From the IMG/VR virus record IMGVR_UViG_3300026097_000876, positions 62,001 to 126,000 of that record: DNA of 64,000 nucleotides; one strand, 5' to 3'. Shown here piece by piece: positions 1 to 64,000 of this stretch. Positions within the stretch are counted from its first letter, which is position 1. Every line of letters begins with the position of its first letter. The notes under the pieces were generated by a model, which ran no database searches, was not told the DNA's origin, and worked only from the letters and a program-made list of their open reading frames with translations. The translations under genes and the position numbers were made by a program.

Positions 1-2
1 AT

Positions 3-368
3 ATGCAAAACTTTACACAAGCAGCACTTGCAGACGTGCAAGCACTAGTTAACACTTACGCTAATATTGCGGGCGATTACGAAGCAACGCTGTTATGCGG
101 CGTATGGCACTACATGTGCGACAGCGGCATATACACAGACGCATTTAGCGAAGCAGATGCGGAGTATGTAGAAGCGCACTACGACAACAATGTGCAATAC
201 TACAACGACGACGATTGCGGCTACACAGACGCATTTTATGCTGTAATATTTGACGACGATAAATTGCAATGCAATGCAGTGTTACAAGCACAAGATGCAA
301 TTGCAAACAAGCATAATTTGCATAACGAAGATGTTGCACGTATGTGTATGCAACTAGAAGCAAGTTAA
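3..368 (+). CDS. Early hypothetical protein, acidic, 121 aa
   Basis: ORF from ATG at 3; followed by an early promoter; D/E-rich; no Pro. Confidence 0.75.
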   Translation: MQNFTQAALADVQALVNTYANIAGDYEATLLCGVWHYMCDSGIYTDAFSEADAEYVEAHYDNNVQYYNDDDCGYTDAFYAVIFDDDKLQCNAVLQAQDAIANKHNLHNEDVARMCMQLEAS

Positions 369-381
369 TTGTAAAAAACAC

Positions 382-410
382 TTGACAGCAGCATGCTTTT
401 GTAGTATGCT
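382..410 (+). promoter_or_regulatory. Early sigma70-type promoter
   Basis: TTGACA(382-387)-17 bp-TATGCT(405-410); GAGGGC RBS at 438. Confidence 0.8.
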
Positions 411-448
411 GCTGCATATACACTAAAAAATTGCAAAGAGGGCAAACT

Positions 449-901
449 ATGCAATACAACAAGATTTTTACAAACTGCGCTGTAGTAAGCGACGAGAATT
501 TTGACTTGCTTACAGCAGAACAGCTAGAAGCATTTACACAAGCGGAACGTGCTTTTGTGCTTGTGTTTTTAGCAGACACACTTGCAAACTTGACACAGGT
601 TAACGCAGACTGTGCAGTAGAAAACGACAACTACTTTGTGCGACTAGCGGATGCGCAGGAGGTTATGCAAAATTTGCAAATGCTGTACGACACACTAGAC
701 GACAGCGACGACTGTACAAATATACAGTTTACGCTAGCGGATGCGGGTGCTGCGCTGTGTAGTTACGACACAGAATACAGGGAATGCATAGCGGAGCAAT
801 TTGAAGACGCATGCGACAACGCTGCTAAACTTGCAAAGCAAACTGGCAACACAAACGCAGACTACAGCACACTTGCTGTGCGTGTGCTGTGTAGTTATTA
901 A
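449..901 (+). CDS. Early hypothetical protein, acidic, 150 aa
   Basis: ATG 449 after GAGGGC RBS (ORF track starts at TTG 431). Confidence 0.8.
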   Translation: MQYNKIFTNCAVVSDENFDLLTAEQLEAFTQAERAFVLVFLADTLANLTQVNADCAVENDNYFVRLADAQEVMQNLQMLYDTLDDSDDCTNIQFTLADAGAALCSYDTEYRECIAEQFEDACDNAAKLAKQTGNTNADYSTLAVRVLCSY

Positions 902-908
902 AAAGGGG

Positions 909-937
909 TTGACAAATGTGTTTATGTGTGCTACTAT
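909..937 (+). promoter_or_regulatory. Early sigma70-type promoter
   Basis: TTGACA-17-TACTAT; GAGGGC at 963. Confidence 0.8.
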
Positions 938-973
938 GTACACATAAACAATTAATTGCAAAGAGGGCACGCT

Positions 974-1177
974 ATGCAAAAACTAAACGAAAAAGCACTA
1001 CAGCAGTGGAACGCAACACGGCGTTTTATGCGTACACTAGACGAAGCGCAGCTGCATTTATTAATAGCGGCGCTAGACGGCGACAACAAGTTGCAAGTTA
1101 CGCAAACGCTAGTAGACAGCGCATATGACGCAATAGACGACAACATGCGCAAACAATATGCACAACACTTAAAATAG
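974..1177 (+). CDS. Early hypothetical protein, 67 aa
   Basis: ATG 974 after GAGGGC RBS. Confidence 0.8.
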   Translation: MQKLNEKALQQWNATRRFMRTLDEAQLHLLIAALDGDNKLQVTQTLVDSAYDAIDDNMRKQYAQHLK

Positions 1178-1180
1178 GGG

Positions 1181-1208
1181 TTGACAACTGTGCATATTGT
1201 GTTATACT
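1181..1208 (+). promoter_or_regulatory. Early promoter, -10 enclosed in an 11-bp inverted repeat
   Basis: TTGACA-16-TATACT with TGn extension; AACTGTGCATA(1186-1196)/TATGCACAGTT(1210-1220). Confidence 0.8.
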
Positions 1209-1241
1209 GTATGCACAGTTAAACAATATAGAGGGCACTAT

Positions 1242-1502
1242 ATGCAAAACACTACATACTATCCTGCCGCAGTCGCAAACGTTATAACACATTACGCACA
1301 AGCAATTGCACGTGCTAGTTATGACAGCGTAGTGGAAGCAGGCGACTACAGCATAACAGACAACTGTGCAAAAATACAGTACCTGTTGTCTGCTAGTGCG
1401 CAACACACCTCAGTTAAAAGTCTAGCAGTTGCCGCACTAAACAGCGCAGAGGATACAGTGCTGCGCGAATGCATGTACACACAATTAATGCAACACGCAT
1501 AA
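1242..1502 (+). CDS. Early hypothetical protein, 86 aa
   Basis: ATG 1242 after GAGGGC at 1231. Confidence 0.8.
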   Translation: MQNTTYYPAAVANVITHYAQAIARASYDSVVEAGDYSITDNCAKIQYLLSASAQHTSVKSLAVAALNSAEDTVLRECMYTQLMQHA

Positions 1503-1527
1503 TCTAAATAAGAATCATTTGCATTTA

Positions 1528-1558
1528 GGAGGCTGTAAATAATTACAGTCTTCTTTTT
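1528..1558 (+). terminator. Rho-independent terminator
   Basis: GGAGGCTGTAA-ataa-TTACAGTCTTC followed by a T run. Confidence 0.65.
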
Positions 1559-1570
1559 GCAAATTAGGGG

Positions 1571-1599
1571 TTGACAGGCGCAACCTTTGAGACTATACT
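1571..1599 (+). promoter_or_regulatory. Early sigma70-type promoter
   Basis: TTGACA-17-TATACT. Confidence 0.85.
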
Positions 1600-1635
1600 G
1601 TATAAACAATGAAGCATTAGAGAGAGGGTTTTGAA

Positions 1636-1920
1636 ATGCGAGTAGTTGAGCAATATGGCATGTTTACCGACGCTGGTGACAAGATGGTAGACCGCATAGT
1701 ACGTGCCGCACTCCAGTTGGGGCAAGAGCAGGCAGCTACCAATGCCGATGTGTGGGGATTTGCATATCGCGAGTTGGAGAAGCTCCAGACCAGCTTAGAG
1801 TTCTCGGAAGCAACAGACACCGTAGTACGTGAGGAAGTGTTCTCAGCACTGTGGGACAACCTTCCAGGATTTAATCTAACAGAAGAAGAGTACTGGTTCT
1901 TTGTTGAGGAGACAGCGTAA
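1636..1920 (+). CDS. Early hypothetical protein, 94 aa
   Basis: ORF after GAGGGT RBS. Confidence 0.8.
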   Translation: MRVVEQYGMFTDAGDKMVDRIVRAALQLGQEQAATNADVWGFAYRELEKLQTSLEFSEATDTVVREEVFSALWDNLPGFNLTEEEYWFFVEETA

Positions 1921-2081
1921 TGATGAATCAATATTTCGTTTACTATGATGGTCGGTTCCAAGGAACTGTGATGGCACTGAGTGAACAGAGTGCAAAGCAA
2001 AAGGCCGGACAGATGGTTGGTGTGAGTGCAAGTGCCTACACCGGCCGAGCAAGTCGTTTGGTAGAGGTAGTAAGACGATGA
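1920..2081 (+). CDS. Small hypothetical protein, 53 aa (MMNQYFVYYDGRFQG...)
   Basis: Read by hand; TAATG coupling upstream and ATGA coupling downstream; below the ORF-track cutoff. Confidence 0.65.
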   Translation: MMNQYFVYYDGRFQGTVMALSEQSAKQKAGQMVGVSASAYTGRASRLVEVVRR

Positions 2082-2320
2082 AATTTCTATTGCTGAGCAC
2101 AGCACTGATGGGAAGCGAACCCATGCTGTACCAAGACCGTGCGGTTTGCGTGGAGGCCGCAGAGAAGATCACTCTGAGCATGGGACTGGGCGAAGCGACT
2201 TGTATCCCCGCACCCATGAACCTGCAACAGGATCCACAAACAGTATTCGAGAACATGATCAAACTGATAAACAGCCAAAAGCAGTTGACAGACACTAAAC
2301 CAGGTGCGCCGATAAACTAG
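2078..2320 (+). CDS. Hypothetical protein, 80 aa, hydrophobic N-terminus and two Cys
   Basis: ORF track; ATGA overlap. Confidence 0.7.
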   Translation: MKFLLLSTALMGSEPMLYQDRAVCVEAAEKITLSMGLGEATCIPAPMNLQQDPQTVFENMIKLINSQKQLTDTKPGAPIN

Positions 2321-2323
2321 GGG

Positions 2324-2352
2324 TTGACAACTCGGGGTGCTCTTGCTATACT
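2324..2352 (+). promoter_or_regulatory. Early sigma70-type promoter
   Basis: TTGACA-17-TATACT. Confidence 0.85.
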
Positions 2353-2377
2353 AGTTTCACAGTTAGGAGGGCATCCA

Positions 2378-2542
2378 ATGGCTAAGAAAGTTCGTACACC
2401 GCAGAAACCTAAACCACGCAACTGGGTTGCCAAGTCCGTCCGTGACCTAGACGGTCCTTATCGTCCTCGAGCAGAACGGGATCGCACCAAGTTCACTCGC
2501 AAGAAAAAACATAAAAAAGAGGTTGACAACGATCCTAGTTGA
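2378..2542 (+). CDS. Small basic protein, 54 aa (MAKKVRTPQKPKPRNWVAK...)
   Basis: ATG 2378 after GGAGGGC; K/R-rich. Confidence 0.7.
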   Translation: MAKKVRTPQKPKPRNWVAKSVRDLDGPYRPRAERDRTKFTRKKKHKKEVDNDPS

Positions 2543-2551
2543 TCATATACT
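2523..2551 (+). promoter_or_regulatory. Early sigma70-type promoter overlapping the 3' end of the upstream ORF
   Basis: TTGACA-17-TATACT. Confidence 0.85.
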
Positions 2552-2582
2552 GTATATAACAGTTAGGGCATTGGAGGGCAAC

Positions 2583-2864
2583 ATGGCATACTACACTTAC
2601 ACCCAAGCACCGATAGGTTGTTTCGTAGAGCGGGACACCGGCAATTACTTTGAGTATAGCCTCAACGAAGAATGCTATGACAAGCCCATGGCCATCTTTC
2701 CACACAAGGTATGGGTAGGTGGAGAAGGCGTATGCGGCATGACTGGCTGGCGCTATGCAATCGTCAAGAAGACTGTGGCAACTGTTGTGGTAGACGAAGA
2801 CGAGTATGGTTATCCTGTGCTAGAGAAATGGAAGCTCAAGTCCAACAAGGAGTATGCGGTATGA
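2583..2864 (+). CDS. Early hypothetical protein, 93 aa
   Basis: ATG 2583 after GAGGGC. Confidence 0.8.
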   Translation: MAYYTYTQAPIGCFVERDTGNYFEYSLNEECYDKPMAIFPHKVWVGGEGVCGMTGWRYAIVKKTVATVVVDEDEYGYPVLEKWKLKSNKEYAV

Positions 2865-3049
2865 TTAGGATCTTCAACTCAGCTTACCCAGGCACAGACA
2901 CCAAACTGTCACTGGAAGAAGTCAACATTGTCACACAGCAGATTGACTGGATGGGCCGTCCTTTCATTATGTTTGAGCACAGTGACTATCCACTGGGCGC
3001 TGTGGTCGCAACCTTTGATGGAGAATATTGGCAGGCTGATCTAGATTAG
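2861..3049 (+). CDS. Hypothetical protein, 62 aa (MIRIFNSAYPG...)
   Basis: ATGA overlap with upstream stop; AGGAG RBS. Confidence 0.7.
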   Translation: MIRIFNSAYPGTDTKLSLEEVNIVTQQIDWMGRPFIMFEHSDYPLGAVVATFDGEYWQADLD

Positions 3050-3052
3050 GGG

Positions 3053-3081
3053 TTGACAAACCCAGCCGTTGAGCATATACT
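3053..3081 (+). promoter_or_regulatory. Early sigma70-type promoter
   Basis: TTGACA-17-TATACT. Confidence 0.85.
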
Positions 3082-3113
3082 GTATAGACACTGAAGCATT
3101 AGAGGGCAATCAA

Positions 3114-3434
3114 ATGCAAGCACAAATCGAAAAACTCATCCAAGACATCAAAGACAACTACGCTGAGTTCTGTGATCGTGAAGACATGGTCACTGCGTTC
3201 AACGAAGGTGTTACCGCCAAAGCTGGTAAGAAGTATGTGAAGATCCTCAAGAAGCTGGGATCGCAGACAATGGTGTGGGGTTTCATCGTAAATGTAGATG
3301 ACGATAAGAAGTTCCGCAAGGGCGACTTGTTGATGGCGGCGGGCTTCAATGCTCCTGCTCGTAACAAGCCGCGTGGTAACATCCTAGACGGTGGATATAC
3401 TATTCGTTGGACCGGTCCGGGGTACTTGAAATGA
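3114..3434 (+). CDS. Conserved phage hypothetical protein, 106 aa
   Basis: ATG 3114 after GAGGGC; GKKYVKI...APARNKPRGN...WTGPGYL pattern resembles a family I recall from T4-like phages. Confidence 0.75.
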   Translation: MQAQIEKLIQDIKDNYAEFCDREDMVTAFNEGVTAKAGKKYVKILKKLGSQTMVWGFIVNVDDDKKFRKGDLLMAAGFNAPARNKPRGNILDGGYTIRWTGPGYLK

Positions 3435-3538
3435 GAGAGTACAACGAGAAAGCGGTAGAGCGAGAGATCCGAAAGGATCCTCGCATCAAGGGCAAAGAAG
3501 CCAAACTCATTAAGGCACTGTTAAAGGGACGCAAGTAA
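3431..3538 (+). CDS. Small basic protein, 35 aa (MREYNEKAVER...)
   Basis: Read by hand; translationally coupled at both ends. Confidence 0.6.
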   Translation: MREYNEKAVEREIRKDPRIKGKEAKLIKALLKGRK

Positions 3539-3750
3539 TGGCTTTGGAAACTCTACAGGAGACCACTGAAGGTCTCCACCCTCATACCTATCTCGTGGAC
3601 AACACCAAAGGCAAGATGTATGCCTATAGACGAGAGGACGGAGAGATCAATGTATTCTCCAAGCCGCTGACGTTTGGAAAAAAATACAGAAAGTTTAATA
3701 AAGTGGTTGACAACGAACTCGAACGAGCATATACTATATATAACAGTTAG
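3538..3750 (+). CDS. Hypothetical protein, 70 aa
   Basis: ORF track; TAATG coupling. Confidence 0.75.
   Translation: MALETLQETTEGLHPHTYLVDNTKGKMYAYRREDGEINVFSKPLTFGKKYRKFNKVVDNELERAYTIYNS
3707..3735 (+). promoter_or_regulatory. Early sigma70-type promoter inside the upstream ORF
   Basis: TTGACA-17-TATACT. Confidence 0.85.
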
Positions 3751-3768
3751 GGCAAAGAGGGAATACAC

Positions 3769-3942
3769 ATGCAAGGCACAATCCGAATCGTAGCAGGCTT
3801 CTTCCTTATGTTAGGCGGCGTAGGCGCCATCGAAAGCAACACAGAAGTCACAGTTCCGCTAGATAGCTTGGCAATTGCTGTTGCGGGTTTGGTTATTATG
3901 GCAAGCGGTGCATTGGCCGCGGCTCGACAGGAGACAGTGTAA
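3769..3942 (+). CDS. Small membrane protein, 57 aa, two predicted TM helices
   Basis: Read by hand; ATG after GAGGGA; MQGTIRIVAGFFLMLGGVG...LAIAVAGLVIMASGALAAA. Confidence 0.7.
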   Translation: MQGTIRIVAGFFLMLGGVGAIESNTEVTVPLDSLAIAVAGLVIMASGALAAARQETV

Positions 3943-4142
3943 TGGAAACGGTAACAGTCTACAAAGACTCATATGATCAACTTTGTGAAGAGCGGAATGC
4001 TGCCAGCTATAACTTGGCCACGCTCAAAGGTATGCTGATCGGCCTAAGCGGCTACTGTGATGAGCATCCGCAGATTGTATCGGACCGCATTAAAGAAATT
4101 GCACAAAAACTTGAATTAGAGGTTGACATCTCTAAACTTTGA
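3942..4142 (+). CDS. Hypothetical protein, 66 aa
   Basis: ORF track; TAATG coupling. Confidence 0.75.
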   Translation: METVTVYKDSYDQLCEERNAASYNLATLKGMLIGLSGYCDEHPQIVSDRIKEIAQKLELEVDISKL

Positions 4143-4151
4143 TCGTATACT
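4123..4151 (+). promoter_or_regulatory. Early sigma70-type promoter
   Basis: TTGACA-17-TATACT. Confidence 0.85.
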
Positions 4152-4187
4152 GTATAGACAATGTTAAACAACGCGAGGGCAAACGCA

Positions 4188-4346
4188 ATGGATTACAGAG
4201 ATTACGCAATTGAAATGGTTGAAGACGGCATAGTAGATCCTATGATGATGCTTACGGCCGCTCTCAAATATATGAGCCAAGACGACGTTCGTGATATGCT
4301 TACAGCGAACGAACTGGACTCACGCTTCGAAGAGGAGGACGCATAA
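4188..4346 (+). CDS. Hypothetical protein, 52 aa
   Basis: ATG 4188 after GAGGGC. Confidence 0.7.
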   Translation: MDYRDYAIEMVEDGIVDPMMMLTAALKYMSQDDVRDMLTANELDSRFEEEDA

Positions 4347-4831
4347 TGCCTAACTGGTGCATGAACAATGCAGACATCACAGCCACAACAGAAGAGCAGA
4401 AGGCACTGTTGTATCGTGTAAGCACAGCAGAAGCCGCAGACGGATTCTTCGAACTGCTTCGTCCACTGGGAGAGTGGGACTACAATAACTCAGTGGACAA
4501 CTGGGGAACCAAGTGGGATGTAGAACCTCTGAGTATGGAATACGATGGCACAACACTCACAGCATCGTTCGACTCAGCCTGGGCACCACCAGTGGCACTG
4601 TATGAGTATTTGAAAGAACAGGGCTTCGAAGTATCAGCCAACTATTACGAACCCGGCATGGACTTCGCAGGCGAGTGGACGGATGGTGATGACTTCGTGT
4701 TAGAGGATGTAGCAGAACTTGCTCGTGGTGATGAGAGTGCTCTGAGCAAACGCGAATACGACATCCTGGAGCAATGGGGCATCTTTGAAGACGTTGCCAT
4801 GTGGGATGAAGAACTTCAGGAAATAGATTAA
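4346..4831 (+). CDS. DUF1281/YubB-like ferredoxin-fold protein
   Basis: MPNWCxN, WGTKWD, FDSAWAPP, YYEPGMDFAG motifs. Confidence 0.7.
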   Translation: MPNWCMNNADITATTEEQKALLYRVSTAEAADGFFELLRPLGEWDYNNSVDNWGTKWDVEPLSMEYDGTTLTASFDSAWAPPVALYEYLKEQGFEVSANYYEPGMDFAGEWTDGDDFVLEDVAELARGDESALSKREYDILEQWGIFEDVAMWDEELQEID

Positions 4832-4841
4832 TTAAAGTTAT

Positions 4842-4918
4842 CTCCGCGTAGCTCAGCTGGATAGAGCATGGGATTTCTAATCCCAGGGTCGCAGGTTCGA
4901 ATCCTGCCGCGGAGGCCA
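4842..4918 (+). tRNA. trnR: tRNA-Arg(UCU)
   Basis: Cloverleaf; anticodon loop TTTCTAA; GGTTCGAATCC T-arm; encoded CCA. Confidence 0.95.
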
Positions 4919-4924
4919 AATTTA

Positions 4925-5011
4925 GCTCCCTTGGTGGAATAGGTAGACACAAGAGACTTAAAATCTCTCGCTGGAAACAGTGTCCCGGTTCGAGTCCGGG
5001 AGGGAGCACCA
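4925..5011 (+). tRNA. trnL: tRNA-Leu(UAA)
   Basis: Long variable arm; loop CTTAAAA; encoded CCA. Confidence 0.95.
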
Positions 5012-5017
5012 AGTTAA

Positions 5018-5093
5018 GGACCTATAGCTCAGTGGTTAGAGCACCCCACTCATAATGGGTTGGTCCCTGGTTCGAGTCCAGGTGGGTCCACCA
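5018..5093 (+). tRNA. trnI: tRNA with CAU anticodon, most likely Ile2 (lysidine, reads AUA)
   Basis: Loop CTCATAA; body closely resembles bacterial tRNA-Ile2 (AGCTCAGTGGTTAGAGCA...CTCATAAT...TTGGTC.CTGGTTC); CCA end. Confidence 0.85.
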
Positions 5094-5111
5094 ATACAAA
5101 GGAGAAGACGA

Positions 5112-5381
5112 ATGTCAATTTACGAAGTGTCACCGGAATACAAGAAGCTATGCCACGTCGGTGCTGATATGCAGGACTGGTCCGAGAACTATGGTAAGCT
5201 CCACGGACTGAAAGATGTCACGGACGATGGTTTACGCATGCTCAATCAAATGAGCCAAGTAGGCTGTATGCTCACACGTTTGGGCACTACCTTTGGCACA
5301 ACTGAGAAGAGCTTCACAGATGAAGACAAGCAATTAATTTCAAAATTTATGCAGAATAAGGTTGACATCGAGCGCAAGTGA
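5112..5381 (+). CDS. Hypothetical protein, 89 aa
   Basis: ATG 5112 after AGGAG. Confidence 0.75.
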   Translation: MSIYEVSPEYKKLCHVGADMQDWSENYGKLHGLKDVTDDGLRMLNQMSQVGCMLTRLGTTFGTTEKSFTDEDKQLISKFMQNKVDIERK

Positions 5382-5390
5382 CCATATACT
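5362..5390 (+). promoter_or_regulatory. Early sigma70-type promoter
   Basis: TTGACA-17-TATACT. Confidence 0.85.
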
Positions 5391-5422
5391 ATATATAACA
5401 GTTAGGGCAAAGGGCAATCCAA

Positions 5423-5818
5423 ATGACAACACTTCTTCAGCACATCGAATCTCTTAACGCAAAAGCAGACCTTATGATGGAGCAGGAGCCAGGCCTGTGG
5501 ATGAGCAAGTACACAGACGACATGAGCTTCTGGGCTGACATGGGAGTCTACACTGTAGAGGACTTCAAGCGCAGCCAACTGATCGATGGCATTAGTGATG
5601 CGTCTAAGGATCTCAACGGATGTCGTTTGCGCCTCAACTGGGATGTGATGAGCATGGAAGAACTAGAAGATACTTACGACAGCATCTGTTCTGCACTGAA
5701 CCGCCAGTTCGAAGCTGAGCAGGAAGCAGAGGCTTATGAAGCAGAACTGCGCAAAGGGTTGTCAGACAACTGTGAGCCACTACCCTACGAAGAATACGCA
5801 GACTTGGAGGCAGTGTAA
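5423..5818 (+). CDS. Acidic hypothetical protein, 131 aa
   Basis: ORF track; AAGGGC RBS. Confidence 0.8.
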   Translation: MTTLLQHIESLNAKADLMMEQEPGLWMSKYTDDMSFWADMGVYTVEDFKRSQLIDGISDASKDLNGCRLRLNWDVMSMEELEDTYDSICSALNRQFEAEQEAEAYEAELRKGLSDNCEPLPYEEYADLEAV

Positions 5819-5994
5819 TGATCAACTTGATAATTGGATTTGTGTTAGGGGCACTGTACATGAACGGAACCCTTGCTGAGTTTGGAGACATCATGTTGAA
5901 CCTTGTGAACAGCACAGCAGAGCAAGTGTCAGCGGCTACTGAGCCAACCACACTAGAAAAATTAGAACAGAAAATGGTTGACCTAACTGACTAA
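5818..5994 (+). CDS. Small protein, 58 aa, N-terminal TM or signal segment
   Basis: Read by hand; MINLIIGFVLGALYM...; TAATG coupling. Confidence 0.65.
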   Translation: MINLIIGFVLGALYMNGTLAEFGDIMLNLVNSTAEQVSAATEPTTLEKLEQKMVDLTD

Positions 5995-6006
5995 AGGTCG
6001 TATACT
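5978..6006 (+). promoter_or_regulatory. Early sigma70-type promoter
   Basis: TTGACC-17-TATACT; TGAGGGCA RBS at 6026. Confidence 0.8.
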
Positions 6007-6036
6007 TAAACAATAGCAAAACACATGAGGGCAACC

Positions 6037-7047
6037 ATGCAGAACATTAGAATTTTAGAAGGCACTTACAAGATCCGCGGCAAAGAAGTTGAACTGGCCG
6101 GAATGGTATTTCCACTGGTAGAAGAGTTCAAGGTTGGTGCGGGCGGCGGCTACGTAACGGTGAATGGTGCAACGGTCGCAGGCTTTCCGGACCGCAACAT
6201 CAAGATCAAATGCGAGAGCGCACAGTCATACGAGATTGTAGACAGCTCCGTAGCCGTCGTCCAGCGTGAGGAGACCGATGAAGAGACTATCGATCGCCTG
6301 CGTGAACGTTTCGACATGTTGGAGGAGATGACCAAAGCCTGCAAGAAAGGCGATGTACGTGCAATGATTGTGAGTGGCCCTCCAGGTGTTGGTAAGAGTC
6401 ACGGTGTAGAAAAAGTACTAGGCAAGCACGATCTTCTAGCAGAGATTGCCAACGACGAGAAGCTGAAGAAGTACGAAGTGGTCAAGGGCGCGATGAGTGC
6501 GATTGGTTTGTATGTAAAGCTATACAAGATGGCAGACAAAGACAACGTGGTAGTGTTCGATGACTGTGACAGTATCTTTTCAGATGAACTCAGCCTTAAT
6601 ATTTTAAAAGCGGCACTGGACACAAAGAAGACACGTCGCATCTGTTGGAACACTGACAGCTTCAAGCTGCGCAACGAAGGTGTGCCAGATAGCTTTGAGT
6701 TCAAAGGTAGTGCGATCTTTATCACCAACATCAAGTTCGACAACGTCAAGAGCAAGAAGATGCGTGATCACCTAGAAGCACTTGAAAGCCGTTGCCACTA
6801 TGTTGATCTAACAATCGACACAGAGCGAGAGAAGATGTTGCGCATCAAGCAGATTGTTACCGACGGTATGCTGGACGAATACAGATTCGACGAAGAAGTA
6901 CATCAAGAGATTGTAGACTTTGTTGATATTAATAAGAAGCGACTGCGTGAGCTGTCATTAAGAACAGTGTTGAAAGTCGCCGACTTAGCCAAAGCATTTC
7001 CCAGCAATTGGGAAGCGATGGCAGAGAACACAGTGATGAAACGTTAA
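6037..7047 (+). CDS. AAA+ P-loop ATPase
   Basis: Walker A GPPGVGKS; Walker B VVVFDDCD; sensor-1 FITN; SRC motif. Confidence 0.85.
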   Translation: MQNIRILEGTYKIRGKEVELAGMVFPLVEEFKVGAGGGYVTVNGATVAGFPDRNIKIKCESAQSYEIVDSSVAVVQREETDEETIDRLRERFDMLEEMTKACKKGDVRAMIVSGPPGVGKSHGVEKVLGKHDLLAEIANDEKLKKYEVVKGAMSAIGLYVKLYKMADKDNVVVFDDCDSIFSDELSLNILKAALDTKKTRRICWNTDSFKLRNEGVPDSFEFKGSAIFITNIKFDNVKSKKMRDHLEALESRCHYVDLTIDTEREKMLRIKQIVTDGMLDEYRFDEEVHQEIVDFVDINKKRLRELSLRTVLKVADLAKAFPSNWEAMAENTVMKR

Positions 7048-7156
7048 GCCCTCAACGACATCACTGGGTAGAAGTAGAGCATCCCTCATATGCCCTCACG
7101 CTCTACTTCGAAACTAGCCTCACTTGGACCGCCCTCATCCAAGTGGGGTTTTTTTT
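7048..7156 (+). ncRNA. Candidate 3'UTR-derived sRNA with CCCUCA loops complementary to the early-gene RBS
   Basis: 10-bp stem GAAGTAGAGC/GCTCTACTTC with loop ATCCCTCATATGCCCTCAC; terminator loop CCGCCCTCA; extra GCCCTCA at 7048. Confidence 0.55.
7118..7156 (+). terminator. Rho-independent terminator
   Basis: 11-bp stem CCTCACTTGGA/TCCAAGTGGGG followed by T8. Confidence 0.9.
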
Positions 7157-7158
7157 GG

Positions 7159-7187
7159 TTGACATCTCACCCCAACGACCTTATACT
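7159..7187 (+). promoter_or_regulatory. Early sigma70-type promoter
   Basis: TTGACA-17-TATACT; GAGGGC at 7206. Confidence 0.85.
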
Positions 7188-7217
7188 ATAAACAGTTAAA
7201 GCAAAGAGGGCAATCTT

Positions 7218-7502
7218 ATGTCGCAACGTCAAGCATTCGCAAATAACCACAACACACAACTCGCTCGCATAGTCAGCAAGCTCATCCGCAAGCACATTCC
7301 CACAAACCCACAGCTCACCACAGCATTCAATCAATTCAATCACAGCATGTATCTGCATCGTGTGTTGTACAAATATCATGTCAGCGCACTCAAGCACACA
7401 ATCCACAAGCCGCGCATGCAAGCCTATTTCGTTCGCATCCTGCGCAACAATCCACAAATCCTAGTCAACACCGCCCATACACCCACAGCATATCAAAAGT
7501 AA
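7218..7502 (+). CDS. Basic hypothetical protein, 94 aa, lacking D, E, G and W
   Basis: Promoter and GAGGGC RBS directly upstream. Confidence 0.7.
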   Translation: MSQRQAFANNHNTQLARIVSKLIRKHIPTNPQLTTAFNQFNHSMYLHRVLYKYHVSALKHTIHKPRMQAYFVRILRNNPQILVNTAHTPTAYQK

Positions 7503-7510
7503 AAAAGAGG

Positions 7511-7539
7511 TTGACAGCGTACGGCTTAGGTCGTATACT
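7511..7539 (+). promoter_or_regulatory. Early sigma70-type promoter
   Basis: TTGACA-17-TATACT; TGAGGGCA RBS. Confidence 0.85.
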
Positions 7540-7574
7540 TAATATAACAGTTAGCACGCCATGAGGGCAACAAG

Positions 7575-7736
7575 ATGAAGACTTCAGAAGAAATACAGGC
7601 TCAGATCCTCGAGTTGGAAGAGGAGATTGAAAACTACGAGTTTGGATCTTACCCGTATGATGTAGTGAATGCCGAGCTTCAATACCTGTATGCCTTCAAC
7701 TCAAATTCGGTTGACAGCAAACGGGGCACACCATGA
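7575..7736 (+). CDS. Small acidic protein, 53 aa (MKTSEEIQAQ...)
   Basis: Read by hand; RBS upstream. Confidence 0.65.
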   Translation: MKTSEEIQAQILELEEEIENYEFGSYPYDVVNAELQYLYAFNSNSVDSKRGTP

Positions 7737-7894
7737 ACGACTTTCAAGCACTACTAGAAGCACTAATTCCTTTCGTACAGTATGGATTCATCGCGGGCGT
7801 GACCATTGCTGTGATTGTGGCCGCGGCAAAGATCGGATTTAAGATTGCACCATACGTATTATTATTTGCTGCGATTGTTTACTTTTTCGGTTGA
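7733..7894 (+). CDS. Small membrane protein, 53 aa, two TM helices
   Basis: Read by hand; ATGA overlap; stop TGA lies inside the next -35 box. Confidence 0.7.
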   Translation: MNDFQALLEALIPFVQYGFIAGVTIAVIVAAAKIGFKIAPYVLLFAAIVYFFG

Positions 7895-7919
7895 CAACAC
7901 AGCACATTGATCATATACT
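7891..7919 (+). promoter_or_regulatory. Early sigma70-type promoter
   Basis: TTGACA-17-TATACT; GAGGGA RBS. Confidence 0.85.
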
Positions 7920-7952
7920 GCATATAACAGTTAGGGCAAAGAGGGAATACAC

Positions 7953-8126
7953 ATGCATATCAACGACATCTACGCATTGCGTTCAGAGTTATCAAAGCTG
8001 TTAGCAAACGAAACTCCTGATCGACCAACCGTCCGTGCATTGATGAGTGCGGCCTGCGACGAGATCACAGAGTTCGAAGCACACCTAGAACTGATGGCAG
8101 AACGTGAGGAGGCAGCACAATGTTGA
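7953..8126 (+). CDS. Small hypothetical protein, 57 aa (MHINDIYALR...)
   Basis: Read by hand; RBS upstream. Confidence 0.65.
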   Translation: MHINDIYALRSELSKLLANETPDRPTVRALMSAACDEITEFEAHLELMAEREEAAQC

Positions 8127-8332
8127 AACTGTTACAACGACTGGTAGCACTACAAGAGAACCGTGACTATCGTACTAATGAGATCATATGGAACTATGTG
8201 GATGCTGATGCGTATCACTATGCGAGAGAACTGTACAACACAGACGATGAGTTCTATGATGCATTCAACGCAGCCGCTGACGAAATAGATCGTGAAATAG
8301 CACAGAAAATGGTTGACAACACAGCACACTGA
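8120..8332 (+). CDS. Hypothetical protein, 70 aa
   Basis: ORF track; GAGGAGG RBS. Confidence 0.75.
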   Translation: MLKLLQRLVALQENRDYRTNEIIWNYVDADAYHYARELYNTDDEFYDAFNAAADEIDREIAQKMVDNTAH

Positions 8333-8341
8333 CCATATACT
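8313..8341 (+). promoter_or_regulatory. Early sigma70-type promoter
   Basis: TTGACA-17-TATACT; near-identical to the promoter at 7891. Confidence 0.85.
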
Positions 8342-8376
8342 GTATACACAATGAAGCAATAGATAGAGGGCATACT

Positions 8377-8724
8377 ATGCAATTGGAACAACACAACATT
8401 GAACTAGCACACACTAACGCACTAGCAGCAGCTGAGGCAGCAAGCCAAGCGTTCGTGGACAAACACTTTGGTGGTAGAGACGCAGGCGCTTGTGGCTTTG
8501 CGCACGTAGCAGTGTTTGGTGTACGTGCTAACAGCAAGCTGGGCAAAGCACTAGAAGCAGTAACAGGAGCGCGGAAGTGTTATGATGGAGCATTCCAAAT
8601 CCGCAACACATGGTACCGTGGACAGAGTGTAGACGCAGCTGACGCAGGTGCGCAAGCATACAAGGACACATTCAAAGCACTAACAGGACTTGACAAAGTC
8701 TACGCAGCAAGTAGACTAGACTAA
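8377..8724 (+). CDS. Conserved phage hypothetical protein, 115 aa
   Basis: GAGGGC RBS; DAGACGFAHV...QSVDA..AGAQAY...SRLD pattern. Confidence 0.8.
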   Translation: MQLEQHNIELAHTNALAAAEAASQAFVDKHFGGRDAGACGFAHVAVFGVRANSKLGKALEAVTGARKCYDGAFQIRNTWYRGQSVDAADAGAQAYKDTFKALTGLDKVYAASRLD

Positions 8725-8765
8725 CAACAAGAGTGTAGGCAGCAGGCTCGGATCTGCATGCAAGA

Positions 8766-8794
8766 AAGGGACGGTGGCAACACTGTCCTTTTTT
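8766..8794 (+). terminator. Rho-independent terminator ending the + strand early region
   Basis: AAGGGACGGTG-GCAA-CACTGTCCTT followed by a T run. Confidence 0.9.
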
Positions 8795-8818
8795 CTTATG
8801 CGCACAAAACACACAGCC

Positions 8819-8848
8819 AAAAAAAAGCACAGCGTATGTGCTGTGCTT
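8819..8848 (-). terminator. Rho-independent terminator, minus strand
   Basis: GCACAGC/GCTGTGC stem with A8 on the + strand. Confidence 0.8.
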
Positions 8849-8864
8849 GTGTGTTAACTAAACA

Positions 8865-9047
8865 CTACACATCAAAGTGCAGTGTTACTGATTCAGGAAT
8901 ATAGTCTGCGTCAGTTACTTCGCCCATTTGCTCAAACAGTTCCGCACTGTGCAGTTCAAGTTCTTTTGCTGAGTAGTGCGAAAACGCTGTTACTTGCAAG
9001 TGTTGCGGTAGTGCTTGCAGCTGTGCTACTAGTTCGCTTACTAACAT
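8865..9047 (-). CDS. Early hypothetical protein, 60 aa (MLVSELVAQLQALPQH...)
   Basis: ATG 9047 after GGAG RBS and its own promoter. Confidence 0.75.
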   Translation of the reverse strand: MLVSELVAQLQALPQHLQVTAFSHYSAKELELHSAELFEQMGEVTDADYIPESVTLHFDV

Positions 9048-9079
9048 TATGTATTGCTCCGTTTTGTTACTGTTTATAT

Positions 9080-9107
9080 ATAATAACACAACACAACAAA
9101 AAGTCAA
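9080..9107 (-). promoter_or_regulatory. Early sigma70-type promoter, minus strand
   Basis: TTGACT-16-TATTAT with TG extension; AAACAGT leader like the + strand cassettes. Confidence 0.7.
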
Positions 9108-9250
9108 CACATTTGGCTGTGAAAAAAATTTCAATCACATCAAGGGGTTACCAAAACAATTTAAAAAATTTCTGAGGGGCGGGGCGTAGTAAGCTATTGT
9201 TTTTAAAGCTGTTTTTTAGTAGTAGTGGTACAAAATCACCAACCAACTTC

Positions 9251-9366
9251 TGTAAGTACTTCTCTATAATTTTTCGCACGGGATCTCGCACACTGTGTAG
9301 AACCCATTTCGGAAATGTGTAAGTACTTCCCTAAATTTTTTTGCGCACTATTTTTTTACTGTGTAG
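9251..9366. repeat. Imperfect ~50-bp direct repeat pair with an intervening palindrome
   Basis: TGTAAGTACTTC.CTA.A.TTTTT..CGCAC...ACTGTGTAG at 9251-9300 and 9318-9366; CATTTC-G-GAAATG at 9305-9317. Confidence 0.75.
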
Positions 9367-9474
9367 GGAGTCTTTTCGGAGGAAGGCGACTCTTGAACCC
9401 TTTTCTCTACTGTAAGCTAGCGAAGCGAACACACACGTGAGTGCAGGGGTCGCTTGCTGAAAGCAAAGACTCCC
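9366..9474. ncRNA. Candidate structured RNA or DNA element
   Basis: GGGAGTCTTT/AAAGACTCCC closing stem; nested GCGACTC/GGGTCGC stem; TTGCT-GAA-AGCAA hairpin. Confidence 0.45.
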
Positions 9475-9555
9475 AACGAACGTGTATGTACACAGTACAT
9501 TTATATGTGTCTAAACAAGAACCTCTTAGCTGTGTGCTAGGATAGCAAGTGTGGA

Positions 9556-9684
9556 TTACTCGCTGATGCTCCAATCGAACGGTGCGTCATACATGTGTAC
9601 ACCTTGACAGTCTTTGCGATGCTGTGTGTATTCGTCATAGTCATCAAACATGCTTCCACATGTACTACAGTGTACCCAACCCAT
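9556..9684 (-). CDS. Small Zn-finger-like protein, 42 aa (MGWVHCSTCGSMFDDYDEYTQHRKDC...)
   Basis: Read by hand; CxxC-x12-HxxxC spacing. Confidence 0.55.
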   Translation of the reverse strand: MGWVHCSTCGSMFDDYDEYTQHRKDCQGVHMYDAPFDWSISE

Positions 9685-9715
9685 CTTTTGATAGAACTCT
9701 TGTTTGTCTTTTGGT

Positions 9716-9985
9716 TTATCCGTCATGTTGCTCTAGCTTAGGACTGTTACTAAAGAACTTTCTACTGTCAAGCGGATCACAGCCAGCTGCTTGTAGAGTG
9801 CGTGTGCCTTTTACTGTAAGCCATATCTCACCTGAGCGATTGGTTTCTAGATATCCCAGTGTAAAGTAAGGCTGAAGAGCTCGCATAGCATCTTTGTCTT
9901 TCTTGTCCCAGTGCCCGCTCTTGGCCTTGACAATCTTATCGTAGTCTTCTAGTGTTAGTTGAGGATTGTAATACTTTTCGTACAT
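9716..9985 (-). CDS. Hypothetical protein, 89 aa, possible winged helix
   Basis: AAGGAG RBS; GYLETNRSGEIWLTVKG resembles a wHTH wing. Confidence 0.7.
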   Translation of the reverse strand: MYEKYYNPQLTLEDYDKIVKAKSGHWDKKDKDAMRALQPYFTLGYLETNRSGEIWLTVKGTRTLQAAGCDPLDSRKFFSNSPKLEQHDG

Positions 9986-10219
9986 GCTGTCTCCTTTTGA
10001 ATATTTAGCGTTTGGTGCTGCGTTAGCTTGTAAAATTCTGCGCTAACGCTTCGCGCTTTTTAGCGTAAACCGCTCTGCGGCTGCGGGCCATAAATGGCTC
10101 TTAATTGCATGGGTTTTCGGTTTTGCTACCCAATATACCATTTAGTGGTTAAACGGCAATTTAAGGCTCATTTATGCTGGTAAAACCTTTATTTACGGTG
10201 TCTGTCGCACGGGTGATTT

Positions 10220-11023
10220 TTAGTCCTGGGTGTTGTTTTTTGGCCAATGCTGTGGGGGAATGGTATTGCCCGGCTGCATGGCCATTTGTACCAGTTGTTC
10301 ACACAGTCCCGGATGGGTCAGCTTGTGCTCCAGTTTGAGGAATCCAGTTTGAAAACGCTCGTGCTCTAGATCCAGTAGTCCAGCGCCTGGCTTGGTGAAT
10401 CTTTCCAACAGTAGGTCTGCAAACACCCGGTGATTGTGGGCGGTCATGTGATTGGCTCTGGTGTCAATGCTTTGACCGTACCACTGTTCAATGTCCCTAC
10501 AATCTGCAAACTCTCTGTCGCATATGCTCCAAGTCATGTTGCCCTTGCAGGGGTATAGGTCGGTCCAGTCTATGTTCATGGTAAACGCTGGAATAACCTG
10601 TAGGTTGATCTGTCGTTCAATACCTTTCACACGCAGGAAGTCAGTGATCATCTGTAGGCGAAGATCTGACAAGTCGTCTCTGTGCAGATGTTCATAGTAA
10701 CCGATCACAGCATCATATTTTTCTCTAGAGGCTTCTTTGACGTCTGCTGCATCCGCCGTGTTCAAAATGCTTACTAGGTTGCTGAGATGCGGTTCATCCT
10801 CAAAGAACCATTGCCTTGCGGGTTCAGTAAGAAATACTATCACACAGTCACCAGGCTCATGCGCATCGTCTCTAAATGTTTTGAGAATCCACTCGTTGCT
10901 GGTTCCTGCACAGGCCTGTATGTAACAGTGCGATGTTTTCAACCTGGGTGCCAACAGTCTCTGCCATCCCCAATCCACTTTCCAGTCTGTGGCAAAACTG
11001 TCTCCGTAGATCCACAGCTTCAT
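10220..11023 (-). CDS. SGNH/GDSL-like hydrolase
   Basis: N-terminal IYGDSF; GTSN block; C-terminal NH. Confidence 0.6.
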   Translation of the reverse strand: MKLWIYGDSFATDWKVDWGWQRLLAPRLKTSHCYIQACAGTSNEWILKTFRDDAHEPGDCVIVFLTEPARQWFFEDEPHLSNLVSILNTADAADVKEASREKYDAVIGYYEHLHRDDLSDLRLQMITDFLRVKGIERQINLQVIPAFTMNIDWTDLYPCKGNMTWSICDREFADCRDIEQWYGQSIDTRANHMTAHNHRVFADLLLERFTKPGAGLLDLEHERFQTGFLKLEHKLTHPGLCEQLVQMAMQPGNTIPPQHWPKNNTQD

Positions 11024-11799
11024 AGATCAATCTCCACCGTGACACTGTGCATGCCCTGGGTGTTGCACTTGGCTATCCACTCACCGTCAGGCCCTATTAT
11101 GCCCGAGGGTGCTTGCATAAAGTTTACGGTGCCTCCCAGCATGTCTGTGCTGGCGCTGGCCACTACTACGTGCATGCCACACAGCTTGGCCTGTAGCTGT
11201 AGATGATTTTCGTGCCATGTGTATACGTGTGGGTCGTAGGCTTCAGCGTTACAATTGGCGCTCACAAACACACAGCATGCACCCTGGTCTTTGATAGTGT
11301 TCCATAGGTAAGGGTCACCCTTGGGTGCCGCTGAGGGGAATGCCCAGGCGTCATTGCAAATAAGGCTGCCCAACCTAGGGCCAGTGTTGCTGAGTTCAAC
11401 TATGCTGCTTTCTAGGCCTGGTAGGTAAAAATAGTATTCACCCAGGCCATTGTGTGTGCGGGTCAATAGTTGTTTGTTGTATGCTGATATGAGCTGCCCT
11501 TCACGATAGTAGCGTATCTGATTGTAGGGGAAGCCATCCTGTTCGTAGTGGCCTGTGCCCAGTGCTATGCTGCGTTTGTTTTTGATCAGATAAGTTTCCA
11601 GGGTGTCCAAGGCTTTGAAGTATTCGTTCTTTTGCTCTTGGGTACCCTCATGACACACGTTGGCACAATAGCCGCTGAGGCTACCCTCGGGGGTAAGGAT
11701 CCAATCTGAATCAGGGTGGGTTTCTAGTACGTCTAACAAACACTCAAGATTTTCTTGAACGCTGTCAAACACAGGCTGTTGACTAGCGGTGATCTTCAT
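11020..11799 (-). CDS. Carbon-nitrogen hydrolase (nitrilase superfamily), copy A
   Basis: E-K-C triad: LTPEGSLSGY, YNKQ, LICNDAW. Confidence 0.8.
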   Translation of the reverse strand: MKITASQQPVFDSVQENLECLLDVLETHPDSDWILTPEGSLSGYCANVCHEGTQEQKNEYFKALDTLETYLIKNKRSIALGTGHYEQDGFPYNQIRYYREGQLISAYNKQLLTRTHNGLGEYYFYLPGLESSIVELSNTGPRLGSLICNDAWAFPSAAPKGDPYLWNTIKDQGACCVFVSANCNAEAYDPHVYTWHENHLQLQAKLCGMHVVVASASTDMLGGTVNFMQAPSGIIGPDGEWIAKCNTQGMHSVTVEIDL

Positions 11800-12643
11800 C
11801 TGGGTCCTTCCTTACAAAAATATGGCTGCTGGCTTTTTCTACAGCCAGTCTTGGTTTGATGTCTAGCTCTACTGTGACACTGTCCATGCCTAGGTCTTTG
11901 CACTTGGCTATCCACTCACCGTCTGGTCCGATCACTCCTGAAGAGCACTGTAGGAAATCTGTTTCTTTGTGATTAATACTAGTAGCACTTCCAGCATGCA
12001 CTACATACATACCAAACTCTCTAGCAAATATCTGTAGATGTGATTCGTTCCATACTTTTGCTAGGTGGTCTGGTTCTTCGCCGTTACAGTTGCTGCTTAC
12101 AAACAAAATGTCTACACCGTTCTTTGCTAGCTCTACTTGGTAGTAGGGATTACCGGCAGGTGCTACTCTTGGCATACACCAAAAGTCATTGCATATCATA
12201 GATGATGCTAGAACAGTTTGTTCTTGATCTAAATAAAAATAGTTAGGCACATGTCCTGCAAGATAGTGATGATGTTCCCCACCGCCTTCCCAGCCACGGG
12301 TAATAATACGTTTCTTGTACATGCTGACTAGGTTGCCCTGATCGTATATCAACATGCTGTTGTAGGGATAACCATCGTTGTCTTTTATGCCCGAGCCTAG
12401 TGCTAGGTTTATGCTTAGTTCCTTTGCACGATCCTTGATTTTTTGTATAATCTTCTCTACTTGTGTTGTTCTTACATCGAACACATTATTCAGCGTAGGC
12501 GGCATACAGTATCCGCTTACAGCACACTCTGGAGTTAACAGCCAATCGGTATCTGCATTTGCTTCCAGCACATCTAGTGTGCATTCGTAGTTCATTAGTA
12601 GGTCTCTAAAAATAGGCTGTTGGCTTACAGTAACTTTGATCAT
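11783..12643 (-). CDS. Carbon-nitrogen hydrolase (nitrilase superfamily), copy B
   Basis: E-K-C triad: LTPECAVSGY, YKKR, MICNDFW. Confidence 0.8.
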   Translation of the reverse strand: MIKVTVSQQPIFRDLLMNYECTLDVLEANADTDWLLTPECAVSGYCMPPTLNNVFDVRTTQVEKIIQKIKDRAKELSINLALGSGIKDNDGYPYNSMLIYDQGNLVSMYKKRIITRGWEGGGEHHHYLAGHVPNYFYLDQEQTVLASSMICNDFWCMPRVAPAGNPYYQVELAKNGVDILFVSSNCNGEEPDHLAKVWNESHLQIFAREFGMYVVHAGSATSINHKETDFLQCSSGVIGPDGEWIAKCKDLGMDSVTVELDIKPRLAVEKASSHIFVRKDPDEDHR

Positions 12644-13332
12644 TTATATTTTTTCTTCCTGTGAAATATTTTAGCATATGCATCGCTAAGAAAAAACTTA
12701 AGACTAGTGTCACGCTTTAGACCGTTTTCATCTACTTCAAGTGACATCTTCCAATCGTCCCGCTTGAATGGAACTATCTGTGCTAAAGGCTCTCCTGGCT
12801 GTAATACAAATCTATCTTGTAGCATAGCACCGGGCCAGTTGTTCCAAGGTACGTCGATTGTGTCAGTATCGATTACAGCTGGAAATAATTGATAGCGTTC
12901 CTCGAAGTGATAGAACGGACTCATAATAAGACAGCTATACCCCGGCGGTGTTTCAATACGCCACGGTACACTAAACGTGATATAATCCCTACGTCTTCCC
13001 TGAAGCTCTACTGGACACTGAGCATGCTCGTGACCCTCTTGCGGACATTGCATAGCCCAACCCTGGGGATACTCACGACTAAAACCTTCTACCCCTGTGT
13101 CTAGTCTAGGTGCATTAGAAATTTCTTGTTCTACAGGATTCATTACCATGTAGCCCATATTGATATAGTCGCCAACAGGCATGCATTTTTTAATTGTAGG
13201 GTAGCTCTGATGAGGCTGACCTAGCCATGGAGTTGTTTTCTTGTACCAATCTGGTTTAGCTTGACTTGCAGGGACTACAGGGTAGTGCTCAGCAACTTTA
13301 GGTTCTCCACATATAAACTTAATATCTAGCAC
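12640..13332 (-). CDS. Conserved phage protein, possibly dUTPase-like beta fold
   Basis: PWRIETPPGYSCL...PAVIDTD...PGEPLAQIVPFKR; probable GTG start 13332. Confidence 0.5.
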   Translation of the reverse strand: MLDIKFICGEPKVAEHYPVVPASQAKPDWYKKTTPWLGQPHQSYPTIKKCMPVGDYINMGYMVMNPVEQEISNAPRLDTGVEGFSREYPQGWAMQCPQEGHEHAQCPVELQGRRRDYITFSVPWRIETPPGYSCLIMSPFYHFEERYQLFPAVIDTDTIDVPWNNWPGAMLQDRFVLQPGEPLAQIVPFKRDDWKMSLEVDENGLKRDTSLKFFLSDAYAKIFHRKKKYK

Positions 13333-13336
13333 AGGT

Positions 13337-14056
13337 TTAATTTTCCCAAACTGCCGCGGAATAACCTTTTCCGTTAGTTTCTGCACCGTCGTTGTCAACT
13401 TCAACACCGTCGTAGTATACTTCTGTTACAGTGTCTTCGCCGTTCAAATACTCTGTGGTATGGAACTTTAGTTTCTTAGGATCGAACTCACCCACAGTTT
13501 CAATACGACCATCAAAGAACCCGCCCTTTTCACTTGAATACATCTGTGCAATATACTTGTGTTCTTCATGTTCGTCGCAACATCCCATTTCGATGATTTC
13601 TACTTCCCAATCGCTTTCTTCTGATACCGTGTCAATATATTCTTGTAGATCGTCACCGCTTACTACTTCTGCAATATTTTGAGCACCGTAGTCTTCTCCG
13701 TCAACTTCGTCAACGTACAAACGAGCACTGCCGTACTCTACACCATATGTATGTTCAAGTTCGTTCGGCGGTTCAAACCAAGGACGAGCATCTCCGTCTT
13801 CGTCAGTCATAAACTCTGCTTCTGTTGGTACGCCTTCGATGTCCTCGAAGTCAAAGTCATTATCTTCTGCACCTATCATATAGTTTACAAGATCACTGTC
13901 ACCATATTGCTCTGTGTGATCCTTCCAAAAGTCATGTGCTTCTTTCGAAATACTCATGTATGAACTTTCACCGCCATATCCTGTTAGTTGAATACGATAG
14001 TAGCGTGGACCACTAAGTGTGTCTACTAGTTCTTGTTTTTCTTCTGATGTTGCCAT
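13337..14056 (-). CDS. Highly acidic hypothetical protein
   Basis: ORF track; ATG 14056 after GAGGA. Confidence 0.75.
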   Translation of the reverse strand: MATSEEKQELVDTLSGPRYYRIQLTGYGGESSYMSISKEAHDFWKDHTEQYGDSDLVNYMIGAEDNDFDFEDIEGVPTEAEFMTDEDGDARPWFEPPNELEHTYGVEYGSARLYVDEVDGEDYGAQNIAEVVSGDDLQEYIDTVSEESDWEVEIIEMGCCDEHEEHKYIAQMYSSEKGGFFDGRIETVGEFDPKKLKFHTTEYLNGEDTVTEVYYDGVEVDNDGAETNGKGYSAAVWEN

Positions 14057-14060
14057 TTCA

Positions 14061-15500
14061 TTATTCCTCGTTGTCAAGATTTGCTAAAAATGATCTAAGT
14101 TTAGTAGACTCTGCTTCTACTTTGATTTTTCCTACTGACGAGCCTTGTGATGGATCGTCATTTGTTTCCGTATTATCTACGGCAGAATTGCGTTTGAGAT
14201 TACCTACAATGTTATTCACTGTTTTGTTAGTACCAAACGAATTAGTATTTTCATCTTCGTCTTCGTCCAAGTTTCGAATACGTAATGTGTCTACATCAAA
14301 CTCTAGATCAATTTTTTGTCCCACACCACTCGACGAACGTGTCTTCATTAACTGGATCTGATAGCGTCCTCGCTCACGCATTGCTCTACTAGTAAAGATA
14401 CCAATCAAGTTATCTGCTGTGTTGATCTTAGATATACCGCCCGAGATGTGCGAGTGATCAAATTCAATTTCTTCTACTGAACTTCTGTTCAACTGAGATG
14501 CTGTAACAAAGATAGTGTTCAACTCCATAGCCAAGTTACGTAACTCTTCCGATACATACTTGTCTTTCACAAACAAGTTCTCTGCGCTAATCTTTGCGGC
14601 AATAGGATGCATCAAATCCAAGTAGTCAACTAATAGTACATCTACCTTACGTCCTGTTTTAATTTCGTATTCTTTCAAATAGCTTCTGATATCGTTTGCG
14701 TTTTTGCCTGTGGGCATATACTTGACCTGGAATGCACCCGACTTCTTGCCAATCATCTTGACTTTCATTTCTACATCGTCAATACTTTTAAACACATCGC
14801 GACTAGGAATATCTGTAGTCATCGAATCAAGACGCATACTTACTAAGTTTTCTGAAAGCTCAAATGTCAAGTACACCACGTTCAATCCTTGTAGTGCCCA
14901 GTTCACTCCCATGTTTGCTAAGAATAAACTCTTACCAGATCCTGAACCACCTGCAAAGATATTCAGTTCGCCTCTGTTAAATCCGCCAAATAATTTTTTA
15001 TCTAAACTTGGCCAGCCTGTAGATATCTGTCCGTTCTTGTCTTTAATTGCTTCAAGACGAGACTTAGGATCAGCAAAGTAATCAGTACCTAGATCTTTCT
15101 GTAGACCAATTTGCACAGCTTTCTTAACCAAGTCTTCAACAGGCCCGTACTCGCCCTTTTCTAATAAGTCAGCACTATCAAGGATTGCTTTCTCTAATGC
15201 TTTGTGTCTACTAAATGTTTCAAATTCTTTGAGCAACCAGTCATAGTGATTTTCTGCTAAGTCGCCCGGGTGTTTTAAATCTACCTGAGTTGCTGCATTT
15301 ATCATTTCAAAAGTAGGTAATGCATTGTGTTCGACAACATAATCATTTAAAAACTTTGCAGGGTCTTGTAAGCGTCTATCAAAAGATAACGGATCAAACA
15401 CAGCTTGACATCGCACAAAACTCTCGGCGTCAGTCAGCATCATTTCTAGATAGATTTTTTGTATATCGTAACCGTAGTCTGTATTTTGTCTTGTGCTCAT
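14061..15500 (-). CDS. gp41: Replicative DnaB-like helicase (T4 gp41-like)
   Basis: Walker A GGSGSGKS; LLVDYLDLM; TASQLNR; QLMKTR. Confidence 0.9.
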   Translation of the reverse strand: MSTRQNTDYGYDIQKIYLEMMLTDAESFVRCQAVFDPLSFDRRLQDPAKFLNDYVVEHNALPTFEMINAATQVDLKHPGDLAENHYDWLLKEFETFSRHKALEKAILDSADLLEKGEYGPVEDLVKKAVQIGLQKDLGTDYFADPKSRLEAIKDKNGQISTGWPSLDKKLFGGFNRGELNIFAGGSGSGKSLFLANMGVNWALQGLNVVYLTFELSENLVSMRLDSMTTDIPSRDVFKSIDDVEMKVKMIGKKSGAFQVKYMPTGKNANDIRSYLKEYEIKTGRKVDVLLVDYLDLMHPIAAKISAENLFVKDKYVSEELRNLAMELNTIFVTASQLNRSSVEEIEFDHSHISGGISKINTADNLIGIFTSRAMRERGRYQIQLMKTRSSSGVGQKIDLEFDVDTLRIRNLDEDEDENTNSFGTNKTVNNIVGNLKRNSAVDNTETNDDPSQGSSVGKIKVEAESTKLRSFLANLDNEE

Positions 15501-15506
15501 ATTAGT

Positions 15507-15536
15507 ATTATAAAGCCTTATGCCATTTGTTGTCAA
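15507..15536 (-). promoter_or_regulatory. sigma70-type promoter for the helicase (leaderless)
   Basis: TTGACA-18-TATAAT, 6 nt from ATG. Confidence 0.7.
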
Positions 15537-16476
15537 TTGATATATGCTGTTTTGAATGTGCTAGAAACGTACCGATACAACTTCCAGGATCGCCTGGGTT
15601 CTTAGGCACATGCACATTTTGCCATTGATCTCTAATTTTATCAATAGCTTGTTTGTTTAGTGCGCCTCCGCCTGCTAGTGCTAAGTTAGAACTCTTAGTT
15701 TTATTTTTTGCCCAACAGCTTAGACCAAACACAGCATCTTCAAATATTTCTTGAGTAGTTGCTGCTAACATTCCTAAAGCTCTTTCAGTGCTTATTTCTG
15801 GACGGAACCATCGACAGCCTCTATGTAAATTTTCTTTAAATCTCCACCTAGGGTCTCGAAAGCTAGGTAAACGGTCTACTATCTCAGTCATTACAGCGTT
15901 GCGAAAATGTTCCGGGTCGTGACCTTCCCCCATGCTTGCTACCATGTACTCGTCACGTTGTGGTACTAATCCTAAACGTTGAGTCATTGCCGAATAAAAT
16001 AAGCCAGGACTGTGTGGATAACCTTGACTGTAAATCTTTCTAAGTTTATTGTTCTTTCCGTGCCATATAGTTAAAGTTTCAAACTCACCTATACTATCTA
16101 AACAGATTACAGCACAATCATCATGAGGTTGTGTGTAATAAGCATAGGCAGCATGACTTAGATGATGCTGAGTATATTTAATTTTACAATTGATATCCCA
16201 TTGCTTTAAATATTTTTTTATGTTATTTTCTTTGTATAACCAACCCTGTCCTGCTTTGAACTGACGCAGTGTTTTTAGTACAGGTTTTTCATACCAATAA
16301 ATCTTAGATGGCGTTCCAAATTTTTGTTTGGCTACTTCTAGCTGTGTCCAATTAAAGTCTGGGTCATTAGGAATTTTGGAGAAGTCCTTTGCAAGACTTG
16401 CCCATAGTAACTTATTGTCATCAAATACAGCTAGGCTAGCATCGTGACTATTGCCAACCATTCCCCAATTAATCAT
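15508..16476 (-). CDS. Carbamoyltransferase (NodU/CmcH/TobZ family), N-terminal Kae1-like domain only
   Basis: SHDASLA, HHLSHAA, DSIGE, GGGALN, PGDPG motifs; 322 aa. Confidence 0.8.
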   Translation of the reverse strand: MINWGMVGNSHDASLAVFDDNKLLWASLAKDFSKIPNDPDFNWTQLEVAKQKFGTPSKIYWYEKPVLKTLRQFKAGQGWLYKENNIKKYLKQWDINCKIKYTQHHLSHAAYAYYTQPHDDCAVICLDSIGEFETLTIWHGKNNKLRKIYSQGYPHSPGLFYSAMTQRLGLVPQRDEYMVASMGEGHDPEHFRNAVMTEIVDRLPSFRDPRWRFKENLHRGCRWFRPEISTERALGMLAATTQEIFEDAVFGLSCWAKNKTKSSNLALAGGGALNKQAIDKIRDQWQNVHVPKNPGDPGSCIGTFLAHSKQHISIDNKWHKAL

Positions 16477-16595
16477 TTGTAAATAAAAGGATCCCGTTTT
16501 TTAAGTTCTTCAATCTTCTTTTTTAGATCTTGTTTCTTCTTCCATTTAGTATAGGGAATTATTAACCAATTCCAGAATTTTTTTAAGTGAACCAT
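16473..16595 (-). CDS. Small basic protein, 40 aa (...KKRDPFIYK)
   Basis: Read by hand; overlaps the primase stop and the next start. Confidence 0.6.
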   Translation of the reverse strand: MVHLKKFWNWLIIPYTKWKKKQDLKKKIEELKKRDPFIYK

Positions 16596-17566
16596 TTTTT
16601 TGCTCTCAGTCTAATTTTAAGTGGCGATTCTTCTGCAGCATTTGCAATGCTATGTAACGTATACAGTCTTCCGTATTTACTTACAGCATCTCCGATGTCG
16701 CCTATCTCTGGCATCCAATCAGGTAAACTAACACTCCAACCTAGTTCAATAGCACGTTCTACTAGTTTGCTACCAGCCTTGTCTCTGTCAGGTACTACAA
16801 TGATCTGTTTCTGTAGCCTGTTGAGTAGCATTGCTTGTTGATCGCTAATCTCTGAACCGCCTAGGGCACAGCCTTCTACATGGATAGCATCGATCTGTCC
16901 TTCGCATACAATAGCAAACACTTTAGTATGACGCTGTTCATCTAGCCCATACACGAACCCGGGCTGTATCTCACTCAAGTACTTGGGCTTCTTGTCTGCT
17001 AGTATTGAACGTCCTGTCCACCCTACGATGCGTCCTTCGTAGTAGAAGGGTATGATCAATCTATCACGATAGCCTAGGCTTGGGCTCCAGTAGTAGTCAG
17101 TGTCATCTACATTCAAGTGACGTGCTGCCATGTACTCTAGTATAGCCATGCTAAACTTGTTGAAGTCTGTGATGTCTGTGATCTTAATCGCATCGTCTGG
17201 CAACGGGACAGTATTGAAGGTAGGCAGTTCCGCTATACGGTTCTTGACCTCAACGCCTTCGTTCTCTCTCATAACCTCAAGTGCCACCTTGTTGATTATA
17301 TCGTCAGGTGCTCCCATCCACTGGAGAAGTTTACGCAGCTTGTGGCTAAAGTTCCTGCCCGGTTGCCAGGATGCTTTGAAGCCGCAGTTAAAACAGTGAT
17401 AACTTACGCCACCATCCGGATTGGCAATTAAGCCGCCACGTTGTCTTGTGTCCGCAGTTGTACCATTATGATTACAACACGGAGCATTAAACGAAACCCA
17501 ACCACTAGGAGTTGTCTTACGCTTTGGTGGCAAATATGTTAGAACTGTATCAGATACTATACTCAT
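16583..17566 (-). CDS. gp61: DNA primase (T4 gp61/DnaG-like)
   Basis: Zn-binding CC.H...HCFNCG; TOPRIM CEGQIDA and PDRD. Confidence 0.9.
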   Translation of the reverse strand: MSIVSDTVLTYLPPKRKTTPSGWVSFNAPCCNHNGTTADTRQRGGLIANPDGGVSYHCFNCGFKASWQPGRNFSHKLRKLLQWMGAPDDIINKVALEVMRENEGVEVKNRIAELPTFNTVPLPDDAIKITDITDFNKFSMAILEYMAARHLNVDDTDYYWSPSLGYRDRLIIPFYYEGRIVGWTGRSILADKKPKYLSEIQPGFVYGLDEQRHTKVFAIVCEGQIDAIHVEGCALGGSEISDQQAMLLNRLQKQIIVVPDRDKAGSKLVERAIELGWSVSLPDWMPEIGDIGDAVSKYGRLYTLHSIANAAEESPLKIRLRAKKWFT

Positions 17567-17572
17567 ACTAAG

Positions 17573-17601
17573 AGTATACGATATATCTATAATAAAGTCA
17601 A
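17573..17601 (-). promoter_or_regulatory. sigma70-type promoter for the primase (leaderless)
   Basis: TTGACT-17-TATACT, 6 nt from ATG. Confidence 0.75.
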
Positions 17602-18366
17602 CTAATTTCTTAAAAGAATTTTATCAATAGTTCCAGTGTTACCAGAATTATTACTATACTTAAATCTCAAATGGCTAAAAACACCATTGAAATTTTCGTA
17701 TACTGGAGTTGAAGGAGTTGACATATTAATAGTACTAATGTCAAACCAAGACTGAGTTGTATTATCATCCAACGTACCCTGTATAGTTACAGTGCCGTCG
17801 AATCCTGTTGAATAAATTGCAGCTGTGTGTAAGCCTTCATTGCTATTGATCTGTGGTTCTGCATCTATAGCTGAACTAGTATTTTCTACAAATGTTGAAA
17901 TTGTTTTTGAAACAATAGGTCCTGGGAACGCAGAAGTTATTAGTTCGATTGTGCCGCTGGTTCCAAATTGATCGTCTGCATATGTAATATTGTTTGTGCT
18001 ATCAGCAATTTTATTTAGATACACAGTATACATCATATATTGTCCGTCAATATTTAATATGTCGCCATCTGCAATATTAATTGTAAACTGACCTTTATAT
18101 AATGAACTAGTTTCTTTAACAGTGCCCTGATACTTTTTTAATAATACCTTGTCTTCTGTAAAAACTTCTACATAAGGAATATATGTGTTTAAAATTGAAA
18201 CTGGTTTGTGATCACTATTTTTAACTTCAAACGTTATCACGTTATCAATTCCTTTTATTACTTTTATATTTCTTTGATACAATTTTCTATACTCCACGTT
18301 GCCTGCAAAGTCATCTGCGATAACTACGGTTCTGTTTGAAACTAAATACCTTGTCACTAGCTGCAT
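17602..18366 (-). CDS. Hypothetical protein, beta-rich, probably late or virion
   Basis: ORF track; TATAAATA late promoter upstream. Confidence 0.75.
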   Translation of the reverse strand: MQLVTRYLVSNRTVVIADDFAGNVEYRKLYQRNIKVIKGIDNVITFEVKNSDHKPVSILNTYIPYVEVFTEDKVLLKKYQGTVKETSSLYKGQFTINIADGDILNIDGQYMMYTVYLNKIADSTNNITYADDQFGTSGTIELITSAFPGPIVSKTISTFVENTSSAIDAEPQINSNEGLHTAAIYSTGFDGTVTIQGTLDDNTTQSWFDISTINMSTPSTPVYENFNGVFSHLRFKYSNNSGNTGTIDKILLRN

Positions 18367-18388
18367 AATGAATTAATCCTAACTAGTG

Positions 18389-18396
18389 TATTTATA
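18389..18396 (-). promoter_or_regulatory. T4-type late promoter
   Basis: TATAAATA. Confidence 0.7.
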
Positions 18397-18401
18397 AGAG
18401 C

Positions 18402-18773
18402 ATGTTAAGAAAAGATATAGAAGAAAAATTTCCGTTTTTGAGTGTTGTCACGTATGGTGGTTCCGAGTACATCGGTATCATTAATAATCAGGACAACTAT
18501 ATTACTAGTATGTATGTGTATACTGAATTACGCACCCAAGAAGATAAACAAAGGTTTATCGAACTTGGCGAAGTATGGTGGTGGGAATCAAATAGAATGA
18601 TCCCTATTAATATATTTTTAAATTCTGATATGCAACAATTTAGATATGCACAAATAACTATGAATTCTAAAGATGTTAAAATAACACTAGGGCCAACTGT
18701 AAATCTTAACAGACTACATGTTAAGAGAGTAAAACGTAAAAGTGTACAGTTAGTTAAAAAGCCTAAGAACTAA
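18402..18773 (+). CDS. Hypothetical protein, 123 aa
   Basis: ORF track. Confidence 0.75.
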   Translation: MLRKDIEEKFPFLSVVTYGGSEYIGIINNQDNYITSMYVYTELRTQEDKQRFIELGEVWWWESNRMIPINIFLNSDMQQFRYAQITMNSKDVKITLGPTVNLNRLHVKRVKRKSVQLVKKPKN

Positions 18774-19323
18774 TTTGTTCGCAAAGTAAATTCATATGTA
18801 CTACAACAGCTACAGCATACGAGAAGGCATGGCTTTTCTTAAAGTAGTACCCGCCGTCAGTCGGCTTCGTCCACACTTCCTTCATTATCGTTTCCCAACC
18901 CTTGTCCGCTAGATGTCTCTTCGCTGGACGTATTATCGCTAGTGTCGCTGCCAATTGTTCTACCGATTGCGGCTTCAATTGTTTCAGCAGTGCTCCGTGC
19001 CCGTTTAGATGAAAGACGCTTTCGCTGAAGTCTTCGTGTTCCAGAAGTTGCCATAAAGGAGTCCTTTCCATTAATTCTTGAAGATGTCGACTGTCCTTAA
19101 CGTCTTTGTAAATGTTGACGTTAAGGAAGTCTAGTTTAAAGTAGCCGCGTTCTTCTGCGGTCTTATGATCAATTGTAGATAGATTATCTACAGGATTGTG
19201 TGGAATTTCAGTAGCATAAATTCCAGTATTGTGTTTTTTCCCAGTGTCTAATTTTGCTACTCGATGTTGTAGCTTAGACAATATAATATCTCTGTTAGGA
19301 AAATCAATATCAATATCAGGCAT
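18763..19323 (-). CDS. Miniature DNA polymerase III alpha (DnaE)-like protein
   Basis: MPDIDIDF, GYFKLDFLNV, AIIRP, FKKSHAFSYA; only 186 aa. Confidence 0.8.
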   Translation of the reverse strand: MPDIDIDFPNRDIILSKLQHRVAKLDTGKKHNTGIYATEIPHNPVDNLSTIDHKTAEERGYFKLDFLNVNIYKDVKDSRHLQELMERTPLWQLLEHEDFSESVFHLNGHGALLKQLKPQSVEQLAATLAIIRPAKRHLADKGWETIMKEVWTKPTDGGYYFKKSHAFSYAVAVVVHMNLLCEQISS

Positions 19324-19804
19324 TTGCTAGTGCTTCTTTCCATTTTGAAGGAGTTACGTGTTCTTGCATAGTAACACCGTTAAGCAAATCTATCAAGCGC
19401 AAGAATGTTCTAGCTGAATAACCACTTAACCATTCCTCTCTAGTTTTTCCTAATTCGTTAGTCCAGCGAGCAAGTACTTTGCATGGCCTTGAAATTTGTA
19501 AAGTAACACCTGGAAAACTTAAACAAGATTCCCACATATCAACTTCTTGTTCGTCTACTTCAATAATTTCAGGATTAATAGCAAGCATTTTTCGCTCATT
19601 AATGTTGTTTGTTGACGAATTCATCATAGCAAAAGCCCTAAAAGTTTCTCCTATTTGATTTGCTGATACTCCAGTTCCGTTATTTTTAATTATAACATCA
19701 AACATTTCTTCTTTAAGTTCAGTAAAATTAACTGGTGCATTGTCAATATCAATCTGGTCGCACACAGTTTCTAAAAGTTTATTTGGGTGTGTAATTACTT
19801 CCAT
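19316..19804 (-). CDS. def: Peptide deformylase-like protein with a degenerate active site
   Basis: GTGVSANQIG, INPEI and ESCLSFPG present; HExxH replaced by RLIDL. Confidence 0.8.
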   Translation of the reverse strand: MEVITHPNKLLETVCDQIDIDNAPVNFTELKEEMFDVIIKNNGTGVSANQIGETFRAFAMMNSSTNNINERKMLAINPEIIEVDEQEVDMWESCLSFPGVTLQISRPCKVLARWTNELGKTREEWLSGYSARTFLRLIDLLNGVTMQEHVTPSKWKEALANA

Positions 19805-19805
19805 C

Positions 19806-20366
19806 TTATTTCTCCTCATAAAAATAGTCTACTACAAACACTCTTTTGTCTTGCCTAGTCGGATATGATCCATATAGGACTGTGCTTTTAAAAATTAACA
19901 CATCGCCTCTATTAGGTTTATAACAGAGGTCGTGTGTATTTCCTAACCCGTCATAAAGAAACGCAAAAGTTCCTCCATGCCATGTCGATTCATCGCTGTC
20001 TGGTTCTGTTAAGTAACAAATTGCACTAATTTTCTTTACAGTTTGATCACTGTGTCTGTGCGCCTTTTGCCACCCTCCTTTCTTGTAATCAACAATCCAT
20101 AGTGCGCATAAATCTGTTAGTTGTATATTTAACCCAACTTCGTCAATTTTATCCTGTAAAAAAGGTTTATACTTCCATTCGTTGAGATATGCACGTTCGT
20201 GTACATTAAATTGCTGTCCTCGATATGTAGTGGTTTGATCGCTTACATCGGTTCGAGTATCTTTAGGGAATACTTTTTTATCCCAATGAAAATCAAACTC
20301 TTCGCAATCAGGATAGTGTGATTCTATGATCCATTGGTGTTCGTTTCCTAATAAACATGTTTTCAT
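19806..20366 (-). CDS. 2OG-Fe(II) oxygenase-like protein
   Basis: HRH, SAICYL, GGTF, PNRGDVLIF, KRVFVVD; distal His appears replaced by Tyr. Confidence 0.7.
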   Translation of the reverse strand: MKTCLLGNEHQWIIESHYPDCEEFDFHWDKKVFPKDTRTDVSDQTTTYRGQQFNVHERAYLNEWKYKPFLQDKIDEVGLNIQLTDLCALWIVDYKKGGWQKAHRHSDQTVKKISAICYLTEPDSDESTWHGGTFAFLYDGLGNTHDLCYKPNRGDVLIFKSTVLYGSYPTRQDKRVFVVDYFYEEK

Positions 20367-21049
20367 AGTTTTGATTCCTTGGCTACTTCTTTTACTATTT
20401 CAACATCAGCAACTTTCTTTTTAAATTTGAGTGCCCAGTGTTGAGGATTTAATACAACATATACAAAGCCTAATTGCTCGTCATTAAACTTGTTTAGCAT
20501 TTCTTTTCCGCTTGAACAATTCAACACTAACCAAGGACTTATCTTTCCGTCCTTAATATCTCGTACAATTCGATTTAAACTTGCGTAACGAAAATAATCA
20601 TTCCACGGAGTATCTTTTTCTTCGCCCCAATCCATCATTGTTTCGATAGAACGTTTAACTGCTGTATCCATATTTTCTTTCAGGATCAAATCAATGACAT
20701 ACTTTTCGTATAGTTCATCTTTACACCAGTGATCTAATTTAATACCACTAGTTACTACATGGTCGATATAACGTTCAGGATATAATGGACGTACATTGCT
20801 AACAAATGATCCAAATTTTACAAATGCATTGTAGTACTGAGAATTGCAAAATTCTTTATATGTTTTATCCTGTTTAGCACCTGCACTTAGTTTGTAAAAT
20901 CTTTGAAATGCGTATAATCCTAGTTGTACTCGCTTTTCATTTTTCTGTAAAGCTCTGCGTTTTTTTTCGCACATATGCACAGCAAGAGTTTTTTCTCTTA
21001 CATACGCTGTGTTGCAATATTCACACACATAAGGCTTTTCTACAGACAT
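20363..21049 (-). CDS. Conserved hypothetical protein with an N-terminal C2H-type Zn finger
   Basis: YVCEYC...LAVHMC. Confidence 0.7.
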   Translation of the reverse strand: MSVEKPYVCEYCNTAYVREKTLAVHMCEKKRRALQKNEKRVQLGLYAFQRFYKLSAGAKQDKTYKEFCNSQYYNAFVKFGSFVSNVRPLYPERYIDHVVTSGIKLDHWCKDELYEKYVIDLILKENMDTAVKRSIETMMDWGEEKDTPWNDYFRYASLNRIVRDIKDGKISPWLVLNCSSGKEMLNKFNDEQLGFVYVVLNPQHWALKFKKKVADVEIVKEVAKESKL

Positions 21050-21053
21050 TTGT

Positions 21054-21782
21054 TTAAATGACCCATTCGATTGTTTTTGACGATTCAAAAATTCTATCAT
21101 ACTCTTTTGATTCCATGGTGTGTAATTTTATTTGCCAGTCATTAATAAACTCTTTTGTACTGTCAGTTATCTTATAGTGTAACACGTTTTCTACAAAATT
21201 ACAATGTTCTAATGGCAGAGGATGATCTTCAATATACCATTCATTATCTCGTAAATATTGCGGTCTTGTTTTATCCTTTTCAATATTAGGATACCAGGAT
21301 AATTCAGTAAGTGTTTTAGTTTTAGGTTCAACCCATTGTTTATACATGTCTAATATTTTAGATATTGTTTCATGTTCTAATAGTATATCGTCAGTATAAG
21401 GATTGTTGATACTAGTACTGATTACATTAGCACCAGTTGTTTTTAATGCCAATAGTGTACTTGCAATTAAATTACAATCTCGATAAACATAATATTCTAA
21501 ATCATCATGTTCGATATTCTGATTAAAGATATTTCCTCTAGTTACCCATTCGCCATTATATCTATCTTCTCTAAAAAAGTTACTCCACATAATTATAATT
21601 GTATCGTCTTTGTTAAACTTTTTTATAGCATTTGTTTCCCAGATTCTATTAGCAATTAATTGGTTACCGCTGCCTAACTTTCCACAGTTGTAACCTTCCT
21701 GAGATTCTCTAATTATAATATCTGCCCATGTAGGATAATAGTATTTTGTAAAGCTGCATCCATAAGCAAACACTCGACTCAA
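21054..21782 (-). CDS. SGNH-like hydrolase
   Basis: FAYGCSFT, GSGN, DHP motifs. Confidence 0.6.
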   Translation of the reverse strand: MSRVFAYGCSFTKYYYPTWADIIIRESQEGYNCGKLGSGNQLIANRIWETNAIKKFNKDDTIIIMWSNFFREDRYNGEWVTRGNIFNQNIEHDDLEYYVYRDCNLIASTLLALKTTGANVISTSINNPYTDDILLEHETISKILDMYKQWVEPKTKTLTELSWYPNIEKDKTRPQYLRDNEWYIEDHPLPLEHCNFVENVLHYKITDSTKEFINDWQIKLHTMESKEYDRIFESSKTIEWVI

Positions 21783-22234
21783 AGTTTAACTCCGTCGAAT
21801 CCGTTGTCTTTAGCTAACTGTTGTAATTCTTTTTTAGTATACATAGATGCAAGCATTTCTATTTCATCTATTTTTTTGTTCGGATAAAGCTCTTTTAAAA
21901 ACTTAGATGCTTTACTGTTGTCCTGAGTTTTTTTCTTGTGCCCTATCCACTGATGATATTCTATTTTACCTGTGTTTCCGCTTAAACATAACAGTTGCCA
22001 TAATAATTTTTTATGTCGTTGCAACGTAAAAAAATGTTTGTTGTAATATTCATTAGTTTTAAAAACCGCTAGTTCTTGTTTTTCTCGCGACCCCTTAACA
22101 CAACTGACATATCTGTTTAAAAGATAAAAGCTAACTTGCTTTCGATCGTCCTCTGTTAATTCGTCCCACACAGACATACCGCCCATGTCAATTGCGGCTA
22201 ATATATCTTTTAATGGAAGTTTTTGTGATGCCAT
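21779..22234 (-). CDS. gp62: Clamp-loader small subunit (T4 gp62-like)
   Basis: FYLLNRYVS...NKHFF...HKKLLWQLLC...QWI pattern. Confidence 0.6.
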   Translation of the reverse strand: MASQKLPLKDILAAIDMGGMSVWDELTEDDRKQVSFYLLNRYVSCVKGSREKQELAVFKTNEYYNKHFFTLQRHKKLLWQLLCLSGNTGKIEYHQWIGHKKKTQDNSKASKFLKELYPNKKIDEIEMLASMYTKKELQQLAKDNGFDGVKL

Positions 22235-22242
22235 ATGAGTTC

Positions 22243-22500
22243 TCAATTACTATCTTTTATAATATAATACGTTGTTACTATTTTGTCAAGTTGTTTTTTT
22301 AATGTAGGATTTGTTAGTGCAAGTTCACATAGTTCCTTCCAAGCACTATAATCTAATAGTTCGCCTTGTGCTCTAGCAACAGAAAAAGGATCTCCACCTA
22401 CGATCCAGCGTTTAATCTCAGGAAGATCGCGATACCGAGCGTAGACAACACCGTCGCTACGCTCGTATATCAATGGCTCGCCTGGAATTAATTTAGCCAT
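22243..22500 (-). CDS. Hypothetical protein, 85 aa
   Basis: ORF track. Confidence 0.7.
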   Translation of the reverse strand: MAKLIPGEPLIYERSDGVVYARYRDLPEIKRWIVGGDPFSVARAQGELLDYSAWKELCELALTNPTLKKQLDKIVTTYYIIKDSN

Positions 22501-22753
22501 TCAATCGTGCAATTAGCTCTTCTTTTTTAAGACTAGCATTTGCTTTGATTCCTTTTTCCTTGCAAAGAGCAAGCAAGTCTTTTTTAGCCATAGTAGTTAA
22601 ATCAGCCTTTGTACTTTTAGTCGAAACTGTTTTTGTTTTGATTGACATAGGCGACTTTGTTTCTTCTTTTACTTCTGATTTTTGCGCATCTTGTGTAATA
22701 ACCGGAGTGTCCGGAATATCTAATCCAAATAACTTCTTTAACCAATTAAACAT
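22493..22753 (-). CDS. Protein with a C-terminal SAP/Rho-N-like nucleic-acid-binding motif
   Basis: DLTTMAKKDLLALCKEKGIKANASLKKEELIARL. Confidence 0.65.
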   Translation of the reverse strand: MFNWLKKLFGLDIPDTPVITQDAQKSEVKEETKSPMSIKTKTVSTKSTKADLTTMAKKDLLALCKEKGIKANASLKKEELIARLNG

Positions 22754-22763
22754 AATACTTCCT

Positions 22764-23117
22764 TTAGTTTGTTTTAGTGCCTACTGTGCGACGAACAATG
22801 TCGTCGTGATTAAATTCAGCCCAGTATAGTTCAAAAGCGACACCGTCTTCTAAACCTTCAAACTGGTGAATCTTACCTGGCTTCACCTGCGTGAAGTCTC
22901 CTGCTTCAAGAATAGTCTCGTCAACTAGTCCTTCCTGCTCTCCGTCTTGCCAAACACGAACAATCATCTTGCCCGACTCTACAAAGAACCCGTTCCATTT
23001 GTACTGATGTTCATGTTCTGAACATTTGTATCCTGCTTTGTATTCAATCCGGTGGAACTCTAGTACACCGTTTGCGTGGATCAATTCTGTAGATCCCCAA
23101 ATTTTTCCTGACTTCAT
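22764..23117 (-). CDS. Cupin (sugar isomerase-like)
   Basis: KIWG, CSEHEH, VESG, KPGKIHQF. Confidence 0.75.
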   Translation of the reverse strand: MKSGKIWGSTELIHANGVLEFHRIEYKAGYKCSEHEHQYKWNGFFVESGKMIVRVWQDGEQEGLVDETILEAGDFTQVKPGKIHQFEGLEDGVAFELYWAEFNHDDIVRRTVGTKTN

Positions 23118-23623
23118 TATAACAATTCTCCGTATCTAATAAGTTCCGTTTGTCGAGTAACATCCTTAATAAAAAATGCACAAATTGGATCGTCTCCATC
23201 CTGCAATGGTATACTCAAAAGTTGTCCATTTTTAACTTTAGGAAAATACCATTTCACATCGTTATAATAATTAGTTACCTTGATTTCTGCAAACTCGGCC
23301 TTGAAGCTGGTAAGAGGATTAAACAAGAATGCTTCGAATCCCCTATCGCCGATACTAGTTAACGGTAGTACTTCTAAGTCATTTCCGCTGTCACTACAGC
23401 CAACAGCAATATGCCAATCAATTGGCATTTGTATCTCTACTTGACCAATTTGTAGTACAATACTAGGAGAGCTAAATGCTTCTAAAAATATTAAAGGTAT
23501 GTAAAAAAAGTCAGGTGTAGTTTGATCGCTATTATCCAATACACTAAATCTAATATCTTCTTCTATTTGATCTGGCAGGGTATTTAAATCCAATGCTTTA
23601 TTTTCTAATGTTAGTATATTCAT
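23117..23623 (-). CDS. Hypothetical protein, 168 aa
   Basis: ORF track; coupled to uvsW. Confidence 0.75.
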   Translation of the reverse strand: MNILTLENKALDLNTLPDQIEEDIRFSVLDNSDQTTPDFFYIPLIFLEAFSSPSIVLQIGQVEIQMPIDWHIAVGCSDSGNDLEVLPLTSIGDRGFEAFLFNPLTSFKAEFAEIKVTNYYNDVKWYFPKVKNGQLLSIPLQDGDDPICAFFIKDVTRQTELIRYGELL

Positions 23624-25087
23624 TTAATTCCAATCCACCTTTTCTATAGTAAATGGGTATTGCGCCTCTTTGTAAAACTTTTTACGTTGTGTGAGATGCC
23701 GCTTCGCATACTTGCATGTTGATGTCAAGTCCCATATTTGTACGAAGTCTTTGTCCTTTGCCTTTCTTACGCCTCTACCAATTGATTGAATAACTCTAAC
23801 AAAACTTTTGCCAGGCTCAAGAAGAACAAGATTAAAGATACGTGGAATGTTAAGTCCAACAGCCGCTACACCATATGTTGCAATAATAACTTCGTTAGTG
23901 CCTTCCTTGATTGTATCGTATGTTTCTTTTCTATCTTTATTCTTAACAGCGCCACTTACAAATGTGCTGCCTGGTATAAGTTCTGCTAGTGCTTCTCCTG
24001 CACTAATTCTATCTACTAGTATAAGTGTGTTGCCTGATTCTTTTACTGTGCTTAATAATTTGCCTATGTATTCTAATCGTTTTGTATTTGTTGTTAGATA
24101 TTTTAATTCTTCTTGATAGCCTGCATGTGCTACTGTATCAATTAACTGTACTACGTTAACGTGACACTCAGATAATACACCTTTATCCTGTAGTTCTTTT
24201 GCACTGATCTGTCCAATTACTGGACCTAGGCTAGCATGAATACTTTCAAACTCAAACTTCTCTTTGGGTACTGTACCAGTTAGTCCCCAACGGATCGGTG
24301 CATTGCGTAAGTTACGAGTCAGTAAGTTTTTAAGAACTTCTGCCTTTGCCTGGTGTACTTCGTCGACAATAATAGTGCTCACATCTTCTAAGAACTCTGC
24401 AAGGCTTAGTACAGCCGTGCCGTCTTTATGCTTCTTGTCTAGAATATTCAAACTCTGCCAAGTGCAAATAGTGTGAGTCTTACCTAACATCTTTCTGTCG
24501 CCAAAGTATACACCTACATCTAGTCCACAGTTGATGTAGTCTTCTTCTGTTTGTTCTACCAACGACTTGTTAGGTACAATAACTAAACTACGTCCATACT
24601 TCTCGCTCATATGCGACAGTGTAGCTGTTGTAATTGTTTTTCCTGCGCCTGTTGCAATCTGCTGTAGACTCTGCGGGTTCTTTGCAAAGTTGTTAATTGC
24701 TTCTACTTGATAGTCACGAAGAATAATATCTTCGCCTTCTGCTGGATGACCTTTGGGCCATACAACACCTTGCTCTTTCCAGTAGTTCTCTGTTACTTCC
24801 GGAAAGTTTAAATCGATAGGATGACGTCTATCTTCAATATCAACTATTTGAACGTTGTTTTTTGCAAGTACATCACTAACAACATCGAGATGATTAACAT
24901 AGCCGGTTCCGCCAATACCAAAGAACGCAACTTTGCCGTCCCAGCGTCCTAGCTTATATTGCGGCATATATTTTGCATACGGCACTTCAAATTTTAGTGC
25001 ATTAGCGAGTTTTCGTCGTACATCTACATCTAGTCCTTCTAGCTTGATGTTTACTTCATCTTCGATTATTAGTTTACACGCTGACAT
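23624..25087 (-). CDS. uvsW: SF2 DNA helicase (UvsW-like)
   Basis: LRDYQ, ATGAGKT, IIVDEVH, GLTGT, QSIGRGVR. Confidence 0.9.
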   Translation of the reverse strand: MSACKLIIEDEVNIKLEGLDVDVRRKLANALKFEVPYAKYMPQYKLGRWDGKVAFFGIGGTGYVNHLDVVSDVLAKNNVQIVDIEDRRHPIDLNFPEVTENYWKEQGVVWPKGHPAEGEDIILRDYQVEAINNFAKNPQSLQQIATGAGKTITTATLSHMSEKYGRSLVIVPNKSLVEQTEEDYINCGLDVGVYFGDRKMLGKTHTICTWQSLNILDKKHKDGTAVLSLAEFLEDVSTIIVDEVHQAKAEVLKNLLTRNLRNAPIRWGLTGTVPKEKFEFESIHASLGPVIGQISAKELQDKGVLSECHVNVVQLIDTVAHAGYQEELKYLTTNTKRLEYIGKLLSTVKESGNTLILVDRISAGEALAELIPGSTFVSGAVKNKDRKETYDTIKEGTNEVIIATYGVAAVGLNIPRIFNLVLLEPGKSFVRVIQSIGRGVRKAKDKDFVQIWDLTSTCKYAKRHLTQRKKFYKEAQYPFTIEKVDWN

Positions 25088-26327
25088 GTATAAATTTCCT
25101 CTGACTCCTACTCCAGTATCCTTCAGATACCTTGTCGTTGCATATAATTTGTAAATCGCATTGTTGCGAAAATGCTGTTACATGATTAAAACGTAAACTC
25201 CTAGAATCGTAATTAACTACACAATTAGGAACCCATCCTGATTTAATTAAAGGTTTAGGAAGTTTACTACTATTAATATACACTATTTTTGTATTTTCTG
25301 CAACTGGATTATTAAGTTTCTTTTGTTTTACATATTCGTTAAATGGATCAGAACCGTCTAGTCTAAACAATACAGATACGTCTTCAGAGTTTATAGAATA
25401 TTTTAAAGAATTATACGTTTCTACTAATTTATCAAATGCGTTATTTTCATCAAGTACAATTAGTATTGGAAATCTTTTTAATTCGGTTACACTAGATATA
25501 ATTTGATCAAAATTAAATTCATTATTGATTACTATTTCAGGATTATCTCTATTAATTATGATCTGAGACAAAGTTGAGTACTCTCTAATATATTGATTAA
25601 TATTATCAAATGAATGTAAACCATATAAGTACCTTCTTTCGTAATATAATACTATGTTATCTTTAGGATCGCCTATTGTTTTTAACAAATAGTTTACAGC
25701 ATTATCAGGTAAGTTTTTAATTTTATAATCATAAACTCCTGGAATGTACTCTTCTTTATTTTCATAATAACCTAAAAGAACATTGTATGCATCTAATATT
25801 TCTTGCTGTATTTCAAATTTGTGTTCGAATCGTTTAGCAATTTGCATTAGCTTAAACAAGTTTTCTGCATTTACTGGGAAGTGATGCGTGTGCTTATCAT
25901 ATTGTGTATTACGTAACGGATTTAAGTTTTTAATCTCTTGTACACGTTTAATAATTTTATTAGAAAAAGGAAATCTAATTGCTAAAAATTCTTCGTTATT
26001 TCGAGACACTATTCTAAGCCAGTGAGAGCGATCTATTTCTCTAAGGCCGTATTTTTTAATTTTAGAAATTGCTAAAACATCAATGTTTTTTTCGTTAAAC
26101 TGATCTGCATAATCATTAGTTAACTTTTCTTTAACTAGTGCATATTGTCTATCAGTCATCGCAACACCTTTAGACAATTGCCTAGCAATGCTAATTAAAA
26201 TAGTTGCATCGTTTTGTTTTAGATGAAATCCAAAATCTTCATAAGAAGTTTTTCCTTGTTTAGGAATTCTAACACCAGTTAGTAATGTTAGACAGTCCTC
26301 GCAAGTCGTAGGTTCTAGTACATTCAT
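25074..26327 (-). CDS. Hypothetical protein, 417 aa
   Basis: ORF track; own promoter. Confidence 0.75.
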   Translation of the reverse strand: MNVLEPTTCEDCLTLLTGVRIPKQGKTSYEDFGFHLKQNDATILISIARQLSKGVAMTDRQYALVKEKLTNDYADQFNEKNIDVLAISKIKKYGLREIDRSHWLRIVSRNNEEFLAIRFPFSNKIIKRVQEIKNLNPLRNTQYDKHTHHFPVNAENLFKLMQIAKRFEHKFEIQQEILDAYNVLLGYYENKEEYIPGVYDYKIKNLPDNAVNYLLKTIGDPKDNIVLYYERRYLYGLHSFDNINQYIREYSTLSQIIINRDNPEIVINNEFNFDQIISSVTELKRFPILIVLDENNAFDKLVETYNSLKYSINSEDVSVLFRLDGSDPFNEYVKQKKLNNPVAENTKIVYINSSKLPKPLIKSGWVPNCVVNYDSRSLRFNHVTAFSQQCDLQIICNDKVSEGYWSRSQRKFIHVSV

Positions 26328-26333
26328 AATAGT

Positions 26334-26362
26334 ATTATACGATACTATAGTTTAGAAGTCAA
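26334..26362 (-). promoter_or_regulatory. sigma70-type promoter (leaderless)
   Basis: TTGACT-17-TATAAT, 6 nt from ATG. Confidence 0.75.
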
Positions 26363-27190
26363 GCGTTTAAGTGGTAAACCTGATGCAATTTCTTCTACAG
26401 TCCATTCAGTATGAGCGTAGTCGTTTAGCCATTGTTGCCTGTCAGGTTGGGGAGGATTGTTTATGTTGGTAAGACTCTTAATACTTACGTCCCATGCTAG
26501 GCTTGATTGTGATGTATATGCCGGTACACCTTCTAAGACGCTGTGTATGCCTGGGTTAGACGTCCAACTAACAGTACAGTATATGTCGTTGAAATTCATA
26601 TCGAAGTCGTCGTATGTGTCTTTTAATTGTATAGGTTCTTGCCTGTACACGTTCCTATATTGTCTTTCGATTGCTTCTAGTCTACATCTTGGATGTGCTC
26701 GAAATATAATAGGACGATCTGTGTGTGCTTGTACGTTTTCGATAGTGTCCATTACCCATCGACTCATACGTGGTTGATTGCGCCACTGTTCGCTCTTTTC
26801 GTGTTGTCCTGCTATTAGAACATAATCGCCGTCGGATCTCCAAGGCTTACAAACCAGTCCCAAGCTATCAGCCCTAGTCCTATCATTGTTTTGCTCACCA
26901 AAGTAAGCATCTCTGTTAATTCCATTTAATCCTACCTTCCATGTTGTTCCACGTTTGATACCACCTACTTCTAAGACAACCACCGGTTTGGATCTGGCTC
27001 TAGCGGCTTCCCAAATAGCTTTGTTTCCAGACATACGACCATTCCAAAGAACGCTCCAAATAACATCAACGTCGGCACTAGGATCATTGTCAACACAATC
27101 ATAGCCAAGAGACTCAGCACCGCTAACAAAAGCGTCAAACACAGGTCGGCTGTTGAGTGCTCCATATTGTCTCCAAAGGCTAAACTTCAT
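26345..27190 (-). CDS. GT-B-like / capsule-biosynthesis-like protein, paralog 1
   Basis: FRAHP, TSNPGIHSVLEGVP, RQQWL..YAHTEWT.EEI..G. Confidence 0.55.
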   Translation of the reverse strand: MKFSLWRQYGALNSRPVFDAFVSGAESLGYDCVDNDPSADVDVIWSVLWNGRMSGNKAIWEAARARSKPVVVLEVGGIKRGTTWKVGLNGINRDAYFGEQNNDRTRADSLGLVCKPWRSDGDYVLIAGQHEKSEQWRNQPRMSRWVMDTIENVQAHTDRPIIFRAHPRCRLEAIERQYRNVYRQEPIQLKDTYDDFDMNFNDIYCTVSWTSNPGIHSVLEGVPAYTSQSSLAWDVSIKSLTNINNPPQPDRQQWLNDYAHTEWTVEEIASGLPLKRLTSKL

Positions 27191-28019
27191 TCCAGTACGC
27201 TTCTGTTCTATTTACCATTAAATCTTTAGACAAACTTTTTCCAGAATTTTTTCGACCACCTTTCATGTGATCAATCCATTTTCCAAGTTCGCTATTAATT
27301 AACGGGTGACCACCTCCGCCTGTCTTAGCGGTGTTGTTGTAAATATTAGCACTATAATCGTATGACTGGAAATCTTTATATTTGTTCAATAAATGTCCGA
27401 ACACATAACTGTCATGCCATTCTTCTAATGTGAAGATTCCGTTGTCTGCATCTTCATACATAAGTTCAAAATCCTCTAAGAAACTATGACACACAGGATG
27501 ATTTAGATTCATTCCGTAAAACCCACACTCCGGCCATGTTTGTGATCCTTTGCCTCGGCCAACGTATGTAATGTATGCACTATTAGGAAGCAATTCTTTA
27601 AACTGTTCATAACTCCAGTCACTGTGTACATATGTATCCGCATCCATCCATACACACCAGCCCGTAGACCGCGCACAAGCGTCGTACACAGCATAAGTTT
27701 TGTTAGCGAACCGTATAGCGTCCCATTTAAATTCTTTGTGCCAGTCGCGTGGCCTACGTGCTTTAATTGCATCAGGAGGGATGCCATTTGCCTTAGGATC
27801 ATCTTTCCATCGTTCTTTAAATGCTGTTAGTTTAGGTAGATGTTCTTTTGCATCTAGTACAGTGATACGATCGTCATCTACAACAGGTGTACAATCTTCT
27901 GTATATACTAACAATTCAATACGTGAATCTACACGTTTACTAAAACTATCTAAAAATCTTTGACCATATAATTCTAATCCAGGCTTGTGAAATGTTGTTA
28001 CTACTGTTATTTTTTCCAT
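27180..28019 (-). CDS. Glycosyltransferase (GT-A fold)
   Basis: VWMDAD DxD motif; ECGF; WHDS. Confidence 0.65.
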   Translation of the reverse strand: MEKITVVTTFHKPGLELYGQRFLDSFSKRVDSRIELLVYTEDCTPVVDDDRITVLDAKEHLPKLTAFKERWKDDPKANGIPPDAIKARRPRDWHKEFKWDAIRFANKTYAVYDACARSTGWCVWMDADTYVHSDWSYEQFKELLPNSAYITYVGRGKGSQTWPECGFYGMNLNHPVCHSFLEDFELMYEDADNGIFTLEEWHDSYVFGHLLNKYKDFQSYDYSANIYNNTAKTGGGGHPLINSELGKWIDHMKGGRKNSGKSLSKDLMVNRTEAYWNEV

Positions 28020-28948
28020 GCATATTCTCTCATATGTTTCCAGCATTCGCCGGATCTTAATTCATCTAATGTCCAATGACTCATCGCAAGTCTTCTAAGC
28101 CATGCTTCTCTGTCAAACTCAAAATTTGGATTTTCAATATTTTTAAGATTTGTATTTGCCACATCTCTAGCTTGACTGCGTTTAGGATCAATTACAAAAA
28201 TTGGAACACCTTCAATAGCGGCAATTACCGCCGGACTGCTATTGTAACTAATCACAGCGCATGCATCATGTAAGTCTTTTAACAAAGAACTAGTCGGAGA
28301 TGAAATTTCTACTTTATGTCCTATTGCTTTGAGCTGTTGAATGTGTTTGTCAATTTTTTTGTCACCTGGATGAAATCGTACAAGGATACGTTTATCTGTA
28401 AATTTTCTTAAATTTTGTAACAAGGGATGTAACCAATTAATAATTTTTAATCCGTCCATACTCCATCCACCATCACGTTGACAAGTAATCAGAATATAAT
28501 CACCATACTTTTTCCAAGGTTTGAGTTGTAGTCCTAATCTATCTCGCAACTTGCCCCAACGTGCAGGATCAATTTTATCGTCACAGTATTCTCCCGTGGT
28601 TGGAAAAATACCATCATAGCTGTATCTTAAATATGATTTAGTATTTCCAGGATCGTATGCTAAAAATAAGTTACTGTCAGCAATAATAGTTCTACCTCCT
28701 AATTCAGATTGCGAAGATAATACTCGACGGCGTAAATCTAAATGAGGTACATTTTTACTACCTGGATGAACAAACCCTTGTAATATACCAACATCTGCTG
28801 GCTCGTATTGAAACGTATTAATTAGTTGACCTTTATCTTCTAATGAACGCACACCTTGAATAAAATACTCTAAAAGTTTTGGTTTTTCTTGATTCTTATT
28901 TCCAGGTGGTATTGCTTTCATATAAGCATTAACTTTAAAAGGCCTCAT
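28007..28948 (-). CDS. GT-B-like / capsule-biosynthesis-like protein, paralog 2
   Basis: VRFHP, YNSSPAVIAAIEGVP, REAWLRRLAMSHWT. Confidence 0.55.
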   Translation of the reverse strand: MRPFKVNAYMKAIPPGNKNQEKPKLLEYFIQGVRSLEDKGQLINTFQYEPADVGILQGFVHPGSKNVPHLDLRRRVLSSQSELGGRTIIADSNLFLAYDPGNTKSYLRYSYDGIFPTTGEYCDDKIDPARWGKLRDRLGLQLKPWKKYGDYILITCQRDGGWSMDGLKIINWLHPLLQNLRKFTDKRILVRFHPGDKKIDKHIQQLKAIGHKVEISSPTSSLLKDLHDACAVISYNSSPAVIAAIEGVPIFVIDPKRSQARDVANTNLKNIENPNFEFDREAWLRRLAMSHWTLDELRSGECWKHMREYAWKK

Positions 28949-29807
28949 CGTATAATCCTTTTTCTTCAATCATTTTTACTACACTTCCGCTTCCTAATTC
29001 TGGTACTGTATATTGACAGTACGCTAAGAAATGTAATAGTTCAATAAATTGTTCTTCTGGGGGGTAATAAGGATCTTCAATATTGGATAGGTCTTTATTA
29101 GCAACTTGGTCGACACAAGATGGCGCCATAGTAAACGCAGGAATACCATAATGCATAGCTTCAAGAGCTGCCATACTTTGATAGGTTACTACCGAATGAA
29201 TCTGTTCTCTAAAACACTGTGCTGCCACACTATTATCTTTAATGCGTTCAAATCTTAAACCTTTATCTCTAATAATAATAGGACGATCTGTGTGTTTTTT
29301 AATTTCAGCAATTGTAGAGTTTAACCATTCTTGTTTAGTAATATTATAAAACTGACAAGGCTTTTCTGACGGAGTAACAACTAAGATAGGACCGTTTTGT
29401 TTAGACTGATCTTTTTTGCCGTTGTATTGCATATAAGGAGCAACTTTGACTAATTTTTCAAATCTATCACCTGGCATACTTTTGTATTTTGTATGCTGAA
29501 TATTATTTTTTACAACTCTATAAAAAATTTTCTTTTTCATTAAGTTGCCCATATAACCGTTATCAATATAATAAAACGGTCGACCAGTTTCCCAACATTT
29601 ATAAATTTCTTTACGTTTAGTCATGCTTCTGAATGCTACTGGAATTTCTATCGGCCAGGGTGATTGAGAAATTTTACTTGCAATTTCTTTTCGATCTATA
29701 ATCCTTGCATTAGTGCCCGCACCCCAATGTTTTAAAATTTCATCATCGCCGTTAATCATAAGCATAGATGGCTTATCATTTTTCCCTAGCATATCAAATG
29801 TACCCAT
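28935..29807 (-). CDS. GT-B-like / capsule-biosynthesis-like protein, paralog 3
   Basis: YIDNGY, VTYQSMAALEAMHYGIP, LAYCQYT..EL. Confidence 0.55.
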   Translation of the reverse strand: MGTFDMLGKNDKPSMLMINGDDEILKHWGAGTNARIIDRKEIASKISQSPWPIEIPVAFRSMTKRKEIYKCWETGRPFYYIDNGYMGNLMKKKIFYRVVKNNIQHTKYKSMPGDRFEKLVKVAPYMQYNGKKDQSKQNGPILVVTPSEKPCQFYNITKQEWLNSTIAEIKKHTDRPIIIRDKGLRFERIKDNSVAAQCFREQIHSVVTYQSMAALEAMHYGIPAFTMAPSCVDQVANKDLSNIEDPYYPPEEQFIELLHFLAYCQYTVPELGSGSVVKMIEEKGLYDEAF

Positions 29808-30481
29808 TATACCTCCATCATCTCAAATAATTCGTTTTTCCACAGTTCGTTAAACTCACAGTTACGATAGTTTTCAAACCAAGGGCCGCCTTCTGTGTAG
29901 TGTATTAGTTTAGGAGTTTCGATATCGTCATATACTCCTACTAGGTAGTTCCATGTGTGATCTAGTTTGCCAATCTCTTCGTCCTTGAGCCAACTGAATC
30001 TATGGAAGTATGCTCCGTTTAGTTCTGGATCGTTTACCATATCCTGTGTTAGTCTAGCGTTACTAGGGTGCGCACAGTTAAATAGTACAGCACTAGACCA
30101 GTTCTTGCGTGGATAGATGGTTTGCTTTTGTCCGTCCATCTTCATACCTTCTTTAGGAGTGTAATCATGTTGCACACACATGACAGCGTACTTGTCATCT
30201 GCTTGATCAAACAACTCTTTAATATCTGTTGTAAGGATCATGTCACAATCTATAAACAAAGCCCAGCCTTTGAAGTTAGCCAATTCAGGTACTAAGAAGC
30301 GTGTAAATGTAAATTCAGTACTTGCTAACTTATCCACAGGGCGTGTGTACCAACCTGCATCACGCAATTCTTGTTGTACTAGAGGACGTACTTCTGCTGT
30401 TGGTGATCTACTTATAATACTATGCTTGCACACTTGATATGCAATGTCCTCTCGAGGATCGTAACCTACAAATACTTTCAT
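29807..30481 (-). CDS. Glycosyltransferase (GT8-like)
   Basis: MKVFVGYD, STEFTFTRF, FIDCDM, PRKNWSS, HYTEGGPW. Confidence 0.8.
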   Translation of the reverse strand: MKVFVGYDPREDIAYQVCKHSIISRSPTAEVRPLVQQELRDAGWYTRPVDKLASTEFTFTRFLVPELANFKGWALFIDCDMILTTDIKELFDQADDKYAVMCVQHDYTPKEGMKMDGQKQTIYPRKNWSSAVLFNCAHPSNARLTQDMVNDPELNGAYFHRFSWLKDEEIGKLDHTWNYLVGVYDDIETPKLIHYTEGGPWFENYRNCEFNELWKNELFEMMEV

Positions 30482-31251
30482 TAATCTCTTCTTTCTATAT
30501 CTTCTTCTGTTAGAGTGTCGCCCAACCATACTTCTATAACTTTAGCAGTTGTATCGCCCAAATTGGTTGCTTTGTGCCATGTGTTTTTTGGAATGTCAAT
30601 ACTATAACCAGAAATAAGATTTTGTATTTCAATTCTTCCATCTGCATGTTCTAGTTTCATTTGAATAGTGCCTTCAACAACGTGCCAGTGTTCACTACGT
30701 TCAAAATGTCTTTGGTCACTTAGTGCATTACCAGCATCAAATGCAAGTTGCTTAACTTGCCAGCCTTCGCCTTTGTCTAATACAGTATATCTACCCCAGT
30801 CACGTTCTGTAGTGGGTTGACTCCATTCTTTGAGTATCCAGCTGCTTGAGTTTTTCTTATCTTCGCCTCCGACAGCAAATGCAAACTCTACATCTTGATG
30901 CTCTCCGTATATAGTGTATTCTGGAGTAGTAGTATTTGTTCTGTCGCCGCCATTAGCAAATACTACTTTCCAACTACTGCCTTTGGTTTGTAGTACTTGG
31001 CCTATGGCACTAAGTGCAGTATTGTCGTCGTCGTTAAAACCGATAACTTCGTCAACACATGCAAGTTCTTTAATGATTGCTGCACGTTCTTCAAACGGCA
31101 TAAATGGTCTACCTTTTTTGCGTGTAAGCCACTCGTCTGAATTGACACCTACTACTAAATGATTGCCGAGTTCTTTTGCTGATTTAAAATAGGCGATGTG
31201 CCCTGAGTGTAAGGGATCAAAGCCGCCAGTAACCAATACCACTTTATTCAT
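30481..31251 (-). CDS. Cytidylyltransferase-like domain fused to a C-terminal cupin (MPI type II-like)
   Basis: TGGFDPLHSGH; FANGGDR; LSDQRH..RSEHW. Confidence 0.85.
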   Translation of the reverse strand: MNKVVLVTGGFDPLHSGHIAYFKSAKELGNHLVVGVNSDEWLTRKKGRPFMPFEERAAIIKELACVDEVIGFNDDDNTALSAIGQVLQTKGSSWKVVFANGGDRTNTTTPEYTIYGEHQDVEFAFAVGGEDKKNSSSWILKEWSQPTTERDWGRYTVLDKGEGWQVKQLAFDAGNALSDQRHFERSEHWHVVEGTIQMKLEHADGRIEIQNLISGYSIDIPKNTWHKATNLGDTTAKVIEVWLGDTLTEEDIERRD

Positions 31252-31256
31252 ATAGA

Positions 31257-31264
31257 TATTTATA
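31257..31264 (-). promoter_or_regulatory. T4-type late promoter, 5 nt from ATG
   Basis: TATAAATA. Confidence 0.7.
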
Positions 31265-31271
31265 TTAGCAC

Positions 31272-31931
31272 TTATTTGCTAGTAGTTGATTTGATACCTT
31301 GAACTTTTGTAAAGTAAGGTTTATATGTACGTAACCAAGGACATAATTGTTTACACATTATAGCGTCGTTGGGCCACCATCCGATTGTATCTTGTATTTT
31401 TATAATTTCTTTGGCAGCCTCTGGTTTAATAATATAAGCACTATGTCCAGGAAGTCCTTGAGGAATAGATTTGTCTGTGACCCAAGGAACCTGTTGTTCT
31501 CCTGAATTATCTAGCGCATCGTACAACTTACTATTAAATGTTGCATGATCAGGATTATTGATACTAATTGCGCCGCCAGAGAACTCAAAAGGTTTAAATT
31601 GTCTAGTAAAAATTGCATCGTGCTCTAATATCATAATAGTTTCATTAAGCTCGACACTCTTCTCCCATAGTTTATAATGACTTCCGGCGGCAGCTATACG
31701 TTTAGACATGTCGTATGTCTTGTATGCTTTTAATATCATGCCAGTCGTAGGACAAACTGATTTTTTATTATATGGCCATTTCCAATTTATCTTCCACATA
31801 GTATTAGGAGTAATTGCTGTAAATTTTTCTACTTCTATTTGAGAGTTTGTATCTGTAATAGATTGTATACAGCGATCTGCATGACTTTGACTATCGTCAT
31901 GATCATCTATTGTAATTATGTACGCTTTCAT
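31272..31931 (-). CDS. Glycosyltransferase family 25-like
   Basis: SHYKLW, ILEHDA, SAYIIKP. Confidence 0.7.
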   Translation of the reverse strand: MKAYIITIDDHDDSQSHADRCIQSITDTNSQIEVEKFTAITPNTMWKINWKWPYNKKSVCPTTGMILKAYKTYDMSKRIAAAGSHYKLWEKSVELNETIMILEHDAIFTRQFKPFEFSGGAISINNPDHATFNSKLYDALDNSGEQQVPWVTDKSIPQGLPGHSAYIIKPEAAKEIIKIQDTIGWWPNDAIMCKQLCPWLRTYKPYFTKVQGIKSTTSK

Positions 31932-32503
31932 TTAGATAACACATAAACTCTACAAGGTACTTTGCCCTTTAATCCAGTTGATTCAAAAACTGATTCTAAT
32001 TGTAATCCTGTGTTTTTAAACAGTTGTCGTAATTCGTCGTCATTAATTTCCACAGGGTCCCATGGTCTTGCATTATTATCACTAGGCCCGTAGCCGTGTT
32101 CTAAATACAATTTACCGTTTGACGAAAGTTGATCTGCCCAAACTTTAATAGTTCTAACAGGGTCAAATGCATGATCAAATGCATTTGAATAAACAACATC
32201 AAAATAGCCAAGCCAGTCTTCGCGTATATTATTAAAATCATGTTGTACTGTCATTGGAAATTTGCTTGCGGTGTGTGATACTTCAGTTCCAATAATCTCA
32301 GCTTCTGGAAAATTTTCTTTAAAATAAAATTGTTCTGCGGCATTACGAGTACCATGACATAATATTCTTGTTGCCTGTTTTTTATCTTCACAGATTTTTT
32401 TAATTGTTTTCTTTTCTACATAAATCATTTTAAGTTTAGCAACATTTGCTTCGACTTGATTTTCTAAATACTCTTCATAATTTTTATATTCGTAAACTTT
32501 CAT
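31928..32503 (-). CDS. SAM-dependent methyltransferase-like protein
   Basis: LCHGTR.AAE, IGTEVS, FDVVYSNAFDH. Confidence 0.6.
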   Translation of the reverse strand: MKVYEYKNYEEYLENQVEANVAKLKMIYVEKKTIKKICEDKKQATRILCHGTRNAAEQFYFKENFPEAEIIGTEVSHTASKFPMTVQHDFNNIREDWLGYFDVVYSNAFDHAFDPVRTIKVWADQLSSNGKLYLEHGYGPSDNNARPWDPVEINDDELRQLFKNTGLQLESVFESTGLKGKVPCRVYVLSK

Positions 32504-32514
32504 TGTATTTCCTT

Positions 32515-33201
32515 TTAAGTTATTTTTTGTACAAACCCGTGAACACTAGTATGTATGTCTTTGTACGGTTCGCTTAGTATTTGATACCATCCCCATTCGT
32601 TAGGGTATAATTTATGTTCTTTAACTAATTTGCGTAATAATGCATGATCAAAATGTTTTCGATGATGAATTAAAAAATCATAAGGCAAAAATCCATACCA
32701 GTCGTCTTCAGGATTGTCTTTGTTAACTTCTGTCCATTGTCCTGAGCCAAACTGACTGCCGCGATTTTCTCTAGTCATAAATCCTACCGGGCCAACTTCA
32801 TATGCTTTGCGCAACCAATGATTTAAATCTACTTGTCTGTCTATTTTAGTATTCCAGTCAACTCTTATAATTAGATCATGATGTGAAGGTATTTTTCTAA
32901 TTAAATCCGAGTGTGCTAAAATAGGAACTATTCCAAAATAAAATTCATCTTTTAATTTTCCCGACTCAACATATTTTTTATATTTTCCATGTTTAGAATG
33001 AGGAGTAACCTCCATAGGATGATAATGCCATTTCGGATAGTGCATTGTACTTAATCTGTTGTGTAAATTTTCAGGCACTAAATTTGTTCGATTTGTGAAC
33101 GTGTGATAATAGAAATTACAGCCAGGAATTTTGTGCTGAAGCTGTTCAACAATTTTGCTGTCTTTATCATTCACACCAGAAATACAAATTGCAATATTCA
33201 T
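32515..33201 (-). CDS. Hypothetical protein, GT-like
   Basis: MNIAICISG start typical of island proteins. Confidence 0.55.
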   Translation of the reverse strand: MNIAICISGVNDKDSKIVEQLQHKIPGCNFYYHTFTNRTNLVPENLHNRLSTMHYPKWHYHPMEVTPHSKHGKYKKYVESGKLKDEFYFGIVPILAHSDLIRKIPSHHDLIIRVDWNTKIDRQVDLNHWLRKAYEVGPVGFMTRENRGSQFGSGQWTEVNKDNPEDDWYGFLPYDFLIHHRKHFDHALLRKLVKEHKLYPNEWGWYQILSEPYKDIHTSVHGFVQKIT

Positions 33202-33908
33202 TTAAAAAACCATTTCTTTAGATTGGCAGCAAAGAGCGCATGACTGTTGTGTCCAGGATGGGGATTTGGTTTATCTAATGCTTCATCTATGTAAAAATTT
33301 GTTTCCCATATAAAGTTTTTTAGATTAACATTTTTTACATAAAAATTATCAAAATATTCTTTGTGTTTTTTTGGAATCTCATGTTCGGGAAAAACATGAA
33401 AACTTTTTATTCCTTTGTTTTTAAGGTATCCGTGAACATAATTTATTCTAATTAATTGATCAAAAATTGTGTCAAACTGTTCGTAGTAATTTTCGTAATA
33501 AGTTTTTACTGTTTTTATAAATTCAGTTTTTTCTGACTTGTGTCTTCTCCAAAATGTTAAGGGCATATTTTGTTTTATAAATGCTGGTAGCATATGTATT
33601 CTAATGTTTTTTTGATCTTCAAATATAGTCTGCCTATTAAAGTTAGACCAAAGTATTACTACTACAGTGTTTTTTGTGTAATGGGGATATTCTATTATAG
33701 ACTTAGTAATCATTTTATTAGACGAGCCGGGTATTGCACAATTATCTACAGAAGTAAAGTTAACTAAATCTTTTAACTTTTCGGGCCAAGCGTATTTACT
33801 AGGATACGGGCCTTCTGAGCGACTGTCCTCGCCTAAGCAATCTTTTAGTCCGTGACCGTATGTATGACTGCATCCAAACGTAACTAATTTGTAATTTGAC
33901 CAAGCCAT
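33198..33908 (-). CDS. SGNH-like hydrolase
   Basis: TFGCSHT, GSSN, HPGHNSH. Confidence 0.6.
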   Translation of the reverse strand: MAWSNYKLVTFGCSHTYGHGLKDCLGEDSRSEGPYPSKYAWPEKLKDLVNFTSVDNCAIPGSSNKMITKSIIEYPHYTKNTVVVILWSNFNRQTIFEDQKNIRIHMLPAFIKQNMPLTFWRRHKSEKTEFIKTVKTYYENYYEQFDTIFDQLIRINYVHGYLKNKGIKSFHVFPEHEIPKKHKEYFDNFYVKNVNLKNFIWETNFYIDEALDKPNPHPGHNSHALFAANLKKWFFK

Positions 33909-34570
33909 GTGTTTTTCCTTGCACTTGTATCGAAATCAAAGTTCCAATACTCAATATCTTGTTTGTACCAGTCTGCTACAATTTGTATTGTTTGAGGCGT
34001 GTATATTTCTTTATAAGAATCTATTAGTCCTGTAACATTTCGAGAACGTGGCATAGTTGCTAAATTTAAATATTTTGTTAGGTCAGTGTCAAGATTTTCT
34101 TGTCTTAATATATCGCATCGAACATTGTTATCTTCGTCAATGACATAATCAAATTGATTGTACCATCCTCGTACAGCACGATGCCACATAAATTCCATTC
34201 CGCCCCATTTGTGCCGCTCTTCTAAAAATGCTTCAAAGGAAGATATGTCAGCATAACCAATTGGAGAATTTTTTTCAATTTCGATAACTTTTTTAGCAAA
34301 GTAAAAACGAGAAGCAACTCTTGCCCACGGATTTCGAACTATAGTAAATGCTGTATGTTTTTCTCTCAAAGACACATTAAAATCTCTCCATCGTGCATGT
34401 GCGTAGCCGTGGTGATCTCCAAGAGCATTCATAGTACTAAGAAGATTAGCTGTGTACTCTTTACTAATATGTGTTTTAGGACTAGCATCGATTATTTTAT
34501 TTTTTAAATCTTTGTTAAGTCTAATTGTACATCCTGCATTTTTTGGTATGTGTATAAAAAGTTTTTTCAT
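33884..34570 (-). CDS. Sulfotransferase (Sulfotransfer_2-like)
   Basis: FIHIPKNAG (5'-PSB); VRNPWARVAS (3'-PB). Confidence 0.8.
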   Translation of the reverse strand: MKKLFIHIPKNAGCTIRLNKDLKNKIIDASPKTHISKEYTANLLSTMNALGDHHGYAHARWRDFNVSLREKHTAFTIVRNPWARVASRFYFAKKVIEIEKNSPIGYADISSFEAFLEERHKWGGMEFMWHRAVRGWYNQFDYVIDEDNNVRCDILRQENLDTDLTKYLNLATMPRSRNVTGLIDSYKEIYTPQTIQIVADWYKQDIEYWNFDFDTSARKNTWLGQITN

Positions 34571-34947
34571 TAGTATTTTGTATAATTCTTTTCTTCTATT
34601 ATAGACGAATTTGTTATTGTGTTGATCATTTTTTTAATTTCTGCTCTATTGTCATTTTTTATATAAACCTGCCTAGCAAGTTCTACAAACTTAGGACCAA
34701 AGTCCTTTGTGATTTCACATTTACGTTTATCATTTTCTATATTCCAAAGTGCTAGATTTATTTCATATAATTCGTGCACTAGGTGATTTACTTCTGCGTC
34801 ATCAGTAAATGCTTTACTTTCTAGTAAAGACAATTCTTTACTAACATTTATTAGTTGCTTTTCGTCTGTTAACTTTTCCTGTTTGATTTTTAATATTGTA
34901 ATTTTATCAAACAGCTCACCGACAGATACTTCAATCGATACCATCAT
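34570..34947 (-). CDS. Conserved phage protein (DUF6165-like)
   Basis: VSVGELFDKITIL.IK...ELARQVYIKND.RA.IK..IN. Confidence 0.7.
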   Translation of the reverse strand: MMVSIEVSVGELFDKITILKIKQEKLTDEKQLINVSKELSLLESKAFTDDAEVNHLVHELYEINLALWNIENDKRKCEITKDFGPKFVELARQVYIKNDNRAEIKKMINTITNSSIIEEKNYTKY

Positions 34948-35692
34948 TAATTTTGATCCTATTGTCTTTAGCCCTGTGCATATGATGACTCCAACGATCC
35001 TTAGCACTTGTTGTATATATGTGAATGTTCTCTGGGGCAAAGTATATTTGTGACATGTGCAAAAATCCACTATCAACGCCAACATGATAAGTTGCTTTAG
35101 ACATTGCATATGCAATATGTTTGAGACTATCTTTTAATAGTATATTTTTAGATTCGCCGCCTACAACAACTATTTCATAGTCTTTATACTTGTCTAGTAT
35201 TGCTTGTCGTAGATTAGGCTTAATCATACGTTTTTTTGATGTACTATCAAACTGTACAGTAATAAATTTTTTAGGGAGTTTAATATCTTGGTATTCTGCT
35301 GCGATTTGTGGAAAATGTTTAAGATATTGTGTTGAGTCAATACCTTGTGCAGGTTCAAAACGTTGTGGATAATCAGTATATATATGTGCTTCTGCGTCGT
35401 ATCCTTGAGACCTTACATAGTCTACAAAATCATTATTGTCTTTGGGTTCGAAATCTAAGTGAGGCATAATTGAAATATTTTTATTAGGAAATAGGTCTAG
35501 TATTTCAGGCCAACTTTCAGGCTTATGTCTATTCCATTGATATTTTGTAAGGTGTAAAGTTACTGGGGTGTTTTCTATTAGTCCGTAGTTGTATGCTAGT
35601 AATACACTGTGTATTCTATCACCTAAACCAGGAGCACCGTAGTGAAAGTTTTTCTTTACGGTGCTATATGCTCTCATAGCTATATGTTTCAT
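34931..35692 (-). CDS. Glycosyltransferase (GT9-like, GT-B fold)
   Basis: GLGDRI; HVGVDSGFLH. Confidence 0.6.
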   Translation of the reverse strand: MKHIAMRAYSTVKKNFHYGAPGLGDRIHSVLLAYNYGLIENTPVTLHLTKYQWNRHKPESWPEILDLFPNKNISIMPHLDFEPKDNNDFVDYVRSQGYDAEAHIYTDYPQRFEPAQGIDSTQYLKHFPQIAAEYQDIKLPKKFITVQFDSTSKKRMIKPNLRQAILDKYKDYEIVVVGGESKNILLKDSLKHIAYAMSKATYHVGVDSGFLHMSQIYFAPENIHIYTTSAKDRWSHHMHRAKDNRIKINDGID

Positions 35693-35694
35693 AA

Positions 35695-36321
35695 TTACAC
35701 TCTAATTTCAAACTGAGTCATTCCGTGTCGATAAAAATTATTACGTAAATTATGGTTATCAACAAATTGGTTTACAGCTCGCGTTACTCCTGGTTTACTC
35801 CAAGTAGCTTTAGGCCATTTAAAATCATCTCCTAATATTAATCCTCCAGGTTTGACTTTTTTATATGCGTTTATAAGATCAGCATAACACCCTTCATAAG
35901 AATGATCGCCATCGATATAAATCCAATCTAAATGATTATCTTGACAGGAATCAAACCAAACAGTAGACGATTGTCTTATAATTTTAACTTCTGGATTATT
36001 AGCAAATTTTGTTTTGACTTTTTGATATACATTGTCATAGTACTTGTCAAACTCTTTTTCTAATTCCGCAGGATCCTTAATTTCAGGAGATATATTGAGA
36101 AGTTTTTGATATTTCCATAACCACTTATCATATGTCATTTCACTATTATCTTTGAACGGGTCAACTGAATATGGATCAACTAGATATAATTTTTTTAACT
36201 TTTTCTTTGCAAATTCAAATGAAGTATTTCCCATCCATACTCCTATTTCAGCGCCTACTGTGTCTTTTTTAATTAGGTGTAAAATATTCGGTGCATCGCT
36301 ATTTCTTTCTTTTACCATCAT
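35695..36321 (-). CDS. Class I SAM methyltransferase
   Basis: AEIGVWMG; WIYIDGDHSYE; GDDF. Confidence 0.8.
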   Translation of the reverse strand: MMVKERNSDAPNILHLIKKDTVGAEIGVWMGNTSFEFAKKKLKKLYLVDPYSVDPFKDNSEMTYDKWLWKYQKLLNISPEIKDPAELEKEFDKYYDNVYQKVKTKFANNPEVKIIRQSSTVWFDSCQDNHLDWIYIDGDHSYEGCYADLINAYKKVKPGGLILGDDFKWPKATWSKPGVTRAVNQFVDNHNLRNNFYRHGMTQFEIRV

Positions 36322-37115
36322 AAAGGGTGTTCTCCAATTTCTTTCATCAAGGTTAGAATATTTTCTCCCCTTTGTGGTAATAAATCTTTTAAGAAAAAAT
36401 GAATAAAATATGCTTCGGACAAATAATTGTCGTCAATACCTTTGTATAATCCATTCCATCTCCAGTCCATGTTCAGCGATGGAATATTTTCTTTTTTTAT
36501 CCACCAGTTGAGTAACATTTGATCTGTAGACCATTTTCGATATCCTACGCCATCAACAAAATCCTTAAATTCAGGACGTTCTAAAAATTCTTTAGGAGTT
36601 TGATTTTTTAAGTAAGGTTTAAATTTTTCACAATTAATTACCATCATACCCATATTATAAAATTCAGCGCCTGTGTTGTTCCATTTCCAATCAACATCAG
36701 TACATGGCTCAAACGCTGCTTTAGAATACTTTTTAATTTTAGACTTATATTTTTTAGAACAAGGTAGCTCTCGTTCAACAACTGCACCAAATGCATATTC
36801 TCCAGTTAGGTCTTTAAAAATATTTGGAGCATTATGTTTAATAAAAATATCACTATCTATAATTGCAATTTGGTCATAATCTTTAATGTACTGAAATGCA
36901 TTTTCTTTTTCGTAGATCGGCAAGTACCCTAGTCGCTCGACCGCTTCTTTACTACGGCCCGTTCTGTCCATATCGGGTCTAATTTTTAAAAGAGGTTCTG
37001 TTTGCACAATATGTGTAATGTTGTATGCAGCGCAATATTTTTCAACGCTTTGTATACAATGAGTATACAGTTTACTGGGTGTTCCAACAGCAACTTGGTA
37101 GATCATTCTCTTCAT
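36318..37115 (-). CDS. Glycosyltransferase (GT-A, GT8-like)
   Basis: IIDSDI; FYNMGMM; TDQMLLN. Confidence 0.7.
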   Translation of the reverse strand: MKRMIYQVAVGTPSKLYTHCIQSVEKYCAAYNITHIVQTEPLLKIRPDMDRTGRSKEAVERLGYLPIYEKENAFQYIKDYDQIAIIDSDIFIKHNAPNIFKDLTGEYAFGAVVERELPCSKKYKSKIKKYSKAAFEPCTDVDWKWNNTGAEFYNMGMMVINCEKFKPYLKNQTPKEFLERPEFKDFVDGVGYRKWSTDQMLLNWWIKKENIPSLNMDWRWNGLYKGIDDNYLSEAYFIHFFLKDLLPQRGENILTLMKEIGEHPL

Positions 37116-37690
37116 GATAAATCCTTAGTAAAACTAACTTTTGTTTCGTATGTTACTTTGTTATACTTATCAAATTGCATATTAACAATTCCGTCACATA
37201 ACATCCAATCTGCTGGCATAACGCCGTATGTGTCTACCCAATTTAAAATTTTTCTAGCACCTGTTGGAGTAATTCGATATGCTCGGGCTCCCTCATACCA
37301 ATTTCCAGCCGGGATAGGTTTAGCTTTTTTAAAGCCTTCAAATTTATATACATCGCAATCTGTATACTTGCCGATAGGTTTTTTAAATACTACGTCGTGT
37401 TCAAATATACATATTGACGTATTAGTTTCTGCGCATTCCTTCCATAATAACCATTGACTTAGAAAACACCCTTGTGTTCCAGGACGTTGCAAAAGTTTTT
37501 TTGCTTTTTTACTTTGATTAGTTACCGATAGATTATAGTCTGCTAGTCCAGTAATTAATCCGTTAACACCTGGTCGTAATTCTAGATTCCATCCGTGATG
37601 TGTGCCAGTTTGAATAGCACGAGATGCCATTTGAACGCTTTGATCATAATCTGGAAGATAGATAACATAACCTCTATCTTCCACTAACAT
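37112..37690 (-). CDS. Glycosyltransferase family 25-like
   Basis: GCFLSQW.LW; IFEHDV; AYRITP.GA; PADW. Confidence 0.7.
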   Translation of the reverse strand: MLVEDRGYVIYLPDYDQSVQMASRAIQTGTHHGWNLELRPGVNGLITGLADYNLSVTNQSKKAKKLLQRPGTQGCFLSQWLLWKECAETNTSICIFEHDVVFKKPIGKYTDCDVYKFEGFKKAKPIPAGNWYEGARAYRITPTGARKILNWVDTYGVMPADWMLCDGIVNMQFDKYNKVTYETKVSFTKDLS

Positions 37691-38537
37691 TTTCTAAGTT
37701 CCTAATTTCTCGCTCTATTTTAGTACGCCAATGATCTGGAAGCCACCTAAGTTGAGCTGATTTAAATCGCCTATCTTCTTTTTTATTACCTTTGCCTGTA
37801 CTAAAAATGTCATCCTTTTTTTGACCCCATGCATTCCATTTATACGGAATTTTAGAATATGTTTTTCCTAACCGTGTCCACTCCGCCATTGTATCTTTTA
37901 ATACATCTTGATCAATAAACCAATAACATCCTTGTTCAAACCCTTTTATTAAATTGTTACTAAACAAATTTCTGAATTCTATACCTTCTTGATTTGTCCC
38001 TGGTGTTAATGCACTAGCAATAAAAATTCCTTGATCTTTTGGCTTAGGCATTACTCCTACGTATCTAGTAAGATTTTCAAAGTCTCGTAAATGAAATCCA
38101 TTTTTTAAAATGCTATCGCAATCAATTTGTAATATATACTGATTGCTATTTTTAAATAATTCGTTTAATCTCATAAAACGAGCACTAGCTAAATAGGTTC
38201 TTCTTGCAACATAGTCTACATCTGAAGTTTTAAAAATATCAAAACCTTCTTTCATTTTTTTATTATTTTTTGGCAAATTATTATAAAAGTCTTGTGTAAC
38301 AGTTTCCCAAGTATAGGTAAATTTAAAATTATTAGAAAGAAATTTTAAAACATCGTGATCTATATTTCCTTCGTCAATGATATGGCAATGTACGTGTACC
38401 CAAGAAAGGGTTCGATTTATACTCTGCTGTAGTGCATAACCGTGCCTATCAAAATATTTGTAGTCGCAACTAAAATATACAACATAGTTATTTTCTTTAG
38501 GACACAGAGTGCCATTTAATTTTGGTAGATTAAACAT
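37674..38537 (-). CDS. Glycosyltransferase-like protein (GT-A)
   Basis: QIDCDS; WFIDQ. Confidence 0.55.
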   Translation of the reverse strand: MFNLPKLNGTLCPKENNYVVYFSCDYKYFDRHGYALQQSINRTLSWVHVHCHIIDEGNIDHDVLKFLSNNFKFTYTWETVTQDFYNNLPKNNKKMKEGFDIFKTSDVDYVARRTYLASARFMRLNELFKNSNQYILQIDCDSILKNGFHLRDFENLTRYVGVMPKPKDQGIFIASALTPGTNQEGIEFRNLFSNNLIKGFEQGCYWFIDQDVLKDTMAEWTRLGKTYSKIPYKWNAWGQKKDDIFSTGKGNKKEDRRFKSAQLRWLPDHWRTKIEREIRNLENVSGR

Positions 38538-39210
38538 CGGGTGCCATCCTTGGTCGATATCCAATAATTGCATTCTTTTCTCCGCGGCCGACTTTTCTAA
38601 TCATTCTATACCCTAGAGACATTAAAATTTCTCTAATGCTTTCTTCAGTGTATCCATAACGTCGGGGATGTTGTTTTCTTTCGTATAAAATAATCGGCTT
38701 GCACCTTTCAATAGTTTCTAAGCCTCCGATTGCAACAAACGGCTCATATCCTTCAGCATCAATTTTAATAAAGTCTACATCTCGAAAATTAAAAAAGTCT
38801 AAAGGTTTTATAGCAATGCTACCTTTGTCTTGACTGTTAGGTTTTACATGTGTGCCAAAACTTTTGTTAGTAGTAACAATATCAACAGTTTCCTCTTTTC
38901 TGCCTACGCCAACTGGATATGTTGTTACGTTAGTGACCTTTTTATGTGCAAGGTTATGCACTAAGCATTGATATATTTTTGGATTAATTTCAAAAGCATG
39001 TATATGTTCAAATGTTTTTGACATTTGATATGAAGTAATTCCTACATGTGCTCCTACATCAATAGCAACTCTTAGTTTTTCACAATAGCTCATTGCTATC
39101 TGTAGTTCCAAGTTTTGGTAATCTTCTATTTTACCGACTCCTTGTTTTTTAGCACTTTTTAAACAAATATCTCCGCTTACTGTGCGCCACCCGTCAATTT
39201 CATTATACAT
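38530..39210 (-). CDS. FkbM-family methyltransferase
   Basis: IDVGAHVG; AFEINP; IKIDAEGYE. Confidence 0.85.
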   Translation of the reverse strand: MYNEIDGWRTVSGDICLKSAKKQGVGKIEDYQNLELQIAMSYCEKLRVAIDVGAHVGITSYQMSKTFEHIHAFEINPKIYQCLVHNLAHKKVTNVTTYPVGVGRKEETVDIVTTNKSFGTHVKPNSQDKGSIAIKPLDFFNFRDVDFIKIDAEGYEPFVAIGGLETIERCKPIILYERKQHPRRYGYTEESIREILMSLGYRMIRKVGRGEKNAIIGYRPRMAPDV

Positions 39211-39982
39211 TATTTTCTACCTGATATTTAAATGTGCATTTCCATGCTGTTCCATTTGCAAATTCGTCTCTAGAAAATTGACTCCATGCAATATGTTCTA
39301 GCATCTCTTGACGATCAAAGTTTGTTTGATTTTGCCAATGTTGCACTGCACTTTGGCCTAGTATTTCTACTGGAGTGCCAAGACAAAGAGATTCAACAGC
39401 AGCCATGCTATGATATGTTATTACTTTTTTTGCTTCTTTTATCATAGGCAATATTTCTTTGAATCTTTGTTTACGTTTACCCTGCTTTTCTCTAATAATT
39501 AGCGGAACATCTAAATTATTATATTTTTCAATAGTTTCTTCTCGCCAAGTATTATAGTTTTTACCTAAGTATTTAAAAATATTACTAGACTGTGACATAA
39601 CTAAAAGATTATATTTTCCTTTTAGATTCCAGTCTTGCCATAAACTATTATCTATTTCTAACTTTGATATTCTGCTTGTACTAACCGGGTATGGTTTAGT
39701 ATTTTGTAATGAGTTGTAACTAATACGATAATAGTACGGAGTTTTATAAAGATGATTACCGATATAACCATTATCAATATGGAAAAAATTTAATTTTTTA
39801 TTTTTACTAATTTCGTCAAACACCCAGTCATCAAATGGATGACTGAATGCTAAGTATCTGTTCGGATCGATTTGGTCTTGCGAATTAATTGTTATAGTGT
39901 CAAAGTTATTGTATAGATAACTAAAGACTTGTCCTCTCAGATTTTTTGAGTTTTCGGGTACTTGAAATTTATAAGGATGCAT
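39203..39982 (-). CDS. GT-B-like / capsule-biosynthesis-like protein, paralog 4
   Basis: HIDNGY; ITYHSMAAVESLCLGTP; IAWSQFS..E. Confidence 0.55.
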   Translation of the reverse strand: MHPYKFQVPENSKNLRGQVFSYLYNNFDTITINSQDQIDPNRYLAFSHPFDDWVFDEISKNKKLNFFHIDNGYIGNHLYKTPYYYRISYNSLQNTKPYPVSTSRISKLEIDNSLWQDWNLKGKYNLLVMSQSSNIFKYLGKNYNTWREETIEKYNNLDVPLIIREKQGKRKQRFKEILPMIKEAKKVITYHSMAAVESLCLGTPVEILGQSAVQHWQNQTNFDRQEMLEHIAWSQFSRDEFANGTAWKCTFKYQVENNV

Positions 39983-40424
39983 CTTCCATGCCCGCGACCC
40001 TAAGTTTAACTACGTTTGTAATTTGCCACTGTTTTTGATCAAGTCCTTTTAATAAGCCTAACCATTTATTACGAAGTAAAGCAAATTCATTGATAATTTT
40101 TTCATAATCAACAACATCGGCTTCGCCTTCTACATATTTTTCTACGTCTCGACTACTCAATGCTCTTTGATAATTTTCAAGATATTTTTTAAAATACGAG
40201 CTACGTAGTCTACGTAGCTCGATATTCATATAGTTAAGGATTGCTTCAATTTCTTGAAGTTGATTGAATCGATGTTCAACTATACCAGGAAGCTCAGAGG
40301 CAGCTCTTTCAACGTTTCCTTTAAGTTTTACTTCGTTTTTAGCCTCAACTAATTCTTTTTCAAAATGATCAATTGCATTAGGTATTTTACTGATATCTCT
40401 CGATACTTCAGAGTACCATCCCAT
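39969..40424 (-). CDS. uvsY: Recombination mediator UvsY
   Basis: KYLENYQRALSSRDVEKYVEGE...KGLDQKQWQITNVVKLR.AG; adjacent to uvsX. Confidence 0.8.
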   Translation of the reverse strand: MGWYSEVSRDISKIPNAIDHFEKELVEAKNEVKLKGNVERAASELPGIVEHRFNQLQEIEAILNYMNIELRRLRSSYFKKYLENYQRALSSRDVEKYVEGEADVVDYEKIINEFALLRNKWLGLLKGLDQKQWQITNVVKLRVAGMEDASL

Positions 40425-40426
40425 AC

Positions 40427-40663
40427 TTAATCATCCCACTCGTCTTCGTCTTCATCATATTCGATATTTTCGTCAACGTCAAGATAATATGTAATTGCTG
40501 AATCTAAAATATCACATATTCCCATAGCATCTTTTAAATGTATATCATCTGCACCATGATCGGCACAAGTATCAATAAATTTTTCTGCTACTACTTCAAT
40601 ATTTTTTTTGTCAATGCTATCTTTAAATGTGTTCCACATATCAACAATAAGGCTTGCTTGCAT
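40427..40663 (-). CDS. Small acidic hypothetical protein
   Basis: ORF track. Confidence 0.7.
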   Translation of the reverse strand: MQASLIVDMWNTFKDSIDKKNIEVVAEKFIDTCADHGADDIHLKDAMGICDILDSAITYYLDVDENIEYDEDEDEWDD

Positions 40664-40667
40664 AGAA

Positions 40668-41750
40668 TTACTCCTGATTTTCTAGTTCTTCGATTGATTC
40701 TTCGATTGATTCTTCAATCTCGGTATTTACCGTCGGAGCCGTCTTTTCAGCGTACTCTGACATAATTAAATCAAGTTTTTCACCGATCCATTGTTTGCGA
40801 TAATCAAGATGTTCGTTGCCTTCTAAGTCAATATATTTGAGACGATTGCCTTGCTTTTCTAACAAGCCTTTTTTCTCAAACAATTCAACAAGGCCACTAT
40901 AAGGGTTCATTCCTGTTTCGTAAGGAATCTTAACTTGTACACCTTCGAACGGTTTTGCATAACGTGTCTTCATAACTTTACAGCCAGCACGGATACCCAT
41001 AACTTCTGAAATTTTATTACCATCCTCATCTTCTTTGAGTTTCATTTTTTTCATTGCAACTACAATAGATGAGGCATAGATAAAGCCTTGACCGCCTGAA
41101 ATCTTATCGTCTGGATCAAACATATCTTGCGATGCATATGTATGGTTAGTACATACAAGTCCTACGTTATAACTACCGATCATATTAACTGTATTACGAA
41201 CAAGTGCTGTTAATTGCTTGGGCTTACGTCCCATGTCACCTTTCATATCACCTTTTTGAAACTGATCCATGTCGGTAGGTGTAAGTAACATGCCTAGCGA
41301 ATCAACTACAAACAATACTTTAGGTCGATCTTCCTCATTCATTGCTTTATAGTCTGCCATGAATGTTGAAATAGTTTTAGCAACATCGTCGATCATTGAC
41401 ATATTAAGTTTGAGAAGTTTCTCTTCACTTGTGTCAACATCTAATGCTTGTAGCCATGTTTCATCAAGTGCATTTTCCGAGTCAATAAGAACTACAAAAA
41501 TGCCCTGATCTTGTGCATGTTTTACAATATTGCCTGAACAAAAATACGATTTGCCTGCTCCTGATTCTCCAGCAAATACTGTTACTTTACCTAGTGGAAC
41601 ACCTTTGTTAAAGTCTCCTGAGATAAGATAGTTAAGAGCATAACTACCTGTACTGATCCAGTCTGTAGGATCGTTGAATCCGCTACTCATACCTGTAATG
41701 GATTTTGTTAAGTCCTTGCGGAACTTACTAACATCGAATGATTTAGCCAT
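40668..41750 (-). CDS. uvsX: RecA-like recombinase UvsX
   Basis: GESGAGKS; IDSENA; VVDSLG; SGGQG..YAS. Confidence 0.9.
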   Translation of the reverse strand: MAKSFDVSKFRKDLTKSITGMSSGFNDPTDWISTGSYALNYLISGDFNKGVPLGKVTVFAGESGAGKSYFCSGNIVKHAQDQGIFVVLIDSENALDETWLQALDVDTSEEKLLKLNMSMIDDVAKTISTFMADYKAMNEEDRPKVLFVVDSLGMLLTPTDMDQFQKGDMKGDMGRKPKQLTALVRNTVNMIGSYNVGLVCTNHTYASQDMFDPDDKISGGQGFIYASSIVVAMKKMKLKEDEDGNKISEVMGIRAGCKVMKTRYAKPFEGVQVKIPYETGMNPYSGLVELFEKKGLLEKQGNRLKYIDLEGNEHLDYRKQWIGEKLDLIMSEYAEKTAPTVNTEIEESIEESIEELENQE

Positions 41751-41771
41751 AATTTCTCCTAAAATAAAAAA

Positions 41772-41811
41772 TAAAAACCCCTAAGCAGTCCTTTTCAGCA
41801 ACTGATAGGGG
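41772..41811 (-). terminator. Rho-independent terminator after ssb
   Basis: CCCCT...AGGGG stem followed by a T run on the minus strand. Confidence 0.65.
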
Positions 41812-41819
41812 CCGTGTTA

Positions 41820-42818
41820 TTATTGTCCTTGACGTGAACGAATCATTGCAAGGATGTCATTTGCATCGCCACCGGTTGCTGGCTTTTCATCTGATGCTGC
41901 TGGAGTGTCGTTTACTACAGTCTCTGTTACAGGAGCAGGTGCTTCTGTAGTAGTTTCTGTCGGAAGCGGAGCAGGAGCAGGAGTTGTAGCCGCCGAAGAA
42001 GACATGTTAGGATCTCCTGTACGTGACGCCATGCCTGCTGGACGGAAGTAATTACTCCAACGATCTGGATCGTATGGCTCGCCGTCTACTGATGCTTCGA
42101 ACATTTCTTGCATCACTTTAACTTCAACTTCACCTGGCTTTTTAGGAAGAAAATCATTAAGATTAAACAATCCGTTTGTGTTAATAGAATTCATTTCTGA
42201 ATCACCTAATGGACGATCTCGACGTGCCCAGTTAGATGTTGAATAGTCAGCAAACCCACCTTTTGAACTTTTGTTAAGACGGAAGTCTACACCAGCAGTA
42301 TAATCTGTTGGCAATTCTTCCATGTCTGGGTCCATAAGTGCTTGCTTAATGATCTGGAAGATCTGTGGCCCAATAATAAATCGACGAATCGGATTATCTG
42401 GCGTTGTATCTTCTGCTAAAGGATTATCTGTAACAAATCCTTGGAACAAGTATGAACGCTTTTTCCAGTACTTACGACCCATGTCTTCTAAACTAGGATC
42501 CTTAAACCAACCGCGCACTTCTTGTAGAATACTACAACTATCGCCATACATTTCCATACAAGGAATTTGTACTTGTACTGGTCGCGAATCAGTCTGACCC
42601 TTTACTCCGCTAAATGGGAGTTTGATCATTAAACGCTCTTTCCAGAAAAATGTATTAGATTCGTCTCCATCTGGAAGGAACCGCAAAGTTGCTGTTTGAC
42701 CTTCTTGCATGTTCCAGAATGGATAGATTGCGTTGTCGCCACCGCCTGACTGACGGTTACCTGAAGCGCCTGCTTCTTGTTCTTTGAGCTTCGCTCGAAT
42801 TTCTGCTAATGATGCCAT
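41820..42818 (-). CDS. gp32: Single-stranded DNA-binding protein (T4 gp32-like)
   Basis: LRFLP, YWKKRSY, GVDFRL.K, DYSTS; C-terminal DILAMIR. Confidence 0.85.
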   Translation of the reverse strand: MASLAEIRAKLKEQEAGASGNRQSGGGDNAIYPFWNMQEGQTATLRFLPDGDESNTFFWKERLMIKLPFSGVKGQTDSRPVQVQIPCMEMYGDSCSILQEVRGWFKDPSLEDMGRKYWKKRSYLFQGFVTDNPLAEDTTPDNPIRRFIIGPQIFQIIKQALMDPDMEELPTDYTAGVDFRLNKSSKGGFADYSTSNWARRDRPLGDSEMNSINTNGLFNLNDFLPKKPGEVEVKVMQEMFEASVDGEPYDPDRWSNYFRPAGMASRTGDPNMSSSAATTPAPAPLPTETTTEAPAPVTETVVNDTPAASDEKPATGGDANDILAMIRSRQGQ

Positions 42819-42896
42819 AGTGCCTATTCTCCTATAATGTTTGCCTATGTAGAACAACTAAATTGTTCTTGTGCCTTTATATGTAGCACAGTGTTT

Positions 42897-42925
42897 ATTA
42901 TATACTGTACTACTTAGTAAGTCAA
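42897..42925 (-). promoter_or_regulatory. sigma70-type promoter for the ssb/uvsX operon
   Basis: TTGACT-17-TATAAT. Confidence 0.75.
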
Positions 42926-42951
42926 GTATTTTCTTGACTGTATTTAAGAAA

Positions 42952-45519
42952 TTATCTTAATCCTGCTAACTGCTGAATTCTAGACATTTCTTTATCTTGC
43001 CCTTGAAGTAATGTTGTTATCACTTCTTGAGCATCATCAACTGCACTATCACCGTACTGTTTTTGTACCGCTGTTAGTACCGCTGTTTCTCCCTTTGGAA
43101 AAGAATTTTGTGTATAATCATACATAGTTTTAACAAACTCTTCTAATGAAATTTCATCTGGTGCGCTTGGCTCATCGTCAAATGATTCTTTTTCTTTACC
43201 TTTTCCAAATAATGCTTGAAATACTTTATATCCGCCAAATAATAATGCTAATACAACTGCTGCAGGTAATGCATGTTTCTTAGCCATACTAACAATATTA
43301 TCTATATTTGGAAGTTTGTCTAATGCGCCGCCTGCCATAGCTTTTAGTTCATCTGCTGTTTGAGCAACTTTATTGCCTGCAGCTTTTACATTGTTTTGTA
43401 CAGTTGCCATTGTATCTGCTGCCTGCTGAGGTAATTGAGAAATTGTATCGGCCGCCGAAGCAACACCTTTCGCGGTATCAACAGCGCCTTGTGCAATTTT
43501 GGCTGTTGTGTCTGGATTAGCAGCTGCTACACCTCCTACTGTGGTTTTTACAGGATTTTTGACAGCAAACTTAGCAATTTCTTTTGCTCCTTTTGCTGCT
43601 GTAGGAAGTAATTTAGGTGCAATATATCTAGCAGCGGCTGTAGCTGCCGGAATTAAAAATTGAATAAATTCGTTTAGTTGTTCACTTTCGTTCATCTGGC
43701 TGTCAGCTAACATCTTAGCCGCTGTACCTTTGTCCATTGTTACTTTACGCATTTTACCAGAACCTTTTGGATATTCGAATTCTGTCTCACCTTTGGCCGC
43801 CGCATTTGCCGCCGCCATTTTGAAATCTTCAAATGCTTGTTCTTCTGCTGTAACAGTTTCTGACTGTGCATCACTATCTTTTTCTGCTTCGTGATGCTGT
43901 GAAAGTTCAATCCATAATGCTCGAGGCTTTAATCCGGCTTCGTCTCTTTCTGCATCGTAGCCGGCCTTGGCTTCATCTGGTATGCTAATTTGCTTGCCTC
44001 TTCCGGCATCCAATACAGCCTGTGCTAGTTGTTCTTGATACTTTTCACTAATTCCTATAATACTCATGTAAGTTTTAAGATTCATATGTCCTGAAATACC
44101 TGCCTGGCCCGGCTTAAATTCATCGTCATAAGTTGTTACTAGTGGATTCTCATCTGTGGTAATTCTGTCGCCTTTCGGGGCGGCGACTCTGAAGTCTTCG
44201 CCTCTTCCTTCAAAAAATGTATCTAAATCTTCTAGTTCAACGCCCTCAATTCTCTTACAGCTACCTTTTTCGCCGCGCTTCTTGCCTTTCACACGTCTGT
44301 ATCCTTTCCAGCACTTGTCGTAGATCTCGTCGTCACTGCGTCTTTCGCCTTCTGCAAACTGTCCCATTAAGCTCTCAATGCTAGACTCGATTGTTTCATC
44401 ATATCCGCTAAAGTCTTCGTTGTTATCCTCGTGCGGTCCCGACCACTCTTTGCAATCACTGCAAATGCCGAGTCCGTCATTGTAGTTCAATAACGGAGCA
44501 TCGCAACATGCACTCATTGATTCGTCATCGTCGTCATCGCGATATTCACCTAGTAAATCTTCAGGACCAATTTCTTCAACAACATTTGCTTTACCTACCA
44601 GTTTATAGATGTACGGAAATACGTCTTTTAGTTCCTCATTAAACTGGCGAATAGTAAGTTCGTCGATCCAGTTTGCTGTAACGTCTTCTGGCACGTCTTC
44701 CATTACAGTTTCTTCAAAATTTTCTAGTGTTGTGGTATAATGATTTTGTTTTTGAAGGGACTCTACTGTTTTCTTTACTGTGTCAATTCTGTCATTTACT
44801 ACATCCATATACTGCGAAAGACCTTCTGCCATCACAGTTGAGCGATTCATGTATGTTTTAAATTTACGTAAGTTTGATAACTCTTCTGAAAGACTAGAAA
44901 TATGAGATCCAAATGTGTCATAAGGATTACCGCCTTCTGCTACATGACGAGCCATTGCTCTTGCACCATTTAAGTGTCTATACGGATATTTAAATCTTTC
45001 TCCGGCATTACTTTCGATATAGATGCTGTGAATACTAGAATTTCTTCCCGTTGCTGATTCTTGGTTAATCGGTGCAGAATGTTTAATAACCATTCTAGCT
45101 GATCCTATATTTTGGTAGCTAGTTCTGCTAGTACCGTATAACTTTGATTCGCTCATTTGTTTCTCCGTGCTAAGGTATTGGTAATCTCTTTTATCTAAAT
45201 TTGATTTAGTTATATCTCTTGTATCAAAATTTAACATTCTTTTTTTAGCAAAGATTCTAAGTTCCTTTAAAAAATCAAACCATTTTGATTTTAAAACTTC
45301 TTCGTGCTCTGCAAATAGATCTTTACTATACATAACAGTAAGATCTTCTTCATCTAATGTAATACTTACCTTTTTTCCACTAGTAAAATTAAACTCAAAA
45401 AATCTACCATTAGAAACTTCGTTAGTAATTGTAGCAGATTCGTCGCCGACTGTTACACTAGGAAATCGTCCTCTAATTTTGTTAAATAATTCTGTTGCAA
45501 TAGTGTCAAGGTTTTTCAT
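42952..45519 (-). CDS. Large mosaic hypothetical protein, 855 aa, probably virion-associated
   Basis: ORF track; late promoter GATAAATA 5 nt upstream. Confidence 0.75.
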   Translation of the reverse strand: MKNLDTIATELFNKIRGRFPSVTVGDESATITNEVSNGRFFEFNFTSGKKVSITLDEEDLTVMYSKDLFAEHEEVLKSKWFDFLKELRIFAKKRMLNFDTRDITKSNLDKRDYQYLSTEKQMSESKLYGTSRTSYQNIGSARMVIKHSAPINQESATGRNSSIHSIYIESNAGERFKYPYRHLNGARAMARHVAEGGNPYDTFGSHISSLSEELSNLRKFKTYMNRSTVMAEGLSQYMDVVNDRIDTVKKTVESLQKQNHYTTTLENFEETVMEDVPEDVTANWIDELTIRQFNEELKDVFPYIYKLVGKANVVEEIGPEDLLGEYRDDDDDESMSACCDAPLLNYNDGLGICSDCKEWSGPHEDNNEDFSGYDETIESSIESLMGQFAEGERRSDDEIYDKCWKGYRRVKGKKRGEKGSCKRIEGVELEDLDTFFEGRGEDFRVAAPKGDRITTDENPLVTTYDDEFKPGQAGISGHMNLKTYMSIIGISEKYQEQLAQAVLDAGRGKQISIPDEAKAGYDAERDEAGLKPRALWIELSQHHEAEKDSDAQSETVTAEEQAFEDFKMAAANAAAKGETEFEYPKGSGKMRKVTMDKGTAAKMLADSQMNESEQLNEFIQFLIPAATAAARYIAPKLLPTAAKGAKEIAKFAVKNPVKTTVGGVAAANPDTTAKIAQGAVDTAKGVASAADTISQLPQQAADTMATVQNNVKAAGNKVAQTADELKAMAGGALDKLPNIDNIVSMAKKHALPAAVVLALLFGGYKVFQALFGKGKEKESFDDEPSAPDEISLEEFVKTMYDYTQNSFPKGETAVLTAVQKQYGDSAVDDAQEVITTLLQGQDKEMSRIQQLAGLR

Positions 45520-45527
45520 ACTAGTAT

Positions 45528-47114
45528 TTATCCTAGACCGCCTGTAACAAAGATTGGCATTGGAGCTTCGTATTCTTCAAATTCTGTATCAGTTTGTGTA
45601 AAAGTATTATATATTCTAGGATCCCAATCTTTTAAAACTGTCATCATTCTTAATGCAAGAATAGTCGCCATAACTAAATCGTCTGTTGCTCCGGACTTAG
45701 CCTTAAAACTTGTACCAGTAGCTACAAATCCTTTTAACTCACTTATTAATGCACTACTATTAATTTTAAGTTTTTCGTTTTCGATCATAGTCTTTAATCG
45801 ACTACATGCTGAAATTTTAGTACCGTGCGTAGTGTTAAATCCTTTGCGGAACTTTCTTACATGTCCTTTGCGCATAGGCTCGCTAACAAACAAGCCCGGT
45901 ATATTCTCTTCACCAAAATCGTTAATTACAATTAATGCAGCTTCACCGATAGAATTATTTTCCACGCTCCAATATATATTTGTTCCGCTAGTTCCACATT
46001 GTTCTTTGATGTGTGTGCAGATATCTGTAAGTATTCTAATCTGTGCAGGTATGGGCGTTTCGTTATGCCTCCATTCTGCTACTTGAGTATACGACGGTAG
46101 TTCAAATACTTGTATAGCTGCATAATCACCGCCAGTGCCCATACTTGGATCAAGTGCAACAGCATAGTTTTCTGTAGACTTAGGTTTAGCAAACCATCGT
46201 GTTTGTCCCATGTTCATTATAGGATCAATGCCTTCCATGCCAGACAGTTTAAGTGAACTAATTAGTGTTTCGTCATAAACTAGAAATTCGCATCCATACT
46301 CTCGGCGAAATCTCTCTTCACCAATTCTTCCAATCTCTGCTCGTTTCCATTCGTCGTCACGATCTGGATGCTCATCCCAAGTAGCTGTAAAACCAAAAAA
46401 TCCATTAGTTCCGATTTCTTGTTCATTGCCATACTCGTCAAATTTATTTTGGCTTTCTTTCCAAATAGTAGCAAACGTATCTTCGTCTGAATTTGGTGTT
46501 GATGTAAGAATTGCACGACCACCAGTTGCTAGCGTAGGTGATATCGAAGTCCAAAATTCTTCAGCAATACCAGGATTTACAAATGCAAACTCGTCACAAT
46601 ATAATAACGATATTGACATGCCTCGTCCTGTGTTACCAGTTGTTGTTGAACTTACAATACGTGAACCGTTTTCAAATTCGATACTACCTTTATTGTAACT
46701 AGTAACACCTGCTCTAATATGATCTGGGCAAGTTTCGTATACAAATCGAATTCGTTGCATGATTTCTTGTGCACCCGAATACTTGTGTGCAGCAATAAGA
46801 ATTGTTTGGTCTGGATTAAACATAGCATACCATGCTAGATATACCGCTGCACAGGTTGTTTTTCCTGTTTGACGAGGTAGCATGTTAACATTGAACCTAT
46901 TATCATGATACGATTGTAAAAGTCGTACTTGATAATCAAAAGGATCGAATAGTAACTTTCCTTTTACAGGATGTTGAATATATGCAAATTTACGAGCAAA
47001 ATAAAGATACCCTAATTCAGGATCCATGCATTTTGCAAGATCAGTAATTTGTTCTTCTGTATATGTTTCTCGTTGATTTGCTTTTTTGGTTAATACGCCA
47101 TCTAATGATTTCAT
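45528..47114 (-). CDS. gp17: Terminase large subunit
   Basis: PRQTGKTT; LYCDEFAF; STPN; nuclease ALDPSMG; DDLVMA. Confidence 0.95.
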   Translation of the reverse strand: MKSLDGVLTKKANQRETYTEEQITDLAKCMDPELGYLYFARKFAYIQHPVKGKLLFDPFDYQVRLLQSYHDNRFNVNMLPRQTGKTTCAAVYLAWYAMFNPDQTILIAAHKYSGAQEIMQRIRFVYETCPDHIRAGVTSYNKGSIEFENGSRIVSSTTTGNTGRGMSISLLYCDEFAFVNPGIAEEFWTSISPTLATGGRAILTSTPNSDEDTFATIWKESQNKFDEYGNEQEIGTNGFFGFTATWDEHPDRDDEWKRAEIGRIGEERFRREYGCEFLVYDETLISSLKLSGMEGIDPIMNMGQTRWFAKPKSTENYAVALDPSMGTGGDYAAIQVFELPSYTQVAEWRHNETPIPAQIRILTDICTHIKEQCGTSGTNIYWSVENNSIGEAALIVINDFGEENIPGLFVSEPMRKGHVRKFRKGFNTTHGTKISACSRLKTMIENEKLKINSSALISELKGFVATGTSFKAKSGATDDLVMATILALRMMTVLKDWDPRIYNTFTQTDTEFEEYEAPMPIFVTGGLG

Positions 47115-47127
47115 AAAGTATTTACCC

Positions 47128-47154
47128 AAAAAAATAGCGCCTTTCGACGCTATT
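47128..47154 (-). terminator. Rho-independent terminator
   Basis: ATAGCG(T)C-GAAA-GGCGCTAT followed by T7 on the minus strand. Confidence 0.75.
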
Positions 47155-47159
47155 GATTT

Positions 47160-48161
47160 TTACTTTTTATAGTTTTGATAAAAAGTTTCTAGTTCTTCTT
47201 TAATTTTATCTTTTAGTGCCATTGGATTATCTCCGCCTGCAACTTTTGGATATGATTTTTTGGATTTGTTTAAATCATTTCCGCTTCTACTCATATCCGA
47301 ATATGATGAATAATGTTCGTTTGGTTCGTTTTCATAATCTTCACCTGTTAGTTTATCGCCAATTGATGATCCAGCTACTGAACCTGCTAGTGCTGGGAGT
47401 GCTTTGCCAGCTGCTTGTCCTATTGCTGCTCCAGTGGGGCCAGCAATAGCACCGCCCAGGGCACCGCCTGCTGCACCCAATGCATCGGCGGCTCCTGCAC
47501 CTAATGTCGATCCTGCTGCTCCACCTAATACACCGCCTGCTAACGAACCTAACATACCGGCTTGTAAATCTTGATCGCCTTCAACATCGTCGCGACCTGG
47601 AATATTTGGGTCATCTTCATCGTCGCTGTTTAATGCTCCGCCAATTGCACCGCCTGCTGCGGCTCCTAAAGGTCCGCCGACCATGCCGCCCAGTGCCGCT
47701 CCTGCTGCTCCGCCAAGGCCACCACCGCCTGCTAATGCTCCTAAAGGTCCGCCGAGGGCACCGCCTGCTAATGCACTACCTGCTCCTGCGCCAATGCCTG
47801 AGCCAATAGCACCTGCTGTTAAGTCTTGGTCGCCGGGTACATCGTCCCTTCCAGGAATGTCTGGATTATCATCTAATGCTGATCTAAATTTTTCCATATC
47901 TGAACGCATATTTCCAGTTGGTGCTGAAACTTCCTGCGGATTCATTCCTGCATTACGCATCATTGCCATTAATTGCCCAACTTGACCTGCATCATCTGCT
48001 GTCATTGAAATGTTCATCGAGGCTGATTCGTTAACAACTTCTTTAGTTGACGCATCATGAAATCCTTCTAAAATAGCCTTCATGTCGTTTGCATCGGTTT
48101 TATTAGATGTGCCGCTAGTTGATACACCGTCCATTGCTTGTAAGATTTTTTTCATGTCCAT
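47160..48161 (-). CDS. Gly/Ala-rich glycine-zipper protein with an internal duplication
   Basis: Two IPGRDDV.GDQDL.AG units, each followed by GxxxG repeats. Confidence 0.75.
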   Translation of the reverse strand: MDMKKILQAMDGVSTSGTSNKTDANDMKAILEGFHDASTKEVVNESASMNISMTADDAGQVGQLMAMMRNAGMNPQEVSAPTGNMRSDMEKFRSALDDNPDIPGRDDVPGDQDLTAGAIGSGIGAGAGSALAGGALGGPLGALAGGGGLGGAAGAALGGMVGGPLGAAAGGAIGGALNSDDEDDPNIPGRDDVEGDQDLQAGMLGSLAGGVLGGAAGSTLGAGAADALGAAGGALGGAIAGPTGAAIGQAAGKALPALAGSVAGSSIGDKLTGEDYENEPNEHYSSYSDMSRSGNDLNKSKKSYPKVAGGDNPMALKDKIKEELETFYQNYKK

Positions 48162-48162
48162 A

Positions 48163-48723
48163 TTATTTGCTCCCTACTGGAGATATACTAACTCCAGAAT
48201 CTTTGATATCTGTTGTTTTACCTGGAGTGACGTCTGCAATAGGATCATTTTCTCTTTCTTTACGTGCTTCTTCCAGTTCTTTTAACAAATCCATAACTCT
48301 GTTTGTACCTACAGTATTTTGAGCATCTGGATCAGCTTGTTCCATTTCTAGTGTATCTAATTTTGATTGATAATTAGTTTCGTCTTCTTGTGTTTGATAG
48401 TCAATTCTTGGATCTTGTTTAGTTCTTACAATTACCGAAGCTCTTTCTACACCACAACACATTGAAAGATATTCTTCTAAAACTTGCGGAGTAGTAGGAT
48501 AGTTAAGTTCTGCTTCGTAGTATGTTACTTCACAATTAGAAAGTTGTGGGAAATCCAAAGGACGTTCTTGAATTGGTGTTTTTTTACCAGTGCTCATTGA
48601 TGCTACACTATAGCGATCTAGTGCAGATTCTAAGCTGTCTTCGAAACCCTCAGGGAGCTCTCCAGCAACACCAATACTGAATTCGTACACTTTTTTTGCT
48701 TCTGTTAGGTATTTCTCAAACAT
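48163..48723 (-). CDS. Hypothetical late protein, 186 aa
   Basis: ORF track; GATAAATA upstream. Confidence 0.75.
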   Translation of the reverse strand: MFEKYLTEAKKVYEFSIGVAGELPEGFEDSLESALDRYSVASMSTGKKTPIQERPLDFPQLSNCEVTYYEAELNYPTTPQVLEEYLSMCCGVERASVIVRTKQDPRIDYQTQEDETNYQSKLDTLEMEQADPDAQNTVGTNRVMDLLKELEEARKERENDPIADVTPGKTTDIKDSGVSISPVGSK

Positions 48724-48743
48724 GTTCTTTTTCCTATTATAAA

Positions 48744-49232
48744 TTATTTATCCATATTCTTAAGTTTTTCTAGCAAACTATTACGGTCTGTGATAATAGC
48801 ACCTTCGCCCTGAACAATGTTGCCATCGACTTCGCTGTTATCTTTGTCCATTTTTTCTTTTTTGAGTTGTAGTTCAACCATTTTAAGTTTTTTATCTAAT
48901 TTTGCAACCTTAGCATCAAGACTAGTTTTTAACATTCCGCCGGCAACCTCAAATACTCTGCCGCTGTACCTAGAGTCTACATTCATACCAAGATCCATTA
49001 AGTCTTCATATGCTTCCATTGCCTTGTCTGCAACTTCATTAAGTTCTTTATCAGCCATCTCTCCTAAACCTTTTACAGCGGGAAGTGCTGAAGAAATTTT
49101 GTCAAACTCTGCAATATCTCTTAGAGTATCATTTTGTTGTTCAACAACTTCTTTTTTCTCTTTCTTCTGCTCTTTTTTGATCATTTCTTTACTGTCAGGT
49201 AAGTCAAGAAGGTCTTCTAGTTTTTTTGTCAT
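48744..49232 (-). CDS. Probable terminase small subunit (T4 gp16-like)
   Basis: RVFEVAGGMLKT...KL motif resembles gp16 RAYEVAG.LIK; near TerL. Confidence 0.5.
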   Translation of the reverse strand: MTKKLEDLLDLPDSKEMIKKEQKKEKKEVVEQQNDTLRDIAEFDKISSALPAVKGLGEMADKELNEVADKAMEAYEDLMDLGMNVDSRYSGRVFEVAGGMLKTSLDAKVAKLDKKLKMVELQLKKEKMDKDNSEVDGNIVQGEGAIITDRNSLLEKLKNMDK

Positions 49233-49272
49233 ATCTACTCACATTAACTACTAATATTATTTATCATTAGTA

Positions 49273-49710
49273 TTATTTTCTATTTCCTTGATGAAACATA
49301 TCTTTTTCAGTGATAATTCTGAAACTAATTCCTTTAGACTTAGCATACTTACTTGCGGCTTCCCATTTTGCGGCATTGAGAACAGCATGTGCTTGATTGT
49401 GTTTAGAACGCCCTGCATTCTCCATAGTAGTTTGGTTATCAGGCTTTACTTCTATGAGTTCAACCATATTTTTGCCTTTTCTAGTTTTATATTGTATTAA
49501 GAAGTCGGGTACATATATTGTTGCTTTGCCAGTAAAAGGATTTCTGTAAGGTATTTTAACAGCTTCGCTAGCCCACATTTGAATTGCAGGATTTTCGTCA
49601 CAAAATTTCATAAATGCAAACTCCCAACTACTTCTATAAGTTGGAGTTAGTCTTCCTGCATATTTGTCAGGATTTTTTAGATTATATTTGCCTTGTGCAA
49701 ATCGTGACAT
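49273..49710 (-). CDS. gp4: Head completion nuclease (T4 gp4-like, TnsA fold)
   Basis: YRSSWE, WASE, YVPDF, IEVKP, NAAKWEAA. Confidence 0.85.
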   Translation of the reverse strand: MSRFAQGKYNLKNPDKYAGRLTPTYRSSWEFAFMKFCDENPAIQMWASEAVKIPYRNPFTGKATIYVPDFLIQYKTRKGKNMVELIEVKPDNQTTMENAGRSKHNQAHAVLNAAKWEAASKYAKSKGISFRIITEKDMFHQGNRK

Positions 49711-49714
49711 ATCA

Positions 49715-50098
49715 TTATCCTATGATATTTCTTGCTTCTAATGGATTAGTGGTGTTTGCGGATCTAAACCCTAGTGTGCTAGTTTTTTCACGATTAAAGT
49801 TTAACACTTGTGCTACAGCAAAACTTAATTGTAGTTTATTAAGTCCGTTAAGAGTATCAAGAAGTTCAAATACTTTTATCCCGTCAATTTTAGATTGCTG
49901 TAATAATACAGCCGAAGTCGAAATAGCTGCTTGTTTTTCAAAACCTTTAGATTCTAAAAATCCAATTACAGCATCAATTTCGTTGGATGGATACGAAAGT
50001 TGTTTTGAATAAAAAGTGTTAAACAATTTTTTAGTGTCACTTGCACTGTCAGTATTTTTCTTGACAGGCAAATTAAGTTCTACAGTTTTTGACGACAT
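49715..50098 (-). CDS. Hypothetical protein, 127 aa
   Basis: ORF track. Confidence 0.7.
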   Translation of the reverse strand: MSSKTVELNLPVKKNTDSASDTKKLFNTFYSKQLSYPSNEIDAVIGFLESKGFEKQAAISTSAVLLQQSKIDGIKVFELLDTLNGLNKLQLSFAVAQVLNFNREKTSTLGFRSANTTNPLEARNIIG

Positions 50099-50109
50099 TA
50101 ATTTTTCTC

Positions 50110-51300
50110 CTATGGTCCAAAATCGTTAGGATTTGGTGGCGGTTTACTAGTTTCGCCTCCTCCTGGGTTGGCGCCACTTAATAAACTTGCACCCCCTACT
50201 AATGCCGCAGCAGCTGCAACTGTGCCTATACTACCGCTACCGCCTTTAGGAAATGCTACTCCTGCAACACCACTTACATCAATACCGGTTGTTTCTCCAA
50301 TGGCACCAATTGCGGCTCCTAATAATTCTCCTTTGAGTCCACTAGCACTTAAATTTGAAGCATTAGTAATTGCATTAGCAGCTTTCAATACAGTTCCAAA
50401 GTTTGCTTTACCACTAGTAATGTCATCCAGTACTCCAAAGCCTCCAGCAAGCACTCCGCCTACTCCGAGCAAACTTGCTGCGCCCCCACCAGATAATGAA
50501 TTAGGACTCGGAGTTTTATCGTATAGTTCTTGTGCAAAACCTTTAGGGCCTGCATCCCCAACTGGACCTCTACTGTAATGCACAGTTTCATAATCAATAG
50601 TCATTTGGTTAGTAACAGTATCGCTAACACTATTGTCCATAGTGTCGTGTTGCCACGCACTAATAATAGGATTAACTAATGTCATTGCTGTGTAGCGTTT
50701 TCTTGACATTTGATGAATTGTAATACTTGAAAAGAAAGGAGCAAAACTATCGTTATCAAGACCGTATCTATATTGTCTTTGACTAAACAAATTTCCTCTG
50801 TTAAATTCTTCACTAAAACTAGGCAACGTATCTTGGTATTCTTTAATTGTTGGATCGGGTGCGCCAGCTGGTCCTACTTTTGTATAATTTCCGTCTCTAT
50901 AATAATACCTATAGTATGCTTCCCACATGGCTGTAGTCACACCATATGAATCGTCATGAAACTGAATAGTTACTGGTTGGTAGTCAATTCTTTTTTGAAC
51001 TACTCTTTTTCTATTGTATTGATGCTTTACATCAGTTTGAATATTATATGCCGGTAGTTGAACATTTTTAACCAACATATTAAGTTCATTAAGATGCTTT
51101 TCTGAAAGCTGAGGAATAATCGCAGATGCATCTCTATTAATCGTGAAACTTACATGATAAAGAAATTTTACCTTAGGTGAAAGTCTATGACTATCGTCAA
51201 CATATAGTCTAGCCGCGTGTTGATAATCTGCTAAGTTGCCTTTAGGATTTAATGCACCTGATGCAACGTTGTCTAAAAAACCATTTAAAAAGTTTGCCAT
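50110..51300 (-). CDS. Tail tube-like / baseplate tube initiator with a Gly-rich C-terminus
   Basis: LVKNVQLP, YQPVTIQFHDD, TIDYE; adjacent to the tube gene. Confidence 0.55.
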   Translation of the reverse strand: MANFLNGFLDNVASGALNPKGNLADYQHAARLYVDDSHRLSPKVKFLYHVSFTINRDASAIIPQLSEKHLNELNMLVKNVQLPAYNIQTDVKHQYNRKRVVQKRIDYQPVTIQFHDDSYGVTTAMWEAYYRYYYRDGNYTKVGPAGAPDPTIKEYQDTLPSFSEEFNRGNLFSQRQYRYGLDNDSFAPFFSSITIHQMSRKRYTAMTLVNPIISAWQHDTMDNSVSDTVTNQMTIDYETVHYSRGPVGDAGPKGFAQELYDKTPSPNSLSGGGAASLLGVGGVLAGGFGVLDDITSGKANFGTVLKAANAITNASNLSASGLKGELLGAAIGAIGETTGIDVSGVAGVAFPKGGSGSIGTVAAAAALVGGASLLSGANPGGGETSKPPPNPNDFGP

Positions 51301-51351
51301 ATAAATATTTATCCATTTATATTAACTACATATATAACTTTATTTAGTCAC

Positions 51352-51374
51352 AAAAAAAGGAGCTTGCGCTCCTT
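51352..51374 (-). terminator. Rho-independent terminator after the tail tube gene
   Basis: AAGGAGC-GCAA-GCTCCTT followed by a T run. Confidence 0.85.
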
Positions 51375-51394
51375 AGTTTGTAGTACTATACTAG

Positions 51395-52024
51395 TTAGAT
51401 AGAGCCGCCACCTGTAATAGCAGTATTAACTGTTCTACCTACTGCTGTACCAATTCCAGTACCCTGTGGTGTTTGAATTGCGTTATCGTAACGAATAGAT
51501 AATCCAACAGTTACAACTTCTGATGTTGCATAGTTAAGTGCATTATAATTAGCACTTTCTAAGTAACAACCGTAAAGCTCAAATGTTTCAAGTACTCCTG
51601 GTACATTAGCACCGTTGCCACCGTCTAAGATTTCAATTCTAGTTACAAACTTGTAATCTGCTCCACTTGCTGCACTTGACTGTTCAAAGAAATCAAACTG
51701 TTTCTGAAGTTGTTCACCAACTAATTTTTGTACATTGTTACTTACATCTTCACGCAAGTTAAGTGAAATTGGCTCCCAGTTGTGCTTGCCTGCTAAGTGT
51801 ACTCTTGAATTGTAAATATTAACAGTCATTTGTTCAAAACTAACATTAGGTCGTGTTACGTCCATAACTTGTTTTGTCAACTCTGTTGTCGGACTTGATA
51901 CGCCAAAGTTTTCTAAAGATACTCTAAAACGGTACTGTAGTTTTGGCATTAACAGACCTTGGTTAGATGCACTTGCGTTGCTATCTAGTGGTACTGTTAA
52001 TTTTGAAAGTGTTGAAATTGCCAT
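51395..52024 (-). CDS. gp19: Tail tube protein (T4 gp19-like)
   Basis: Follows the sheath gene; GKHNWEPISL; GCYLES.NY; IRYD. Confidence 0.8.
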   Translation of the reverse strand: MAISTLSKLTVPLDSNASASNQGLLMPKLQYRFRVSLENFGVSSPTTELTKQVMDVTRPNVSFEQMTVNIYNSRVHLAGKHNWEPISLNLREDVSNNVQKLVGEQLQKQFDFFEQSSAASGADYKFVTRIEILDGGNGANVPGVLETFELYGCYLESANYNALNYATSEVVTVGLSIRYDNAIQTPQGTGIGTAVGRTVNTAITGGGSI

Positions 52025-52054
52025 TATATGCTCCTGTTACTTTTATTTATCTGT

Positions 52055-55000
52055 TTATAGCCCTGAAATTTCACCAGTGTTTTTCAAGCGTAGTGGAATG
52101 TAAATAAATTCAACTGCTTTAACTGGTTCAATAGCAATGTCTACATATAGTTCATTTCTGTCAATTCTGTTCGGAGTATTGTTAGACTCATCACAGACAA
52201 CCAAGAAGTCATACAGTGCTCTTTGCGACACAAGTTCAAGCATTAAACTATCAACTTGTGCTTTAATTTCATCACGTGTAATCTTATCATTTGGTTCAAA
52301 GATATACGGCTTAGCTAATTTCTTAAGTTGTGATCTTAAGTAAATTACCAAACGTGCTACGTTGATTCTATCTAATGCACTTGCATTTCTTGCACGAGTT
52401 TTTTGACCGTAGTTTACAAGTCCTGCTCCTGTTAAGAATGTAATTGGATTAATGTTTTGAGAATACAATGTATCACGTTGTCCTTCATTAAGTGCGATTG
52501 ACTTAAATTCGCCTTCTGCATCTATGAACCCGGACGCACTTGCATTAGTAATTCCGCCTCGTCTTGTTCCTGCTGGTGCAAACCATGGGAAGCTAACTTG
52601 ATCGCTCAGTGCAAGTGTTCTAATAATACCGTGACTTGGTGGAACAACAATATTGTTTCCTGCATTGTCACTTGTAAACAAGCTCGGATAGAACATACCT
52701 AAATACTCGTCTCTAGTAACAGCGCCGTCGTCGTTGTCCTCAACAGCTAGTGCAACATTGTTGCCGTAGTTGTTGAGCGTAGTTGCGTCTGATGTTAATC
52801 TAAATGGCGTATCCCCCACAACAAATGCTGTTAAGCCTCTGTCATAGTTTAATGAAACCATTTCACCGATTAGTTCAGGATATCCTGGACAAGCCATAAC
52901 GTTGAACAACCTTGATTCGTCATCTCGGATATCTTGGTTGCCATTGACCATTGATTGTAATGCTTGAACAATAACTTTACGCTGTGCTTTACGTCCGAAG
53001 CTACCAGCACCGTTTGGCTGATTAGCTGATTCAGTAACCCAACGGTGTGGGTAATAAGTTGCCATACTAACATCGCCCATTCTAACATTGTCTGCTGTTA
53101 AGTCAATGTAGTTACGCTCAAAACGCTTGACGTTAAATCCGCTTCTGCGTAGATTCCATAGCAGCATACCTTTTGGATATAGTGCAGGATCTGGTGCATC
53201 GGTATCTAAGAAATCGCTTACTAATAATTCTGCAATTGTACCGCTTGGTGCTTCTGTTGCAGTTCCGCCACTAGTACCGTAACGTGCATCAGCAAACAAA
53301 ATACCATCTTCTGTGGTTTGATCGCCTTCGTCTAGTGCAATCCATTTTTGTAAATCTGCATTATACTTGTGTACTTGTGGATAATTTTCTAAGTCTGCTG
53401 TTGATACCCAAATATCACCTGTTACTAGCGGACTAGTGTCTGATTGTTGTGTAGGTTGTGTTGCTGCTACGATAGGTCCTGCTGGGTCAGCGTCTGGATA
53501 TACATTAGCATAACCTTTCCATGTTGTCCCATCATGTACTAGCATATCAACTTCGTCAACAATTGAGCTATACCATAGTCTACCGTCTGTTGTCAATGCT
53601 GTTGGAGCGTCTTCGCTAGCTGTTTGTGTTAAGATTTTCCAGTTTGAAGCATGGAAATCATATGTACTATCACCAGAAGGTGCAGCATACAAATTAGCTG
53701 TTCCTAATTTTGTTGTATAGTTATATGCTGAAAAACCAATTCCGGCTAGTAAACTATCTGTATCAGCAATACGAATCTCTCCGCCGTCGTTATGTTCAAT
53801 AACAACCCTGTTACTTGCATCTACACTTGCAACAATATTTTCAAAACCAGCAGCATTAATTGCATCAGCAATTAGGTCTGCGTCACTTGCTGCACCTGTT
53901 GCTGTAACGCTTAGTGCTTTAGCTTCTTGAATAGCAGCCTTTGTTGGATCACTTTCGGCCATTATAAATCCATATGATTGGGCTGTAAGTGAACTTGCTG
54001 TAACCGCCGACGAAACAATTCTAGTTGCGCCTGAAACATTTCTAGCAAAAATTGTAAAATCTAATTCTTCATTTTCTGATTCGGAAGTGTGTGCTTGCAC
54101 ATATAACTGTCCTAGTGCAAGGTTAATTCCACCGCCTGTTCTATCTAAATTGTAAAGAGCTTCTTGATGCGTCTTATAAACTGGAGCATCTTTACTTTCC
54201 CAAAGTCTAGTAGTGCCGTTATAAACTTTAACATTTACTTGCGCACCTAAATTAGCTTCAGTTGTTTTGAACCAAACTGAACCAGTTGGTCTTGTTTGTG
54301 TGTCTGCTGTCTTAAATGCAGGTACTGAAGTATGAGGTGCAATTTCTAATGCCGGGGCATAATAAGTACCGGCTGTAATTCCTAAATCAGATAATAGTGT
54401 GCCCGAAGCACCTGCTGAAATTACAATAGCGCCGTCGTCGTCAGTAGACCCGTCAGTAGTTGAACTACCGTCACTATAAATGTAAAGTTTGCCATCAGTA
54501 ACGCCTGCTGATACACCAGTAATACCAGCGTCGTCGATAGCTGTTTCCATATCCGAAACTGCAGTTCCGCTAATAGTAACAGTTGTTCCGTTAATAATAA
54601 TTGTTTGGCTTGTTGTTAATGTTGGATTTGAAGCTGAGCCTTTAATAGTTGGCCAGCTCTTCACCCAGTCGGCTGTGCCTAGCTTAACCCATGCACCGCT
54701 TGTATTTTTATAATAAACTTTATTAACAGTTGTTGTTGCTACTACAGCATAGTCGCCCACGGCGCCTACAGCACCTTTTGGAGCTCCAGTATTTTGTTCG
54801 CCAACTAATTGTGTATTAGATGTAATTACCAAAGGAATTTTATTTGTGAATGTTTGTCCGCCTGTTACGGTTACTGCATTGCCGTTCCATTCAAAAATTC
54901 CGTATTTGGTTAATGCTGTATCAAACCAATATGTTCCGTTAGCCGGTGCTGCTGCCGGAGCCGATGCTGAAGGTTGTAATTCTCCTAAATCAACATCTGC

Positions 55001-55333
55001 TCTAACAACATATGCTCTGTTGCTTACTCCTAAATACGAATATGCTGCTTGTAAGCCATATTCGTTCAACTCTCCACCGTTTACTGGATTGTTGTTTGCG
55101 TCCACTTGGAAAGTTGGATCTCCAAATGTATCTGCTAAATCTCTTTGTGATGTAATTAAAAACGGAACGCCGGCATTTGCCTTTGTTGTTCCTGTTGCTG
55201 TACCGGTTCCGGCAGCGTTACTTTTATCTTGTTCCGAAGTAACGAAAAGCATTGGTGTGGTGCCTGGTTCTGCTGGAGTGTAAAAACTTTCGTCAATTAC
55301 ACTAACTTGAACTCCTGGTGATACTAAAGCCAT
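52055..55333 (-). CDS. gp18: Contractile tail sheath protein (T4 gp18-like), enlarged
   Basis: MALVSPGVQV..IDES; PWFAPAG..RG; RINVARL; IFEPND; EFIYIP. Confidence 0.95.
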   Translation of the reverse strand: MALVSPGVQVSVIDESFYTPAEPGTTPMLFVTSEQDKSNAAGTGTATGTTKANAGVPFLITSQRDLADTFGDPTFQVDANNNPVNGGELNEYGLQAAYSYLGVSNRAYVVRADVDLGELQPSASAPAAAPANGTYWFDTALTKYGIFEWNGNAVTVTGGQTFTNKIPLVITSNTQLVGEQNTGAPKGAVGAVGDYAVVATTTVNKVYYKNTSGAWVKLGTADWVKSWPTIKGSASNPTLTTSQTIIINGTTVTISGTAVSDMETAIDDAGITGVSAGVTDGKLYIYSDGSSTTDGSTDDDGAIVISAGASGTLLSDLGITAGTYYAPALEIAPHTSVPAFKTADTQTRPTGSVWFKTTEANLGAQVNVKVYNGTTRLWESKDAPVYKTHQEALYNLDRTGGGINLALGQLYVQAHTSESENEELDFTIFARNVSGATRIVSSAVTASSLTAQSYGFIMAESDPTKAAIQEAKALSVTATGAASDADLIADAINAAGFENIVASVDASNRVVIEHNDGGEIRIADTDSLLAGIGFSAYNYTTKLGTANLYAAPSGDSTYDFHASNWKILTQTASEDAPTALTTDGRLWYSSIVDEVDMLVHDGTTWKGYANVYPDADPAGPIVAATQPTQQSDTSPLVTGDIWVSTADLENYPQVHKYNADLQKWIALDEGDQTTEDGILFADARYGTSGGTATEAPSGTIAELLVSDFLDTDAPDPALYPKGMLLWNLRRSGFNVKRFERNYIDLTADNVRMGDVSMATYYPHRWVTESANQPNGAGSFGRKAQRKVIVQALQSMVNGNQDIRDDESRLFNVMACPGYPELIGEMVSLNYDRGLTAFVVGDTPFRLTSDATTLNNYGNNVALAVEDNDDGAVTRDEYLGMFYPSLFTSDNAGNNIVVPPSHGIIRTLALSDQVSFPWFAPAGTRRGGITNASASGFIDAEGEFKSIALNEGQRDTLYSQNINPITFLTGAGLVNYGQKTRARNASALDRINVARLVIYLRSQLKKLAKPYIFEPNDKITRDEIKAQVDSLMLELVSQRALYDFLVVCDESNNTPNRIDRNELYVDIAIEPVKAVEFIYIPLRLKNTGEISGL

Positions 55334-55369
55334 ATTATTTCTCCTGTTATTATTAACAACTGTTAAAAG

Positions 55370-55377
55370 TATTTATA
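55370..55377 (-). promoter_or_regulatory. T4-type late promoter for sheath and tube
   Basis: TATAAATA. Confidence 0.75.
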
Positions 55378-55444
55378 TGATTTGGGTCAATTCACACAGT
55401 AAAACCACCAATAAAAGGTGGCGGAAAGGTGTGGTAAATACAAT

Positions 55445-55783
55445 ATGAGACCATTATGTGAATGCGGATACCGTCCAGCGGCAATAAATTATAAAAAAGA
55501 CGGCAAAACATATTATCGAAAGTCGTGCGAAACTTGTTTACATCAAGGGAAGAAAAAATACGGAATTCCTAAATGGTATCAGGCAGGATATCGACAAAAA
55601 TCAGTATGTGAAAAATGTGGATTTAAAAGTCAACACAAAGAACAGTTTAATGTGTATCATATAGACGGTGATCTAAACAACGTGCTTCCTAGTAACTTAA
55701 AAACTATATGTGCTAATTGTCAGCGGTTAGTGCAGAAGCAAGACGTAAAGTGGAAGCAAGGCGACCTTGTACCTGACTTTTAA
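55445..55783 (+). CDS. HNH endonuclease-like protein
   Basis: CEKCG...HIDGDLNN...NLKTICANC. Confidence 0.75.
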   Translation: MRPLCECGYRPAAINYKKDGKTYYRKSCETCLHQGKKKYGIPKWYQAGYRQKSVCEKCGFKSQHKEQFNVYHIDGDLNNVLPSNLKTICANCQRLVQKQDVKWKQGDLVPDF

Positions 55784-56339
55784 GATCCTCAAGCGTTCCT
55801 TCGTTATAAATATTGAAATCAAAATCAGTCTTTGCCCAAGACCACTCTGACCGATGAACATCAACAGGTTCAATATCCAAATCAACATATTGTCTAAACC
55901 AAAGAGGATCGGGACCTCTTTTTACACACCAAACTTTTCCACCTAAACTTTTAACAACAGATGCTTCGTTTTCAAAACGAAGATCAGGAATTACAAAACT
56001 AGTATTTGGATTTTCAATAATTTTCTTTTTAACGAAGCTAACCCAAACTCCGTCGTAAAATCCGTTGCGCATGCAATCTGTTCCAAATTCTTGTAGTACT
56101 AATCGAGGAGTAATAGATCTTCCAGTTTCTTTTGTCCAGAAAGTATCTTCTTGTTCTCGCCAATATCTGCTTTCTGCTGTATCTCCTTCGATCATATCAC
56201 GCGGCCAGTCAAACATGACACTTACGGCATCTTTAAGTTTGTCTGCAAAACTAATTTTTTGAAAGTTGTGTGTTTCAACTAGAATATCGGCAACAGTGCC
56301 TTTACCACTGCCAATTAAACCACAGATGCCTATAATCAT
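55713..56339 (-). CDS. dNMP kinase (T4 gp1-like)
   Basis: GLIGSGKGT; FADKLK; TPRLVLQEFGT; PDLRF.NE; HRSE. Confidence 0.9.
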   Translation of the reverse strand: MIIGICGLIGSGKGTVADILVETHNFQKISFADKLKDAVSVMFDWPRDMIEGDTAESRYWREQEDTFWTKETGRSITPRLVLQEFGTDCMRNGFYDGVWVSFVKKKIIENPNTSFVIPDLRFENEASVVKSLGGKVWCVKRGPDPLWFRQYVDLDIEPVDVHRSEWSWAKTDFDFNIYNEGTLEDLKSQVQGRLASTLRLASALTADN

Positions 56340-56364
56340 AAAATTCTCCATACTATTTTAAAGT

Positions 56365-56393
56365 ATTATAAACTAAAAAATAAGATATGTCAA
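56365..56393 (-). promoter_or_regulatory. sigma70-type promoter for the dNMP kinase
   Basis: TTGACA-17-TATAAT. Confidence 0.75.
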
Positions 56394-56396
56394 CTA

Positions 56397-57158
56397 TTAT
56401 CCTATAGTAAATCCGTATCCTGTGCCGCCTGGTACAGCAAGTGTTATATCACTTTCTAACTTTTCCATTTCGGCTTGTGCTTCTGCTTTTAGTGCATCGC
56501 CATTTAAAGAACTACCACCTTGAGGGCCGGCAATAGTAGCAAATTTACTACGTGCTTCGCCTAACATGTATTTGCACTTAGCAAGAGTGTAATCTTTAAT
56601 CCATTGGATTGCTAGATAATCTTCTAATAAATCAAAGTCCGGTCTATAGTTGTACACGTACAACAACAGTTCTTCTTCTGCTCTAGGTCGTTGTAATACT
56701 GTAAGTCTTTTATTTGATCTATTCCATTTAAATTCAATAAATGAACCAAACATGCGACCTACTAGTTCTTGATAACCTGCGAACATTTCATATGTTGCTA
56801 GGCCGCCCATGTTTGAACTACTCAGCAGATATGTATTTGTATAGGCCATGTTGAATGGTTCAAAAAGCGTACCGCCGTCACCGCCGCCGGTGCGTGAGCC
56901 AATGCTTCTGCGAAAAATTTGACGCACTTCCATTACTTCTGTTGGGAGAACATAATCATTTTGGTCAATTACTGTTGGTAGAAACATGTACGATTCTTCT
57001 ACACCGTTATCTGATCTCTGTCTAAATTTTGTTAGTGCTGTGTTTAACGCCGTCTCGTAATGTATAGGATCAAGTTCAACATCAACCATGCCGCCGCCGA
57101 GCATAGTTTCAGCATATTTGTAAACTTCTTGTTTCTTAGTATTAATGTTTGTAGTCAT
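56397..57158 (-). CDS. gp13: Neck protein (T4 gp13-like)
   Basis: LGGGMVDVELD; WIKDYTLA.CKYMLGEARSKF...LNG..L. Confidence 0.8.
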   Translation of the reverse strand: MTTNINTKKQEVYKYAETMLGGGMVDVELDPIHYETALNTALTKFRQRSDNGVEESYMFLPTVIDQNDYVLPTEVMEVRQIFRRSIGSRTGGGDGGTLFEPFNMAYTNTYLLSSSNMGGLATYEMFAGYQELVGRMFGSFIEFKWNRSNKRLTVLQRPRAEEELLLYVYNYRPDFDLLEDYLAIQWIKDYTLAKCKYMLGEARSKFATIAGPQGGSSLNGDALKAEAQAEMEKLESDITLAVPGGTGYGFTIG

Positions 57159-57203
57159 TTAATATTCTCCACATAGTATTTATTCGTTACGATAAATATG
57201 TAT

Positions 57204-58361
57204 ATGCCAAGACTTAGTTTATATAGACCCGAACGCGGAAAAGATTATGCATTCTTAGATAAGACAATAACAGAAATGTTTACAGTCGGAGGTACTGACG
57301 TATTTGTACACAAATATCTAGGACCAAAAAATCCCGAAGAAGCTGATGCAACAGCAACTCAACCTCTTTATGACGCTGTAGCCGAAACTAATATTCAAGA
57401 TATGCTATTCATGGAAAATAGGGATCGCAAATATGATCCTGATGTTTACACTATGAGAGGTATCTATAACGTTAGTGATGTAGATTTTGACATGAGCCAA
57501 TTTGGTTTATTTTTGCAAAACGACATTGTGTTCATGACAATTCCAATTAACTACAGTGTTAGAACATTAGGAAGAAAAATTATGTCAGGAGATGTTATTG
57601 AACTTCCTCATTTAAAAGATGAAAATGCATTAAATGACTATAGTGTAGCATTAAAAAGATTTTATGTTGTAGAAGATGTTAACAGAGCTGCTGAAGGATT
57701 TTCGCCAACTTGGTATCCACACTTATATCGTGTGAAAATGAAACAAATTGTTGATTCGCAAGAGTTTAAAGAGATTCTTGATTTGCCAGCAGAAGAAGGA
57801 AGTAGTCAGACATTAAGAGATGTATTATCAACTTACGAATCAGAAATGCAAATTAATGATGCAATTATTTCTCAAGCCGAAGCTGATGCTCCTAAAAGTG
57901 GTTATGACACCAGTCATTTCTTTACACTACAAGTAGACGAAGATGGTAGACCGGAACTTGTAACAGCTGATCTTGACACAATGGATGCTAGTACAATTAA
58001 CGAATTTGCTGACAGAATAAATCAAACACCTGAAAGAGAAGGATATACTGGCTATTTGGTCGGCGACGGCATTGCTCCAAACGGCGAAGCATTTGGTAGT
58101 GGTATTAGTTTTCCTCTTAGTAGCATTAAGGGTGATTACTTTTTAAGAGTAGACATGTTTCCTAATAGATTGTTTAGGTATGACGGAACTAGGTGGGTCA
58201 AGATGGAAGATAATGTACGCATGACTATGACAAACTCTAGCGATAGAAAAACACAAAAAGGTACATTTGTTAACAATACAAATACTAATGAGATTGCGGG
58301 AGATACTGTACAAGAAAGACAAAGTATTTCGCAAGCACTTAGACCTAAGGCAGATAATTAA
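57204..58361 (+). CDS. Neck / head-closure protein (T4 gp14-like)
   Basis: SQFGLFL; GDVIELPH; divergent from gp13 and upstream of gp15. Confidence 0.65.
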   Translation: MPRLSLYRPERGKDYAFLDKTITEMFTVGGTDVFVHKYLGPKNPEEADATATQPLYDAVAETNIQDMLFMENRDRKYDPDVYTMRGIYNVSDVDFDMSQFGLFLQNDIVFMTIPINYSVRTLGRKIMSGDVIELPHLKDENALNDYSVALKRFYVVEDVNRAAEGFSPTWYPHLYRVKMKQIVDSQEFKEILDLPAEEGSSQTLRDVLSTYESEMQINDAIISQAEADAPKSGYDTSHFFTLQVDEDGRPELVTADLDTMDASTINEFADRINQTPEREGYTGYLVGDGIAPNGEAFGSGISFPLSSIKGDYFLRVDMFPNRLFRYDGTRWVKMEDNVRMTMTNSSDRKTQKGTFVNNTNTNEIAGDTVQERQSISQALRPKADN

Positions 58362-59848
58362 TGGATCATTTTTACGACGGTCAGATAAGACGATATATTA
58401 CACAACTTGTTAGATTGTTTAGTAATTTTTCTTACAAAGACGGTGACGGCAAAGCAGTACAGATACCAGTAATGTATGGAGATATTACTCGACAAGTTGG
58501 TAATATTCTTAGAGATAACTCAGAAAATAAAATTCCAAGTGCTCCAAGAATTGCTGTTTATATCACATCATTAGACCAAGACAGATCAAGAACAAGTGAT
58601 AGTTCTTATACTAATAAAGTGCATATTCGTGAAAGAGCTTATGATAACAATAATAACGAATATCTAAATACTCAAGGTAAAAATTATACTGTTGAAAGGA
58701 TTATGCCTAGCCCTTATACACTAGGTATTAACATCGACATTTGGAGTACAAACACAGATCAAAAACTTCAAATTGTAGAACAAATTTTAATGCTTTTTAA
58801 TCCTAGTCTAGAAATACAAACTACAGACAATTATATTGATTGGAGTAGTTTGACTAGTGTTGAATTAACAAATATTAATTTTAGCAGTCGAACTATTCCG
58901 ATCGGAACAGAATCAGATATAGATATAGCACAGTTAAGTTTTACAACTCCAATCTATATAAACATGCCAGCTAAAGTTAAAAAGCTAGGTGTAATTACAG
59001 ATGTTGTTATGAGTATTTTTGATGAATCAAAAGGAACCATTGACCTGGGTAATAGTACTCCTGAATTAGAAGCATGGTCAGGAACTCGAGTGCCATCAAG
59101 TGATCTAGAAAACAATAAGTTAGAAATTAATATGATAGTTCGAGGCTACGATAATTATGACTTATCTGTATTAAACAATGTAGCACAACTAATAGATAAA
59201 GGACAAACTGGTGCAATAACTTGGACGGAATTTTTCCAGTCTCGACCCAACGATTATCTTGCAGGACTTTCTCAATTGCAATTAAAAAGAACTACAATAG
59301 AAGGGGAATCTGTTTCCGGAAGCGTTAACGGAACTGTTACAATAAATCCAATAGACGATACACAATTAATTATAAATTGGGACGAAGACACAATACCTAC
59401 TAATTCATCTTTGCCTTCGCCTAGCGGAAGGAATAATACCGGAAGTGTAGATTTTATTATTGACCCGTCTACGTATAATCCAAATGTTGATAGCACTAAT
59501 GCAGGGTTACGATTATTATTATTAGGTGCTATTAATAACAGTGAAAATGTTAATGGTCTTATGGACTTTGGTCAAGATCCAAGTGACGGAAGTTCTAAAG
59601 ATCCATATGATGGTCCAGATGCTTGGAAAAACGACGACGGTAGTGATTTTGTTGCCGACACAAATGACATTGTAGAATGGGACGGTAGCGAATGGAATGT
59701 TGTTTTTGATGCAAGCGAATATACCGAGCAAGATACTGTGTACGTTACTAATCTAAATACAGGTGTTCAGTACAAGTGGACCGGTGTTGAGTGGATTTTA
59801 TCATTCGAGGGCGAATACCGAAAAGGATCGTGGCGCATTACCTCTTAA
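58361..59848 (+). CDS. gp15: Tail terminator / sheath stabiliser (T4 gp15-like) with a C-terminal extension
   Basis: FYDGQIRRY...IPVMYG; PSPY.LGI...QIVEQIL..FNP. Confidence 0.75.
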   Translation: MDHFYDGQIRRYITQLVRLFSNFSYKDGDGKAVQIPVMYGDITRQVGNILRDNSENKIPSAPRIAVYITSLDQDRSRTSDSSYTNKVHIRERAYDNNNNEYLNTQGKNYTVERIMPSPYTLGINIDIWSTNTDQKLQIVEQILMLFNPSLEIQTTDNYIDWSSLTSVELTNINFSSRTIPIGTESDIDIAQLSFTTPIYINMPAKVKKLGVITDVVMSIFDESKGTIDLGNSTPELEAWSGTRVPSSDLENNKLEINMIVRGYDNYDLSVLNNVAQLIDKGQTGAITWTEFFQSRPNDYLAGLSQLQLKRTTIEGESVSGSVNGTVTINPIDDTQLIINWDEDTIPTNSSLPSPSGRNNTGSVDFIIDPSTYNPNVDSTNAGLRLLLLGAINNSENVNGLMDFGQDPSDGSSKDPYDGPDAWKNDDGSDFVADTNDIVEWDGSEWNVVFDASEYTEQDTVYVTNLNTGVQYKWTGVEWILSFEGEYRKGSWRITS

Positions 59849-59861
59849 GATAATTACTTGT

Positions 59862-60311
59862 ATGAATCAAGAAATCATTTGTAGTGGTGCATTAATTTAT
59901 TCTTTAAAATCTAAACGTTTTTTACTTTTGCATAGAACACAAAGTAAACAAAAAAATGTTTGGGGATTAGTAGGAGGAACAAACGGAAAAAATGAACGTC
60001 CGTGGCCTGCACTACAAAGAGAAATCATAGAAGAAGTTGGTGAACTTCCTAATATTGTAAAAACAATTCCGCTCGAAACATTTGTTAGCACAGATGAAAA
60101 ATTTAGTTTTCATACATATCTAGTAGTTGTTAATGACGAATTTTTACCAATATTAAACGAAGAACACGATGGTTACGCATGGGTAAGTTTTGACAAATGG
60201 CCCAAGCCATTACATCAAGGCCTACGCAATACATTACAAAATAAAACAAATCAAACAAAATTAAAAACCGTTTTTGACCTAATAGGATATTTACAAAATG
60301 AAGCAGATTAA
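59862..60311 (+). CDS. NUDIX hydrolase
   Basis: Nudix box GG..GKNE.PW.ALQREIIEEVG; LNEEHDGYAW. Confidence 0.8.
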   Translation: MNQEIICSGALIYSLKSKRFLLLHRTQSKQKNVWGLVGGTNGKNERPWPALQREIIEEVGELPNIVKTIPLETFVSTDEKFSFHTYLVVVNDEFLPILNEEHDGYAWVSFDKWPKPLHQGLRNTLQNKTNQTKLKTVFDLIGYLQNEAD

Positions 60312-61809
60312 AAACATTACTATTGTAGGTGGAGGTTCAGCCGCTTGGCTAGCAGCTACTTACATACAAAATAATCACTGGGACTTACCCATTACTGTAA
60401 TCGACAAAGAAGTAGGTAATCCTATAGGAGTGGGCGAAGCAACGGTGCTTACATTCCCACATTTTTTAAGAAAATGTGGTATAAATTTGCCAGAATGGTT
60501 TAGAAATATTGATGCTACATACAAGTCTGGCATTGAGTTTCCTCATTGGAAAAGACCTAACAATAATGTTTGGCATCCATTTTACCTAAATAGAAGTTAC
60601 TTTGCACAAGGATGTACAGCATATGACCTTTGGGCACAAAAGCAAGATCTAGATTTTAGAAAAACAGCACTTCCGACTTATAACGTTAATATGAATAACA
60701 AACTTGATATGTGGGGAGCATTTGAAACCCTTGCGTATCATATTGACGCTGGAAAACTTGTTACAGAGTTACAAACGATTTGTGGACAAAATGTTAATGT
60801 AATTAAAAGCGATGTTGTAAAAGTAAACAAAGATGGTAACAATGTAACTAGCGTTGAACTTAAAAACGGTGCTGTACATGAAAGTGACTTTTTTATCGAC
60901 TGTACAGGATTTGCTAGTATTCTTAAAGAAGCTGACCGTGTAGAGCTATTAGGTGAAGGAAGATTATTTACAAATGCTGCTGTTGCCGGACATATTCCGT
61001 ATGAAGATTTTGAAAAAGAATGTACTCCGTATGTAAAATGTCCTGCTGTTGATCACGGTTGGATCTGGAAGATACCTGTGCAATCACGCATCGGATCAGG
61101 ACTTGTATTTAATAAAGATATTACAGACCCAGAGGAAGCAAAACGTTATTTCTGCGAACACTGGGATAATCGAATAAAACCAGAAGATCTAAAGTTAATT
61201 GACTGGGTTCCTTATTACAGTAAAAACTTTTGGGAAGGTAACGTAGTTTCAATTGGACTAAGTGGCGGATTTATCGAACCGTTAGAGTCTACAGGGCTTG
61301 CTAGTATGACCACTGGTGTTGAAAAATTAATGGATATGATTCCTCAATATGCTTATACTGATGCTAATGTAGAAACTTATAATAGAGAAATGGAAGTTTG
61401 GTATAATGATGCTGTTGATTTTGTTAACAGCCATTATGCTGACACAGAATGGGATACACCTTTTTGGAATTATGTAAAAGAAACCCATGTAAAATCAGAA
61501 AAACATTTATGGTATGAAGATTGGTTAAAAGATCCACAACGTAAGTTTTATACTCCGGTGCAGTCACGCACACTGTTCCATCCGCCAAATTGGCATTTGT
61601 GGTTGGTACAAATGGGGTATCCAGTAAATGTAGATCTTAACTATATGCCTCCGCAAGAAATAGAGTTTCTTTTGAGAGATTTTCAACTGGCTGAAGAAAT
61701 TAGAATGCACACTAGTCAAAGTCATATAGATGCTATTGAATCAACTAATCTTGGATTAGACTGGTTAGTATTAGCACAGTCTAGGGGAGATAGGGGCCAA
61801 TTGGTATGA
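60298..61809 (+). CDS. Flavin-dependent (tryptophan) halogenase, copy A
   Basis: VGGGSAAW; GVGEAT; catalytic K in DATYK; GWIWKIP; FIEPLESTG. Confidence 0.9.
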   Translation: MKQIKNITIVGGGSAAWLAATYIQNNHWDLPITVIDKEVGNPIGVGEATVLTFPHFLRKCGINLPEWFRNIDATYKSGIEFPHWKRPNNNVWHPFYLNRSYFAQGCTAYDLWAQKQDLDFRKTALPTYNVNMNNKLDMWGAFETLAYHIDAGKLVTELQTICGQNVNVIKSDVVKVNKDGNNVTSVELKNGAVHESDFFIDCTGFASILKEADRVELLGEGRLFTNAAVAGHIPYEDFEKECTPYVKCPAVDHGWIWKIPVQSRIGSGLVFNKDITDPEEAKRYFCEHWDNRIKPEDLKLIDWVPYYSKNFWEGNVVSIGLSGGFIEPLESTGLASMTTGVEKLMDMIPQYAYTDANVETYNREMEVWYNDAVDFVNSHYADTEWDTPFWNYVKETHVKSEKHLWYEDWLKDPQRKFYTPVQSRTLFHPPNWHLWLVQMGYPVNVDLNYMPPQEIEFLLRDFQLAEEIRMHTSQSHIDAIESTNLGLDWLVLAQSRGDRGQLV

Positions 61810-63284
61810 AAATTGTAGTAGTCGGCGGCGGCACGGCTGGATGGCTTGCCGCATTAATGATTTCAAAAATACGTCCTGAACATGATGTCACTGTTATTGA
61901 AAGTAGTAAAATTGGCATTGTCGGTGCCGGGGAAGGTAGTACCGGAACACTTACAAATATTGTACAAAACGAAATGTGGAATCTTGGCTGTAACGAACAA
62001 GATTTTATCAAAGAGTGTGATGCTACAATCAAATTAGGAATTAAACATATAGGTTGGAATAAAGATCCTAAAAAATATTACATCGGTCCAATTGACGGAA
62101 CACCGACTTCTAACGACAGAGCCGATATTATTTTTCAACATGCCTTAGGTTACAGAGACGAAAATTTATTACATATTTCAACAGAGCTTGGTTATAAAAT
62201 TCATCATAATAAAAATAGTTTCGTTGAGACTGCTGGTAATCACGCATATCATTTTGATGCTCATAAAGTAGGAAAATACTTTAAAAAAGTTAGTAATACT
62301 GTAAAACATATTGACAGCGAAGTAGAACATGTTATACTAGACAGTGAATCAGGTAGAGTAAAAGAATTAAAATTGTCAAATGATGAAATAGTCCAAGGCG
62401 ATATGTTTATTGATGCAAGTGGCTTTCATCAAGTTTTAATGAAAGCTGTTGGAGGTAAATGGAAAAGTTATAAAGAAAATTTACCAGTTAATAGTGCATT
62501 ACCGTTTTTACTTCCATATGAAGAAGATGAAGTTATTGAACCTGTTACAAATGCATGGGCACAAAAAAACGGTTGGTGTTGGCAAATTCCAACAAAAGAA
62601 CGTCGAGGATGTGGATATGTATTTTGCGATGATTTTGTAACTCCTGATCAAGCACATGCTGAACTTGAGCAAACAATTGGTCGTAAAGTTGACCCAATTA
62701 GATTATTAAAATTTGATAGCGGAAGACAGGAAAAATTGTGGGTTAAAAATGTATTGTCTATCGGATTGTGTGCTGCGTTTGCAGAGCCGTTAGAAGCAAC
62801 AAGTATTCACACAACAATTATTCAGTTAAAACATTTTGTATTTGGTTGTTTAGGAGTTGATGTAGACGATACTTGTAATCCTGCACAAGTTGATAATTAC
62901 AATCAACAAAATGGTCATTTATACGACAATATGAAAGACTTTCTTGTTGCGCACTATACGTGTGGCAGAAATGATTCTGAATTTTGGAAACATATCGACA
63001 GCGGTGCAACAATTACTCCGTTTGTACAATCAATACACGAGATCTGCAAGCACAGGATGCCTAACTCAACTTTATTCCCACGCCAAGAGGGAAGTGCCGG
63101 ATGGCCTTTATGGAGTTTTGTTCTTGCAGGTACAGGAAAACTAACAGATACAATTGCTAGACAAGAACTTAAATTTAATCATGATGAAATGTTAAGCGAT
63201 AGTGCATATCAATATCACACAAAAGAACATCACTCAATGAGTGAATCATTACCGGATAATACCAACTACATAAAAGGCATTTAA
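61806..63284 (+). CDS. Flavin-dependent (tryptophan) halogenase, copy B
   Basis: VGGGTAGW; GAGEGS; DATIK; GWCWQIP; FAEPLEATS. Confidence 0.9.
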   Translation: MKIVVVGGGTAGWLAALMISKIRPEHDVTVIESSKIGIVGAGEGSTGTLTNIVQNEMWNLGCNEQDFIKECDATIKLGIKHIGWNKDPKKYYIGPIDGTPTSNDRADIIFQHALGYRDENLLHISTELGYKIHHNKNSFVETAGNHAYHFDAHKVGKYFKKVSNTVKHIDSEVEHVILDSESGRVKELKLSNDEIVQGDMFIDASGFHQVLMKAVGGKWKSYKENLPVNSALPFLLPYEEDEVIEPVTNAWAQKNGWCWQIPTKERRGCGYVFCDDFVTPDQAHAELEQTIGRKVDPIRLLKFDSGRQEKLWVKNVLSIGLCAAFAEPLEATSIHTTIIQLKHFVFGCLGVDVDDTCNPAQVDNYNQQNGHLYDNMKDFLVAHYTCGRNDSEFWKHIDSGATITPFVQSIHEICKHRMPNSTLFPRQEGSAGWPLWSFVLAGTGKLTDTIARQELKFNHDEMLSDSAYQYHTKEHHSMSESLPDNTNYIKGI

Positions 63285-64000
63285 TGATTAGAGTATATGG
63301 CGATATTATGCTGGACAAATGGATCATTGGCAATGCCAATCGAATTAGTCCAGAAGCACCTGTTCCTGTCTTGCACGAAACAGAGCAAAAACATTGTCCT
63401 GGTGGTGCTGGTAATATTGCAATTAATATTGCAAGCCTTAACGAAAATGTAGGAGTATACGGAACTATTGCTCCTGATTATGAAGGCAACTTACTTGCTG
63501 AATGTTTTAGAAATTATGAAAAAATTGCATTCAATGTTACTACAGACTCTAAAATTACTACTACTAAAAATAGACTTGTTGGTCAAGGTGGACAGCATAT
63601 TTTGCGCTGGGACAGAGAAGAAAAATATCAAAATTCAAATGCATTCAAAAAATTATTAGCAGATGTGCAATCACAAGATGTTGTTTGTGTAAGTGATTAT
63701 AATAAAGGAACAATTCAAAAAAATACAATTAGTGATTTGTTAGATAAAGGTTGCACTGTGTTAGTTGATCCTAAACAAGATGCTGAAACATATAGAGGTG
63801 CATTTTTAGTTAAGCCAAATATGAAGGAATATAATTCATGGTTTGGAGAGTTTAAAAAAGAAAACGCAATACTAAAACTTAAAGAGTATAATTGGACATA
63901 TCTTGTAGTTACAGACGGTGCTAATGGAATTCATGTACTAAAAGATGATTTAACTTATCGTCACTATCAAGAACCTGCACAAGAAGTAGCTGATGTTGTA
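63284..64000 (+). CDS. hldE: HldE/RfaE heptose-7-phosphate kinase (PfkB family), truncated by the window end
   Basis: MIRVYGDIMLD.W..G...RISPEAPVPV; PGGAGN; SDYNKG; VDPK; LVKPN; not in the ORF track because there is no stop. Confidence 0.9.
   Translation, partial: MIRVYGDIMLDKWIIGNANRISPEAPVPVLHETEQKHCPGGAGNIAINIASLNENVGVYGTIAPDYEGNLLAECFRNYEKIAFNVTTDSKITTTKNRLVGQGGQHILRWDREEKYQNSNAFKKLLADVQSQDVVCVSDYNKGTIQKNTISDLLDKGCTVLVDPKQDAETYRGAFLVKPNMKEYNSWFGEFKKENAILKLKEYNWTYLVVTDGANGIHVLKDDLTYRHYQEPAQEVADVV

What the first reader, a model, noticed from the sequence alone, without database searches (positions are those of the whole stretch)
15500..59862. Replication and late genes appear leaderless, unlike the SD-led early cassettes
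sigma70-type -10 boxes end 6 nt before the ATG for the helicase (15500), primase (17566) and ORF 26327. T4-type late motifs (T/G)(A/G)TAAATA end 4-5 nt before the ATG at 31251, 45519, 47114 (TerL), 51300, 55445 and 57204, with a GATAATTA variant at 59862. No SD is present in these gaps, so the transcription start should fall on or next to the AUG. Together with the anti-GAGGG RNA and the pseudo-deformylase, this suggests a translational programme in which SD-led early mRNAs are silenced while leaderless mRNAs continue. That link is inference.
Basis: partly seen in the sequence, partly recalled or inferred. Interest (0 to 1): 0.65.

Follow-up and report, generated by a model that had tools for sequence, protein, structure and literature searches.

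The report
Promoters fused to start codons
In this uncultivated aquatic giant phage and its many relatives, a fixed subset of genes has its promoter placed so close to the ATG that the mRNA should start on the start codon, with no ribosome-binding leader. This layout is conserved across the clade, but it covers a minority of genes and is not a general switch in translation.

Summary
Three full sigma70 consensus promoters (TTGACA/T, 17-18 nt, TATAAT/TATACT) end exactly 6 nt before the ATG of helicase, primase and ORF 26327. Six T4-type late motifs end 4-5 nt before an ATG, and a GATAATTA variant does so at 59862.

These spacings put the canonical +1 on the A of AUG. No RNA data could be obtained, so the start sites are inferred.

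The layout is conserved:
- Primase: spacing is 5-8 nt in 55 of 57 distinct relatives (39-86% aa identity).
- TerL, the 855-aa structural gene, the tail-tube-like gene, the nucleotidyltransferase gene, the 112-aa ORF and NUDIX keep their late motif 4-8 nt from the ATG.
- Genome-wide, promoter-to-ATG distance is bimodal (4-7 nt, or about 14-40 nt with an SD). This holds here and in a complete 358-kb relative, but not in T4 or PA5oct.
- The genome encodes a gp55-like late sigma factor.

About 80% of late-promoter genes carry AGGAG leaders, including large structural genes, so SD-led translation is not shut off late. Leaderless genes occur in both promoter classes.

Best reading: a clade-specific, interchangeable "promoter fused to AUG" expression module. 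It is a new variant of known phage leaderless mRNAs.

The parts
15498..15536 (-). Sigma70 consensus promoter fused to the DnaB-like helicase ATG (15500): TTGACA-N18-TATAAT-6 nt-ATG
   Evidence: Pfam DnaB_C E 2e-20. In 27 of 68 relatives d=5-7. About 12 relatives have a 22-39-nt leader, 8 of them with an AAGGA SD.
17564..17601 (-). Sigma70 promoter fused to the primase ATG (17566): TTGACT-N17-TATACT-6 nt-ATG. The 35-nt intergenic gap is exactly the promoter.
   Evidence: Toprim_2. In 55 of 57 distinct relatives (39-86% aa identity) d=5-8; 44 have d=6. The spacer sequence varies.
26325..26362 (-). Sigma70 promoter fused to the ATG of ORF 26327 (417 aa, unknown function): TTGACT-N17-TATAAT-6 nt-ATG
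   Evidence: The syntenic homologue in the complete relative G001 (34% identity, E 4e-62) has TTGACA-N17-TATAGT-7 nt-ATG.
31249..31264 (-). Late motif TATAAATA + 5 nt + ATG of a cytidylyltransferase/cupin gene (256 aa)
   Evidence: In 36 of 48 relatives d=4-5. Some relatives in other gene contexts have an AAGGA SD instead.
45517..45532 (-). Late motif GATAAATA + 5 nt + ATG of an 855-aa virion structural gene. The motif overlaps the TerL stop codon.
   Evidence: All 46 relatives keep GATAAATA at d=4-8, whether the TerL stop is TAG, TGA or an upstream TAA.
47112..47126 (-). Late motif GGTAAATA + 4 nt + ATG of the large terminase
   Evidence: In 42 of 46 relatives the order is terminator hairpin, T7, G(A/G)(G/T)TAAATA (or TAAGTA), then 4-8 nt to the ATG.
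47128..47154 (-). Intrinsic terminator (stem with GAAA loop, then a T-run) abutting the TerL late motif
   Evidence: The hairpin is conserved with compensatory changes in relatives.
51298..51313 (-). Late motif GATAAATA + 5 nt + ATG of a tail-tube-like gene (396 aa)
   Evidence: In 37 of 38 relatives d=5. The one exception has a 19-nt leader with AGGAG.
51352..51374 (-). Intrinsic terminator upstream of the 51300 late promoter region
   Evidence: Conserved in relatives.
55433..55447 (+). Late motif GGTAAATA + 4 nt + ATG of a 112-aa ORF (weak HNH-like match)
   Evidence: All 27 relatives have d=4-5.
57191..57206 (+). Late motif GATAAATA + 5 nt + ATG (57204) of a 385-aa virion structural gene. 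It lies back-to-back with the SD-led late promoter of the 57158(-) gene.
   Evidence: In 27 of 28 relatives the spacing is 8 nt, which predicts a 2-3-nt leader.
59849..59864 (+). Variant motif GATAATTA + 5 nt + ATG of a NUDIX gene
   Evidence: Relatives keep ATAA(G/T/C)TA at d=5 in 22 of 26. TAAGTA also replaces TAAATA before TerL in some relatives.
52022..52052 (-). Contrast case: late motif + 19-nt leader with AGGAG + ATG (209-aa gene)
55331..55377 (-). Contrast case: TATAAATA + 36-nt leader with AGGAG + ATG of a 1092-aa gene
57156..57184 (-). Contrast case: AATAAATA + 18-nt leader with GGAG + ATG (253-aa gene)

Best explanation
The window belongs to an uncultivated aquatic jumbo phage. It is distantly related to PA5oct, Rak2 and CBB and encodes a T4 gp55-like late sigma factor.

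This clade uses two discrete, interchangeable expression modules:
(a) promoter, then a leader of about 14-40 nt with an SD, then ATG;
(b) promoter fused to the ATG.

In module (b) the -10 element is placed so that the canonical +1 falls on the A of AUG. That means 6 nt after a sigma70 TATAAT (which spans -12 to -7), or 4-5 nt after a late TAAATA (T4 TATAAATA spans -13 to -6). The transcript then begins with AUG, or has at most 3 nt before it.

Translation must then proceed without SD pairing, most probably by direct binding of 70S ribosomes or 30S-IF2-fMet-tRNA to the 5'-terminal AUG, as for lambda cI.

The module is fixed for some genes (primase, TerL, the 855-aa and tail-tube-like structural genes). 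For others, such as helicase, it swaps repeatedly with the SD-led form.

Shown: the sequence geometry, its conservation, the bimodal spacing, the terminators and the gp55 homologue.
Inferred: the transcription start position and the mode of translation.
For: 1. Exact geometry at all ten sites. The composite sigma70 pattern gives 3 matches against 0.00 expected.

2. Distances are bimodal.
- Late motif to gene ATG in G000: 13 at d=4-5, 0 at d=0-3, 3 at d=6-13, 61 at d=12-45.
- Late motif in the complete relative G001: 27 at d=4-5, none at d=2-3, 6 or 9-12, 62 at d=12-45.
- Sigma70 in G001: 9 at d=5-7 and 44 at d=12-45.
- T4 and PA5oct show no such peak.

3. Spacing is conserved while the spacer sequence drifts.
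- primase 55/57
- TerL 42/46
- 855-aa gene 46/46
- tail-tube-like gene 37/38
- 112-aa ORF 27/27
- NUDIX 22/26
- nucleotidyltransferase gene 36/48

4. Natural swaps occur. The helicase has d=5-7 in 27 relatives and a 22-39-nt leader (mostly with AAGGA) in about 12. At least 10 changes of state are forced by well-supported branches of the helicase tree. One tail-tube relative has a 19-nt AGGAG leader.

5. Intrinsic terminators lie immediately upstream of the TerL and 51300 motifs.

6. A gp55-like sigma factor is encoded: phrog_12791 E 1.7e-81, T4 gp55 E 1.5e-6. The same motif drives SD-led structural genes at longer distance.

7. The T4 late motif position, with its first T at -13, is taken from PMC2988020.

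8. Protein alignments start at residue 1 of these ATGs, with synonymous variation from codon 2 onward.
Against: - No RNA 5' ends were available.
- About 29% of called genes in this genome lack an SD, mostly inside operons. SD-less translation of read-through transcripts therefore clearly occurs, and it could also serve these genes.
- Terminators leak.
- For the 385-aa structural gene the spacing in relatives is 8 nt, and some TerL relatives have 7-8 nt. That implies a 2-3-nt leader rather than a strictly leaderless mRNA.
- gp33 and gp45 homologues were not found, so the T4 start-site geometry is transferred by analogy.
- The host is unknown, so the efficiency of leaderless translation in it is unknown.
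Confidence: 0.75

Rival explanations
1. The abutting motifs are real promoters, but most protein comes from longer read-through transcripts. In those, the genes are internal, SD-less cistrons translated by coupling, 70S scanning or another non-SD initiation route. The leaderless transcripts would be minor by-products of packing promoters tightly.
For: About 29% of called genes lack an SD and sit in tight operons. The 45519 ATG lies 8 nt after the TerL stop. The 31251 gap is only 20 nt.
Against: - Terminator hairpins with T-runs directly precede the TerL and 51300 motifs.
- The spacing is held to within 1 nt over deep divergence. Simple packing would not require that.
- Distances of 0-3 and 6-13 nt are almost empty.
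- When the spacing is lost, an SD appears.
Confidence: 0.15
2. The motifs next to the ATG are not promoters. They would be AT-rich translation signals or binding sites for a phage regulator that happen to resemble -10 elements.
For: AT-rich sequence upstream of start codons can enhance translation (general knowledge). The raw TAAATA-N4-5-ATG count is not above shuffles.
Against: - The sigma70 cases carry a full -35 at 17-18 bp.
- The same late motif, with the same flanks, occurs 14-40 nt upstream of SD-led structural genes, where it cannot be a ribosome site.
- A gp55-like sigma factor is present.
- The related phages CBB and GAP32 use ATAAATA as their predicted late promoter (PMC5259590).
Confidence: 0.05
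3. One reading: a CCCUCA-bearing RNA and a dead deformylase shut down the GAGGG-led early mRNAs, while leaderless mRNAs go on being translated.
For: - GAGGG is early-specific: 8 of 32 sigma70-promoter genes, against 4 of 54 late and 2 of 208 others.
- A structured 3'UTR RNA displays CCCUCA in loops (z -4.6).
- The deformylase homologue lacks HExxH.
- The phage encodes bS21.
- There is a precedent in phiYS40 (PMC3594737).
Against: - Most late genes use AGGAG leaders, so SD-dependent initiation stays essential.
- Three leaderless genes have sigma70-type promoters and are therefore not late-specific.
- bS21 is also present in PA5oct and Phosso, whose TerL genes are SD-led.
- In G001 the CCCTC cluster is only partly kept and a strict promoter-plus-GAGGG pattern finds nothing, yet G001 has more leaderless genes.
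Confidence: 0.08

Closest known systems
Lambda cI mRNA from PRM, and other single phage leaderless mRNAs
   Same: A sigma70 promoter whose +1 is the A of AUG. Translation proceeds without an SD from a 5'-terminal AUG (PMC10491246).
   Different: Here it is not one regulatory gene. It is a conserved set of replication and structural genes, driven by two promoter classes, across a large clade.
Thermus phages phiYS40 and P23-45
   Same: Lytic phages in which many middle and late transcripts are leaderless. In phiYS40 this was linked to higher IF2 and lower IF3 (PMC3594737, citing Sevostyanova 2007).
   Different: In those phages most middle and late transcripts are leaderless, and Thermus is, from general knowledge, a leaderless-rich host. 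Here only about 20-30% of late-promoter genes are leaderless and the rest use strong AGGAG. The promoters are gp55-type and sigma70 consensus. No phage-encoded IF1, IF3 or S1 was found.
T4 late promoters (gp55, gp33, gp45) and the ATAAATA late motif of CBB, GAP32 and Rak2-like jumbo phages
   Same: An 8-bp TATAAATA-like element at -10 with no -35. A gp55 homologue is present, and the motif lies upstream of structural genes (PMC2988020 and PMC5259590).
   Different: T4, PA5oct, CBB and Phosso place the motif about 14-40 nt from the ATG with an SD. This clade also fuses it to the ATG. The first two motif positions are G(A/G) more often than TA. gp33 and gp45 homologues were not detected.
Genome-wide leaderless signature of Actinobacteria and Deinococcus (GeneMarkS-2 'group C')
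   Same: A -10-like box at a fixed short distance upstream of start codons (general knowledge; the paper is only cited).
   Different: Here the signature is in a phage genome whose other genes use canonical SDs. It also involves a phage-specific sigma factor.

Membership tests
Leaderless mRNA | Primary 5' end on, or within a few nt of, the A of the start codon | not testable with these tools
Only promoter geometry supports it.
Leaderless mRNA | Promoter -10 element at the distance that puts +1 on the AUG, with no room for an SD | tested here: met
   Sigma70 -10 ends 6 nt before the ATG at three sites. The late motif ends 4-5 nt before the ATG at six sites, plus one variant. This is conserved in relatives.
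Leaderless mRNA | AUG (not GUG or UUG) start codon | tested here: met
   All ten window sites are ATG. The relative surveys considered only ATG, so they add nothing on this point.
Leaderless mRNA | Little secondary structure at the 5' end of the coding region | tested here: inconclusive
   For the first 40 nt, mean energy is -2.4 kcal/mol in 40 leaderless candidates and -3.5 kcal/mol in 67 SD-led late genes (p=0.02). GC content is also lower in the leaderless set.
T4-type (gp55-dependent) late promoter | TATAAATA-like 8-mer at -10 without a -35, upstream of late or structural genes | tested here: met
   G(A/G)TAAATA(C/T)(T/A) lies upstream of TerL, tail-tube-like and virion genes, and of many SD-led structural genes.
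T4-type (gp55-dependent) late promoter | Phage-encoded gp55-like sigma factor | tested here: met
   G000 185542-186381(-): phrog_12791 E 1.7e-81 and phrog_234 E 2.6e-22; T4 gp55 E 1.5e-6.
T4-type (gp55-dependent) late promoter | gp33 co-activator and gp45 sliding-clamp activator | tested here: inconclusive
   Single-sequence searches with T4 gp33 and gp45 found nothing in a record that is about 73% complete. The same absence was reported for CBB (PMC5259590).
Sigma70 consensus promoter | TTGACA, 17 +/- 1 bp, TATAAT | tested here: met
   10-12 of 12 hexamer positions match at the three sites. The elements are conserved in relatives while the flanks drift.
phiYS40-type leaderless translational takeover | Most middle and late transcripts leaderless | tested here: not met
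   With the same scan, 13 late motifs lie 4-5 nt from a gene ATG in G000, against 61 at 12-45 nt. In G001 the figures are 27 and 62. Of 54 gene starts with a late motif within 45 nt, 44 have an SD-type match and 10 have none.
phiYS40-type leaderless translational takeover | Shift of host initiation factors (IF2 up, IF3 down) or phage factors acting on initiation | not testable with these tools
   No IF1, IF3 or S1 homologue is encoded. A bS21 gene is present but is not clade-specific.

The most novel reading that the evidence does not exclude
In this abundant aquatic jumbo-phage clade, an 8-bp gp55-type promoter plus 5 nt plus AUG may be a complete 16-nt expression signal. It would be efficient enough for high-copy structural proteins such as a tail tube. 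That would mean leaderless initiation is a major, selected route in the unknown host, possibly boosted by phage factors acting at the ribosome (phage bS21, the dead deformylase). The two start modes would then allow separate translational control of gene subsets.
Probability: 0.15. Interest if true: 0.75.

Novelty: new variant of a known kind. Interest (0 to 1): 0.55.

Why it matters
- Annotation: start codons in this clade can be fixed from promoter geometry. ORF finders otherwise pick wrong upstream TTG starts; the -35 TTGACA of the helicase promoter and a TTG in the TerL terminator T-run were both listed as starts.
- Biology: gp55-type late promoters appear able to produce leaderless mRNAs. 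This is conserved over deep divergence and swaps naturally with SD-led versions, which gives a ready comparative system for asking when bacteria and phages choose leaderless initiation.
- Ecology: the clade has hundreds of contigs in aquatic metagenomes. Its host's translation preferences may be inferable from this signature.
- Engineering: the 38-nt sigma70 module and the 16-nt late module are about the shortest complete expression signals possible.

Tried and rejected
- Megablast of two window stretches against phages found no match. Only protein-level relatives exist among isolates; the best is PA5oct TerL at 55%.
- The IMG/VR pattern search for ORF 26327 found nothing. Its homologue was found by synteny in G001 instead.
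- Host inference from the phage bS21 in genome contigs found nothing. No psbA is present. The host remains unknown.
- T4 gp33 and gp45 searches were empty.
- The raw count of TAAATA-N4-5-ATG against shuffles is not significant and was dropped as an argument.
- A at +4 occurs in 22 of 40 leaderless candidates and 25 of 67 SD-led genes. This was not tested statistically and is not used as evidence.
- bS21 as a clade-specific cause was rejected, because PA5oct and Phosso have it too.
- Window sites with a sigma70 promoter 9-14 nt from the first ATG (4161, 56351) were examined and set aside. An SD-led in-frame ATG a few codons downstream is the more likely start.
- My simple gene caller mis-starts or misses some genes, so the gene-class counts are approximate.
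- Literature searches found no earlier report of late promoters fused to start codons in T4-like, jumbo or cyanophage genomes. The library is incomplete, so this is weak evidence of novelty.

Full report
**What the window is.** The window is bases 62001-126000 of a 261,806-bp single-contig IMG/VR virus record (about 73% complete, GC 37.7%). No isolate matches it at the DNA level. Its large terminase is 55% identical to that of Pseudomonas jumbo phage PA5oct and more distantly related to those of Atu_ph07, Phosso and CBB. Hundreds of IMG/VR contigs encode relatives, with 60-90% protein identity among the best 80 kept per search. One of them is a complete 357,559-bp genome, G001.

**Check of the observation.** Every site is as described.
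- The helicase (15500), primase (17566) and ORF 26327 each have a full consensus sigma70 promoter: TTGACA/T, 17-18 bp, then TATAAT or TATACT. The -10 ends exactly 6 nt before the ATG.
- The composite pattern occurs 3 times against 0.00 expected.
- (T/G)(A/G)TAAATA ends 4-5 nt before the ATG at 31251, 45519, 47114, 51300, 55445 and 57204. GATAATTA does so at 59862.
- The bare late pattern is not enriched over shuffles (7 against 3.3). The signal lies in where the matches fall, as the next paragraph shows.

**Is it more than chance?** For every TAAATA I took the distance to the next ATG that opens an ORF of at least 50 codons.
- In this genome the distances are bimodal. There are 13 at d=4-5, none at d=0-3, 3 at d=6-13, and a broad second mode at 14-40 nt in which an AGGAG-type SD is usually visible.
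- In G001 the pattern is sharper. There are 27 at d=4-5, with none at d=2-3, 6 or 9-12, and 62 at d=12-45. For strong sigma70 promoters there are 9 at d=5-7 and 44 at d=12-45.
- T4 and PA5oct, analysed identically, show no such peak.
- In PA5oct, CBB and Phosso, TerL is not promoter-fused: an SD-like purine run or a plain short gap precedes its ATG. The gene after TerL sits 20-30 nt downstream of a late motif, with a clear SD in CBB and Phosso.

**Conservation.** I aligned the upstream regions of homologues on the conserved N-terminus and kept only distinct sequences.
- Primase: 57 relatives, 39-86% aa identity. 55 have TTGACA-N17-TATAAT at 5-8 nt from the ATG, and 44 are at exactly 6. The six spacer bases vary freely. 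The upstream gene's stop codon abuts the -35, so the 35-nt gap is nothing but promoter.
- TerL: 42 of 46 have a terminator hairpin, a T7 run, then G(A/G)(G/T)TAAATA (or TAAGTA), then 4-8 nt to the ATG.
- 855-aa structural gene: 46 of 46 keep GATAAATA at 4-8 nt, whether the TerL stop is TAG, TGA or an upstream TAA. The motif is therefore not a by-product of the stop codon.
- Tail-tube-like gene: 37 of 38 at d=5.
- 112-aa ORF: 27 of 27 at d=4-5.
- NUDIX: 22 of 26 with ATAA(G/T/C)TA at d=5.
- Nucleotidyltransferase gene (31251): 36 of 48 at d=4-5.
- ORF 26327: its syntenic G001 homologue (34% identity) has a consensus promoter at d=7.
- 385-aa structural gene (57204): 27 of 28 relatives have d=8. 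There a 2-3-nt leader is predicted, not a strictly leaderless mRNA.

**Natural swaps.**
- The helicase promoter is fused to the ATG (d=5-7) in 27 relatives. It lies 22-39 nt away, mostly with an AAGGA SD, in about 12. No promoter was recognised in 29; some of these look like extended -10 promoters that my classifier missed.
- On a helicase tree the fused state changes at least 10 times, even counting only well-supported branches.
- One tail-tube relative replaces the 5-nt gap with a 19-nt AGGAG leader.
- Intermediate distances are avoided. This is what is expected if both layouts work and layouts in between do not.

**Why the motifs are read as promoters.**
- The sigma70 cases have both hexamers at consensus spacing.
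- The late motif, with the same flanking preferences, precedes many SD-led structural genes at 14-40 nt.
- The genome encodes a gp55-like late sigma factor (phrog_12791, E 1.7e-81; T4 gp55, E 1.5e-6). That gene is itself behind a consensus sigma70 promoter with an SD leader.
- Related jumbo phages use ATAAATA as their predicted late promoter (PMC5259590).
- Intrinsic terminators sit directly upstream of the TerL and 51300 motifs.

**Geometry.** The first T of T4's TATAAATA is at -13 (PMC2988020), so five bases separate the motif from +1. A sigma70 -10 spans -12 to -7 (textbook knowledge), leaving six. The observed 5-nt and 6-nt gaps therefore put +1 on the A of AUG. For the 4-nt gaps a start one base earlier would be needed, which is plausible given purine preference.

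**How it most likely works.** The mRNAs begin with AUG, or have at most 3 nt before it. They are translated without SD pairing, by 70S ribosomes or 30S-IF2-fMet-tRNA binding the 5'-terminal AUG, as for lambda cI (PMC10491246). The start position and the translation route are inferences, because no RNA data could be obtained. Weak supporting signs are slightly less structure in the first 40-60 nt than in SD-led late genes (p about 0.02, confounded by GC) and the exclusive use of ATG.

**What does not hold.** The layout covers a minority of genes.
- In the span given, roughly 9-10 of about 56 called genes have it. The others are SD-led or operon-internal (the counts are approximate).
- Of 54 gene starts with a late motif within 45 nt, 44 have an SD-type match and 10 have none. 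The SD-led ones include the 1092-aa gene at 55333 and structural genes of 1351-1638 aa elsewhere in the genome.
- SD-dependent initiation must therefore stay active late.
- Leaderless genes occur behind both sigma70-type and late promoters, so they do not form a temporal class.

They are real, but I could not connect them to the leaderless genes.
- GAGGG is an early-specific SD.
- A structured 3'UTR at 7048-7157 shows CCCUCA in loops.
- The deformylase homologue has lost HExxH.
- In G001 the CCCTC cluster is only partly kept, and a strict search for early promoter plus GAGGG finds nothing. G001 nevertheless has more leaderless candidates.
- A phage bS21 gene exists. It is also in PA5oct and Phosso, whose TerL genes are SD-led.
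- No IF1, IF3 or S1 homologue is encoded.

**Comparison with what is known.** Leaderless phage mRNAs are known: lambda cI, and most middle and late transcripts of Thermus phage phiYS40, where they were linked to IF2/IF3 changes (PMC3594737). T4-type late promoters in Rak2/CBB-like jumbo phages are also known. The new elements here are:
- the fusion of a gp55-type promoter to the start codon;
- a strict two-mode spacing;
- gene-specific conservation across a large uncultivated clade;
- repeated swapping with SD-led versions.

Searches of the held literature found no earlier description, though the library is incomplete. I rate it a new variant of a known kind.

**Verdict.**
- Observation: confirmed.
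- Leaderless reading: probable, about 0.75.
- Proposed translational programme: unlikely as stated, about 0.08.
- Interest: 0.55.

Noticed in passing
G000:C1:22959-23234 (-), outside the window: The phage encodes ribosomal protein bS21 (PF01165, 55.9 bits) behind a sigma70-type promoter with an SD leader. bS21 is also found in PA5oct, Phosso and the complete relative G001, so it is not specific to the leaderless clade.
   Followed up: partly
window 19316-19819 (-): A peptide deformylase homologue (PF01327, E 5e-34) has RLIDL where the metal-binding and catalytic HExxH motif should be. ESCLS and GTGVSANQ are kept. It is probably a catalytically dead pseudo-enzyme.
   Followed up: partly
window 7048-7157 (+): The 3'UTR after the 340-aa early gene has four CCCTCA motifs and ends in a terminator. 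The predicted fold (z -4.6) places three of them in hairpin loops. The motif is complementary to the GAGGG SD of the early cassettes. It is only partly conserved in G001.
   Followed up: partly
window 1200-8400 (+): A repeated early module is reused before at least 13 small genes: gGTTGACA-N17-TATACT-gtatataacagttagggcaaaGAGGGcaa-ATG. This region has 44-48% GC against about 35% elsewhere.
   Followed up: partly
window 57159-57203: A 45-nt divergent intergenic region holds two late motifs as an inverted repeat (TATTTAT ... GATAAATA). One drives an SD-led gene on the minus strand (57158). The other is fused to the ATG on the plus strand (57204). The arrangement is conserved in relatives.
   Followed up: partly
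window 15536 and 47129: The longest-ORF starts listed for helicase (TTG 15536) and TerL (TTG 47129) are artefacts. The first is the -35 hexamer TTGACA and the second lies at the end of the terminator T-run.
   Followed up: yes
L163 (IMGVR_UViG_3300007609_000015, 67 kb): A second IMG/VR contig encodes a protein 100% identical to the 385-aa window protein. The three upstream regions examined in it are also identical to the window. It is probably the same phage population from another assembly.
   Followed up: no
window 55404-55424: One hairpin serves both strands. On the minus strand it is terminator-like after the dNMP kinase gene. On the plus strand it sits just upstream of the late motif of the 112-aa ORF.
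   Followed up: no

What the first reader, a model, noticed from the sequence alone, without database searches (positions are those of the whole stretch)
18763..19323. 186-aa mini-DnaE that keeps all three catalytic aspartates
Bacterial DnaE exceeds 1000 aa. This ORF starts at PDIDIDF (the two palm Asp, E. coli D401/D403), keeps KLDFL (D555), and carries the finger motifs AIIRP and FKKSHAFSY. It lacks PHP, thumb, clamp-binding and OB domains. It has clean start and stop codons overlapping its neighbours, so it does not look like debris. It may be a minimal C-family nucleotidyltransferase, one piece of a split polymerase, or a primer or protein nucleotidylating enzyme.
Basis: partly seen in the sequence, partly recalled or inferred. 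Interest (0 to 1): 0.7.

Follow-up and report, generated by a model that had tools for sequence, protein, structure and literature searches.

The report
Half of a split mini-DnaE polymerase
This 186-residue jumbo-phage protein is the metal-binding and finger half of a two-piece, stripped-down relative of the bacterial replicative DNA polymerase; the family was noted by comparative genomics in 2021, and I found no bench test of it.

Summary
It is not debris. It matches phrog_11778 end to end (E 2e-59). It has 408 relatives at the 50%-identity cluster level, and the catalytic residues are invariant. dN/dS is about 0.14. Its AlphaFold model (pLDDT 97) matches only C-family polymerases (Z up to 10, E. 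coli alpha 400-781).

It is not a self-sufficient enzyme, because it lacks the NTP-binding (GRGS) half of the palm. In relatives that half is a separate ~170-185-aa protein, the N-unit, encoded 40 to over 120 kb away. The N-unit ends exactly where this ORF begins. The two halves co-occur across jumbo-phage genera, are fused in three rare 375-aa proteins, and are predicted to bind (score 0.92, best control 0.02).

The window's 262-kb record lacks the N-unit and PolB because both lie in a ~70-kb segment missing between the contig's ends.

Iyer et al. 2021 already described this "minimal split DNA Pol III alpha" in group 2.2 jumbo phages. This is therefore a new member of a known, biochemically untested kind.

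The parts
18763..19323 (-). C-unit of the split minimal Pol III alpha (186 aa plus TAG stop). It corresponds to E. coli DnaE 399-781 with the thumb and most finger inserts deleted.
19300..19317 (-). Codons for D3-I-D5-I-D7-F8, the DxD metal-binding strand (E. coli D401/D403). D3 and D5 are 98% conserved across the family. In the complex model this strand pairs with partner strand 148-152.
19129..19137 (-). Codons for K63-L-D65 (Taq K616/D618, equivalent to E. coli K553/D555), carrying the third catalytic Asp. K63 and D65 are invariant.
18925..18930 (-). Codons for R132-P133 (E. coli R639-P640), a finger motif that is invariant in the family.
18829..18840 (-). Codons for K162-K163-S164-H165 (E. 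coli N757-K758-S759-H760). H165 aligns with the steric-gate His and is 96% conserved.
18402..18773 (+). Context: a convergent 123-aa gene (phrog_11637, unknown function) whose end overlaps the C-unit's 3' end by 11 nt. It holds the same position in Ettore, Turkey3 and G002.
20363..21100 (-). Context: a 245-aa gene (phrog_11058) with one C2H2-type zinc finger at residues 19-44. It lies directly upstream of the C-unit in Ettore and G002, and one small gene away in Turkey3. Here it is separated from the C-unit by two inserted genes.
19316..20366 (-). Context: peptide deformylase (19316-19819) and a 2OG-Fe(II) oxygenase (19806-20366), inserted upstream of the C-unit relative to Ettore and Turkey3.
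14061..17566 (-). Context, downstream replication genes: DnaG-type primase (16583-17566), a carbamoyltransferase N-domain gene (15508-16476) and DnaB/gp41-like helicase (14061-15536).
23624..25087 (-). Context: UvsW-type helicase, the upstream border of the conserved replication module.

Best explanation
The ORF encodes the C-terminal subunit (C-unit) of a two-piece, minimal C-family (Pol III alpha / DnaE-like) nucleotidyltransferase typical of T4-related 'group 2.2' jumbo phages.

What the C-unit carries:
- the metal-binding strands of the Pol-beta-like palm (D3, D5, D65, plus K63);
- a pared-down finger module (R132-P133, K163, and H165, which aligns with the steric-gate His).

What it lacks: the PHP domain, the thumb, most finger inserts, and all clamp-, tau- and OB-parts.

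The other half of the palm is a separate ~170-185-aa protein (N-unit) encoded far away in the genome. It carries the invariant GxGRGSSxAS triphosphate-binding loop and ends exactly where DnaE continues with MPDxDxDF.

The two proteins are predicted to assemble non-covalently. No intein is present. The N-unit strand just before the GS loop pairs with the C-unit's DxD strand, and the N-unit's last helix packs on the C-unit's KKSH helix, rebuilding one active site.

Shown here (computationally): homology, fold, conservation, purifying selection, co-occurrence, natural fusions and a predicted interface.

Inferred: two-metal catalysis on a primed template; preference for dNTPs from the conserved His; low processivity and no proofreading, because there is no thumb, clamp site or exonuclease. 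The role is also inferred: a second, short-patch polymerase beside the phage PolB, for example primer extension or gap filling. This rests on its fixed place between UvsW and the primase/DnaB genes.

In this 262-kb record the N-unit and PolB are not present, because they fall in the unsequenced ~70 kb between the contig's ends.
For: Family and homology:
- phrog_11778 E 2e-59 over the full length; phrog_405 E 3e-9.
- Co-linear motif matches to E. coli and Taq alpha.

Fold:
- AF2 model with pLDDT 96.9 and pTM 0.88.
- The Foldseek top 14 are all Pol III alpha.
- The VIA-align top 15 are all DnaE/PolC, Z 6.4-10.0, with 179-186 of 186 residues aligned to E. coli 400-781; the next unrelated hit has Z 3.4.

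Selection:
- K63, D65, R132 and P133 are invariant. D3, D5, D7 and H165 are >=96% conserved in 82-83 representatives at 28-53% identity.
- dN/dS median 0.14 over 692 pairs, with all key residues kept in 75 of 75 sequences.

Partner:
- The Ettore N-unit matches E. coli DnaE 322-392 at E 2e-5 and ends at ...EFLK.
- N-units pass PF07733 (36-43 bits against a 23.9 cut-off, profile positions ~19-94). In the 375-aa fusion P0084 the match runs through the junction (positions 12-121).
- Fusions P0084, P0272 and P0273.
- G001 and G002, whose C-units are 72-74% identical to ours, carry the N-unit and PolB on the same contig.
- Genus counts of N- and C-units in complete phages match: 34/34, 11/11, 10/11, 8/8, 8/8, 4/4, 4/4.

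Binding: the complex model scored 0.92 with best control 0.02. The mark was reached by 58 of 80 solved complexes and 2 of 110 mismatched pairs. Runs agree in >=97% of contacts and the partner's pLDDT is >=92. N-unit residues 148-152 touch C-unit residues 6-8. The N-unit alone folds poorly (pLDDT 65) but reaches 86-89 in the complex.

Missing segment: the own start maps to G001 139.7-146.9 kb and the own end to G001 219.7-220.8 kb. The N-unit (183 kb) and PolB (211 kb) lie between them.

Synteny.

Literature: Iyer et al. 2021, PMC7824862; H760 steric gate, PMC8485763.
Against: - No enzyme activity or physical interaction has been measured for any member that I could find.
- The partner is not in the window's own record. 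Pairing for this very genome therefore rests on relatives.
- The complex score may partly reflect the model's memory of single-chain DnaE structures, and my own alignments were used, so the calibration counts hold only roughly.
- Lack of a thumb and of any clamp-binding part makes efficient templated synthesis uncertain.
- The proposed role (primer extension or gap filling) rests only on gene neighbourhood and analogy.
- Foldseek TM-scores are moderate (0.38-0.45), because about half of the DnaE region is deleted.
Confidence: 0.8

Rival explanations
1. The two-piece enzyme is catalytically active but is not a templated DNA polymerase. It could be a template-independent or specialised nucleotidyltransferase, for example for tailing, primer synthesis, nucleotide-signal synthesis or DNA modification, built on the C-family palm.
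For: Pol-beta-fold palms serve many chemistries (established knowledge). The thumb, the clamp-binding parts and about 200 residues of the DnaE region are absent. No exonuclease partner is present in this record. PolB already provides a replicase in relatives.
Against: The retained finger motifs are those that contact the template and dNTP in DnaE. They include the His aligned with steric gate H760 (96% conserved) and the invariant RP. The gene sits in a conserved primase/helicase/UvsW module. All structural neighbours are replicative C-family polymerases.
Confidence: 0.12
2. The 186-aa protein works alone, or as a homo-oligomer, as a self-sufficient minimal nucleotidyltransferase.
For: It carries all three catalytic Asp and folds confidently on its own (pLDDT 96.9). 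No partner gene exists in the 262-kb record.
Against: It lacks the GS-loop half of the palm that binds the triphosphate in DnaE. N- and C-units co-occur across genera and are fused in three proteins. The predicted interface completes the sheet at the DxD strand. The partner's absence from the record is explained by the contig break.
Confidence: 0.04
3. It is a catalytically dead remnant of a DnaE, kept for a structural or regulatory role such as a decoy for host replisome parts, or it is decaying debris.
For: The size reduction is drastic, there is no Pfam hit above threshold, and NCBIfam scores are far below cut-off.
Against: dN/dS is about 0.14. Catalytic and dNTP-contact residues are the most conserved positions across 408 clusters. 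ORF boundaries are identical on 75 contigs. Gene order is conserved from Pseudomonas to Escherichia phages.
Confidence: 0.03
4. The short ORF is an assembly or frameshift artefact that truncates a full-length dnaE.
For: None, beyond the unusual size.
Against: The flanking DNA encodes unrelated genes in all frames. The full-length DnaE profile finds only this ORF in the genome. The same ~186-aa ORF recurs on 75-80 independent environmental contigs and in 96 deposited phage genomes.
Confidence: 0.01

Closest known systems
Minimal split DNA polymerase III alpha of group 2.2 jumbo phages (Iyer, Anantharaman, Krishnan, Burroughs, Aravind 2021, Viruses 13:63, PMC7824862); C-unit = phrog_11778
   Same: This is that family. 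It is a ~190-aa C-terminal 'Mg2+- and template-binding' unit, with a separate N-terminal 'NTP-binding' unit encoded at a distance, in T4-like jumbo phages that also have PolB, UvsW, DnaB and a DnaG-type primase.
   Different: The window's phage is an uncultivated relative whose best deposited match (PA5oct group) is 52% identical. Its record lacks the N-unit and PolB because of a contig break. The passages of the paper that I read do not mention the exact split point, natural fusions, selection figures or an interface prediction.
Bacterial Pol III alpha / DnaE (E. coli 2HNH, Taq 2HPI/3E0D, M. tuberculosis 5LEW)
   Same: Same fold and the same catalytic and finger residues: D401/D403/D555, K553, R639-P640, K758, H760. 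Structural Z is 9-10 over all 186 residues.
   Different: DnaE is one chain of about 1160 aa with PHP, a full palm, thumb, large fingers, a clamp-binding motif, OB and tau-binding parts. Here only the equivalent of 399-781 is present, with about 200 of those residues deleted, and the 271-398 part of the palm is on another protein.
PolC of Gram-positive bacteria (3F2B)
   Same: C-family palm and fingers; Z 9.6, aligned to PolC 971-1296.
   Different: PolC has an inserted exonuclease and a different domain order, and it is a single large chain.
Full-length DnaE-type polymerases of phages (phrog_405; group 3.2 jumbo phages, Gordonia, Bacillus and Streptomyces phages)
   Same: Homologous catalytic core. 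The N-unit and C-unit each hit these by sequence.
   Different: Those are host-like, single-chain enzymes of about 1100-1200 aa with PHP that serve as the phage's main replicase. The mini version accompanies a PolB.
Naturally split DnaE of cyanobacteria joined by a split intein (own knowledge, not tested here)
   Same: A C-family polymerase encoded as two separate genes.
   Different: There the halves carry intein pieces and are ligated by protein trans-splicing, and the split is at another site. Here the N-unit ends at ...EFL(R/K) and the C-unit starts M-P-D-x-D. There is no room for an intein and no intein/Hint hit in Pfam. Assembly must therefore be non-covalent.
Two-polymerase replisomes (B. 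subtilis DnaE extending primers for PolC; eukaryotic Pol alpha) as functional analogy only (own knowledge)
   Same: A second, less processive polymerase beside the main replicase, encoded close to the primase and helicase genes.
   Different: There is no evidence yet that the phage enzyme extends primers. This is the proposed role, not a finding.

Membership tests
C-family DNA polymerase catalytic core (Pol III alpha / DnaE / PolC) | Three catalytic Asp of the Pol-beta-like palm (E. coli D401, D403, D555) | tested here: met
   D3, D5 and D65 align to them by sequence and structure and are 98-100% conserved.
C-family DNA polymerase catalytic core (Pol III alpha / DnaE / PolC) | GS-motif (triphosphate-binding) half of the palm in the same polypeptide | tested here: not met
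   The ORF starts at the DxD strand. The GRGS loop is on a separate protein in relatives.
C-family DNA polymerase catalytic core (Pol III alpha / DnaE / PolC) | Finger motifs that contact the dNTP and template (RP; K-S-H with the steric-gate His) | tested here: met
   R132-P133 = R639-P640; K163-S164-H165 = K758-S759-H760.
C-family DNA polymerase catalytic core (Pol III alpha / DnaE / PolC) | PHP domain, thumb, and clamp-binding/OB/tau C-terminal parts | tested here: not met
   No PHP hit in the protein or the genome. There are 55 residues between the DxD motif and K63, against 147 in E. coli. The protein ends at the equivalent of E. coli 781.
C-family DNA polymerase catalytic core (Pol III alpha / DnaE / PolC) | Curated whole-protein thresholds (Pfam PF07733/PF17657; NCBIfam TIGR00594) | tested here: not met
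   PF17657 scores 16.2 bits against a cut-off of 22. TIGR00594 scores 14.9 bits against 434. PF07733 finds nothing in the own genome.
C-family DNA polymerase catalytic core (Pol III alpha / DnaE / PolC) | Template-directed DNA synthesis | not testable with these tools
   Needs biochemistry.
Split minimal Pol III alpha of group 2.2 jumbo phages (C-unit, phrog_11778) | A protein of about 185-215 aa that begins at the DxD motif and matches the family profile end to end | tested here: met
   phrog_11778 E 2e-59, residues 3-184 on profile positions 8-195 of 197. Family members are 185-215 aa.
Split minimal Pol III alpha of group 2.2 jumbo phages (C-unit, phrog_11778) | A separate N-unit gene elsewhere in the same genome | tested here: inconclusive
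   Absent from the 262-kb record. Present on the same contig in the two closest long relatives, inside the segment that the own record lacks. N-unit-like contigs exist in the probable source run but cannot be linked to this genome.
Split minimal Pol III alpha of group 2.2 jumbo phages (C-unit, phrog_11778) | Host genome is a T4-related jumbo phage with UvsW, DnaB, DnaG-type primase and RecA/UvsY | tested here: met
Split minimal Pol III alpha of group 2.2 jumbo phages (C-unit, phrog_11778) | Accompanying family B polymerase | tested here: inconclusive
   None in the record. Present in Ettore, Turkey3, G001 and G002. It would lie roughly 7-9 kb beyond the own record's end by synteny.
Intein-split DnaE | Intein (Hint) halves at the split ends | tested here: not met
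   No Hint or intein Pfam hit. The C-unit starts M-P-D-I-D and N-units end ...EFL(R/K).

The most novel reading that the evidence does not exclude
The N-unit/C-unit heterodimer (about 370 aa in all) is a fully active, thumb-less, clamp-independent DNA polymerase, the smallest C-family polymerase known. It would act as a dedicated second polymerase in a PolB-based replisome, for example extending primase products before hand-off. That would give tailed phages a two-polymerase fork built from both the 'bacterial' and the 'archaeo-eukaryotic' polymerase lineages. Splitting the palm between two distant genes could then gate activity by co-expression.
Probability: 0.3. Interest if true: 0.75.

Novelty: new member of a known kind. 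Interest (0 to 1): 0.45.

Why it matters
C-family polymerases are the main bacterial replicases and are always large, single-chain, multi-domain enzymes. This module is about 370 residues, is divided through the middle of the catalytic sheet into two proteins, and is abundant in environmental jumbo phages: at least 543 IMG/VR loci and 408 clusters at 50% identity for the C-unit.

If active, it would define the minimal catalytic requirements of this polymerase class. It could also yield a very small polymerase scaffold. And it would bear on whether such forms are ancestral (as Iyer et al. propose) or reduced.

It also poses a concrete replisome question: what does a second, minimal polymerase do beside PolB? 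Cultured hosts exist (PA5oct on P. aeruginosa, 121Q and PBECO4 on E. coli, RaK2 on Klebsiella), so the question is directly testable.

For annotation, both halves are often labelled 'hypothetical protein', and neither reaches a curated NCBIfam cut-off.

Tried and rejected
Own-genome searches:
- Pfam searches for DNA_pol3_alpha, PHP, DNA_pol_B, DNA_pol_B_exo1 and RNase_T found nothing.
- phrog_405 found only the flagged ORF.
- A regex for the GRGS motif gave one irrelevant hit in a 693-aa ORF.
- tblastn with PolB and N-units of relatives found nothing significant, and the N-unit profile found nothing.
- All of these absences are explained by the contig break.

Other searches:
- Megablast of the locus against phages and blastn against E. 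coli genomes found no match.
- Supplements of Iyer et al. are not held, so I found the N-unit independently by phmmer with E. coli DnaE 250-400.

Structure work:
- I abandoned a single-chain model of the natural fusion. MAFFT's global alignment misplaced the N-units, giving 7-13% identity where about 35% was expected.
I left out the three rows that were not from the environmental relatives or the protein searches and re-ran with the rest.
- The N-unit alone gave a low-confidence model (pLDDT 65), so its fold matches to DnaE are only weak support.
- Laying the source run's contigs on a relative's N-unit shows N-unit-like sequence in the sample but cannot tie it to this genome.

Hypotheses rejected:
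- A DnaQ-like proofreader as a universal partner: present in Turkey3's module, absent here.
- An intein-mediated split: no intein sequence.

Full report
OBSERVATION. The ORF is real. It lies at window 18763..19323 on the minus strand and encodes 186 aa from ATG to TAG. Its start overlaps the stop of an upstream peptide deformylase gene by 8 nt. Its 3' end overlaps a convergent gene by 11 nt.

Their equivalence to DnaE was tested. BLASTP against E. coli DnaE (taken from NC_000913.3) aligns residues 1-8 with 399-406 (D401/D403), 100-134 with 605-641, and 158-171 with 753-766. phmmer against PDB sequences aligns KLD with Taq K616-M617-D618. The pieces are co-linear.

HOMOLOGY AND FOLD. Pfam gives only a sub-threshold finger-domain hit (16.2 bits against a cut-off of 22). 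NCBIfam scores are far below cut-off. PHROGs gives a full-length match to a dedicated ~197-position family, phrog_11778 'DNA polymerase' (E 2e-59), and a partial match to full-length phage DnaE, phrog_405 (E 3e-9).

An AlphaFold2 model built on 82 family members is very confident (pLDDT 96.9, pTM 0.88). Foldseek against the PDB returns Pol III alpha structures as its top 14 matches. VIA-align gives Z 6.4-10.0 for 15 DnaE/PolC entries, with 179-186 of 186 residues aligned, and then drops to Z 3.4. The model's residues 1..186 map to E. coli alpha 400..781, Taq 461..838 and PolC 971..1296.

The protein is therefore the DnaE segment from the DxD strand to the steric-gate helix, with about 200 residues removed:
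- 55 residues lie between the DxD motif and K63, against 147 in E. coli. This is where the thumb is lost.
- 29 residues lie between P133 and K163, against 117 in E. coli.
- The domain limits of E. coli alpha are from Lamers et al. 2006 as I recall them.

NOT DEBRIS. An exhaustive HMMER search of 1.84 billion representatives finds 408 clusters at E<=1e-3. Full-length members are nearly all 185-215 aa and start at the DxD motif. Across 82-83 representatives only 28-53% identical to the query, K63, D65, R132 and P133 are invariant, and D3, D5, D7, H31, G34, W91 and H165 are >=96% conserved.

IMG/VR holds at least 543 confirmed loci. Among 75 close relatives, dN/dS has a median of 0.14 (IQR 0.12-0.16, 692 pairs with dS 0.05-1.5), and all key residues are kept in 75 of 75. 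The same ORF boundaries on so many independent contigs exclude misassembly.

THE MISSING HALF. The ORF lacks the part of the palm that precedes the DxD strand in DnaE. A phmmer search with E. coli DnaE 250-400 against all ORFs of two relatives found a 169-aa protein in Pseudomonas phage Ettore (58721..59227; E 2e-5) and a 172-aa one in Escherichia phage Turkey3. Both align to DnaE 322-392, including GPGRGSGAGS -> GVGRGSSVAS. Both end at ...EFLK, exactly where DnaE goes on to MPDFDVDF.

These N-units pass Pfam PF07733 (36-43 bits, cut-off 23.9) over profile positions ~19-94.

Five lines of evidence tie the halves together:
1. The junction is exact. All N-units end at EF(L/I)(R/K) and all C-units start at the DxD motif.
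2. Three rare 375-376-aa proteins (P0084, P0272, P0273) are N-unit, a 9-residue linker, then C-unit. PF07733 runs through the junction in P0084.
3. In deposited phage genomes the two genes occur in the same genera in the same numbers: Escherichia 34/34, Pseudomonas 11/11, Klebsiella 11/10, Erwinia 8/8, Salmonella 8/8, Xanthomonas 4/4, Yersinia 4/4. They lie 15 kb to over 180 kb apart.
4. The two closest long environmental contigs (C-units 72-74% identical to ours) carry the C-unit, the N-unit and PolB.
5. A complex model of the G002 N-unit with the window's protein supports binding. The score was 0.92 with best control 0.02. The mark was reached by 58 of 80 solved complexes and 2 of 110 mismatched pairs. 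The runs agree in >=97% of contacts and the partner's pLDDT is >=92.

In that model the closest contacts pair N-unit 148-152 (the strand before the GRGS loop) with C-unit 6-8 (the DxD strand). N-unit 176-185 packs on C-unit 162-175 (the KKSH helix). The N-unit folds poorly alone (pLDDT 65) but reaches 86-89 in the complex. Its confident core again matches only C-family polymerases, though weakly.

Caveat: the model may recall single-chain DnaE structures, so the pass shows likeness to the intact fold rather than measured binding. No intein sequence is present, so assembly would be non-covalent.

WHY THE WINDOW'S GENOME SHOWS NO PARTNER AND NO POLB. The window is C1:62001-126000 of a 261,806-bp linear IMG/VR record that CheckV rates at 73% complete. 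No N-unit, PolB, PHP or DnaQ-like gene is found in it.

Synteny explains this. The record's start (3.1-6.5 kb) maps collinearly to G001 139.7-146.9 kb and its end (260.3-261.3 kb) to G001 219.7-220.8 kb. No own gene maps into the ~73 kb between them, which holds G001's N-unit (183.2 kb) and PolB (210.8 kb). Comparisons with Ettore and G002 give the same picture. The probable source run also holds N-unit-like contigs, but these cannot be linked to this genome.

CONTEXT. The gene sits in a replication module whose order is conserved from Pseudomonas to Escherichia jumbo phages. The order is UvsW helicase, small genes, a zinc-finger protein (phrog_11058), the C-unit, a convergent small gene (phrog_11637), a virion-protein-like gene, DnaG-type primase, then DnaB-like helicase. 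In this phage, peptide deformylase and a 2OG-Fe(II) oxygenase are inserted just upstream. A carbamoyltransferase fragment lies between the primase and the helicase.

MECHANISM (inferred). The heterodimer would rebuild a Pol-beta-like active site:
- D3, D5 and D65 hold two metal ions.
- The N-unit's GS loop, with K63, R132 and K163, holds the triphosphate.
- H165 aligns with E. coli H760, the presumptive steric gate that excludes rNTPs and is reported as invariant in Pol III alpha (PMC8485763). This suggests dNTP use.

Without a thumb, clamp-binding site or exonuclease, the enzyme should be distributive and non-proofreading. Because relatives have a PolB replicase, the most likely role is short-patch synthesis next to the primase and helicase, either primer extension before hand-off or gap filling. 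This last step is the weakest.

WHAT IS KNOWN. Iyer et al. [quoted passage not shown] They proposed cooperation with PolB or a repair role.

A full-text search found no later paper on it. Many deposited genomes label one or both halves 'hypothetical protein'. The window's gene is thus a new, environmental member of a known but biochemically untested family.

VERDICT. Novelty: new member of a known kind. Interest is moderate (0.45), because the biology is striking and testable but has already been reported.

Noticed in passing
window 18402-18773 (+): A 123-aa gene of unknown function (phrog_11637) converges on the C-unit and overlaps its 3' end by 11 nt. It holds the same antisense position in Ettore, Turkey3 and G002, so the pairing is conserved over large distances. 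It has no Pfam or NCBIfam hit.
   Followed up: partly
window 20363-21100 (-): A 245-aa protein (phrog_11058) with a single classical C2H2-type zinc finger at residues 19-44 (E 1.6e-5 to PRDM9-type fingers among PDB sequences). It lies directly upstream of the C-unit in Ettore and G002 and one gene away in Turkey3. It could be a further replisome or polymerase accessory.
   Followed up: partly
window 19316-20366 (-): Peptide deformylase and a 2OG-Fe(II) oxygenase are inserted between the zinc-finger gene and the C-unit, relative to Ettore and Turkey3. These are auxiliary metabolic genes inside a replication module. The deformylase stop overlaps the C-unit start (ATGCCTGA).
   Followed up: partly
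window 15508-16476 (-): A 322-aa protein matches only the N-terminal domain of carbamoyltransferases (NodU/Nol-like). It is wedged between the primase and the DnaB-like helicase and overlaps both.
   Followed up: no
window 25074-39982 (-): A ~15-kb run of about 17 same-strand genes lies between UvsW and UvsY and has no counterpart there in Ettore or Turkey3. It includes GT8 and GT25 glycosyltransferases and a cytidylyltransferase-cupin (mannose-6-phosphate-isomerase-like) fusion. It looks like a glycan or sugar-nucleotide island.
   Followed up: partly
window 17602-18366 (-): A 254-aa gene with weak similarity to virion structural proteins (annotated as tail fiber in Turkey3) sits between the C-unit and the primase in all relatives examined. 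That is an odd place for a structural gene, so the annotation may be wrong.
   Followed up: no
window 4842-5093 (+): A tight cluster of three tRNA genes: Arg(TCT), Leu(TAA) and Met(CAT).
   Followed up: no
window 1-12000: G+C is 0.44-0.49 with positive GC and AT skew up to about 8 kb, against 0.32-0.40 and negative skew over most of the window. This marks a strand and compositional switch.
   Followed up: no
G000 C1:197045-212002 (+), outside the window: A single 4986-aa ORF, with homologs of similar size in Ettore (208521-220091) and Turkey3 (170860-180858).
   Followed up: no
L016 (Ettore OR805294.1 87766-93025): Ettore's PolB is in two ORFs (815 aa and 379 aa) separated by a 562-aa ORF (90200-91885), presumably a mobile insertion. 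Turkey3, G001 and G002 have a single PolB ORF of about 890-1000 aa.
   Followed up: no
L133:1066-2193: A natural single-chain form (375 aa) of the otherwise split mini-polymerase, on a 2.4-kb ENA metagenome contig. Only three such clusters were found, and their nearest C-unit relatives (51-59% identity) are split.
   Followed up: partly

What the first reader, a model, noticed from the sequence alone, without database searches (positions are those of the whole stretch)
19316..19804. Peptide deformylase with the metal-binding HExxH motif destroyed
Motif 1 (GTGVSANQ) and motif 2 (ESCLS, Cys kept) are recognisable. Motif 3 QHExDH reads LRLIDL (TTG CGC TTG ATA GAT TTG), so both His ligands and the catalytic Glu are lost. 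The ORF is otherwise intact with a strong RBS. Known phage PDFs are active. A dead PDF could still occupy the ribosome exit-tunnel site or bind formylated N-termini and so modulate host translation.
Basis: partly seen in the sequence, partly recalled or inferred. Interest (0 to 1): 0.65.

Follow-up and report, generated by a model that had tools for sequence, protein, structure and literature searches.

The report
Catalytically dead deformylase in jumbo phage
A giant phage from a metagenome carries an intact, otherwise well-conserved copy of the enzyme peptide deformylase in which the two metal-binding histidines and the catalytic glutamate have been replaced, so it is most likely kept as a non-catalytic protein, whose job is unknown.

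Summary
Window 19316-19804 (- strand) encodes a 162-aa peptide deformylase (PDF) homologue: Pfam PF01327, 115 bits; AlphaFold pLDDT 96.5; PDF fold. Motif 1 (Gln50) and motif 2 (Cys94) are kept. Motif 3, HExxH, reads R-L-I-D-L.

It is not an artefact. Several assemblies and a Logan contig at depth 14 are identical, and the three catalytic codons differ from the relatives' codons by at least 6 of 9 bases.

All 66 distinct viral relatives, the positional orthologues included, keep HExxH. The dead motif was found in no other lineage. The closest relatives are only about 53% identical, so dN/dS cannot be measured (dS is saturated).

Indirect evidence argues against plain decay:
- The branch length and dN match those of intact orthologues.
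- All 13 other columns conserved at 95% or more are retained.
- Uniform neutral drift cannot reproduce the pattern in simulation.
- Related phages that lack a PDF at this site show no PDF remnants.

The gene sits in a hypervariable accessory slot, so it is dispensable for the phage group.

Best reading (about 0.55): a pseudo-deformylase retained for a non-catalytic role. It is a new variant of a known kind and moderately interesting.

The parts
19316..19804 (-). CDS of the PDF-like protein P0001 (162 aa; stop codon at 19316-19318)
   Evidence: Searches give the ORF. Pfam PF01327 scores 114.9 bits and PHROG 2890 'peptide deformylase' E 1.1e-26. The AlphaFold2 model has pLDDT 96.5 and pTM 0.91. 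The top Foldseek hits in the PDB are all PDFs, TM 0.81-0.89.
19385..19402 (-). Degenerate motif 3: L135-R136-L137-I138-D139-L140 in place of (Q/L/M)-H-E-x-D-H
   Evidence: Alignments to solved PDFs and to 66 distinct viral relatives. Codons are CGC TTG ATA GAT TTG against CAY GAR YTN GAT CAY in relatives. The 18-mer occurs once in the phage's own record, so there is no ectopic donor there.
19655..19678 (-). Motif 1, GTGVSANQ (Gly43, Gly45 and Gln50 kept; Ile44 to Thr and Leu46 to Val are unique to this lineage)
   Evidence: Sequence read; clade alignment.
19517..19531 (-). Motif 2, ESCLS (Glu92 and the Cys94 metal ligand kept; Ser for Gly is shared with intact close relatives)
   Evidence: Sequence read.
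19812..19816 (-). Shine-Dalgarno AGGAG, 7 nt upstream of the ATG at 19804, inside the 3' end of the upstream gene
   Evidence: Read.
19806..20366 (-). Upstream neighbour, a 2OG-Fe(II) oxygenase of 186 aa. It shares the accessory slot with the PDF gene in this subclade.
   Evidence: Pfam PF13759, 27.9 bits. PHROG 81. 85-86% identical in L003 and L004.
18763..19323 (-). Downstream neighbour, a stand-alone DNA polymerase piece of 186 aa (DnaE-like). Its start overlaps the PDF stop by 8 nt. It is the core gene on one side of the slot.
   Evidence: PHROG 11778 'DNA polymerase', E 2.2e-59. More than 543 viral contigs encode a relative, the best 80 at 71-84% identity.
20363..21100 (-). Conserved 245-aa protein of unknown function, the core gene on the other side of the slot
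   Evidence: PHROG 11058, E 9.8e-63. Found next to the polymerase piece in 76 of 80 related loci.

Best explanation
The gene encodes a pseudo-deformylase. It descends from the active PDF that related jumbo phages carry at the same site. It cannot bind the catalytic metal or carry out metal-dependent deformylation, because His136, Glu137 and His140 are replaced by Arg, Leu and Leu. It still folds as a PDF and has been kept under purifying selection.

The most likely history, by inference, runs as follows. One ligand was lost first. The remaining active-site residues were then replaced by hydrophobic or basic side chains that fill the empty metal site (H to L, E to L, H to R; also I44T, L46V, C133T in the pocket). 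The rest of the protein stayed constrained.

Its present role would therefore depend on the fold or the surface, through binding of a partner or of protein N-termini, and not on chemistry.

Shown: homology, loss of the catalytic residues, intactness of the gene, normal evolutionary rate, and uniqueness of the loss. Inferred: loss of activity, continuing selection, and a binding role.
For: Family, fold and loss:
- PF01327 at 114.9 bits; PDF fold at pLDDT 96.5.
- H, E and H of motif 3 are replaced.

The gene is a positional orthologue of intact PDFs. L003, L004 and the contig of P0006 show the same gene order: oxygenase, PDF, polymerase piece, 123-aa ORF on the other strand, 255-aa ORF, primase.

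Conservation outside the active site:
- Among 16 columns conserved at 95% or more in 66 distinct relatives, P0001 differs at exactly three, the H, E and H. The other 13 are kept. By chance that is 1 in 560.
- Outside the active-site motifs it departs from the clade consensus at 4 of 34 conserved positions, all conservatively. Intact members depart at 0-7.

No acceleration:
- Maximum-likelihood terminal branch 0.46, against 0.58 for the sister L007 and 0.42 for L008.
- dN to the outgroups L015 and L016 is 0.51 and 0.50, against 0.45-0.55 for intact orthologues.

The loss is not recent or single-step. At least 6 of the 9 bases of the three catalytic codons differ from the relatives' codons. In simulations of uniform neutral drift, no amount of divergence gave both that change and an open frame with the 13 conserved residues kept. 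The joint probability was about 2e-7 or less.

Phages of this group do not keep PDF wrecks. The 52 related loci that lack a PDF show no PDF remnant, even at E up to 50.

Translation signals and the overlaps with both neighbouring genes are intact.
Against: - There is a single lineage, with no sequence variation among the four contigs that carry it. dS to every relative is saturated. Selection after the loss therefore cannot be measured directly.
- The gene lies in a hypervariable accessory slot. Of 80 related loci, 16 are empty, 32 hold other cargo and 28 hold a PDF. A PDF at this site is therefore dispensable for the group, which raises the prior for a gene on its way out.
- A single complex multi-nucleotide event could have rewritten motif 3 recently. 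That would void the time argument.
- Cys94, Gln50 and Gly45 are catalytic in active PDFs and are still kept. This fits a recent loss as well as a structural role.
- There is no expression data (one search lists no RNA run) and no partner is known.
- About 31 kb of the roughly 332-kb genome was not examined for a second PDF.
Confidence: 0.55

Rival explanations
1. A functionless relic. An accessory PDF was knocked out recently, for example by one clustered multi-nucleotide mutation or a short recombination patch. It has not yet been deleted or disrupted.
For: - PDF is accessory at this site: of 80 related loci, 16 are empty and 32 carry other cargo.
- The loss is seen in one near-clonal population only.
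- All seven base changes lie within 15 nt.
- The other catalytic residues, Cys94 and Gln50, are still intact, as expected if little time has passed.
Against: - Seven base changes in four adjacent codons that keep the frame and the GAT codon are far more than typical clustered mutations produce.
- No donor sequence was found in the phage's own record or in the two collections scanned.
- Further unique replacements lie in motif 1, about 270 nt away (I44T, L46V). One patch cannot explain them.
- Related loci without a PDF show clean absence, not decaying copies.
- Uniform decay is rejected by simulation and by the normal branch length.
Confidence: 0.27
2. A redundant paralogue. The phage has a second, intact PDF elsewhere, and this copy was freed to lose activity, whether by neofunctionalisation or by decay.
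For: A relative without a PDF in the slot (G001, 236 kb) carries a PDF at another site, so PDF genes do sit at more than one place in this group. About 31 kb of this phage's roughly 332-kb genome was not examined.
Against: Only one PDF-family match was found in the 261.8-kb record plus about 39 kb of the adjoining contig.
Confidence: 0.1
3. Still a deformylase or a related hydrolase, using a non-canonical active site.
For: Some PDFs with altered motifs retain activity: the type 3 PDFs of T. brucei, as cited in PMC12690207. Cys94, Gln50 and Glu92 remain.
Against: The reported tolerant cases involve motifs I and II (PMC12690207). Here two of the three metal ligands and the general acid/base Glu are all replaced by residues that cannot bind a metal (Leu, Leu, Arg). 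By established PDF enzymology, single mutations at these positions abolish activity. No nearby His, Asp or Cys is newly gained in the alignment.
Confidence: 0.03
4. A sequencing or assembly artefact, or a mistranslated frame.
For: None found.
Against: The DNA is identical in JGI, ENA and Logan assemblies, with depth about 14. The flanks are in frame. The changes are multi-base substitutions, not indels.
Confidence: 0.01

Closest known systems
Active viral peptide deformylases (Vibrio phage Vp16 PDF; Synechococcus phage S-SSM7 PDF, PDB 3uwa/3uwb)
   Same: Same family and fold (Foldseek TM 0.81/0.89 to 3uwa). A small protein with a short C-terminus, encoded as an accessory gene of a large phage. 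Motifs 1 and 2 are present.
   Different: Those enzymes keep HExxH and are active (PMC5591237, PMC3660681). This protein has R-L-x-x-L and cannot bind the metal in the canonical way.
Positional orthologues in related uncultured jumbo phages (P0002-P0006; L003, L004, L007, L008)
   Same: Same gene order and 46-54% identity. They share clade features such as ESCLS, an L or M before the first His, and the KWKEA C-terminal helix.
   Different: All have HExxH. P0001 alone has H136R, E137L and H140L, plus I44T, L46V and C133T.
Inactive or weakly active bacterial PDF paralogues (S. aureus and S. pneumoniae second def genes) and type 3 PDFs
   Same: PDF homologues whose conserved motifs carry substitutions that reduce or abolish activity (PMC12690207, PMC5591237).
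   Different: Those are cellular paralogues that sit beside an active PDF, and the substitutions are reported mainly in motifs I and II. This one is phage-encoded, nests inside a clade of intact viral PDFs, and has lost motif III completely. The loss arose independently.

Membership tests
Peptide deformylase family (Pfam PF01327), by homology | Significant match to the family profile over its full length | tested here: met
   114.9 bits against a cut-off of 22.8, profile positions 3-154 of 156. 52 PDB PDFs match at E below 1e-5.
Peptide deformylase family (Pfam PF01327), by homology | PDF alpha+beta fold | tested here: met
   AlphaFold2 pLDDT 96.5. The top 50 Foldseek hits in the PDB are all PDFs, TM 0.81-0.89. 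The model is guided by an alignment of intact PDFs.
Functional peptide deformylase (EC 3.5.1.88) | Motif 1 G-phi-G-phi-A-A-x-Q, with the Gln that helps bind the formyl group | tested here: met
   GTGVSANQ. Gly43, Gly45 and Gln50 are kept. Thr44 and Val46 are unusual.
Functional peptide deformylase (EC 3.5.1.88) | Motif 2 E-G-C-L-S, with the Cys metal ligand | tested here: met
   ESCLS with Cys94 kept. Ser for Gly is shared with intact relatives.
Functional peptide deformylase (EC 3.5.1.88) | Motif 3 H-E-x-x-H: two His metal ligands and the catalytic Glu | tested here: not met
   R136-L137-I138-D139-L140.
Functional peptide deformylase (EC 3.5.1.88) | Metal binding and deformylase activity | not testable with these tools
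   This needs purified protein, or complementation of a def-conditional strain.
Ribosome-associated type 1B PDF | Long basic C-terminal helix that docks at the ribosomal exit site | tested here: inconclusive
   The predicted C-terminal helix spans only residues 152-161 and is 4-12 residues shorter than in most clade members. Ribosome binding cannot be tested here.
Type 3 or inactive cellular PDFs | Common descent with the archaeal, trypanosomatid or Gram-positive inactive PDFs | tested here: not met
   P0001 nests within a clade of intact viral PDFs, as sister to L007. Reference type 3 sequences were not included in the tree.

The most novel reading that the evidence does not exclude
The dead deformylase has been co-opted as a reader of protein N-termini. 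It would be a non-catalytic binder of formyl-Met or other N-terminal peptides, or of the ribosome exit site. It would work alongside the phage's own N-degron and chaperone genes: ClpS, ClpP, a ClpA-like unfoldase, an ATE/Bpt-like transferase, DnaJ and a PPIase. Its effect would be to decide which nascent or host proteins are protected or destroyed during infection.
Probability: 0.12. Interest if true: 0.75.

Novelty: new variant of a known kind. Interest (0 to 1): 0.42.

Why it matters
PDFs are among the most common auxiliary genes of marine and other environmental phages, and they are assumed to act by catalysis. A phage copy that has shed its catalytic centre yet evolves like its active orthologues would show that the PDF fold can serve a second, non-catalytic purpose during infection. 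It would also be a natural metal-free PDF scaffold. Comparing it with its 50%-identical active orthologues gives a ready experimental pair. If it turns out to be a relic, it is a rare snapshot of how an accessory gene dies in a phage genome.

Tried and rejected
Searches for relatives that share the loss:
- The word-based search of 5.8 billion protein clusters found nothing closer than 54% identity.
- A degenerate DNA pattern for F-L-R-L-I-D-L-L-N-G found nothing in viral contigs. In metagenome contigs only the window's own record encodes a PDF among the 25 pattern matches.

Population variation for pN/pS: none. All carriers are 100% identical around the gene, with 1 SNP in 13.4 kb elsewhere.

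Pairwise dN/dS: dS is saturated in every pair (pS 0.62-0.81), so only dN and amino-acid branch lengths were used.

Enrichment of lineage-unique changes in the active-site motifs: marginal only (Fisher p = 0.07).

A donor for a recombination patch: the 18-mer is unique in the phage's own record.

Other N-terminal processing genes: no methionine aminopeptidase and no formyltransferase in the phage's own record.

A link between the dead PDF and ClpS: rejected as specific, because a relative with an intact PDF (G002) also has ClpS.

Promoter and terminator scans were at background level. Rfam found only the three tRNAs.

Literature:
- No paper in the library links jumbo phages to PDFs.
- A search for 'deformylase' with 'pseudoenzyme' returned two unrelated papers.
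- The Margolis 2000 paper is not held.

Searches for a second PDF:
- I walked from the end of the 261.8-kb record into the adjoining contig with four look-ups. I then stopped with about 31 kb unread, because the fetch from genomes states a limit on how much of a metagenome record a session may hold.
- The records behind L113 and L203 are not held for whole-record searches.

Not run:
- The large representative-protein search.
- Complex prediction, because no specific partner is claimed.

Full report
**What is there**

Window 19316-19804 on the - strand is a 162-codon ORF.
- It matches Pfam PF01327 (Pep_deformylase) at 114.9 bits over almost the whole profile, and PHROG 2890 'peptide deformylase'.
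- Alignments to solved PDFs place residues 135-140 (L-R-L-I-D-L, window 19385-19402) on Q-H-E-x-D-H.
- Motif 1 (GTGVSANQ, 19655-19678) and motif 2 (ESCLS, 19517-19531) are present, with Gln50 and the Cys94 ligand kept.
- An AGGAG lies 7 nt before the ATG at 19804. The stop codon of the upstream gene falls between them, and the PDF stop overlaps the next gene's start by 8 nt.
- An AlphaFold2 model built on 61 aligned sequences has pLDDT 96.5. Its best PDB matches are all PDFs, TM 0.81-0.89, including the cyanophage S-SSM7 enzyme.

The Leu in place of Gln before the first His is normal for this clade. The real losses are H136R, E137L and H140L.

**Not an artefact**
- The same DNA, without a single difference, is found in a 35-kb contig of a second JGI data set, in a 278.7-kb ENA contig and in a Logan contig.
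- Laid on the region, that Logan contig of run X1 has no differences over 18943-20400 at word depth 14.
- The change is not a frameshift. It consists of at least seven base substitutions in four adjacent codons: CGC TTG ATA GAT TTG here, against CAY GAR YTN GAT CAY in 18 relatives.

**Genomic setting**

The window belongs to an uncultured jumbo phage.
- The IMG/VR record is 261.8 kb.
- Another assembly is 331.6 kb.
- A 70-kb contig of the same sample supplies the remainder.
- Distant DNA similarity is to Vibrio phage 2.275.O and to the PBECO4-like coliphages.

The gene lies in the replication module. The neighbours include a helicase, a Cupin_2-domain protein, a 245-aa protein, a 2OG-Fe(II) oxygenase, the PDF, a stand-alone DNA polymerase piece, a primase and a DnaB-like helicase.

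Three related contigs have the same order and an intact PDF at the same place. The gene is therefore a positional orthologue of active-looking PDFs.

**How unusual is the loss**
- All 66 distinct PDFs recovered from viral contigs and assemblies, at 29-54% identity, have HExxH.
- So do 28 further PDFs found next to the polymerase piece in other relatives.
- No protein closer than 54% identity exists among the 5.8 billion protein clusters searched.
- A degenerate DNA pattern for the dead motif finds only the window's own record.

The loss is confined to one sampled lineage.

**Decay or retention**

Direct dN/dS is impossible. dS is saturated against every relative, and the carriers are identical to each other. 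Five indirect lines argue against plain decay.

1. In the maximum-likelihood tree the P0001 terminal branch (0.46) is no longer than those of its intact sister L007 (0.58) or of L008 (0.42). Its dN to two outgroups (0.50-0.51) equals that of intact orthologues (0.45-0.55).
2. Of 16 columns conserved at 95% or more among the relatives, P0001 differs at exactly the three catalytic ones and keeps the other 13. By chance that is 1 in 560. Outside the active-site motifs it departs from the clade consensus at 4 of 34 conserved positions, all conservatively, which is within the range of intact members.
3. At least 6 of the 9 bases of the three catalytic codons have changed. In simulations of uniform neutral drift, no divergence level gives both that much change and an open frame with the 13 conserved residues kept. 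For example, at 0.2 substitutions per site the two probabilities are 7.5e-4 and 2.5e-4.
4. Further lineage-unique replacements sit in motif 1 and next to motif 3: I44T, L46V and C133T. From established knowledge of E. coli PDF, these positions (Ile44, Leu46, Cys129) line the substrate pocket. The pocket has therefore been remodelled rather than the whole protein degraded. That mapping rests on motif register and was not checked on coordinates.
5. Related phages that lack a PDF at this site show clean absence, with no PDF remnants at E up to 50. This suggests that dead genes are normally removed.

**Evidence on the other side**

The site is a hypervariable accessory slot between two core genes. 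Among the 80 closest loci:
- 16 have the two core genes abutting;
- 28 hold a PDF;
- 32 hold other cargo;
- 4 could not be judged.

One relative without a PDF in the slot has one elsewhere. A PDF at this site is therefore dispensable, and the gene is mobile within these genomes.

A single clustered mutational event could have rewritten motif 3 recently. The retention of Cys94 and Gln50 would fit that.

Only one PDF-family gene was found in the 261.8-kb record plus about 39 kb of the adjoining contig. About 31 kb remains unread. I stopped walking because the fetch from genomes states a holding limit for metagenome records.

**Mechanism**

By established enzymology, the PDF metal is held by the motif 2 Cys and the two motif 3 His, and the motif 3 Glu is the general acid/base. 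With Arg, Leu and Leu at these positions the protein should bind no metal and have no deformylase activity. This is inferred, not assayed.

My best reading, at about 0.55, is a pseudoenzyme kept for a role that needs the fold or the surface but not catalysis.

- The C-terminal helix is only about 10 residues long and shorter than in most relatives.
- Viral PDFs are described as lacking the ribosome-binding region (PMC5591237).
- The Met-pocket positions have changed.

Both ideas remain testable.

The main rival, at about 0.27, is a recently killed accessory gene awaiting deletion.

**Comparison with what is known**

[quoted passage not shown] Their substitutions lie mainly in motifs I and II (PMC12690207, PMC5591237). 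Viral PDFs have been reported as highly conserved in all three motifs, and as active (PMC5591237, PMC3660681).

P0001 belongs to the PDF family by descent and by fold, but it fails the defining catalytic motif. It arose inside a clade of intact viral PDFs, independently of the cellular inactive forms. I rate it a new variant of a known kind, at moderate interest.

**Context noticed along the way**

The same genome encodes ClpS, ClpP, a ClpA-like unfoldase and an ATE/Bpt-like transferase. It also encodes DnaJ and a parvulin PPIase.

ClpP and ClpS genes are known from jumbo phages (PMC7824862). ClpS also occurs in a relative with an intact PDF, so there is no specific link to the dead copy. This context does, however, frame the most novel reading that the evidence does not exclude.

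- The large representative-protein search was not used.

Noticed in passing
window 19324-20362 (between the 245-aa gene at 20363-21100 and the polymerase piece at 18763-19323); loci L115-L194: The interval between two conserved replication-module genes is a hypervariable accessory slot. Of 80 related viral contigs, 16 have the two genes abutting (gap of 2-47 nt), 28 carry a PDF from at least two PDF lineages, 32 carry other cargo of 163-1806 nt, and 4 could not be judged. Here the slot holds a 2OG-Fe(II) oxygenase plus the dead PDF.
   Followed up: yes
G000:C1:20343-20576 (ClpS), G000:C1:3468-4043 (ClpP), L202:5809-8058 (ClpA-like), L201:7059-7508 (ATE_C-like), L202:4921-5754 (DnaJ), L204:12370-12687 (PPIase): The phage encodes what looks like a complete N-degron and Clp proteolysis set: ClpS at E 3e-28, ClpP at E 2e-66, a 750-aa Clp_N plus double-AAA unfoldase, and an ATE/Bpt-family transferase just above the Pfam cut-off. 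It also encodes DnaJ and a parvulin PPIase. ClpP and ClpS genes are known from jumbo phages (PMC7824862). Whether the full set in one genome is unusual was not checked.
   Followed up: partly
window 18763-19323 (-); L203:17614-18135; L198:151-2816: DNA polymerase genes are in pieces. There is a 186-aa stand-alone DnaE-like fragment starting MPDIDIDF (PHROG 11778). A second DNA_pol3_alpha fragment of 173-183 aa lies elsewhere. A family B polymerase is split into a 219-aa exonuclease ORF and a 671-aa polymerase ORF.
   Followed up: partly
window 4842-5093 (+): A cluster of three tRNA genes: Arg(TCT), Leu(TAA) and Met(CAT). The CAT tRNA has a G1:C72 pair, so it is not a bacterial-type initiator. 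It could be an elongator Met or an Ile2 tRNA.
   Followed up: partly
L007:2998-3474: The sister PDF (53% identical, HExxH intact) has EQCLS in motif 2, with Gln where Gly or Ser is usual. It also has an even shorter C-terminus. The active site may have begun to drift before the split.
   Followed up: no
window 18402-18773 (+): A 123-aa ORF on the opposite strand, wedged between - strand genes. It is conserved at 80-82% identity in L003 and L004 and matches PHROG 11637 of unknown function.
   Followed up: no
window 18779-19326, run X1: The same metagenome run holds other contigs that are 80-85% identical to the polymerase piece. Several of them stop resembling the window at 19317-19326, the end of the PDF gene. 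Related phages with different slot content may therefore co-occur with this one.
   Followed up: partly
L203 against L204, beyond about locus position 15160: The JGI 70-kb contig and the ENA 278.7-kb contig agree up to there. After that they list different small genes, so two variants of this genome arm exist in the assemblies.
   Followed up: no
L003:8513-8695; L004:4588-4770: A 60-aa ORF lies between the PDF and the polymerase piece in the L003/L004 subclade. It is absent here and in the contig of P0006.
   Followed up: no
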